DNA of 33,048 bases from Ascoidea asiatica JCM 7603 (taxonomy: Eukaryota > Fungi > Ascomycota): NCBI GenBank assembly GCA_001600695.1, contig BCKQ01000040.1:1-33048 (forward strand), read 5' to 3'. The translations under genes and the position numbers were made by a program. Under the pieces are notes generated by a model, which was given only the letters and a program-made list of their open reading frames with translations, had not been told where the DNA came from and made no database searches. Positions 1 to 33,048 of the stretch are shown piece by piece. Within the stretch, counting starts at the first letter, position 1, and every line of letters begins with the position of its first letter.

Positions 1-42
1 TTCAAATTCAAATTCAAATTCAAATTCAAATTCAAATTCAAA
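1..42 (+). repeat. (TTCAAA)7 coding microsatellite, Ser-Asn repeat in the LTE1 frame
   Basis: Read directly; a related tract lies at ~475-503. Confidence 0.9.
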
Positions 43-3000
43 CTTAAATTTTAAAAATTTAAATATCTTAGATACTAAATTTAATGAAAATATTTTAAAT
101 TCTTCAATAATTTTACCTGATAATTCAATAAATTCAATTAATTCAATTCAAAATAATAATTCTCCAATTATATCTCAAAATAATATAATTAATTCAAATA
201 TTATAGATCCTCATTCATATGATATTTCATTATCTTCTAATTCCAATTCAAATAATCATTCCAATTCACATTCTAATTCACATTCAAATTCACATTCAAA
301 TTCACATTCAAATAATAATTCTAATAATCATTCTAATAATCATTCATACACTTTTTCTTCAATTTCAAATCTGAATTCATATCCATATTCTGAACATTTT
401 GGTAGTAGTTTTAGAAGTAGTATGGATAAAATCTTTGAACAAAATTATTTAATTGATGAATCTTATATTTCTCATTCAAATTCAAATTCAAATTCAAATT
501 CAATTCCAACTGCTGAATTTAATTCTCAATCCATTATTAATTCAGATTCAACTTCAAGTAAATCTGAAAGACCTTCAATTTCAATTTCAAATTCAATTAA
601 TTATTATCCTTCAATTCCATCTATTAAATCTCCAAAACAAAATTCAATGCCTGCATTTTGGTTAAGTAATTCTTTAAATAATAATTTAAATAAACAAGCT
701 TTAAAAAAAAATAATTCAAATAATAATTCAAATAATAATGAATCTGAAAATAATTTAAATAATTTAAATAATTTAAAAATAAAATCAAGAAAAAATATTG
801 ATAATAATAAATTTGAATATCGTTTTCCAAGAAATAATGTTTCAACTTCAATTCCAACTCCTGATGATTTGATTTCCGTTGATTTAATATCTGAATCAAA
901 TGATTCTTTAATTTCAAAAGAAAATCCTTTGGAAACTTTAGATAAAATAATTTTTGAAAATAAAGAAAAATTTTTAAATTATCAAAAAAATAGACCTTCT
1001 CCTATAATAACAAATAATCATTCTAGAATTTCTTCATTACCTCATTCTCTTCCTCAATCACCATCTTTTATTCATTCTCCTTCATCAAGTCAAAATAATA
1101 CAATCCAAAGCTCAAAATTAAAATCATCTCATATGACTGATAATAATTTAATTTATTCAAATAATCATTTATTAAATAATGAATTATTGTCAAATGATTT
1201 TCAAAAGTCAAATCCTCTTTCACCATCTAAACTTTTGAATCCAAACGTTAATATTGGTCGCTTTATTAATGTTTTTGCAAATCCTACTACTCCCATGAAT
1301 ATAAACTCTTCTTTTCAACTGAAAGGTATTAAATATTTATCTTCACCACAAATTTCAAAAATAAATACTGAAAATTTAATACGAAGTAATACTGTAAAAC
1401 CAATAGAAAGGGAAGAAGAGAAAGTTTTACTTACTGATATTGTTCCACCTACTCCTAAAAGAAGATTAAATTTAAGCTTAGTAACTTTTGATGAAGATGA
1501 GTTAAGCATGATTGAAAAAAAAGATACTAATAATACTGTAATTGTGGAACCCAATCCTGAAGAAAAAATAAATGAAAAGAAAAAAAAATCAATGGAAAGT
1601 AACAATTATTCCAAAAACTCAAAAGTTATACCTTCTACTTCAAAGATTAAGATATCAAGTTCCACCATTGTTTCAAACTCTGCTATTTCTTATAGCAATT
1701 CAACTGAAGGAACCAGTATAAAATCAAACTCAAGAAATAAAAATGGTCTTTTTTTAAAAGCAGTTAAAAATAATTCTAAAATAACAAAAAATTCAATTAA
1801 ATCACCTCGAACTCCTTTATCACCACTAGTTGAAAAATCAAGAAATGTCAAAGTCTTATTCAATCAATGGAAACACAGCTTCGTCGGGAAAGAAAAAAAT
1901 GAAGTAAAGCAGGATGAAAATTTAAATAACTTAGTAGAAAATTTAATTAGTATCAATAGGGCAAGTACAAATGGATTACTTGCTAATGACTTACCAGTAA
2001 GTATTATTGAATCAGTGTTGAGTTTGGAAGAAAGTCAAAAATTTCAAAAAGAAATGATGCGTGCTTCTCAAAAATCTACTATAGACCGTATGGATCCTCC
2101 AACTGATATTAAAATAGACGTTTTATCTGCTAGAGTTATCGATGAGCTTGAATTTGTTATTAAACTTCGTCAAAAAATTGAAAATAAAACTGCTTTTCTT
2201 ACCCAAAAGTCAAATGGAAATACGTTGAATCATCTTGTTCCTATATCAAATGAACATGGTGTCAATCAATTGAACCCAGAGATTCCATTTTCGTCTAATC
2301 TTAATACTGTAAATGATAGAAGTACAATTATTGATAATGCTCACAATATAAGTATGTTAAACTCACAAATACCGGACAAGTTCAATATATCTCTTGGTAC
2401 TATTGGACACTCTCTAAAAAATAGTATCTCTGAAAATATTGATGATTTAGATGTGTTTAATTTCACTGGATCTCAACAAGAATTGTTAAATCTAGAAAAT
2501 AGTCAAGAAGAAAAATGTAAAGATATGCAAAATCAGAGCGCTATTAAATCAAATTTTTCAACTGAGGGTATTCAAGAGCCTAATCAAAAATACGTACATT
2601 TTAATAATAAAAATGATATGCTTGAAACACCTGATACTTGCAACCTCTTGAAAAAAAACTATCCAGGAAAAGGTCTTCAAAATAATTACGTACAATCGGA
2701 AAGTATACCTTTAAATAACGAAGAAGAAAGATTTACTGGAAATTTGAAAGAAATTGATAGATGCTCCAGGATAAGTTATATTTCGAATAAATCATACTCA
2801 AGTTATTCAGACTCTTCTGATAATGGCCTGCTTAAAGCTTTTGAGAGTGATTTGCAATCCGATGTATCTGAAGTACATGGATTGAAAAAAATGCCTGCCT
2901 TTAATGATTTTCATGGAGCTTTAGTTGATCCTGAAAAGGAAAATATGTTTACCAATTTCAACTATTCTACACTATCAACTAGCTCAGTATCATTGGGTGA

Positions 3001-5233
3001 AATCCCTTTACCTGCCCAAACTGGCAAAAAATTGGCCTATCATGAAGCAGAAGATCTTCAAATGAATTCCCTGATTAAAAATATAGGTTCTCATGACTTG
3101 AAATTTTCAATAAATTCATTAAATTTCACTAAACTGGACAGAGCAAAAAGTTATGAAGCTCATAACTTTAGTATTTGTTCCCCTCTAGATGATATACCTC
3201 ATTCAAAATTCCAGTCCCCTAATCAAAATTCAGTCTCGACTCAACAAAACTCTCAATTTTCAAATGATGGCCGATTTCAAGAGAGCTTTTCTTCTATTAC
3301 TTCTAAATCTTATATTTCTTATAACTCTGACCTTTCTATAAGCTCCTCTAAAACTGATATTATGATAAACTCCAAAGATCTTTTGAAAAAGCGTCGGGCC
3401 TTTCCAGATCTCAAGTTGGGGGTAGAAATTGATAAAGCTCCAGAATCTCCAATATATTTGCATAGAAGATCTAATACTCCAACAACAAGTAACAGTGATA
3501 CAATCAAAGGTGATAATTTTGAGAATAATAAAAATAATAGCCGATTTAAAAGTCCTTATTATTGTAGTGATGTAGCCGATAGAATTGATTCTAAAAGCTT
3601 CGATGAGAAAACAACAAGTTTAATATCTGAATCTTCTTCTATTTTTTCATCTGGAACAAAGCCTCTTTTAATTACTTTGAAACAAAATTTAACTGAAGAA
3701 GAAGAAAAAGAATTTAAGAATGATATTAATAAGTCTCGAGAGAATATTCTCAAAATGAAGAGATCCAAAGAAATGCTTGTTGCTCAAATGAGCCACAGAG
3801 ATCTGTCCTCGATAAAATCGTATCTAAGACATAAAAAGTCTTTTTCAGCAGATTCAATTAGTGTTTATGAGGTTGAAGGTTCGGAGACAAGAGTTCTTTC
3901 TTCAGTTAGTGATACTTTCTTACCGGCTTTTGTTGGTAATAATAGAGACATGGTTAGAAACTTGAAGGATATACCAGACGAAGATATAAGTGGTGATCCA
4001 GTAAGTGCTGCATTATGGAAATTAGAAGGAAAGCCTGAACCTAAGTTTAATAATATTGATACTTCTGATTCATTAAATTCAGAGGATGATCTCAAGAAGA
4101 AAAGTGTTGATTCTATACATGTTGATACTGATACTATTAGTAGAAATGTTGCAGAACTCAGTATTGCTGATTCTGCTGACATTCAAATGGATCCACCTAT
4201 TGGAGTGGGTCTGCTTGAAGGAAATATATTCGTCTCAATACCGAAGGTAGTTCAACAACTCAATAGTTTTGTTTGCACTTCCAAACTATGCAAAAATGTG
4301 AGCTCCAATTCTATTATTCAGGAAGAATTTTTAGATATTGAAAAGCAGTTAGAAGAGCATTTAATTACTGAGGGAGTTTTATCTATCAGCGAAGTTCTAG
4401 CAACTAAAAGACATATTTCATTTATTCTTAATTATGATTCATTTACATTGGCTAAGCAGTTTACTTTAATTGAAAGAGATACTTTATCTGAAGTGGATTG
4501 GAAGGAACTTATTGATATGGATTGGTCTCCAGAATTAAAACCAATCACCAGTTGGATTCAACTTTTAGTAAAAAAAGAAGTGAAAGGAATTGATCTTGTT
4601 ATATCTAGATTTAATTTAACAGTTAATTGGATTGTATCGGAAATTCTTCTAACAAGTGAGGAAATGTATCGAAAAGATACTATTGCAAGATTTATTCATA
4701 TTGCAAATCATTGCCATAAACTTCAAAACTATTCAACTCTTATGCAAATTATTCTTGCACTAACCACCCCAAGAATTAAACGATTATATTCTACTTGGAA
4801 TAAAATGGACGCTTCAGATATTTTTATGTTAAAAAATTTAGAAATATTTTTCAATTCAGAAGGAAACTTTTATAAATTAAGAAAAGATTTTGATCGTATA
4901 ATTCCTTCAAAGGGCTGTGTTCCTTTTTTTGGTTTATATCTTTCAGATTTAACATTTAATAGTAGTAAACCTATTTTAATATCCACTGCGTCAATTAACA
5001 AATTAAATTGTGCAAATGAAACTCCAAATTTAGACATCAATGATGATACCACATTAGTGAATATTGAGAGATTTTCTTCAGCATCTCAGATTGTACGTAA
5101 TTTCATTCAATGCATTCAATGGTCTAAGTTGTACGATATTGAATCTGTGCCTCAAGTATTATCAAAATGTTTGTATATAAAATCATTAACTGAAGAAGAA
5201 ATGGAATTATGCTTGAATAAAATTGCTGGATAA
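2..5233 (+). CDS. LTE1: Lte1-like RasGEF (CDC25 domain) mitotic-exit regulator, 5'-partial
   Basis: C-terminal RasGEF domain (HISFILNYDSFTLAKQFTLIERD...VDWKELI...RFNLTVNWIVSEI...GCVPFFGLYLSDL) plus a DPVSAALWKLEG block typical of Lte1. The frame is open from base 2 to the ATG at 422 (SNSNS...FGSSFRSS-M) and no N-terminal REM domain is seen, so the true start is probably outside the window. Confidence 0.85.
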   Translation, partial: SNSNSNSNSNSNSNLNFKNLNILDTKFNENILNSSIILPDNSINSINSIQNNNSPIISQNNIINSNIIDPHSYDISLSSNSNSNNHSNSHSNSHSNSHSNSHSNNNSNNHSNNHSYTFSSISNLNSYPYSEHFGSSFRSSMDKIFEQNYLIDESYISHSNSNSNSNSIPTAEFNSQSIINSDSTSSKSERPSISISNSINYYPSIPSIKSPKQNSMPAFWLSNSLNNNLNKQALKKNNSNNNSNNNESENNLNNLNNLKIKSRKNIDNNKFEYRFPRNNVSTSIPTPDDLISVDLISESNDSLISKENPLETLDKIIFENKEKFLNYQKNRPSPIITNNHSRISSLPHSLPQSPSFIHSPSSSQNNTIQSSKLKSSHMTDNNLIYSNNHLLNNELLSNDFQKSNPLSPSKLLNPNVNIGRFINVFANPTTPMNINSSFQLKGIKYLSSPQISKINTENLIRSNTVKPIEREEEKVLLTDIVPPTPKRRLNLSLVTFDEDELSMIEKKDTNNTVIVEPNPEEKINEKKKKSMESNNYSKNSKVIPSTSKIKISSSTIVSNSAISYSNSTEGTSIKSNSRNKNGLFLKAVKNNSKITKNSIKSPRTPLSPLVEKSRNVKVLFNQWKHSFVGKEKNEVKQDENLNNLVENLISINRASTNGLLANDLPVSIIESVLSLEESQKFQKEMMRASQKSTIDRMDPPTDIKIDVLSARVIDELEFVIKLRQKIENKTAFLTQKSNGNTLNHLVPISNEHGVNQLNPEIPFSSNLNTVNDRSTIIDNAHNISMLNSQIPDKFNISLGTIGHSLKNSISENIDDLDVFNFTGSQQELLNLENSQEEKCKDMQNQSAIKSNFSTEGIQEPNQKYVHFNNKNDMLETPDTCNLLKKNYPGKGLQNNYVQSESIPLNNEEERFTGNLKEIDRCSRISYISNKSYSSYSDSSDNGLLKAFESDLQSDVSEVHGLKKMPAFNDFHGALVDPEKENMFTNFNYSTLSTSSVSLGEIPLPAQTGKKLAYHEAEDLQMNSLIKNIGSHDLKFSINSLNFTKLDRAKSYEAHNFSICSPLDDIPHSKFQSPNQNSVSTQQNSQFSNDGRFQESFSSITSKSYISYNSDLSISSSKTDIMINSKDLLKKRRAFPDLKLGVEIDKAPESPIYLHRRSNTPTTSNSDTIKGDNFENNKNNSRFKSPYYCSDVADRIDSKSFDEKTTSLISESSSIFSSGTKPLLITLKQNLTEEEEKEFKNDINKSRENILKMKRSKEMLVAQMSHRDLSSIKSYLRHKKSFSADSISVYEVEGSETRVLSSVSDTFLPAFVGNNRDMVRNLKDIPDEDISGDPVSAALWKLEGKPEPKFNNIDTSDSLNSEDDLKKKSVDSIHVDTDTISRNVAELSIADSADIQMDPPIGVGLLEGNIFVSIPKVVQQLNSFVCTSKLCKNVSSNSIIQEEFLDIEKQLEEHLITEGVLSISEVLATKRHISFILNYDSFTLAKQFTLIERDTLSEVDWKELIDMDWSPELKPITSWIQLLVKKEVKGIDLVISRFNLTVNWIVSEILLTSEEMYRKDTIARFIHIANHCHKLQNYSTLMQIILALTTPRIKRLYSTWNKMDASDIFMLKNLEIFFNSEGNFYKLRKDFDRIIPSKGCVPFFGLYLSDLTFNSSKPILISTASINKLNCANETPNLDINDDTTLVNIERFSSASQIVRNFIQCIQWSKLYDIESVPQVLSKCLYIKSLTEEEMELCLNKIAG

Positions 5234-5617
5234 ATCAAAATGTGTTACTGTCATTCTTATTTAACTTAATACTTTTTTACTCTGTTTCAATATTGTCATT
5301 ATCATACACTTATTTTTTCTTGCATTTTTAGTTTTTCTTTTTTTTTTCGTTATTTTTTAGCTTTTTTTCTAGATTCTAGTTTACTTCTTTTGAATATTTT
5401 GTTTTTTTTTGTTAAATTCACCTTATCGTTGTGATTAATTCGATTTTAATTTTTAATTAGGTAGCATGTCTTTTTATTTATTTGTTTTTATTATTTATTT
5501 ATTTCTTTGTTATAAAATTTTATTTTTTTCAAACTTGATGAAGCTCTTTTGTTTACAAAAATTCGAACTAAATTCTAAATTATTTAATAAATGTGATATA
5601 TAATCAAATATTTTTTT

Positions 5618-6247
5618 CTATTTAATTATATTTCTGTTTCCACCGAAAACAACCTTTTCAGTATTTTGATTTGCACCACCCATATAACCGTATTCAATGG
5701 TACTCCATTGTGAAACATTCTTTTGAAGATGTGAAGGCTTTCTTGGAACTCGTGGAGCAGGTTTTCTGTCTTTTGAAGCTAGATTTGGTCCAATAACTTT
5801 AATAGCTGGGTTTATTTTATTAGCATATCGACTTAAACTAATTATTGCCGTATATACTTGAGAAGAATCTTGATTTTCAAATAAATCAACGGTAGAAAAT
5901 AACTCATCTTCTGGAACACCAATTTTCTTAGCATGAGCTAAAAATGTTGATATATTTTCCATTTTTATAAAAGGAAATTTTGGATTATGATTGAATTTTA
6001 TGTTTTTATTTTCTATTGCTTCTATCAATTTACAAAGAACAGTGCCATCATTTAAAATATCTAATAGATCCCCTTGATCTTTTAAATTAGATTCATTGAT
6101 ACAAGAAAATATCCAATTTTTGATTTCTGTAATTTTACCAATATCATATTTGGCATCTCTTTTTAGCTTTAAATCTTCATCAAGGGTAGTTACATCTGGT
6201 TTAACTCCATATACAGGACTATACGATAAAGTTTTATTTGGAAGCAT
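5618..6247 (-). CDS. SCP1: Calponin/transgelin homologue (actin-bundling)
   Basis: DVTTLDEDL N-terminus, CH domain (DGTVLCKL...PFIKMENISTFL...GVPEDELFSTVDLFE) and C-terminal calponin repeat (WSTIEYGYMGGANQ). Confidence 0.93.
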   Translation of the reverse strand: MLPNKTLSYSPVYGVKPDVTTLDEDLKLKRDAKYDIGKITEIKNWIFSCINESNLKDQGDLLDILNDGTVLCKLIEAIENKNIKFNHNPKFPFIKMENISTFLAHAKKIGVPEDELFSTVDLFENQDSSQVYTAIISLSRYANKINPAIKVIGPNLASKDRKPAPRVPRKPSHLQKNVSQWSTIEYGYMGGANQNTEKVVFGGNRNIIK

Positions 6248-6458
6248 GGTAAAAGTATTGTATTTTCAAAATCTAGTTGATTTAAGCAAATTAGTTGATT
6301 ATAATAATGGGTATAACTATTGAGTAATTCATGTTTATATCCAAGTGGTAAAACAATCTTTTTTGAATGAGATAGTTGCTTATTTTTATAGCTGGTTCTA
6401 AGCTGGCATTGGTGAAGCTGGTGCTTATATATTTTAAAGTTAACTTTACACACTTTAC

Positions 6459-6513
6459 CATGACTGATGACTAGAGTTTCCGTATTACCCTGCAATTTGA
6501 GGGCAGTTCGTTG
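6459..6513 (+). promoter_or_regulatory. Shared upstream element with TTACCCT-N8-AGGGCAG dyad (Reb1/Tbf1-like sites)
   Basis: 6485-6513 matches 24633-24661 at 25/29, preceded in both by catgRctgatgaMtagaR. Lies ~210-270 bp upstream of SCP1. Confidence 0.45.
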
Positions 6514-7016
6514 GGAAAAGAAACTGTATTTATCTTTTGATATTGGGAAAAAGGCAAAATGAGTTTTTCTTTCAACTTTTTATTTGATCATTGAAAATTC
6601 TTATATTATAGTTATGTTAAAATAAGGCATTAATTATTGAAGACTTGCAAAAGGAGTTCGATGTATTGAACCAGTTCATATTCAGATAACAACAAGTATT
6701 TTTTAAAAAGGAAAAGTAATACAATAAAAAGAGCGTTATTTCTATAATGAAATCAAAATACCTAATCAGAAAATAACAATATCAAATCCTCAAATTAGCA
6801 AACTCAGATTTTATGATAGTAAATTTTTAAATAAAACCTTAGGGGATAATTTATCTTTCTAAGCTTAAAAGGGAAACATAGACTATCCAATAAGTTGTTT
6901 ATTTTTCGATAAATCAGAAGAAAAACATAACAATAAACGTAAGAGTAAATATTCTATTTCTTTTCTTGAATTAAAATTATTCATTAGGAATTTATAATCA
7001 TAAAACATATTTAAAA

Positions 7017-8081
7017 ATGGGGTTGTTTGCAAGAGTTATGGAAGATTATAGAACTGATGTTTATCAACGTTGGGTTACTCATAATTGGAAAACAGAGCTT
7101 TATTTGGTTGGTACTTTATTAGTTTTTGTTGTTTGCCATATTATTGGATACAAATTAAATGAAAGTTATGTTAATAAAATTATTAAAGCAATTAAACCAT
7201 ATTTAGATGAAAATTTTTATAAATTTGGTTGTTCAGATACTGAATTATATATTAGAGATAATGATCAATTGTATACAACATATGCAAGTGGTAGAGTTAA
7301 TATTAAGAACATATTGATTAAAATTGTTTTAAAAGCAAGACAAAATTTTATTTTATATTTCTTTCAAGATGTTTTTTCATTTTTCATGCAAAGTTTAAAA
7401 GTTGAAGAGGATGTAATTGAAATTGTTGGAAATTTTAATGCTAATATCAAAGTTAATAATTTTATCTTTTCAATTGTTAATAAAGAAAATATGAAAGAAA
7501 ATAGAAATTCAAATTACTTTTTATCCTTAACAAAAACTCTTGATTCTTCAAATTTGCCAAATCAATTTGTTTTTATGTCCGAATCTTCTGAAATTAATGA
7601 TTTAATACTTGAAAAATCTGATATTAGTGATTTATTAAAGAATGTTGGAGATGTTTTACAATTTTTTGCAATTACAGATCAAGATTCCGTTCATCCAATA
7701 AATGTTGAAGATTGTACACCACTTCCTCGTTTTGTTATGAAACTAAATCTAAAAACTTCTAAAAAAGATTTATCACAAATTTTAGATTCTTTCAAATTAT
7801 TGTTTGCTATTATTGATTTTGTTTCAAATGATAAAAAATTTCAACCAAGACCAGAAGCTTTAAAAAAAATTAATAATGTTAGAAAACAAGAAGTTGATAA
7901 AATTATTAAAAGAATTGAACTTGAAAAAAAGGAATTATTAGAAGAAAAAAAAATTGAGGAACAGAAGAAAATTAGAGATGATATGAAAAGCAAAAGTCCT
8001 AGTGAACTAGAAAAATTAGAAAAAAAACAACAAGCAAAAAAAGAAAGAAGAATGAGAAATAAACAAAAATTTAGAATGTAA
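7017..8081 (+). CDS. CCDC47 / DUF1682 family ER membrane protein (YNR021W-like)
   Basis: N-terminal TM segment, YTTYASGR, RQN, NYFLSLTKT..S..LP..FVFMSES.E, TDQ motifs and a basic coiled-coil C-terminus. Confidence 0.85.
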   Translation: MGLFARVMEDYRTDVYQRWVTHNWKTELYLVGTLLVFVVCHIIGYKLNESYVNKIIKAIKPYLDENFYKFGCSDTELYIRDNDQLYTTYASGRVNIKNILIKIVLKARQNFILYFFQDVFSFFMQSLKVEEDVIEIVGNFNANIKVNNFIFSIVNKENMKENRNSNYFLSLTKTLDSSNLPNQFVFMSESSEINDLILEKSDISDLLKNVGDVLQFFAITDQDSVHPINVEDCTPLPRFVMKLNLKTSKKDLSQILDSFKLLFAIIDFVSNDKKFQPRPEALKKINNVRKQEVDKIIKRIELEKKELLEEKKIEEQKKIRDDMKSKSPSELEKLEKKQQAKKERRMRNKQKFRM

Positions 8082-8309
8082 ATCTACTATATAAAAATGT
8101 TAATATTTCTTTTTTTTCTTAATCAACTTTATATCTAACATATTTTGAGTGGTATGTTCAAAACGACCACCCATTTACCGGAAATGACTGGCTCGTAATG
8201 TTTGTTGAAACACCGAGGTCTGTTCTAAAAGAAATTTATATTTGAATACTCAAACAATTAGAAAAACTTTCTTAATAAACTAAATAAATAAGAATATATA
8301 AAAAAGAAA

Positions 8310-9939
8310 TACTAACAGATTTGTGCTAGTTTATTATAAGACTCTTCAATATTAAATTCCTCAGACTGCTGGTCCAAGTCATTTGACTGTGGCGGTAAAG
8401 GCGAAGGATTCTAGAGAGACCAGCACTTGTAAAAGTAGATAGAACAACAATTGGAGAAGGAATGATATTAATTTTCTTTTTATCATCAGAAAAAGATTGA
8501 TTAAGAATTCCAAAAACAAATCCTGGAGTATTTGGCTTGACGTTAAAGTGAGAAAAAGGTTTATCTAAATCATCATCCAAAGAATTATTACTTTTTGTAA
8601 AGAGACTTTAATCCTCAGTTGGAGAAACAATCACAGTAGAAGTTCACATTTTAGAAGGACCCATATCAGAAGAACTTGTTGCAGCAGAGATAGTTTTAGA
8701 TTATTGTAACTATTTTTTTCATTGATCATGTTATCATTTTTAATGCTATTATCAGTATTAAAAAATTTTATATTAAATTATATGAATAGTTATTATGAAA
8801 TAAAGGATGATAATCTTGATGAATTTTATAATAATTTATTTCAAGAAGAACTTTATTCACCAATAATTTTAAATAATAAATTAAAAGAATTGTTCAAAGA
8901 TTATATTTTTTTAATAAATAATTTTAAATAATGTTTTTATTACTACTAATGCTATATATATACATATTATTACAATTATTATTATTAGAGATTGAATTTT
9001 TGTTATCTGAATTCCTAAAACAGGGAACATTGATCTCAGTTTCATCTAGATTCATTGTAGTATAATTAACAAATGGCTCTAATTCTGAGCCATTATTAGA
9101 CAAATCATTTCTGTAATTAATTATGTTATGATTACCACTAGCTAGAGTAGAATGTTTACCTACGCTAAAAGCAAGAGAATACTCAATCGAAACTTGAAAA
9201 GTGGTATCAAATAAAGAGGATTAATTTAAGCTATTCTGTTGTCTTAATATTGAAGGCAAGAAATATTTGTTTGATAAGGAATTATAGTAATTATAATTGC
9301 TATTATTATCATTAAGTTGTTCAGAAATTGGGGATTGTGATTTACTATAGGCTTGAGAAGATGAAGGATTATCTTTCTTAGAATCTATATTTGAAAAATT
9401 AGTTTAAGAATTTGGAAATGAATAAGCTGATAAGTTGTGATTGAAACCTTTTTTTCAAGATTTTTAATAAATTTATTATCACATGAAAAATTTGAAATAT
9501 AATTTGAAGAAGATCTGTTAGCAGAATTTAAATATGACAATGAATTAGAAAACAAATTATTTAAACCTTTAAATTTCATTCCTATAGGTTGATGTCTTAC
9601 CGTATGTTAACCAATGTGAAAATTTGACAAGGTAAATTGACAATGTAGATGGAGATTTTTCCAAATTAAATACATTTCAGTATGGGAGTTAAGTAAATAA
9701 TTTTTACCTAAATCATCAATTTCAGTAACAGCTTTAGTTTTTTCATATACCTGATTATCATCTTTTGGAATTGAACCCAATTCTTTGCCCAGCTTTAATA
9801 TCCAACCATCTGAATTATTACCGTCATCATCTGAGGAGTTTCACGAAGCAGTAATATCTGCTAAATTCCAAACAAAATTATTATATTTCATAAATTTTTT
9901 AATATGGTCGATTTCATCATCATAAATTTCGGGGAACAT
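8310..9939 (-). pseudogene. Decayed coding relic(s) of an unidentified Ser/Asn-rich protein
   Basis: Minus-strand coding-like stretches broken by stops and frameshifts: ATG 9939 MFPEIYDDEIDHIKKF...AS*NSSDDDG...; ...IG*HTVRHQPIG into ORF 9385-9579; SSLFDTTFQVSIEYS...; ...MGPSKM*TSTVIVSPTED*SLF into ORF 8326-8580. No family recognised. Confidence 0.4.
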
Positions 9940-10630
9940 TTTCGAATTTCACTGGAAATTTATAACAAATTAATTATAGCCTAAAAAGAAAAAATACAAA
10001 AGGAAGTAATAATAAAGAAAGCAAGAGAAGAAATAACCATAAATAAGTAATTGCGAAGATTAAGAATATAATTCAGACATAAAGCTTAATCCAGCATAAT
10101 GATCAACTTATTTAATAGAATCAAAAGCATTGAATTGGTCAGTAAACTAGGTGATATTGTCAAGAAAAGATGAGGCCCATGCTTCACAGCCAAATAAATT
10201 TTAAAAAACACTAAAATACATTCAAAGAGACAGTATGAACGGAAATTGAAACCATTGGCGGACGTTTGATTGTATGGAAGCAGATCGGTTCATTAAACGG
10301 GTAGATCACAAATTTGCTATTTGATGTATTTTGTGATTTGTTTTTCCGTTTAAATCAGTTACTATTAAGCAATGCTCTTACAGCTTTGAAGGTACCTTTA
10401 ATACTTTGGTTTTCAAATATATGTTTCAGTATTTTCTGCTGAAATTCTATCTCCGCAAAATCAATTCAATCTACATCAACAACTAAACTTTTTAAAGAAA
10501 AATGTTTTAAACCAAAACAATAAAGTTGCCTCCCTTACTGAAACATTTATCAATATTCATATCATTAATAAATTAAAATTTAAATGCAAATTCAATTAAA
10601 ATTTCCATAACTGTGAAAACACCTTATAAA

Positions 10631-12802
10631 ATGCTAAATGACCTTGTTGAATTGGCTGCGGCCGATATAGCAACCTATACAAATGATCGATTATCAAATT
10701 CCAACTGGAGTGAATTTAAATTTTTAGATGCTCTTAGTACTGATATTGTATGTCCAGATTCACGACCATTTATATCTAACCTTAGAAAGATAATCATTAA
10801 GAACAAAAACAATATTTTTCCTGACATAAAAGAAAATGATACTTCAATTGATCTATTCTTTGATTGTCTCCTTGAGGCGATTAATAATAAAATCAGATTC
10901 TTGCAAATTTTCCCTTTCAATCCACTTTATTTATCTTTTAAATTTTCAAAGTATTCTTTATCAAAATTCAATACATCCAATAATACAAGCGATTCCCATT
11001 CCAGTATCACAGTTAGAAAAAATAAAGCATTGTTAGATTATTATTGTGTTGTGCCAGCTTCATCTTCTATTCAATTTACTGAAGATGACTTTTTTTCTAC
11101 ATGGGATGATATTCAGCAAATTTTAGAAACAGATAGATCAATAATTACGTTACCTCCATATGATTATACCAGAATTACTCCAGAGTCCAAAGAAAGTACA
11201 TTAGAAAGTGAATTTGATCTATGCATACTTAAACAGGCAGTAGAATTAGTGACGTTTCTAAAGCATAAAAAAACAGGTCAACGCTTTAGAATTAAGAATT
11301 TAACAAACAAGGCTAATCCAAACGTATATCCAGACAAGTGTTTAGTTCTGGATTCCCTTAATGAAGAAGATTTTCATAAATGCTGTGTTTTGGTGATTGA
11401 ATTTAAAAGACCCAATATCTTAACAGATATTTTAAAAGTAATGAAAAATGGTATAAGATGCTTAAATGGAGATAATTTGAAAGATTGCAGAAAATTTTTT
11501 ACCCAGTCAATTCATCAAGCCATAAGCCAGGGTACCAAATATGGTGTTGTTGGTGATTTTAATTCTTTTATGTTTTATGAAATATTAGATTAAGGCAAAG
11601 TAAGGTTTGTTGAGGGAAAGCTGCTAACAAAGGAAATTAGAATTCGCTACTACATTGCCAATAGATTCGACGAAAAAAACCTTTTTACAGTCTTTCTATT
11701 TCGTTGTGTTGATCATAAGCTTGAAGAGATTGAGTTGTTTAAAAAGCAGCATGGTGGTTTATATCCAAAACATGAAGATATGATCAACAGTTTAAAAAAG
11801 ATAACAAAATTAGAGCTGCCAACTGAGCATAAATTAAACAGCGTGAGTAAAGAACTCAATAATGTTGAATCGTTCTTCAAAAATTCCAATCACATTACCA
11901 ACGCATGCAAAAGCTCAGAAAACTTTCTAATTGAAGAAGTAAAACAAGTGTCGAAAAACATCATTGATTCTAAAATATTCCTTGCCAACAATGATTTTGT
12001 ACAATATATGACTTACAAAGATTGGGCAGAATGGGAAGATAAGTCATATACAGAAACAAATAAATTTTTATACAAAAATTTGAATGGTGATGATAGTTAT
12101 TACTTAGAGGTTTTACAAGGGGCCGACTGGTTTCATAATTTGAGTATTGTTATTAGAATTAGCTGGACTAATTGGGAAGAAGGCAAGTATTTATTGAATA
12201 ATTTTAATGTTTCTAAAAAGTTGCAGAAGGATATGGAGAAAAACAAGAGTTGTAGTATAATTGTGAAAATATTTGATTACTTTCGGTGTATAAATAAAGT
12301 GGATGATTCAATACTAGACCCTGTGGATGTGTTCAAATCACTATTGCAAAATCTATTGATCAAAGAGTTGGAGGCGTATGGGAAAATTGAAATGTATCGT
12401 AGGAAAAACAAAACAGAAGAAAGAATCACTCCTATAATGTATGGTTCTGGATTATTTTCCAGCAAAGCTATAAAAGATAACAAGTCTGATAATATAACTA
12501 AAGCAAGTGTTAAAGAATTAAATGGATCTTTATTAGGACCTTTTATCATTTTAGAAGATTTAGGTGATTTAGAACTTACAAATAGTGAATTTGAATTGTG
12601 TAAGAGAAAGTTAGAAGATACATTAATTTCACGTTATGGAATAGTTCATAATGATTTAGAAATGAGAAATGTGAGAAAAAAGAAAGTAGATGGCCAAAAC
12701 TCAAACTCAAAATCAAATTTTATTTTTTATGTTTATGATTTTGGGTTTTTTAAAGAAAGCCAAAGAAAAAAACGTAAACATTCTTCTGCTCAATTGCAAT
12801 GA
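10631..12802 (+). pseudogene. PD-(D/E)xK nuclease-like + atypical kinase gene (Spok / CR-effector-like architecture) interrupted by one in-frame TAA; pseudogene or split/read-through gene
   Basis: ORFs 10613-11593 and 11735-12802 share a frame and the 47 codons between them are open. Nuclease motifs: SKE helix, YPD (PD 11330-11335), VIEFKRP (from 11393), QSIHQA, TKYGVVGDFNSF. Kinase motifs: IVKIFD, KELEAY, PIMYGSG, GPFIILEDLG, GIVHNDLEMRNV, VYDFG. First ATG is at 10631. Confidence 0.72.
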
Positions 12803-13275
12803 TTTTTACTTTCACTACGATGAGCAGATGTTCAGGGGTTCAATATTATGTTGCTAATATATAACAGAAATGGATTATTTATTTATTAATATTATTGTTA
12901 TTTGTCGGGAAAAGTGTAATAAACTTCAAAAATAATATTTATAAACGGTAATAATTTACTTTTGGTTTTAGTCTTTAACTTTTTTACTATTCATTTTGCA
13001 GTACATATTTTTTTAATCTTTTTCTTAAATTATTATCAATACTTTTTTTTGGATAATGCAATTTAATATCTACATCTTTGTCTGTAAATCGTAAAATAGA
13101 AAATAACTTTAGTGAATTTTTCAGTAAGTATAGAGATTTCTAATAATTTCAAAATTGTATAAAAATCATGAATCTCGGAAAGAAAAGTAAAAAATCAATA
13201 AAAAAGTACATTTGAAAGAATATTGTTCATTAGGAAATACTATTGATTATTCTACACAACTTTCATATTTTGATC

Positions 13276-13293
13276 ATATATATATATATATAT
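13276..13293. repeat. (AT)n microsatellite
   Basis: atatatatatatatatat read directly. Confidence 0.7.
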
Positions 13294-13456
13294 TGCTCAT
13301 TACGGTTCTAGAGTTAAACAATTTTGAATGTTTAGGATTGTGTTAGTTTTTAAGAAGAATAATAGTTGCAAAATATCATTACCTTATTTTTAATCTAACG
13401 TGCGAGCATTCATTCTGCTATCACCATGGTCCAGCTAAAGTCATTTTATACGGTTC

Positions 13457-13918
13457 CTAACTGATATTCAGAGATTTAACAAAATCCCATGCATGGTTTT
13501 TACCAATTGCATAATCTAATCATTTTAGAATTTATGTTTGGATAAAGGATTATTTGCCATAAGCACATTTCTCATTACACATACCTTTTAGTCCTTCTTC
13601 ACTTCTAAATTTACGTTATCAAGAACCTTTAACTACACCAAAAGGTAGTGGGACCACAAAGTATGTTACAAAATCTTTTGCGACAACATTACCTAATTTT
13701 GAATTATTTGCAATGTACTTACAGATTTTCCAATTATTTCGGAAAACAGAAGCATCTAGTTCAAATTCATTATAATTTGTGATATTTAGAGCTGTTTCAA
13801 CATTTTTGACCACCATCATTGTCGAAACTGGTGCACAAGCTTCTCCTTTAGCAATTGGCATATCTTTTGTAATATCGGTGATTAGAGTTTCCATACAATA
13901 ATGACCTTGAAGTACATT
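13457..13918 (-). pseudogene. MSC7: 3' fragment of an MSC7-like aldehyde dehydrogenase
   Basis: QGHYCMETLITDITKDMPIA...GNVVAKDFVTYFVVPLPFGVVKGS**RKFRSEEGLKGMCNEK...*SFIQT*ILK*LDYAIGKNHAWDFVKSL follows the Msc7 C-terminus as I recall it. Multiple in-frame stops, degenerate EVFGP motif (EACAP), N-terminal part absent. Confidence 0.8.
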
Positions 13919-14075
13919 GAAAATACTATTCTTTGTTGTTTATTGAAACTATCTTTATCATATTCAGGACTGATTAAAACAAACTAGTTTCTTCAGACAC
14001 AAAAAGCTCTTAATATTTGAGAGTCTGATAGCATATTAATAGTTTCATAATTATAAGAGTCTTGAAGTGATTTCT

Positions 14076-14893
14076 TTAGATAATTTTTTTTTGTATTTGA
14101 ATTTTCAATGTTTGACAACTAAATGCTAGAAAGTTTTTATAAGATATCAAATTTCCAGTTAATACATCCAAAGAATTTTCTTCATTTCTTGAATTTTCTT
14201 CATTTCTTGAATTATCTGATTTTTTAAGGAAAATTGAGAATAAAAGATTGCCTTTGTAATAATCTTGATTATTATTCATATTGTTATCATTATTTTCATT
14301 AAGTTTGTTATAATTTTCAAATTGAATAAAGTTCTGTCCTTTTTCAATTATTTCTAAAATAATTTGGATAACATTCTTGTTAAATTTGAATAATCTTATC
14401 ATAGTTATTTGATTGAAAATAAAGTAAAAAAAATGTGATTATTATTTAGTTTCTGAAGTCCATTGGAATTAGATGAAATCGTTTCAAGATTAAAAAGTTT
14501 TGAGAAATATGATGAATTTTGAGTTGGAAAATTGTTATATGGATCAGTATTTGAAATAATATTTGATAAATCATTTATGTTATTATTTAAATTCAGATTC
14601 GTTTTATTTAATTCCGAATTAAAAGATATTAAATAATTTGGGATTGATAGAATCTAATAACCATTTTAGAATAATTGGTTAAATAATTTATCAAATAAAA
14701 TAGTTCTTGAATTTGAATTTGAATTCGATTTTAAATCTGATAAATTGATTATATTTCCATTATTGAAATATTCATTATCATATTCATTGTAATTATTATG
14801 AGTATTAATATTACGAATATTATTCTTATTATTGTTTTTTAATTCAGAACAGAATTTGAAATTTGTTATCTGATTTACTTTGGATTGATTCAT
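14076..14893 (-). pseudogene. Decayed Asn-rich coding relic, unidentified
   Basis: ORF 14666-14893 continues in frame past two stops (QLF*NGY*ILSIPNYLISFNSEL..., ~80 open codons), then shifts frame into ORF 14076-14402. Contains an 18-bp tandem duplication at 14173-14213 (NSRNEE x2). Confidence 0.45.
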
Positions 14894-15356
14894 TATTGTA
14901 ATTTCAAAAGAAAATTGATTAACTAATAAAGGATCCTTTGTTTTTAATTACTACGATTGTTCAACTTTTTTTCATTATTATTATTCTTTGAATTGCAAAG
15001 GTTGATTATGATTAAGTGAATTGTGAAAGTTTATTAGTATTATTCAGCTTCTGTTAATTATTATTATATTCATATGATGATTTATGACATTTAATAAAAG
15101 TAACATCTTAAGGAAGACTAAACTTATTTCATATTTTTTAAGAGCACTTTCTATTGTACACTGTTTTAATTAAATAACTGACTCTCTTAACTGTAAACTT
15201 GTTGATTCTTATTAAAACTTATAATATCTAAAAAAAGATGTTCTTGATTTGTAAAAGAAACTTTCTAGCGATAACTTAAATCAATAAAGTGTAATAAGTT
15301 ATTATATTTGTTATATTATCTTTTAATGAAATTAAGTCATTCTCGATAATTGTAAA

Positions 15357-15437
15357 ATTGTAAAACCAGACTCCAGAAATCGTTGTATGGCAAACCATGT
15401 GATCTGCCTAGTTGAAGAGCCCAACTCCAGAAATCGA
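15357..15437 (+). repeat. Dispersed direct repeat, copy 1 (partner 24524-24602)
   Basis: 44/46 identity over 15357-15402 vs 24524-24569, weaker for ~35 bp further. Internal duplication of actccagaaatcg. Confidence 0.9.
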
Positions 15438-15654
15438 ACACAGAAGAAGATGCCTGTGGGTCGGAGAGAAAGATCTACGACTCGCTTATGTCAGTATTTC
15501 CTTATTCCTGACTCAGCAGCTTAGTGTTGGAAAATTATTTTTTTTCTTAAAGTTTTGGAGGAAGTTTGACTTTAATCTAAGCAAAAAAGTATCACTTATG
15601 TAAATAATATTTCAATTACTAAAAGAACCTAAAATACATCTAATTATTAACTAG

Positions 15655-18603
15655 ATGGATTCAGATGAAGAAATAGAAAATGTCTTTGACATAACTAGAG
15701 ATTTGCTTTCTAAAAATGATTTCAACGATGATCTGGATAGCTCAAATGAAAATGATAATAACGATGATACCGATAATCTTGGGAAAGAATATTCTATAGC
15801 TCTTCAAGATGAAATATTGTCTTCTGATGAAAGTGATTTAGACAGTGATAATGACTCATTTGAGAAAAAAGAATCTTTAATGCCAAAACAAGGACAATCT
15901 TCAACCCAACCCAAAGAAAAGGAGAATAAAAAAGTAAAGAAATCTCAAAAGCAAGATATTCCAAAAATTGACCTCTCTGACAATGATGATGATGATGATG
16001 ATGATAAAGATTTTTCTTTTAAATTACCAGTAATGAAAAAGGCTAAGAGTGGAACCTTTCAATCTTTTGGTTTATCGAAATCAATTTTAATAAATGTTTC
16101 AAAAAAAGGTTATAAACAACCTACACCGATTCAAAGGAAAGCTATACCACTTATAATGCAAGGTAGAGATTTAGTTGCAATGGCAAGAACTGGTTCGGGT
16201 AAAACTGCTGCCTTTATTTTACCATTGTTGGAGCAATTGAAAACTCATAGTGCTAAGGTTGGCTCAAGAGCAATAATTTTATCTCCAACAAGGGAATTAG
16301 CTTTACAAACTTACAAAGGTATAAAAGATTTTTCAAGAGGAACAGACCTAAGAAGTAATTTATTGGTTGGAGGTGATTCTTTAGAAGAACAGTTTTCTTC
16401 AATGTTATCAAATCCTGATATAATTGTAGCAACTCCAGGAAGATTTTTACATTTAAAAGTTGAAATGAATCTTGATTTAAAATCAATTCAATATATTGTA
16501 TTTGATGAAGCAGATAGATTATTTGAAATGGGATTCAGTGAACAATTAAATGAATTATTAGCTGCATTACCTACAAACAGACAATCCTTATTATTTTCCG
16601 CAACATTACCAGGATCTTTAGTAGAGTTTGCTAAAGCAGGTTTAAAAAATCCGGTTTTAGTTCGATTAGACTCAGAAACAAAAATATCTGATGAATTACA
16701 AATGGCATTTTTATCTTCAAAGAAAAATGAAAAAGAATCAATCTTGCTTTACTTATTACAAGAAGTTATTAAGGTACCATTTCCAAGTATTGAGGATTTA
16801 AAGAAAAATAAAGATTTTGAAAATAATGAAATTGATTCTGATTCTGAATCAGAAGATGAAAAAAAAAATATTAACGAAAGCAAAGAGGAACGAAATGAAA
16901 AAACCAAAGCAAAAAAAAAGCTAAATGCTAAAAGAAGATTTAAATATTATATTAAACCTAATGAAGTTATTTCAAAACATTCTTCCATAATATTTGTTCC
17001 AACTAGACATCATGTTGAATATATAACTAGTCTATTGAGTCAGTTTGGGTATACTCTTATTTCTGGAATCTATGGAACCCTTAATCAAACTGCAAGACTA
17101 AAGGAAATTAATAAGTTTGCTTCGGGCTTAGCTTCAATAATGGTTGTTACTGATGTAGCTGCTAGAGGTATTGATATACCAATGTTGGCAAACGTTATAA
17201 ATTATTCATTGCCTAGCTCTTCTAAAATTTTCATTCATAGAATTGGTAGAACAGCCAGAGCGGGTAATAAGGGTTGGGCATACTCTATATTAGAAGAAAA
17301 TGAATTACCTTATTTATTAGATCTAGAAATATTTTTAGGAAAAAAAATCCTTATATCTTCTATGCATCAAAAAAAATCCGAAATATTGAAGGTAAAAGAT
17401 CCTGAAAACTACAAAGAGCCAGTTATTTCATATAACGAGCGAATGATTTTAGGATCTGTTCCTAGGAACCAACTAGAGAATTATATCGAGTCTTTTAATA
17501 CCATCATGGAACATAATTATGAATTAGAAACCATTCAAAAAGTGTCTAAAAAGGGTGAAAAATTATATTTGAAAACAAGATCTGCAGCTTCTGCTGAATC
17601 AATAAAAAGATCTAAAGAGTTAGTCGGAAATGGATGGGATGATCAGAATTTATTATTTGGAAAAAATGAAGAAAGGGAAAAGGAGTTATTTTTGGAAAAA
17701 CTACAAAATAGAAGAAATAAAATAACTGTATTTGAGTTCAACAAAAATAATGTGGAAATGATAGACTTTATGAACAAACGTAGAAGACAGATTGCTCCAA
17801 TTCAAAGAAAAGCTAGGGATAAGAAAAAGTTGCTAGAAAAGGAAAGAATTGCAGGCTTAACTCATAATATTGAAGATGAAATTTTGAAGAGTAATAATGG
17901 TAAAGATTCGACTGAAATAGGTTATACAGTAATAGAAGGTTTTCAAGATGCAGATGAACTTTTGAATCAAGGTAAACATAAAAAAAGAAAAACTTTCAAA
18001 GACGAAACAAATTTTATTTCTCATTATCCATCAGCTTCTGCAATTCAAGATAAGCAATTGGCAATCAATGATAATAGCAACGGTGGTTTTGTCAATGGGA
18101 TGCAAAATGCTACATTCGATTTAGATAATGATGATAAGGTTCAAGTAAATAAGCAGACTATGAAATGGGACAAAAAGAAAGGAAATTACGTTAATTCAAA
18201 ATCTACAGACAAAAAGTATATCATTGGAGAAAGTGGACAAAGAATTCCAGCTTCTTTTAGATCCGGAAAGTTCGATGAATGGAGAAACAAGCAGCATATT
18301 TCTTCTTCTAGTTTAAGAATTGGAGCTACAGAGACACCAATGCCCAATAGAGGAGAAGATGGAAGAAGATTCAAGCACAAAAAGATGGATGCTCCTAAAA
18401 GGCCTGATAAATTTAGAGATGATTATAAAACCCAAAAGAGTAAAATTGGTGCTGCAATGGATAGAGGAATTAAAATTAAGGGCTTCAAGAGAAGTGGGGA
18501 TGGTAGAAGAGAAATCAAGACAACAGAAGATATCAGAAAACAGAGAGATATCAATGAGAGGAAAAAAGCTAAAAATGCTAGACCTAGTAGAAAGAGAAAA
18601 TAA
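15655..18603 (+). CDS. DBP10: DEAD-box RNA helicase, 60S biogenesis
   Basis: Q motif GYKQPTPIQ, ARTGSGKT, DEAD, SAT, HRIGRTARAG and the Dbp10-specific C-terminus (WDKKK...GESGQRIPASFRSGKFDEW). Confidence 0.96.
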   Translation: MDSDEEIENVFDITRDLLSKNDFNDDLDSSNENDNNDDTDNLGKEYSIALQDEILSSDESDLDSDNDSFEKKESLMPKQGQSSTQPKEKENKKVKKSQKQDIPKIDLSDNDDDDDDDKDFSFKLPVMKKAKSGTFQSFGLSKSILINVSKKGYKQPTPIQRKAIPLIMQGRDLVAMARTGSGKTAAFILPLLEQLKTHSAKVGSRAIILSPTRELALQTYKGIKDFSRGTDLRSNLLVGGDSLEEQFSSMLSNPDIIVATPGRFLHLKVEMNLDLKSIQYIVFDEADRLFEMGFSEQLNELLAALPTNRQSLLFSATLPGSLVEFAKAGLKNPVLVRLDSETKISDELQMAFLSSKKNEKESILLYLLQEVIKVPFPSIEDLKKNKDFENNEIDSDSESEDEKKNINESKEERNEKTKAKKKLNAKRRFKYYIKPNEVISKHSSIIFVPTRHHVEYITSLLSQFGYTLISGIYGTLNQTARLKEINKFASGLASIMVVTDVAARGIDIPMLANVINYSLPSSSKIFIHRIGRTARAGNKGWAYSILEENELPYLLDLEIFLGKKILISSMHQKKSEILKVKDPENYKEPVISYNERMILGSVPRNQLENYIESFNTIMEHNYELETIQKVSKKGEKLYLKTRSAASAESIKRSKELVGNGWDDQNLLFGKNEEREKELFLEKLQNRRNKITVFEFNKNNVEMIDFMNKRRRQIAPIQRKARDKKKLLEKERIAGLTHNIEDEILKSNNGKDSTEIGYTVIEGFQDADELLNQGKHKKRKTFKDETNFISHYPSASAIQDKQLAINDNSNGGFVNGMQNATFDLDNDDKVQVNKQTMKWDKKKGNYVNSKSTDKKYIIGESGQRIPASFRSGKFDEWRNKQHISSSSLRIGATETPMPNRGEDGRRFKHKKMDAPKRPDKFRDDYKTQKSKIGAAMDRGIKIKGFKRSGDGRREIKTTEDIRKQRDINERKKAKNARPSRKRK

Positions 18604-18822
18604 TCCAAAATTAAATTTAATTGATTGTTTTTCAAATTTTGTTGATTAATTTTTATAGAAATATCATTTTTTTTATTAATTAAATTATTAATTCTATTAA
18701 TATTTAAATTTTTTAAATTTAATTGATTATCAATAAATTTTATTTTTTTGTTTAAAGATTCATTTTTTAAATTTAATTTAAATTGAAATTAAAATGCTAA
18801 ATATTTTCAAATAAATTAAAAA

Positions 18823-21800
18823 TTAACTATATATTCCTTGGGTTAATAGTTGGAACTGATCGTAAAGACGTGTATATAAGCTTCCAATACTCTTTTGAAT
18901 TAAGTAGTTTTCGACAAATTGATCACACTCTTCATCTGTTAAATGTAATTGAAATCGCTGTCTAAGTTGTGCACCTGTTTGATCTCCGGCCTTGAAACAT
19001 GGGAGAGCACTCTCTTTTTGCATTAAGTCCACTAAGGTAACAATACTTTCGGCATGTTTTCTAATTTCTCTAAAGCTTTCTTTCATTAAAGTTTTAAACT
19101 TTGCAAACTCTTCACTATCAACACCGCCTAGAATATCCACATATTCTTGAGTAAGCTTAAATGGAACTGCTTCAAATCCAACACTTCCAGGAGAATTAGA
19201 TAGTAAAAATCCAAAATCAATATGAATTATATGACCTTCATTATCAAGCATGATATTACCATTATGTCTATCCTTGATTTGCAATAAGTAACAAATAAGG
19301 GAATATGAAGCCAAACTACTAGCAAAGTTATTCTCAGCTTTCTTGTATTTAACAGAATCTTCTTTACCAAATACTCGAATAAAATGTTCTTTTAACGGAG
19401 CTACAGTTCCTTTAGGATTGGATCCTTCTTCAATTAAAATTCTTGTTAATGATTTTTTGATTGAATGAATTGATAACGCATTTGTAATAGTTTCCACAAG
19501 ACCTGTATTTGCACTGGTAATTATGATTCTCATTCTTTTAACCCATACTTTACAATTAGCTTCTTTCCATATATCAGACATTGCAATTATTAGTTGACTG
19601 GCAAATGCTTCTTGTCTTAAATCATCTCCATTTTTAGCTATAACAGAAACTAATTCCCAATTAGGTAAATGACCAAAAGGGCTTTTTCTTCTAATCCTTT
19701 CTTTTTTAGTTTCCCAATCTTCTCCTAAATAAAAATTGGAATTATTATTTGCTACACCCCCCAATTTTAAATCGTTTTCAAGTTTTCTCTCACCCGCTTC
19801 TCCTTTGATCATATAATCATTCAAGCCAAAATTATCTTGCAAAGATTGCATAGAAGCAATTATTTTAGCTTTTATTGCAGCACTCTGGTCAGAGGGTAAT
19901 GTATTTGAAGGATCATCTAATTGTGTTAACATTACAGCTGCTATTCTCATATGAGTAGCTAGATCATCAGTACTAAGCTTTTCACCCTTAGTAGGCTCCA
20001 AAAAAAAATAATTTGAGCTAAAATTTAAGTCTGGTGTTCTGGGATTATTTATCAAATTGTTTGTATTGGTATTCTCATCTGCTATCTTGTTATCTTTTAC
20101 TTTTTTACTAGGATAATCTATAATTGGGACATCTTGTGCATTAGCTACAAATATTTGTTCCCTTAGTTTATCTGATTCACTATCTCTTTTGTTGGTTAGT
20201 TTTATAACAGACAAATCTCCTAGATCAGCTTCATCAATCTTATCATTTTCAAAATCGGTATCAAAACTATCTGAATTATAGTTAGAAGTATGAATATCGG
20301 CAGAGGAAGAAGCAGTTGTTGCTCTAATACCAAGATCAAAAATGTAATTTTTATTTGGTTTTTCCCTTAATATTTGATTATTTGTTGCTGAAGCGGGATT
20401 AAAATCTAAATCATTACTAAGATATTCTATTATCAACAAGAATGGAACTCTTTCTGCAGAATTCAAAACAGCTGCTTCATTCACTGTAATTCTTGCAATT
20501 TTATGTAATTTTCCTGGTTTCGATGGTGGAAATAAAATTGGAATATCGACTTCAGCTGGTAAATCCCTATTCAACAAAGACAATTCTGCACGTAAAGAGG
20601 TTATTCTTGCTTCTTTTGGAACCTGGCTTAATCTAAGTGAAATTTGTTGAAAAGCAATAGCAAGTTGTGAAACGCAACTATAGTAATTTGCTTTGAGTAA
20701 CTTTATTTTAACATTATTTGAAATTAAAGATGGTGAAATACTTCTCCTGAAACTAGATTTACCAGGAGAAGATAATTTTTTTTTATAGTTACCCACAGAT
20801 ATACTTCTAGATAAAGATTTTGGTTGTTGAATAGAATTTGTAGGTGATCCTAATAAAAAACTATGATCCGGGGTTGTAACTTGATTCGAATTAGAGTAAT
20901 TTGAATTAAATGAGTTTGTAGAGGAAGTGGGGGAAGGAACTCTGTTATTAGAACTAAGGTAGTAAGTACTTTTGTGCCTAGAAAGATTAGGCATTGAATA
21001 TGAAGTAGGTTCATTTGAGGAAATTATATCACTTGCTTTGCTCAAAGATAAATCATAATCATTATATATCTCATTTTTAGACCTAGTTGGATTATTATTA
21101 TTGAATAGTAAAGAGTTTTTCTTTGATAAAGAAGCTCTTTTAGAAGCACTGTTTGATATAGAATTAACATAATCATCATTTGATGATGATGATTTTTTTT
21201 TGGTGAATAAAGAGTTTGGATATTTATCAATAACATCGAAATCATATTTTGGGGGATTATCAGGTATTTGTTTTTTAAACTGATCATTTACATCATTCAA
21301 GTTCAAAGAAACAGGTTGAATTGTATCAATTATTTTTGAAGATTTTTTATTTTCATATTGATATAAATTATTATTTGAACTATTTATATTATTTTCAGTA
21401 ATATTTGAACTAAGATTATTAGATTTTACATTTATTGGAGAAACTGGTGTTGACCTAAAAGAAGAACTAACAGAAATTCTTGAATTTTTTTTAGTATTTT
21501 TTAAAGTTAAATTTCTCATTAATTCTTCACTGAAATTTTTTGCAATTTGAAAAACATAAGATTTCTGCTTTCTACTTTGAGATTTGATTAAGGGTTGAAT
21601 ATGAGTCGATACTTGAGGTAACCCGATTGTAGAAGCAATTGACCCACATAAAATTATTGATGGAGGTATATTCTCTCTAAATTTATTATTTGAAGGTAAA
21701 GTTGAATTATAAATAATATATTGTAAAAAATTTAACACTCTTCTAGTTATTTGAAAGCCGAAAGATTCAGGATCATCACTTAAATCATGTAAATATGCAT

Positions 21801-22101
21801 GTAATAACCAAAATGAAATTAAGGCAAAATGAGGGTTTTGTAAAGATAATTCTAATAATAAATCTTGTAAAGCCATTGATTCAGTTTCTACAGTAACTAA
21901 AATTTGACATAACTGAGGAATGAAAAATTCAATTTCCTCATATGAGTAAGAATTAAGTCTCTTACAAAGATAAGAAAATATACCAATATTAGGGGCGTAT
22001 TTGACTAGATAAGAAACACATAAAAATATACTAAAATGTTGAGAGTTTATAAGACGTAGCAACATAGCATTTCCACTAACAGTGGTAGGAGGTTCTTCCA
22101 T
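18823..22101 (-). CDS. PIK1: Phosphatidylinositol 4-kinase (type III beta)
   Basis: N-terminal EFFIPQLCQ, VLNSAERVPFLL, catalytic KNGDDLRQE, KDRHNGN, HIDFG and terminal YDQFQLLTQGIYS. Confidence 0.96.
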   Translation of the reverse strand: MEEPPTTVSGNAMLLRLINSQHFSIFLCVSYLVKYAPNIGIFSYLCKRLNSYSYEEIEFFIPQLCQILVTVETESMALQDLLLELSLQNPHFALISFWLLHAYLHDLSDDPESFGFQITRRVLNFLQYIIYNSTLPSNNKFRENIPPSIILCGSIASTIGLPQVSTHIQPLIKSQSRKQKSYVFQIAKNFSEELMRNLTLKNTKKNSRISVSSSFRSTPVSPINVKSNNLSSNITENNINSSNNNLYQYENKKSSKIIDTIQPVSLNLNDVNDQFKKQIPDNPPKYDFDVIDKYPNSLFTKKKSSSSNDDYVNSISNSASKRASLSKKNSLLFNNNNPTRSKNEIYNDYDLSLSKASDIISSNEPTSYSMPNLSRHKSTYYLSSNNRVPSPTSSTNSFNSNYSNSNQVTTPDHSFLLGSPTNSIQQPKSLSRSISVGNYKKKLSSPGKSSFRRSISPSLISNNVKIKLLKANYYSCVSQLAIAFQQISLRLSQVPKEARITSLRAELSLLNRDLPAEVDIPILFPPSKPGKLHKIARITVNEAAVLNSAERVPFLLIIEYLSNDLDFNPASATNNQILREKPNKNYIFDLGIRATTASSSADIHTSNYNSDSFDTDFENDKIDEADLGDLSVIKLTNKRDSESDKLREQIFVANAQDVPIIDYPSKKVKDNKIADENTNTNNLINNPRTPDLNFSSNYFFLEPTKGEKLSTDDLATHMRIAAVMLTQLDDPSNTLPSDQSAAIKAKIIASMQSLQDNFGLNDYMIKGEAGERKLENDLKLGGVANNNSNFYLGEDWETKKERIRRKSPFGHLPNWELVSVIAKNGDDLRQEAFASQLIIAMSDIWKEANCKVWVKRMRIIITSANTGLVETITNALSIHSIKKSLTRILIEEGSNPKGTVAPLKEHFIRVFGKEDSVKYKKAENNFASSLASYSLICYLLQIKDRHNGNIMLDNEGHIIHIDFGFLLSNSPGSVGFEAVPFKLTQEYVDILGGVDSEEFAKFKTLMKESFREIRKHAESIVTLVDLMQKESALPCFKAGDQTGAQLRQRFQLHLTDEECDQFVENYLIQKSIGSLYTRLYDQFQLLTQGIYS

Positions 22102-22753
22102 TACTTTATTGAAACTAAATCTTTTGAATATTAATATATTACTTTAAAGGATTAAAATATTGAATATTAAAGTGATGAACTCTTTATAATATTGTTTGAT
22201 AATATTTCAATAAAAATAGTTAAACCCAGCAATTCAATATTAATATGTTTTTCGATTCAAATTTAATTGAACCTTAGTTCAACAAAAGAGAATTGAAATA
22301 CAAAACAAAAGGGAGACTAAACTTGATTCAAAGTTATTTTCAAATCCAAATGAGAATAAAAAACAAAATTAAGAATAAGACTATAAATATGTTAATTTCA
22401 TTATCTTTTAAAATATATAAACAAGACAGATCAAAGATACCAGATCAGTCAACCAAATCAAGAAAGCCTAAGGTTGAAAAGTTGACAGACCTTACAACTG
22501 TACCCTTAGCAAAAACATCCACCTAATTCCGAAGGTATTATTATCCAGCAAACCGGAAATCATCCGGATTTCATCAGCAGTTTTCTCGAAAAACGAGGGT
22601 GCTCATAGATGTTTTGTTTCGCCATTGGCTTTGAGTTGAAGCAAATATATTACAGGTGATTTGAATTTACAAGAAACTTCCGATAAAAACAAAAATATTT
22701 TGAAGATTTAAAAAACCATTTAACAAGAACTACAATAGACTACAAAGAGTTTT

Positions 22754-23245
22754 ATGAGTGAAAAAATGGAGATAGATGGTATGTTTTTCAAAAGAGTTTA
22801 TAATATCAAATAAAAAGGGTTTATTTTTTGTTCACAAAAGTAATGTATTTACTAACAATTTCAATTTTTATTTTCTTCGTGATTGTTTTTAATAGCGTTA
22901 CCACCATCACAGCCTGAACAACAGAAACAGGAGAATCAATCAATAAATACTAATAATTTAGTTAAAAAAGAGAAGAAAAAGTTTGAAGTTCGTAAATGGA
23001 CAGCTGTTGCATTTTGGTCTTGGGATATACAAGTTGAAACCTGTGCAATTTGCAGAAATCATTTAATGGAAAGATGCATTGAATGTCAACCTAATAGTAT
23101 GAGCAGTACTTCTGATAATTGTATCGCTGCTTGGGGAACTTGTAATCATGCATTTCATCTTCATTGCATATCAAGATGGTTAAAAACAAGACCTGTATGT
23201 CCTTTAGATAATAAAGAATGGGTTCTTCAAAAATATGGTAAATAA
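22754..23245 (+). CDS. HRT1: RING-H2 subunit of SCF/cullin ligases (Rbx1/Roc1); join(22754..22778,22896..23245), 124 aa
   Basis: [25 protein letters not shown]...[27 protein letters not shown]. Exon 1 (MSEKMEID) splices in frame to exon 2. Confidence 0.95.
22779..22895 (+). other. Spliceosomal intron of HRT1 (117 nt)
   Basis: GTATGT at 22779, TACTAAC at 22850-22856, TAG at 22893-22895; phase 1, restores the frame. Confidence 0.92.
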
Positions 23246-23374
23246 TCTACTTTATTTATAACCTTAATTGTTGTATAAAATATATTATAAGTAATAAATT
23301 ATAAATTATAGACTATATTTTCTATATTCTATATTAAATTTTAGCAATTTCATAATAAGTACTTACTTTTAAAC

Positions 23375-24430
23375 TCATTTAAAACTTACCTCGTTATCAT
23401 AATATTTTTTGTTTCTTTCAAAGGTTCCAATAATCTCAAATTTGATACAATTTTTTGTAAATTCTTCATATATTTTTGTATTCTTATCAATTTTGCCAAA
23501 AACTTCAAAAAAAAATACATATTGCCATTTTTTGAAATTTGAAGGTCTTGAAGAAATTGTTGATAAATTTAACTCAAATTTGTTAAAACAATTCATTATA
23601 TTGAATAAGGATCCTTGTCGTTTATTATCTATCACGAATGCCAATAATGTAATATAATCTTCTTTAATATCTTTTGGAGAACTGTGTTTCATATTCTGAT
23701 TCTCATTATTGAGATGTATTTTTGGATCATTACCATAAGTTCCCATAATCAAAAACCTTGTTGTATTATTATTATCATCTTCTATACATTTCCTTAAAAT
23801 TGGTACATTATATATTTGACTTGAAATTCTTGATCCAATAGAACCAGAACCTTTAATTTTTTTACTAAATTCATCAACTATTATACTCGTTGCTTTAGAT
23901 GTTGAAGACGTATCTATTTTTTCAAACTTTTTATTTCCAGGTAAAGTTTCATTAAAAAATCTATTACATTGAGTCCAAACTTGAGGATGGCTATATATTC
24001 TATCAATATTTTCAATTTGTTTTTCAAAACTCATTAAATAATGATGAATTGAGACGAATTCTTCTCCAATTACTTTAATTTTACTCTCAAATTCTGTAGT
24101 TAAATAGGTTCGTTTTATGTTCTCATTTTTTAAAGTTAAAATATTTTTATCATTTTTGAGTTGATCTTTGATGAAAAAGTCTCTTATTAAATCATATGTC
24201 ATAACAACACTCCCATTAGTTGAATTTTCTATTGGAATAACAGAATAATTAACATCATTTGTAAAAATTCTTGTGAAGCACTCTTTAATTGAAAATTGTG
24301 GTAAATATTCTACTTCATTTTCCAATTCAAATTTTTTAAAATATGAAAGAGCAGCCTCATGAGAAAATGTTCCTTTGGGTCCAAGATAACAAACTTTTAT
24401 CACTTTTCTACTTCCAATATCATCAACCAT
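23375..24430 (-). CDS. PHA2: Prephenate dehydratase
   Basis: YLGPKGTFSHEAA, PIENSTNGSV, YSHPQVWTQC, NTTRF catalytic motif and ACT domain (NLSTISSRP...WQYVFFFE). Confidence 0.95.
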   Translation of the reverse strand: MVDDIGSRKVIKVCYLGPKGTFSHEAALSYFKKFELENEVEYLPQFSIKECFTRIFTNDVNYSVIPIENSTNGSVVMTYDLIRDFFIKDQLKNDKNILTLKNENIKRTYLTTEFESKIKVIGEEFVSIHHYLMSFEKQIENIDRIYSHPQVWTQCNRFFNETLPGNKKFEKIDTSSTSKATSIIVDEFSKKIKGSGSIGSRISSQIYNVPILRKCIEDDNNNTTRFLIMGTYGNDPKIHLNNENQNMKHSSPKDIKEDYITLLAFVIDNKRQGSLFNIMNCFNKFELNLSTISSRPSNFKKWQYVFFFEVFGKIDKNTKIYEEFTKNCIKFEIIGTFERNKKYYDNEVSFK

Positions 24431-24523
24431 AAAGATAAAGACTTTTGAATAAAAAAGGTTCTAAAGTGAAAATTATTTCAGCAAATTCAGTACACTTATA
24501 AAGTTAGAAAGTACAGTTTTTTT

Positions 24524-24602
24524 ATTGCAAAACCAGACTCCAGAAATCGTTGTATGACAAACCATGTGACACACATAGTTAGAGCCAAACTCCAGACATT
24601 GA
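24524..24602 (+). repeat. Dispersed direct repeat, copy 2 (partner 15357-15437), in the PHA2 upstream region
   Basis: attgcaaaaccagactccagaaatcgttgtatgacaaaccatgtga matches 15357-15402 with 2 mismatches. Confidence 0.9.
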
Positions 24603-24605
24603 TAA

Positions 24606-24661
24606 CATGGCTGATGAATAGAATCGGAAATGTTACCCTTCAAATTTAGGGCAGTTTGTTG
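24606..24661 (+). promoter_or_regulatory. Diverged copy of the SCP1-upstream dyad element
   Basis: ttacccttcaaatttagggcagtttgttg matches 6485-6513 at 25/29 and has the same orientation relative to its gene (PHA2). Confidence 0.45.
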
Positions 24662-24967
24662 TTTAAAGTAAGCGCATGACATTTTGTTAGTACGACCCTT
24701 GTAAAACTAAAATAAATAAAAGACTGAGCAAAAAAATTTAAAAAATTTAGAGATTATTTCTCCAGAGAATCCACAAAAATCAATTACGTAATTCCGGGTA
24801 CCGGACATTTTAATTGTGTTTTTTGGGTCCGGAATGAGGCAGAAAAAACCCAGAATACATTGAGAACATAAAATATGATTCAGAAAAATGTTTATTGTTG
24901 GTAAGAAATTTTAGATATAAAGTTGATTAAGAAAAAAAAGAAATATTAACATTTTTATATAGTAGAT

Positions 24968-26032
24968 TTACATTCTAAATTTTTGTTTATTTCTCATTCT
25001 TCTTTCTTTTTTTGCTTGTTGTTTTTTTTCTAATTTTTCTAGTTCACCAGGACTTTTGCTTTTCATATCATCTCTAATTTTCTTCTGTTCCTCAATTTTT
25101 TTTTCTTCTAATAATTCCTTTTTTTCAAGTTCAATTCTTTTAATAATTTTATCAACTTCTTGTTTTCTAACATTATTAATTTTTTTTAAAGCTTCTGATC
25201 TTGGTTGAAATTTTTTATCATTTGAAACAAAATCAATAATAGCAAACAATAATTTGAAAGAATCTAAAATTTGTGATAAATCTTTTTTAGAAGTTTTTAG
25301 ATTTAGTTTCATAACAAAACGAGGAAGTGGTGTACAATCTTCAACATTTATTGGATGAACGGAATCTTGATCTGTAATTGCAAAAAATTGTAAAACATCT
25401 CCAACATTCTTTAATAAATCACTAATATCAGATTTTTCAAGTATTAAATCATTAATTTCAGAAGATTCGGACATAAAAACAAATTGATTTGGCAAATTTG
25501 AAGAATCAAGAGTTTTTGTTAAGGATAAAAAGTAATTTGAATTTCTATTTTCTTTCATATTTTCTTTATTAACAATTGAAAAGATAAAATTATTAACTTT
25601 GATATTAGCATTAAAATTTCCAACAATTTCAATTACATCCTCTTCAACTTTTAAACTTTGCATGAAAAATGAAAAAACATCTTGAAAGAAATATAAAATA
25701 AAATTTTGTCTTGCTTTTAAAACAATTTTAATCAATATGTTCTTAATATTAACTCTACCACTTGCATATGTTGTATACAATTGATCATTATCTCTAATAT
25801 ATAATTCAGTATCTGAACAACCAAATTTATAAAAATTTTCATCTAAATATGGTTTAATTGCTTTAATAATTTTATTAACATAACTTTCATTTAATTTGTA
25901 TCCAATAATATGGCAAACAACAAAAACTAATAAAGTACCAACCAAATAAAGCTCTGTTTTCCAATTATGAGTAACCCAACGTTGATAAACATCAGTTCTA
26001 TAATCTTCCATAACTCTTGCAAACAACCCCAT
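24968..26032 (-). CDS. CCDC47 / DUF1682 family protein (YNR021W-like), second copy
   Basis: Mirror of 7017-8081; RSEAL vs RPEAL and SPGEL vs SPSEL. Confidence 0.85.
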   Translation of the reverse strand: MGLFARVMEDYRTDVYQRWVTHNWKTELYLVGTLLVFVVCHIIGYKLNESYVNKIIKAIKPYLDENFYKFGCSDTELYIRDNDQLYTTYASGRVNIKNILIKIVLKARQNFILYFFQDVFSFFMQSLKVEEDVIEIVGNFNANIKVNNFIFSIVNKENMKENRNSNYFLSLTKTLDSSNLPNQFVFMSESSEINDLILEKSDISDLLKNVGDVLQFFAITDQDSVHPINVEDCTPLPRFVMKLNLKTSKKDLSQILDSFKLLFAIIDFVSNDKKFQPRSEALKKINNVRKQEVDKIIKRIELEKKELLEEKKIEEQKKIRDDMKSKSPGELEKLEKKQQAKKERRMRNKQKFRM

Positions 26033-26535
26033 TTTTAAATATGTTTTATGATTATAAATTCCTAATGAATAATTTTAATTCAAGAAAAGAAATAGAATAT
26101 TTACTCTTACGTTTATTGTTATGTTTTTCTTCTGATTTATCGAAAAATAAACAACTTATTGGATAGTCTATGTTTCCCTTTTAAGCTTAGAAAGATAAAT
26201 TATCCCCTAAGGTTTTATTTAAAAATTTACTATCATAAAATCTGAGTTTGCTAATTTGAGGATTTGATATTGTTATTTTCTGATTAGGTATTTTGATTTC
26301 ATTATAGAAATAACGCTCTTTTTATTGTATTACTTTTCCTTTTTAAAAAATACTTGTTGTTATCTGAATATGAACTGGTTCAATACATCGAACTCCTTTT
26401 GCAAGTCTTCAATAATTAATGCCTTATTTTAACATAACTATAATATAAGAATTTTCAATGATCAAATAAAAAGTTGAAAGAAAAACTCATTTTGCCTTTT
26501 TCCCAATATCAAAAGATAAATACAGTTTCTTTTCC

Positions 26536-26590
26536 CAACGAACTGCCCTCAAATTGCAGGGTAATACGGAAACTCTAGTCATCAGTCATG
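26536..26590 (-). promoter_or_regulatory. Mirror copy of the 6459-6513 element
   Basis: Part of the right arm of the inverted repeat. Confidence 0.45.
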
Positions 26591-26801
26591 GTAAAGTGTG
26601 TAAAGTTAACTTTAAAATATATAAGCACCAGCTTCACCAATGCCAGCTTAGAACCAGCTATAAAAATAAGCAACTATCTCATTCAAAAAAGATTGTTTTA
26701 CCACTTGGATATAAACATGAATTACTCAATAGTTATACCCATTATTATAATCAACTAATTTGCTTAAATCAACTAGATTTTGAAAATACAATACTTTTAC
26801 C

Positions 26802-27431
26802 ATGCTTCCAAATAAAACTTTATCGTATAGTCCTGTATATGGAGTTAAACCAGATGTAACTACCCTTGATGAAGATTTAAAGCTAAAAAGAGATGCCAAA
26901 TATGATATTGGTAAAATTACAGAAATCAAAAATTGGATATTTTCTTGTATCAATGAATCTAATTTAAAAGATCAAGGGGATCTATTAGATATTTTAAATG
27001 ATGGCACTGTTCTTTGTAAATTGATAGAAGCAATAGAAAATAAAAACATAAAATTCAATCATAATCCAAAATTTCCTTTTATAAAAATGGAAAATATATC
27101 AACATTTTTAGCTCATGCTAAGAAAATTGGTGTTCCAGAAGATGAGTTATTTTCTACCGTTGATTTATTTGAAAATCAAGATTCTTCTCAAGTATATACG
27201 GCAATAATTAGTTTAAGTCGATATGCTAATAAAATAAACCCAGCTATTAAAGTTATTGGACCAAATCTAGCTTCAAAAGACAGAAAACCTGCTCCACGAG
27301 TTCCAAGAAAGCCTTCACATCTTCAAAAGAATGTTTCACAATGGAGTACCATTGAATACGGTTATATGGGTGGTGCAAATCAAAATACTGAAAAGGTTGT
27401 TTTCGGTGGAAACAGAAATATAATTAAATAG
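26802..27431 (+). CDS. SCP1: Calponin/transgelin homologue, second copy
   Basis: Translation identical to 5618-6247. Confidence 0.93.
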   Translation: MLPNKTLSYSPVYGVKPDVTTLDEDLKLKRDAKYDIGKITEIKNWIFSCINESNLKDQGDLLDILNDGTVLCKLIEAIENKNIKFNHNPKFPFIKMENISTFLAHAKKIGVPEDELFSTVDLFENQDSSQVYTAIISLSRYANKINPAIKVIGPNLASKDRKPAPRVPRKPSHLQKNVSQWSTIEYGYMGGANQNTEKVVFGGNRNIIK

Positions 27432-27815
27432 AAAAAAATATTTGATTATATATCACATTTATTAAATAATTTAGAATTTAGTTCGAATTTTTGTAAACAA
27501 AAGAGCTTCATCAAGTTTGAAAAAAATAAAATTTTATAACAAAGAAATAAATAAATAATAAAAACAAATAAATAAAAAGACATGCTACCTAATTAAAAAT
27601 TAAAATCGAATTAATCACAACGATAAGGTGAATTTAACAAAAAAAAACAAAATATTCAAAAGAAGTAAACTAGAATCTAGAAAAAAAGCTAAAAAATAAC
27701 GAAAAAAAAAAGAAAAACTAAAAATGCAAGAAAAAATAAGTGTATGATAATGACAATATTGAAACAGAGTAAAAAAGTATTAAGTTAAATAAGAATGACA
27801 GTAACACATTTTGAT

Positions 27816-30800
27816 TTATCCAGCAATTTTATTCAAGCATAATTCCATTTCTTCTTCAGTTAATGATTTTATATACAAACATTTTGATAATACTTGAGGC
27901 ACAGATTCAATATCGTACAACTTAGACCATTGAATGCATTGAATGAAATTACGTACAATCTGAGATGCTGAAGAAAATCTCTCAATATTCACTAATGTGG
28001 TATCATCATTGATGTCTAAATTTGGAGTTTCATTTGCACAATTTAATTTGTTAATTGACGCAGTGGATATTAAAATAGGTTTACTACTATTAAATGTTAA
28101 ATCTGAAAGATATAAACCAAAAAAAGGAACACAGCCCTTTGAAGGAATTATACGATCAAAATCTTTTCTTAATTTATAAAAGTTTCCTTCTGAATTGAAA
28201 AATATTTCTAAATTTTTTAACATAAAAATATCTGAAGCGTCCATTTTATTCCAAGTAGAATATAATCGTTTAATTCTTGGGGTGGTTAGTGCAAGAATAA
28301 TTTGCATAAGAGTTGAATAGTTTTGAAGTTTATGGCAATGATTTGCAATATGAATAAATCTTGCAATAGTATCTTTTCGATACATTTCCTCACTTGTTAG
28401 AAGAATTTCCGATACAATCCAATTAACTGTTAAATTAAATCTAGATATAACAAGATCAATTCCTTTCACTTCTTTTTTTACTAAAAGTTGAATCCAACTG
28501 GTGATTGGTTTTAATTCTGGAGACCAATCCATATCAATAAGTTCCTTCCAATCCACTTCAGATAAAGTATCTCTTTCAATTAAAGTAAACTGCTTAGCCA
28601 ATGTAAATGAATCATAATTAAGAATAAATGAAATATGTCTTTTAGTTGCTAGAACTTCGCTGATAGATAAAACTCCCTCAGTAATTAAATGCTCTTCTAA
28701 CTGCTTTTCAATATCTAAAAATTCTTCCTGAATAATAGAATTGGAGCTCACATTTTTGCATAGTTTGGAAGTGCAAACAAAACTATTGAGTTGTTGAACT
28801 ACCTTCGGTATTGAGACGAATATATTTCCTTCAAGCAGACCCACTCCAATAGGTGGATCCATTTGAATGTCAGCAGAATCAGCAATACTGAGTTCTGCAA
28901 CATTTCTACTAATAGTATCAGTATCAACATGTATAGAATCAACACTTTTCTTCTTGAGATCATCCTCTGAATTTAATGAATCAGAAGTATCAATATTATT
29001 AAACTTAGGTTCAGGCTTTCCTTCTAATTTCCATAATGCAGCACTTACTGGATCACCACTTATATCTTCGTCTGGTATATCCTTCAAGTTTCTAACCATG
29101 TCTCTATTATTACCAACAAAAGCCGGTAAGAAAGTATCACTAACTGAAGAAAGAACTCTTGTCTCCGAACCTTCAACCTCATAAACACTAATTGAATCTG
29201 CTGAAAAAGACTTTTTATGTCTTAGATACGATTTTATCGAGGACAGATCTCTGTGGCTCATTTGAGCAACAAGCATTTCTTTGGATCTCTTCATTTTGAG
29301 AATATTCTCTCGAGACTTATTAATATCATTCTTAAATTCTTTTTCTTCTTCTTCAGTTAAATTTTGTTTCAAAGTAATTAAAAGAGGCTTTGTTCCAGAT
29401 GAAAAAATAGAAGAAGATTCAGATATTAAACTTGTTGTTTTCTCATCGAAGCTTTTAGAATCAATTCTATCGGCTACATCACTACAATAATAAGGACTTT
29501 TAAATCGGCTATTATTTTTATTATTCTCAAAATTATCACCTTTGATTGTATCACTGTTACTTGTTGTTGGAGTATTAGATCTTCTATGCAAATATATTGG
29601 AGATTCTGGAGCTTTATCAATTTCTACCCCCAACTTGAGATCTGGAAAGGCCCGACGCTTTTTCAAAAGATCTTTGGAGTTTATCATAATATCAGTTTTA
29701 GAGGAGCTTATAGAAAGGTCAGAGTTATAAGAAATATAAGATTTAGAAGTAATAGAAGAAAAGCTCTCTTGAAATCGGCCATCATTTGAAAATTGAGAGT
29801 TTTGTTGAGTCGAGACTGAATTTTGATTAGGGGACTGGAATTTTGAATGAGGTATATCATCTAGAGGGGAACAAATACTAAAGTTATGAGCTTCATAACT
29901 TTTTGCTCTGTCCAGTTTAGTGAAATTTAATGAATTTATTGAAAATTTCAAGTCATGAGAACCTATATTTTTAATCAGGGAATTCATTTGAAGATCTTCT
30001 GCTTCATGATAGGCCAATTTTTTGCCAGTTTGGGCAGGTAAAGGGATTTCACCCAATGATACTGAGCTAGTTGATAGTGTAGAATAGTTGAAATTGGTAA
30101 ACATATTTTCCTTTTCAGGATCAACTAAAGCTCCATGAAAATCATTAAAGGCAGGCATTTTTTTCAATCCATGTACTTCAGATACATCGGATTGCAAATC
30201 ACTCTCAAAAGCTTTAAGCAGGCCATTATCAGAAGAGTCTGAATAACTTGAGTATGATTTATTCGAAATATAACTTATCCTGGAGCATCTATCAATTTCT
30301 TTCAAATTTCCAGTAAATCTTTCTTCTTCGTTATTTAAAGGTATACTTTCCGATTGTACGTAATTATTTTGAAGACCTTTTCCTGGATAGTTTTTTTTCA
30401 AGAGGTTGCAAGTATCAGGTGTTTCAAGCATATCATTTTTATTATTAAAATGTACGTATTTTTGATTAGGCTCTTGAATACCCTCAGTTGAAAAATTTGA
30501 TTTAATAGCGCTCTGATTTTGCATATCTTTACATTTTTCTTCTTGACTATTTTCTAGATTTAACAATTCTTGTTGAGATCCAGTGAAATTAAACACATCT
30601 AAATCATCAATATTTTCAGAGATACTATTTTTTAGAGAGTGTCCAATAGTACCAAGAGATATATTGAACTTGTCCGGTATTTGTGAGTTTAACATACTTA
30701 TATTGTGAGCATTATCAATAATTGTACTTCTATCATTTACAGTATTAAGATTAGACGAAAATGGAATCTCTGGGTTCAATTGATTGACACCATGTTCATT

Positions 30801-33047
30801 TGATATAGGAACAAGATGATTCAACGTATTTCCATTTGACTTTTGGGTAAGAAAAGCAGTTTTATTTTCAATTTTTTGACGAAGTTTAATAACAAATTCA
30901 AGCTCATCGATAACTCTAGCAGATAAAACGTCTATTTTAATATCAGTTGGAGGATCCATACGGTCTATAGTAGATTTTTGAGAAGCACGCATCATTTCTT
31001 TTTGAAATTTTTGACTTTCTTCCAAACTCAACACTGATTCAATAATACTTACTGGTAAGTCATTAGCAAGTAATCCATTTGTACTTGCCCTATTGATACT
31101 AATTAAATTTTCTACTAAGTTATTTAAATTTTCATCCTGCTTTACTTCATTTTTTTCTTTCCCGACGAAGCTGTGTTTCCATTGATTGAATAAGACTTTG
31201 ACATTTCTTGATTTTTCAACTAGTGGTGATAAAGGAGTTCGAGGTGATTTAATTGAATTTTTTGTTATTTTAGAATTATTTTTAACTGCTTTTAAAAAAA
31301 GACCATTTTTATTTCTTGAGTTTGATTTTATACTGGTTCCTTCAGTTGAATTGCTATAAGAAATAGCAGAGTTTGAAACAATGGTGGAACTTGATATCTT
31401 AATCTTTGAAGTAGAAGGTATAACTTTTGAGTTTTTGGAATAATTGTTACTTTCCATTGATTTTTTTTTCTTTTCATTTATTTTTTCTTCAGGATTGGGT
31501 TCCACAATTACAGTATTATTAGTATCTTTTTTTTCAATCATGCTTAACTCATCTTCATCAAAAGTTACTAAGCTTAAATTTAATCTTCTTTTAGGAGTAG
31601 GTGGAACAATATCAGTAAGTAAAACTTTCTCTTCTTCCCTTTCTATTGGTTTTACAGTATTACTTCGTATTAAATTTTCAGTATTTATTTTTGAAATTTG
31701 TGGTGAAGATAAATATTTAATACCTTTCAGTTGAAAAGAAGAGTTTATATTCATGGGAGTAGTAGGATTTGCAAAAACATTAATAAAGCGACCAATATTA
31801 ACGTTTGGATTCAAAAGTTTAGATGGTGAAAGAGGATTTGACTTTTGAAAATCATTTGACAATAATTCATTATTTAATAAATGATTATTTGAATAAATTA
31901 AATTATTATCAGTCATATGAGATGATTTTAATTTTGAGCTTTGGATTGTATTATTTTGACTTGATGAAGGAGAATGAATAAAAGATGGTGATTGAGGAAG
32001 AGAATGAGGTAATGAAGAAATTCTAGAATGATTATTTGTTATTATAGGAGAAGGTCTATTTTTTTGATAATTTAAAAATTTTTCTTTATTTTCAAAAATT
32101 ATTTTATCTAAAGTTTCCAAAGGATTTTCTTTTGAAATTAAAGAATCATTTGATTCAGATATTAAATCAACGGAAATCAAATCATCAGGAGTTGGAATTG
32201 AAGTTGAAACATTATTTCTTGGAAAACGATATTCAAATTTATTATTATCAATATTTTTTCTTGATTTTATTTTTAAATTATTTAAATTATTTAAATTATT
32301 TTCAGATTCATTATTATTTGAATTATTATTTGAATTATTTTTTTTTAAAGCTTGTTTATTTAAATTATTATTTAAAGAATTACTTAACCAAAATGCAGGC
32401 ATTGAATTTTGTTTTGGAGATTTAATAGATGGAATTGAAGGATAATAATTAATTGAATTTGAAATTGAAATTGAAGGTCTTTCAGATTTACTTGAAGTTG
32501 AATCTGAATTAATAATGGATTGAGAATTAAATTCAGCAGTTGGAATTGAATTTGAATTTGAATTTGAATTTGAATGAGAAATATAAGATTCATCAATTAA
32601 ATAATTTTGTTCAAAGATTTTATCCATACTACTTCTAAAACTACTACCAAAATGTTCAGAATATGGATATGAATTCAGATTTGAAATTGAAGAAAAAGTG
32701 TATGAATGATTATTAGAATGATTATTAGAATTATTATTTGAATGTGAATTTGAATGTGAATTTGAATGTGAATTAGAATGTGAATTGGAATGATTATTTG
32801 AATTGGAATTAGAAGATAATGAAATATCATATGAATGAGGATCTATAATATTTGAATTAATTATATTATTTTGAGATATAATTGGAGAATTATTATTTTG
32901 AATTGAATTAATTGAATTTATTGAATTATCAGGTAAAATTATTGAAGAATTTAAAATATTTTCATTAAATTTAGTATCTAAGATATTTAAATTTTTAAAA
33001 TTTAAGTTTGAATTTGAATTTGAATTTGAATTTGAATTTGAATTTGA
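27816..33047 (-). CDS. LTE1: Lte1-like RasGEF, second copy, 5'-partial
   Basis: Translation identical to the left copy; frame open to the window end. Confidence 0.85.
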   Translation of the reverse strand, partial: SNSNSNSNSNSNSNLNFKNLNILDTKFNENILNSSIILPDNSINSINSIQNNNSPIISQNNIINSNIIDPHSYDISLSSNSNSNNHSNSHSNSHSNSHSNSHSNNNSNNHSNNHSYTFSSISNLNSYPYSEHFGSSFRSSMDKIFEQNYLIDESYISHSNSNSNSNSIPTAEFNSQSIINSDSTSSKSERPSISISNSINYYPSIPSIKSPKQNSMPAFWLSNSLNNNLNKQALKKNNSNNNSNNNESENNLNNLNNLKIKSRKNIDNNKFEYRFPRNNVSTSIPTPDDLISVDLISESNDSLISKENPLETLDKIIFENKEKFLNYQKNRPSPIITNNHSRISSLPHSLPQSPSFIHSPSSSQNNTIQSSKLKSSHMTDNNLIYSNNHLLNNELLSNDFQKSNPLSPSKLLNPNVNIGRFINVFANPTTPMNINSSFQLKGIKYLSSPQISKINTENLIRSNTVKPIEREEEKVLLTDIVPPTPKRRLNLSLVTFDEDELSMIEKKDTNNTVIVEPNPEEKINEKKKKSMESNNYSKNSKVIPSTSKIKISSSTIVSNSAISYSNSTEGTSIKSNSRNKNGLFLKAVKNNSKITKNSIKSPRTPLSPLVEKSRNVKVLFNQWKHSFVGKEKNEVKQDENLNNLVENLISINRASTNGLLANDLPVSIIESVLSLEESQKFQKEMMRASQKSTIDRMDPPTDIKIDVLSARVIDELEFVIKLRQKIENKTAFLTQKSNGNTLNHLVPISNEHGVNQLNPEIPFSSNLNTVNDRSTIIDNAHNISMLNSQIPDKFNISLGTIGHSLKNSISENIDDLDVFNFTGSQQELLNLENSQEEKCKDMQNQSAIKSNFSTEGIQEPNQKYVHFNNKNDMLETPDTCNLLKKNYPGKGLQNNYVQSESIPLNNEEERFTGNLKEIDRCSRISYISNKSYSSYSDSSDNGLLKAFESDLQSDVSEVHGLKKMPAFNDFHGALVDPEKENMFTNFNYSTLSTSSVSLGEIPLPAQTGKKLAYHEAEDLQMNSLIKNIGSHDLKFSINSLNFTKLDRAKSYEAHNFSICSPLDDIPHSKFQSPNQNSVSTQQNSQFSNDGRFQESFSSITSKSYISYNSDLSISSSKTDIMINSKDLLKKRRAFPDLKLGVEIDKAPESPIYLHRRSNTPTTSNSDTIKGDNFENNKNNSRFKSPYYCSDVADRIDSKSFDEKTTSLISESSSIFSSGTKPLLITLKQNLTEEEEKEFKNDINKSRENILKMKRSKEMLVAQMSHRDLSSIKSYLRHKKSFSADSISVYEVEGSETRVLSSVSDTFLPAFVGNNRDMVRNLKDIPDEDISGDPVSAALWKLEGKPEPKFNNIDTSDSLNSEDDLKKKSVDSIHVDTDTISRNVAELSIADSADIQMDPPIGVGLLEGNIFVSIPKVVQQLNSFVCTSKLCKNVSSNSIIQEEFLDIEKQLEEHLITEGVLSISEVLATKRHISFILNYDSFTLAKQFTLIERDTLSEVDWKELIDMDWSPELKPITSWIQLLVKKEVKGIDLVISRFNLTVNWIVSEILLTSEEMYRKDTIARFIHIANHCHKLQNYSTLMQIILALTTPRIKRLYSTWNKMDASDIFMLKNLEIFFNSEGNFYKLRKDFDRIIPSKGCVPFFGLYLSDLTFNSSKPILISTASINKLNCANETPNLDINDDTTLVNIERFSSASQIVRNFIQCIQWSKLYDIESVPQVLSKCLYIKSLTEEEMELCLNKIAG

Positions 33048-33048
33048 A
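33007..33048 (-). repeat. (TTTGAA)7 microsatellite, mirror of 1-42
   Basis: Read directly. Confidence 0.9.

Follow-up and report, generated by a model that had tools for sequence, protein, structure and literature searches.

The window analysed here, a stretch of 33,048 bp from the yeast Ascoidea asiatica, is the complete contig C40 of an assembly of 71 records and 20.3 Mb, that of strain NRRL Y-17576/JCM 7603 (BCKQ01000001-71, 71 records; PMC6041473). Two reverse-complement arms, at 1-8146 and 24903-33048, a match well beyond what chance would give, lie symmetrically about a central segment and reach both contig ends, and as written each arm carries an LTE1-like gene, an SCP1-like gene, and a gene of the CCDC47/DUF1682 family (Table 1). 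The left 7 kb of the 16.8-kb spacer between the repeated sequences is a mosaic of old fragments, and the right 9 kb holds four genes, DBP10, PIK1, HRT1, and PHA2. Scans of the window for tRNA genes and Rfam families gave no matches. The window is free of ambiguous bases, and neither it nor the adjoining ends of contigs C12 and C24 contains the isolated single N bases that are scattered in large numbers in small contigs (at the ends of C30-C48) and in repeat copies; those single N bases may be heterozygous or paralogous sites flattened by the assembler. Exact-protein look-ups with the CCDC47-like protein, PHA2, and SCP1, which sought independent assemblies, found no record.

Table 1. Features of the window and the read contigs aligned to it. 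The depths given are k-mer means for individual Logan contigs; they are not read counts, and a per-contig depth is not a copy number.
Feature	Position	Strand	Remarks
LTE1/SCP1 flank	1..6957	+	Single-copy; read-contig depth equals that of the spacer
LTE1-like RasGEF protein	422-5233; frame open 2-5233	+	Pfam RasGEF
SCP1-like CH-domain protein	5618-6247	-	Pfam CH
Repeat copy R	6958..8138 (1181 nt)	+	Read contig of 1181-1192 nt at ~2x depth
CCDC47/DUF1682-family gene in R	7017-8081	+	Pfam PF07946, E 4.9e-85
Bracketed segment (spacer)	8139..24910	.	Both junctions with R present in reads
Truncated dispersed-element fragment	8140..8753	+	~80% identical; starts exactly at the edge of arm homology
Two adjacent ORFs	10613-11593 and 11735-12802	+	Stop near 11594 between them; single-copy in assembly
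Aldehyde-dehydrogenase relic	13619-13894		
DBP10 (DEAD-box helicase, DBP10CT domain)	15655..18603	+	Pfam
PIK1 (PI 4-kinase)	18823..22101	-	Pfam
HRT1/RBX1 RING-H2 protein	22883..23245	+	Pfam
PHA2 (prephenate dehydratase)	23375..24430	-	Pfam
Repeat copy R'	24911..26091	-	Second CCDC47-like gene, 24968-26032
Second writing of LTE1/SCP1 flank	26092..33048	-	Artefact; flank depth 1x
LTE1/SCP1 flank read contig	~750-6987 (6238 nt in X1/X2)		Depth X1 44.3, X2 52.2, X3 36.8
Repeat read contig	6958-8138 (1181-1192 nt)		Depth X1 92.5, X2 100.1, X3 61.4
Spacer read contig			Depth X1 44.9, X2 52.6, X3 39.2

The fragment that opens the left side of the spacer belongs to a dispersed element of about 2.4 kb with terminal inverted repeats of 40-65 bp and no ORF above 134 aa (for example, C2:203790-207435). 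At least 10 loci match the window fragment at 78-85%, and the five loci compared are 92-95% identical to one another; from these sequence features, the element looks like a non-autonomous DNA transposon family. Further pieces of the left side are 70-81% identical to loci elsewhere in the genome. Neither of the two adjacent ORFs in this mosaic has a Pfam match at E<0.01. By language-model features, the second (11735-12802) falls with atypical fungal kinases (0.96), and the first (10613-11593) sits with unnamed proteins of ascomycetes and has one weak match to a SPOK2_N cluster (0.87). On the strength of such model features, a Spok-like identity for the pair is only a lead.

Three of the genes on the right side of the spacer, DBP10, PIK1, and HRT1, are essential in Saccharomyces cerevisiae, and the closest relative of the fourth product is PHA2 of Ascoidea rubescens (48% identity). 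The block of four is bracketed by direct repeats of about 75 bp (15357-15431 and 24524-24596, 87% identical), the left one of which belongs to a dispersed repeat (window 15108-15400) with many genomic copies. In A. rubescens (KV454481.1), DBP10 adjoins PHA2-HRT1, and LTE1, SCP1, and HMG1 are not nearby. The placement of PIK1 between DBP10 and PHA2-HRT1 in A. asiatica, together with the inverted orientation of the PHA2-HRT1 pair, points to small local rearrangements within the spacer since the two species split. Only the PHA2-HRT1 adjacency is kept in Saccharomycopsis, and synteny with A. rubescens and Saccharomycopsis yielded no pairing of the outer flanks with the spacer ends.

Base-by-base comparison of the arms raises doubts about their origin. 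Positions 1-7850 are matched exactly, the only mismatches lie at 7851 (C/T) and 8001 (A/G), and homology stops at 8138/8139. This inner edge has 2 differences in 288 bp; the same rate would give about 55 over the outer 7850 bp, where there are none, and the arms are therefore unlike two independent copies. Inverted ends were absent from all 20 of the other small contigs checked (C30-C50), which rules out a general assembler habit as the cause and makes the hairpin shape specific to the C40 locus, as expected of a short inverted repeat that is really there.

The first-pass annotation had proposed that, were the duplication real, the arms should stand at twice the depth of the spacer. Contigs built at k=31 from three public read sets, X1 and X3 from one 2016 sample (S1) and X2 from a 2023 sample (S2), were aligned on window positions 4501-10500; X1 and X3 are probably the source data of the assembly, and X2 possibly represents the same strain as kept by a different collection. 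The read contigs of all three runs share two breaks, 6958-6987 and 8109-8138, and overlap at each by 30 nt, as expected of graph branch points. In every run, mean k-mer depth per contig, which is a property of the contig and not a copy number, was about the same for the flank as for the spacer and about twice as high for the repeat (Table 1), so that only 6958-8138, not the whole arm, stands at the proposed ratio. The branch topology agrees independently with this 1:2:1 pattern. Position 7851 reads C in X1 and T in X3, which come from the same sample, and both versions of the repeat are thus present in it. One read contig runs from 8109 into 8503, on the transposon-relic side, and a loose read-contig end at 8138 matches, in reverse complement, the sequence from 24910 downwards, the PHA2-side junction, placing both spacer-R junctions in the reads.

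These data divide each arm into two parts of different standing. The inverted-repeat pair that brackets the region is real at 1.18 kb, as attested by its roughly doubled depth and by the presence of both inner junctions in reads, but not at 8.1 kb. The near-identical inverted arms described in the first-pass annotation (1-8138 and 24911-33048) accordingly hold as a description of the contig but, by read depth, not of the genome beyond 6958-8138; of the three genes said to be duplicated, the CCDC47-like gene is (about 2x depth), whereas LTE1 and SCP1 have the depth of the spacer. Positions 26092-33048 are an artefactual repeat writing of a single-copy flank, and this flank makes up 6,957 bp, or about 85%, of each arm.

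The outer ends of the contig tell the same story. Both ends of C40 sit in one (TTCAAA)n tract, which is encoded as (SN)n within the LTE1 frame, and the only 5' part of LTE1 in the assembly is an open frame with a RasGEF_N domain that runs off the end of C24 (157,758 bp). C24 terminates in the same (TTCAAA)n tract in the same frame as the start of C40, and the LTE1 frame is open across both. As the two LTE1 copies on C40 are cut at the same base, they need the same single continuation, C24. LTE1 is thereby split between C24:157019-157758 and window positions 1-45, at the microsatellite, and the joined gene would encode about 2,050 residues.

On the other outer side, the 583-kb contig C12 supplies what C40 lacks. 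It begins at arm coordinate 7850, one base short of the first arm difference, and its first 858 bases (C12:1-858) are identical, in reverse complement, to window 7850-6993. Behind 6992, C12 carries an 11-nt insertion (TTCAGTTTAGA), also found in the X1 repeat contig, after which homology resumes to 6958 and then stops. Beyond that point lies unrelated sequence with HMG1 and then TMA16, both identified with Pfam. On one of the two sides, the true outer neighbour of one repeat copy is therefore C12, the HMG1 side.

Taken together, the evidence makes it very likely that C40 is the product of an assembler walk across a short, real inverted repeat and that the 8.1-kb arms are mostly artefact. The genome would contain inverted copies of a 1.18-kb unit, R and R', bracketing 16.8 kb, one copy joined outward to SCP1-LTE1-C24 and the other to HMG1-TMA16-C12. 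Faced with an identical core of 858 bp (6993-7850), a short-read assembler would be unable to assign the outer flanks; it would exit the repeat on either side into the LTE1/SCP1 flank and halt at the LTE1 microsatellite, with C12 left dangling where R and R' first differ (7851). From the junctions and depths, we infer this behaviour of the assembler and the linear join of C24, C40, and C12. The most likely layout is C24-LTE1-SCP1-R-16.8 kb-R'-HMG1-TMA16-rest of C12, which uses each unique piece once and R twice; the join between the unique part of C12 and the spacer, which no read or contig spans physically, follows from parsimony.

Many features of C40 are those of a hairpin misassembly at an inverted repeat: the form is flank-repeat-loop-repeat'-flank', with arms identical by construction that reach the contig ends, the depth of the flank is single-copy, and the true second flank lies on a contig that ends in the repeat. 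What sets C40 apart is that a real inverted duplication lies underneath, lengthened by the artefact from 1.18 to 8.1 kb. The first-pass annotation had offered, as its alternative, an assembly path from the left flank through the spacer into the inverted left flank, caused by a heterozygous inversion. The path itself is borne out, with a single-copy flank written twice and C12 left dangling, but the inversion is needless as its cause, because a 1.18-kb repeat with an 858-bp identical core suffices to mislead a short-read assembler.

The duplicated unit itself consists of the CCDC47-like gene plus 59 bp of 5' and 57 bp of 3' flanking sequence. R and R' are about 99.8% identical, and their encoded proteins differ by P279S and S329G (R' relative to R). 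All three differences between the copies lie at the edges of the unit (chance of about 0.02 under a uniform spread, calculated post hoc), an arrangement of the sequence that would fit gene conversion from one copy to the other. CCDC47 matches number just three in the assembly: two lie on C40, and the third, truncated, opens C12. The closest relative of the protein is from A. rubescens (59% identity), which has a single CCDC47 gene between MSB1 and CYC1, and Saccharomycopsis crataegensis has its CCDC47 gene among yet other neighbours. With one gene, in other neighbourhoods, in both A. rubescens and Saccharomycopsis, the duplicate is lineage-specific. The left copy on the contig (C at 7851, A at 8001), which adjoins the mosaic of captured fragments, may be the derived one. 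Although the unit extends little beyond the gene and lies against a transposon fragment, we do not claim retroposition as its origin: there is no poly(A) at 8138, and the adjoining element is of the terminal-inverted-repeat type without a long ORF rather than an LTR element.

A pair of inverted repeats around a block of genes invites comparison with the flip/flop systems that switch mating type in yeasts. Such systems are described in Ogataea polymorpha, Komagataella phaffii, Pachysolen tannophilus, and A. rubescens, where inverted repeats of about 1-2 kb bracket regions of 8-138 kb (in A. rubescens, 2-kb repeats around 44 kb) (PMC6692504). The C40 repeat is of similar size, and its spacer is within the same range. 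Unlike those systems, C40 lacks MAT genes both within the region and next to it, has no known telomere or centromere beside the repeats, and has as its repeat a whole gene of housekeeping type. The first-pass annotation had seen no HMG, alpha-box, or homeodomain gene in the window, and this observation stands, with no match to MATalpha_HMGbox, HMG_box, or Homeodomain on C40 in either six-frame genome scans or Pfam searches of ORFs. MATa and MATalpha genes are thus not found at opposite ends of this region. The MAT alleles of A. asiatica are elsewhere: Krassowski et al. (2019) described the species as a heterothallic diploid with MAT alleles containing STE20 and the ArfGAP gene AGE1 (PMC6692504). 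The only MATalpha1 match (MATalpha_HMGbox) in the assembly is at C50:5906-6133, on a contig of 11.8 kb, as would fit a diploid in which one MAT allele had been assembled on its own. No paper on the "Saccharomyces chromosome XIV flip/flop region", to which the locus had also been likened, turned up in the literature collection searched.

Another analogue is the outer repeat pair of K. phaffii, whose enclosed region differs in orientation among natural isolates (PMC6692504). That neutral inversion polymorphism and the C40 locus have in common a high-identity inverted gene pair as candidate substrate and the absence of a broken gene; the K. phaffii polymorphism has been seen among isolates, whereas the C40 pair is known from one assembled orientation. 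It is plausible that R and R' could recombine and so invert the 16.8 kb. Every gene would stay intact, and only the sequence downstream of each CCDC47-like copy would be exchanged. We expect any inversion to be phenotypically silent, producing no switch-like phenotype, as neither copy has a known silencing context beside it, there is no MAT-type gene, and the flanking genes are ordinary (SCP1/LTE1 and HMG1/TMA16; in the joined contigs, no contig end comes closer to the region than about 160 kb).

A possible extension of the misassembly explanation, though one that we regard as rather unlikely, is that the 16.8 kb lies in both orientations in the diploid culture, through a heterozygous inversion or ongoing flipping mediated by R and R'. 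Conflicting long-range links would then explain why the flanks went unplaced. An assembly with contigs of several hundred kilobases to megabases failed at a 1.18-kb repeat, and did so only here among the 21 small contigs checked; the high identity of the copies, their edge-only differences, and the 858-bp core would fit ongoing gene conversion; and the strain is reported to be diploid, with the sister species A. rubescens inverting its own repeat-bracketed region (PMC6692504). On the other hand, no polymorphism is needed for a repeat of this kind to defeat a short-read assembler, and C40 also breaks at a mere microsatellite, a sign of limited repeat resolution. Contigs at k=31 are unable to phase an identical core of 858 bp.

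Diploidy also admits a structural heterozygote, in which one homologue alone carries the LTE1-R-spacer-R'-HMG1 block, or in which the homologues are palindromic, one with LTE1 on both sides and one with HMG1 on both sides. The description of the strain as diploid (PMC6692504) and the placement of the MATalpha allele on its own small contig, C50, are in keeping with such an arrangement, and the 1:2:1 depth ratios, taken alone and among the contigs of this locus, would permit it. Nevertheless, we consider it very improbable. Palindromic homologues would be dicentric or acentric and thus unstable, while hemizygosity of the block would leave one homologue without LTE1, DBP10, PIK1, and HRT1 and calls for a further deletion junction, of which there was no sign. 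The lack of ambiguous bases in the window, and of any diverged allele of it in the assembly, weighs against both forms. A true inverted repeat of at least 8.1 kb, which would duplicate LTE1, SCP1, and the CCDC47-like gene and leave a third partial repeat copy at C12, has the contig sequence itself in its favour but is extremely improbable, as it needs the flank at twice and the repeat at three times the depth of the spacer where about 1x and 2x were seen in three runs, requires two LTE1 5' ends where the assembly has one at the end of a 158-kb contig, and sets 7850 bp of exact identity beside 2 differences in 288 bp, unlike independent copies.

Under the misassembly explanation, C40 of the public A. 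asiatica assembly should not be used as evidence for a duplicated LTE1 or SCP1 or for an 8-kb palindrome-like region, and C24, C40, and C12 probably form a single stretch of chromosome, about 765 kb long, and could be merged. After this correction there remains a single-gene inverted duplication, ordinary and lineage-specific, which would matter only if the 16.8 kb exists in both orientations. If it does, A. asiatica would have an invertible region unconnected with MAT in a genus where a MAT flip/flop arose. The invertible block would hold DBP10, PIK1, HRT1, PHA2, and a possible Spok-like kinase ORF, and such an arrangement might lock a driver-like gene to essential genes.

Follow-up and report, generated by a model that had tools for sequence, protein, structure and literature searches.

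The window, a 33,048-nucleotide stretch of DNA from the budding yeast Ascoidea asiatica, carries a gene, here termed gene A (Table 1), which we would put at about even chances of being a decaying copy of a small and very fast-evolving family of the Ascoidea lineage. The layout of this putative family would comprise a variable N-terminal region, a middle domain with a restriction endonuclease (REase)-like series of residues (Asp, Glu/Asp/Gln-x-Lys and a Gln-helix) and a minimal kinase domain. The condition of gene A, with a premature TAA just past the nuclease-like core, a shortened tail and a location in an island of repeats and gene relics, would fit a copy on its way to loss, while two candidate relatives in the same genome, genes B and C, are intact.

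Table 1. Features of gene A, of its surroundings in the window and of the candidate sister genes B and C (residues past the stop are in read-through numbering)
Feature	Position	Strand	Remarks
Gene A, whole	10631..12802	+	722 sense codons in a single frame from the ATG at 10631 to the terminal TGA at 12800-12802; 1 internal TAA
N-terminal region, aa 1-179	10631..11167	+	no recognizable family
Nuclease-like motif region, aa 180-320	11168..11590	+	acidic helix, D235, E257-x-K259, Q292/Q296 helix, two strands
D235	11333-11335	+	motif read directly
E257-x-K259	11399-11407	+	motif read directly
In-frame TAA	11591..11593	+	codon 321; interrupts gene A after codon 320
Post-stop block and linker, aa 322-521	11594..12193	+	no family matches
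Minimal protein-kinase-like domain	12194..12745	+	beta3 Lys, alphaC Glu, hinge, HxD..N, DFG
beta3 Lys	12266-12268	+	kinase motif
HxD..N	12647-12670	+	kinase motif
DFG	12737-12745	+	kinase motif
Short basic tail and stop	12746..12802	+	basic run aa 712-716 at 12764-12778
Dispersed-repeat fragment	8148..8753		at least 10 copies, 78-82% identity; begins at the inner edge of the inverted repeat
Aldehyde-dehydrogenase gene relic	13619..13894	-	Pfam Aldedh 2.8e-13, profile positions 353-441 of 461; 0.8 kb downstream of gene A
Gene B	C1:1229952-1232321		intact, 789 aa; same genome, other contig
Gene C	C11:331905-335681		intact, 1258 aa; same genome, other contig

The coding frame of gene A has the TAA as its sole internal stop, while 27-94 stops occur in the other five frames over this stretch. 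Given the frequency of stop triplets in the window, a run of 723 codons would contain no more than one stop with a probability of about 1e-23; hence this is a coding sequence now or was one recently, and the reading frame is real and was coding until recently. In the 20.3-Mb assembly gene A is single-copy at the DNA level, and its GC3 and codon use differ somewhat from those of the neighboring genes, as would be expected under relaxed selection or foreign origin. Reading of the sequence by eye found no canonical 5' splice site upstream of 11591 able to remove the TAA, and an intron spanning it was rejected for this reason. The block that follows the stop aligns with a block conserved in B and C (p about 0.02 against C and 0.15 against B), which suggests that the TAA probably falls inside a domain. 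In all searches the pieces before and after the stop were used separately, and scripts linked them solely through an X at the TAA, which is residue 321 of the read-through numbering. Being interrupted by this TAA, gene A as assembled is broken and can be neither an active driver nor an active toxin/antidote gene, for which the sequence-only reading had named it a candidate.

It could be argued that the living yeast has an intact gene A, with the TAA at 11591 an error of assembly or base calling and the gene a working third member of the family. Apart from the TAA the frame runs undisturbed through 2.17 kb, no residue of the kinase or nuclease-like motifs has been lost, and stop codons seen in nanopore reads of Spok genes were not confirmed by Illumina reads (PMC12693581). 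Moreover, the contig is palindromic, with an inverted repeat of 8146 nt at 100% identity, and this build places the local assembly quality in doubt. Against this, long-read errors are more typically homopolymer indels than substitutions that create a stop, the tail of gene A is also shorter than those of B and C, the gene lies amid other relics, and its GC3 and codon use set it somewhat apart from its neighbors. We accordingly regard a sequencing or assembly error as unlikely and the decay of gene A as the better account.

The C-terminal half of gene A is supported as protein-kinase-like with its catalytic residues in place, a conclusion drawn from pattern, language-model and profile comparisons and from the comparison with B and C, all of which agree with the earlier description of an atypical kinase. 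The series K546, E579/E581, the hinge E642-D643, H673-x-D675...N680 and D703-F-G705 occurs in order. A pattern combining HxD..N and DFG had 36 matches genome-wide, against 0-1 in the control; gene A was among them and nearly all the others were ordinary kinases. In a language-model search with the kinase half all 10 of 10 clusters belonged to the kinase clan (score 0.96). A regular expression from the catalytic loop to DFG matched 44 of 200,000 shuffles, a figure that overstates significance, as does that for the nuclease-like motifs given below, because these expressions were written after gene A had been seen. A three-sequence profile of A, B and C matched 771 PDB sequences, the top 60 of which were all kinases (best GCN2, 3.3e-5), with much of this signal carried by B and C; gene A alone gave no Pfam or PDB match at E<=10. 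The domain is abbreviated: the protein ends 17 residues past the DFG glycine (18 past the DFG Phe), so that a complete C-lobe after DFG, with the activation segment and helices F to I, is absent and most of the normal C-lobe is missing. Downstream of the tail no convincing continuation was found in the other frames, and an alternative tail that frameshifting within the A-run near 12765 would give was discarded, as it bore no likeness to the tails of B and C (p about 0.8-1.0).

A protein search for paralogs of gene A in its own genome returned none even at E<=10, and B and C were located only by motif pattern. Both have the same two-domain order, the kinase motifs and the minimal C-lobe of gene A, and both are rich in Asn runs. 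They are clear paralogs of each other in both domains (5e-23 and 3e-12), with about 30% identity in the aligned parts. Gene A is more distant, matching C with E 0.009 and B with E 0.055 at collinear positions; hhalign of its kinase half against B and C together gave E 0.016. Its kinase compared with those of B and C gave Z = 5.0 and 4.3, with 0 of 2000 and 1 of 2000 shuffles, respectively, reaching the real score. Among 44 sampled kinase segments from the genome B and C ranked first and second against gene A (Z 4.9 and 4.3), while the next-best genomic kinases reached Z 3.9 and 3.75; the link could thus come partly from shared composition and general kinase likeness. By these comparisons B and C show themselves to be the closest kin of gene A within the genome. 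Scans of the genome with the Kdo and FTA2 families yielded only ordinary kinases and were dropped, and Bub1-like, Mps1-like and other kinases were examined as potential kin and set aside. Three-way alignment brings the motifs of A, B and C into register in both domains. The tails past DFG are 42-43 residues long in B and C, as against 17 in gene A, i.e. about 25 residues shorter.

The same comparison bears on the notion that gene A is two separate genes forming a toxin-antidote pair, in which the open reading frame to 11593 encodes a lone nuclease and the second a lone kinase. The TAA does lie between the two motif regions, and an in-frame ATG is found 62 codons past it (11780-11782). However, both parts share one frame that only one stop interrupts, each of B and C has them in one protein, and the post-stop block aligns with the block that follows the middle domain in these two genes. 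Space for a second promoter is lacking as well, and yeasts do not usually make bicistronic messages. A pair of genes is hence very improbable.

The middle region of gene A only looks like a DNA-cutting enzyme, by its motifs. All the motifs listed in the sequence-only reading are present in the read-through protein in the order given there, and the nuclease-like part runs from an acidic helix (about aa 185-212) through P234-D235, E257-x-K259 and the Q292/Q296 helix to two strands ending at aa 317. A low-confidence model of the region predicts a helix, three strands, helices and two strands. While the restriction-endonuclease-like motifs were thus recovered, a REase fold was not: the region had no match in sequence or profile searches of Pfam, NCBIfam, PADLOC and PDB, and neither profile, fold nor shuffle analyses lent support to a nuclease fold. 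Single-sequence AlphaFold models of both gene A pieces had a pLDDT of 38-39 and were unusable; Foldseek with the model of the N-terminal half gave meaningless matches, as expected. Comparison of the N-terminal half or middle domain with B or C was not significant by hhalign, by HMM-plus-shuffle or by local-alignment shuffles. When aligned by eye, the middle domains of A, B and C have in common a series of Asp, x-Lys and Gln-helix, with an invariant Asp in B and C 9-16 residues ahead of the x-Lys motif. In B, Gln replaces the acidic residue of this motif, and the supposed nuclease active site is therefore not conserved across the three proteins.

Relatives were sought widely. The N-terminal region had no Pfam match even at E<=10; in a language-model search the N-terminal half was nearest to unnamed Ascomycota clusters (0.93), with a SPOK2_N cluster at rank 20 (0.87), though recognition of the query was below the trust level of the tool. 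The kinase half, in an exhaustive phmmer search of 1.84 billion representative proteins, matched nothing but a spurious repeat protein. Pfam, NCBIfam and PADLOC searches with both gene A pieces and their sub-pieces, and searches of PDB sequences with both pieces, were blank, as were word searches with both pieces, whose length limits left out full-length kin. Two metagenome scans with the B/C alignments gave no match. Taken together, these sequence searches show gene A to be without detectable relatives beyond its own genome.

These results leave room for a more prosaic account, namely an ordinary lineage-specific kinase family in which the middle domain is regulatory or scaffolding, the Asp...ExK series of gene A is a chance look-alike and the gene is a redundant paralog being lost, with no function in conflict or as a toxin. 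In its favor, neither profile nor fold searches point to a nuclease, the acidic residue is replaced by Gln in B, and the PD...ExK expression was composed after the fact. The neighbors of B and C are ordinary housekeeping genes, a setting compatible with ordinary cellular genes and selfish genes alike. On the other side, the series in gene A is canonical in its order, spacing and flanking hydrophobic strands, with 75 of 200,000 shuffles matching the PD...ExK expression, and its Asp and Lys positions are common to A, B and C. Further, the kinase is oddly minimal, and such divergence, with B and C at so low an identity and A barely alignable, is unusual for housekeeping kinases; the N-terminal half, as noted, lies nearest to unnamed Ascomycota clusters and has one Spok N-domain cluster among its matches, below trust level. 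Such a family is a real possibility, if one to which we lean less than to the decaying member of a fast-evolving family with a REase-like middle domain.

The layout of an N-terminal region, nuclease-like motifs, a kinase and a basic tail mirrors that of the published Spok3 (PMC6660238), as the sequence-only reading had anticipated. In Spok3 the PD..ExK series is at 219-240 and the catalytic Asp at 667 (PMC6660238); the corresponding positions in gene A are 235-259 and 675. The two are alike in an N-terminal region with no assigned family, nuclease-like motifs and a small C-terminal kinase in the same order, in size (both about 720-735 residues, Spok1 having 734 and gene A 722 codons) and in a predicted nuclear address. 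In both cases, moreover, a genome has several divergent copies, some of which are pseudogenes carrying premature stops, the neighborhoods are repeat-rich and the distribution is patchy; pseudogenes, premature stops and nearby transposons are on record for Spok genes (PMC4022471, PMC6660238). The repeat and relic setting, the missing relatives and the premature stop of gene A all recur in published Spok genes. Spok-like identity nevertheless held for layout and not for sequence. The Cys/His cluster ahead of the Spok3 kinase, C-x3-C-x13-C-x5-H-x7-H, is needed for resistance (PMC6660238), and neither a strict nor a loosened pattern found it in A, B or C. The Gln-helix of gene A is Q-x3-Q, not Q-x3-Y as in Spok, and its host is a budding yeast, whereas Spok homologs are reported across Pezizomycotina (PMC4022471, PMC12693581). 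Gene A is likened to Spok by published layout, not by comparison with Spok sequences; this copy is broken, and killing and resistance roles would be assigned to it by analogy with Spok only.

In light of the above, it is hardly credible that gene A should act in this strain as a Spok-type meiotic driver. The Spok-like layout (PMC6660238) and three CRCAAAW cores within 330 nt upstream of the gene, against 0.36 expected per 700 nt, would suit such a role, but the gene breaks off after codon 320, lacks the cysteine cluster and has no demonstrated homology to Spok. Truncated Spok3 that retains the nuclease without the kinase is toxic, and function is abolished by stops within the nuclease domain (PMC6660238); hence a stable carrier of the gene A allele is best read as having a dead copy.

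A second point of comparison is offered by Crinkler/RHS-type effectors such as Phytophthora CRN8, for which a toxic nuclease, a regulating kinase and nuclear targets are proposed (PMC5289972, PMC12693581). The combination of REase and kinase is there described as a recurrent conflict architecture and credited to Zhang et al. 2016 (PMC12693581, PMC5289972). Compared by description, these modules resemble gene A in that a single polypeptide carries a REase-like domain and, after it, a protein kinase. Gene A, however, is not the effector of a pathogen but an intracellular gene of a yeast, and its kinase falls well short of the length of a full eukaryotic protein kinase. In addition, no header for secretion or translocation is evident in it, and Pfam showed no domain at its N terminus.

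By analogy with Spok and with the REase-plus-kinase Crinkler-type proteins, the middle domain may be a DNA-damaging nuclease, which the kinase might restrain in cis or from which it might protect the carrier, while the basic tail would send the protein to the nucleus. Under such a toxin-antidote model the TAA would be the inactivating lesion of gene A. The spore-killer idea is itself an analogy. In its boldest form, which we consider quite unlikely, the Ascoidea lineage would have its own Spok-type single-gene toxin-antidote family, with a killing nuclease and a protecting minimal kinase, in which B and C are live and A has been disarmed by a stop just past the nuclease core, and which shares with the Pezizomycotina Spok genes the architecture and no detectable sequence. 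We know of no nuclease-plus-kinase killer meiotic driver described in budding yeasts, and such a family, if real, would be the first there. Should the middle domain prove to be a kinase-restrained nuclease, this design would be extended to Saccharomycotina and would help in addressing the still open question of how a single Spok-type protein can be at once killer and protector; should it not be a nuclease, what is left, of local interest only, is a small family of fast-evolving and unusually minimal kinases, one copy of which is dying. B and C are small enough for testing in Saccharomyces cerevisiae.

The surroundings of gene A are a 7.5-kb island of repeats and gene relics (Table 1), and no tRNA or Rfam families were found in the window. 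In regard to a conserved syntenic ortholog, which the sequence-only reading had named as evidence against a selfish gene, none is present beside DBP10 in Ascoidea rubescens, the nearest sequenced relative and the one relative locus read. A tblastx comparison of the relic region with this locus likewise returned nothing. Dbp10 of A. rubescens was the best match, at 65% identity.

The gene under study (gene A), which has a nuclease-like plus kinase layout, occupies a frame whose sole internal stop is a TAA at 11591-11593, and the remaining five frames over the same 2.17 kb contain 27 to 94 stops each. At the stop-triplet frequency of the window, the chance of a frame of this length with at most one stop is about 1e-23; therefore gene A is a coding gene, at present or until recently, and both the frame and the motif series of the sequence-only reading are indeed present in it. 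Its GC3 is 0.22-0.28 versus 0.11-0.20 in six neighbouring genes, with which its codon use also correlates more poorly. It has three CTG codons (amino acids 240, 331 and 396); in a host that resembles Ascoidea in this respect, their decoding may be ambiguous. The portions before and after the stop, P1 and P2, were searched separately, and in scripts were joined solely with an X at the stop.

Features of gene A, of its contig and of the related genes B and C (window positions; residues in read-through numbering with X = 321 at the TAA; G000, the assembly; C1 and C11, contigs; L063 and L064, excerpts holding genes B and C)
Feature	Position	Strand	Remarks
Gene A	10631 (ATG) to 12800-12802 (TGA)	+	722 sense codons, single frame
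P1	10631-11590		320 aa
P2	11594-12799		402 aa
beta3 Lys	residue 546		P2
alphaC Glu	residue 579 or 581		P2
Hinge Glu-Asp	residues 642-643		P2
HxD..N	residues 673-680		P2
DFG	residues 703-705		P2
Basic run	residues 712-716		C-terminal tail of gene A
Inverted repeat	1-8146 and 24903-33048		8146 nt, contig ends; reported 100% complementary
Dispersed-repeat fragment	8148-8753		at least 10 copies on other contigs, 78-82% identity
Aldehyde-dehydrogenase relic	13619-13894	-	Pfam Aldedh positions 353-441 of 461, 2.8e-13
Short multi-copy repeat	15108-15402		just upstream of DBP10; at least 15 places, 70-83% identity
Partial copy of the preceding repeat	24524-24602		near PHA2; 85%
Gene B	G000:C1:1229952-1232321 (L063:2453-4822)		789 aa, intact; looser motif pattern
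Gene C	G000:C11:331905-335681 (L064:1406-5182)		1258 aa, intact; looser motif pattern

The more useful outcome of the analysis is the kinship of gene A with the intact genes B and C of the same genome. Protein searches recovered no paralogues of gene A in its own genome, even at E<=10; B and C were located by a looser motif pattern. Judging from their sequences, these two are clearly paralogous in both domains (kinase 5e-23, middle domain 3e-12), and they are surrounded by ordinary genes, namely MRPL10-like and adenylate kinase genes for B and TOM13 for C. Gene A aligns at collinear positions with C (E 0.009) and B (0.055), and P2 with B and C combined at E 0.016 (hhalign). Gap-tolerant alignment of its kinase yielded Z-scores of 5.0 against B and 4.3 against C, with the true score being reached by 0 of 2000 and 1 of 2000 shuffles, respectively, and of 44 genomic kinase segments the closest to it is B, followed by C. 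Three-way alignments bring into register the kinase motif blocks (Lys, Glu, hinge, catalytic loop, DFG) and, in the middle domain, those of the Asp, the x-Lys and the Gln helix. In the latter domain the similarity of gene A to the other two genes does not reach statistical significance. The acidic position of the x-Lys motif is Glu in A, Asp in C and Gln in B, and an Asp 9-16 residues upstream of this motif is common to B and C. We infer that gene A belongs with these two intact, highly divergent genes of the same design.

This comparison also bears on the stop. The block just 3' of it aligns with a block conserved in B and C (p ~0.02 versus C, 0.15 versus B), which suggests that the TAA cuts a domain rather than marking the boundary between two genes. 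In Spok3, one of the Podospora spore-killer proteins combining nuclease and kinase, loss of the kinase with retention of the nuclease results in toxicity, and a stop within the nuclease domain in loss of function (PMC6660238). Because of this behaviour the stop at codon 321 is best read as an inactivating lesion. It may also be a base-calling error, false stops in Spok genes being known from nanopore data (PMC12693581). As assembled, gene A is broken, and in this form is therefore no active meiotic driver of the kind earlier proposed.

For P2 alone no match was found in Pfam or PDB. Nevertheless, the proposal of a kinase is borne out by its ordered motifs and by three independent lines of evidence. 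First, a DNA-level pattern of HxD[L/F]...N followed after 12-22 residues by DFG hits 36 genomic sites, gene A included, where the reversed control gives 0 and 1; nearly all the other sites are canonical HRDLK-type kinases. Second, in a language-model search P2 adjoins fungal Kdo/APH/FTA2/Bud32-type kinase clusters at 0.96, with 10 of 10 in the kinase clan. Third, a profile of the kinase regions of A, B and C matched 771 PDB sequences, the top 60 all being protein kinases; the best, GCN2 (3.3e-5), aligns from the hinge to beyond DFG. The C-terminal half of gene A is thus supported as a protein kinase. The domain is minimal: the protein stops 17 residues past the DFG glycine, and B and C end 42-43 residues past DFG, so the tail of gene A is about 25 residues short, with no continuation found in other downstream frames. 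The basic run described for this tail is present.

In P1 an acidic helix is present, P234-D235 lies where one hydrophobic strand begins and E257-x-K259 where another ends, and a helix bearing Q292 and Q296 is followed by two further strands. This series, close to that reported for Spok3 (PMC6660238), looks like a canonical PD-(D/E)xK core, and the secondary structure of a low-confidence model of P1 agrees with it in order (helix, three strands, helices, strands). A motif regex, composed after viewing the sequence, matched 75 of 200,000 shuffles. Searches of Pfam, NCBIfam, PADLOC and PDB sequences with P1 gave no match, nor did a profile of the A, B and C middle domains against PDB; structure prediction, which had been suggested as a check, returned unusable models for the gene A pieces (pLDDT 38-39). 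Hence, of the REase-like nuclease claim the motif series stands, and profile, PDB and fold comparisons gave it no support. We give the middle domain about an even chance of being a true REase fold, and regard a nuclease in gene A as plausible but unproven.

Spok proteins have about 734 residues without a recognised N-domain, a PD..ExK motif at 219-240, a Cys/His cluster and a small kinase whose catalytic Asp is residue 667; they are predicted to be nuclear, are frequently pseudogenized, show 3'-end frame changes and occur patchily in Pezizomycotina in transposon neighbourhoods (PMC4022471, PMC6660238, PMC12693581). Gene A resembles them in layout and lifestyle traits but is devoid of the Cys/His cluster. 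The Spok likeness advanced by the sequence-only reading would accordingly be one of layout and lifestyle, with one defining feature failing.

Beyond this genome, two word searches with gene A pieces, blind to full-length kin, gave no match, and no true relative emerged when 1.84 billion representatives were searched exhaustively with P2 (phmmer). The Dbp10 of the window has its best protein-collection match in Ascoidea rubescens (65% identity over the full length; 1343 bits versus 1152 for the next match), which points to a budding yeast host of the Ascoidea lineage, without a close relative in databases; this weakens any argument from absent relatives. At the DBP10 locus of A. rubescens, the nearest relative with a sequenced genome (KV454481.1, 687918-710986), a 960-aa TPR gene lies 232 nt upstream of DBP10 and PHA2 directly downstream; a gene A homologue is absent and tblastn with P1 and P2 was blank. 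Thus, at the one relative locus read there is no syntenic orthologue of the kind that would argue against a selfish gene. Gene order also differs, in that the window has PIK1 between DBP10 and an inverted PHA2, which are adjacent in A. rubescens.

The window is an entire contig of a 71-contig, 20.3-Mb assembly, and its other genes encode a RasGEF, a CH-domain protein, a CCDC47 homologue, DBP10, PIK1 (with the yeast-specific Pik1 domain) and prephenate dehydratase. The first three are carried by the terminal inverted repeat, which may reflect either a genuine inverted duplication or an error of assembly; the start of contig C12 is a 910-nt copy that covers window 6952-7850 only. Gene A, single-copy at the DNA level, sits in the unique middle, within an otherwise ORF-poor 7.5-kb stretch (8147-15654). 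This stretch opens, at the inner edge of the inverted repeat, with the dispersed-repeat fragment, fuller copies of which are ~1 kb long with two small ORFs lacking Pfam matches, and it contains further multi-copy pieces. Neither a tRNA nor an Rfam family was detected at the short repeat near DBP10 or its partial copy. The aldehyde-dehydrogenase relic, likewise within this 7.5-kb stretch, has a 72%-identical DNA match on contig C42. Finally, three copies of CRCAAAW, the S. cerevisiae middle-sporulation-element core, lie at 10307-10460, within 330 nt upstream of the gene A ATG (0.36 expected per 700 nt of the window); with no full 9-mer match among them and no excess in the B and C promoters, they may serve as a weak lead.
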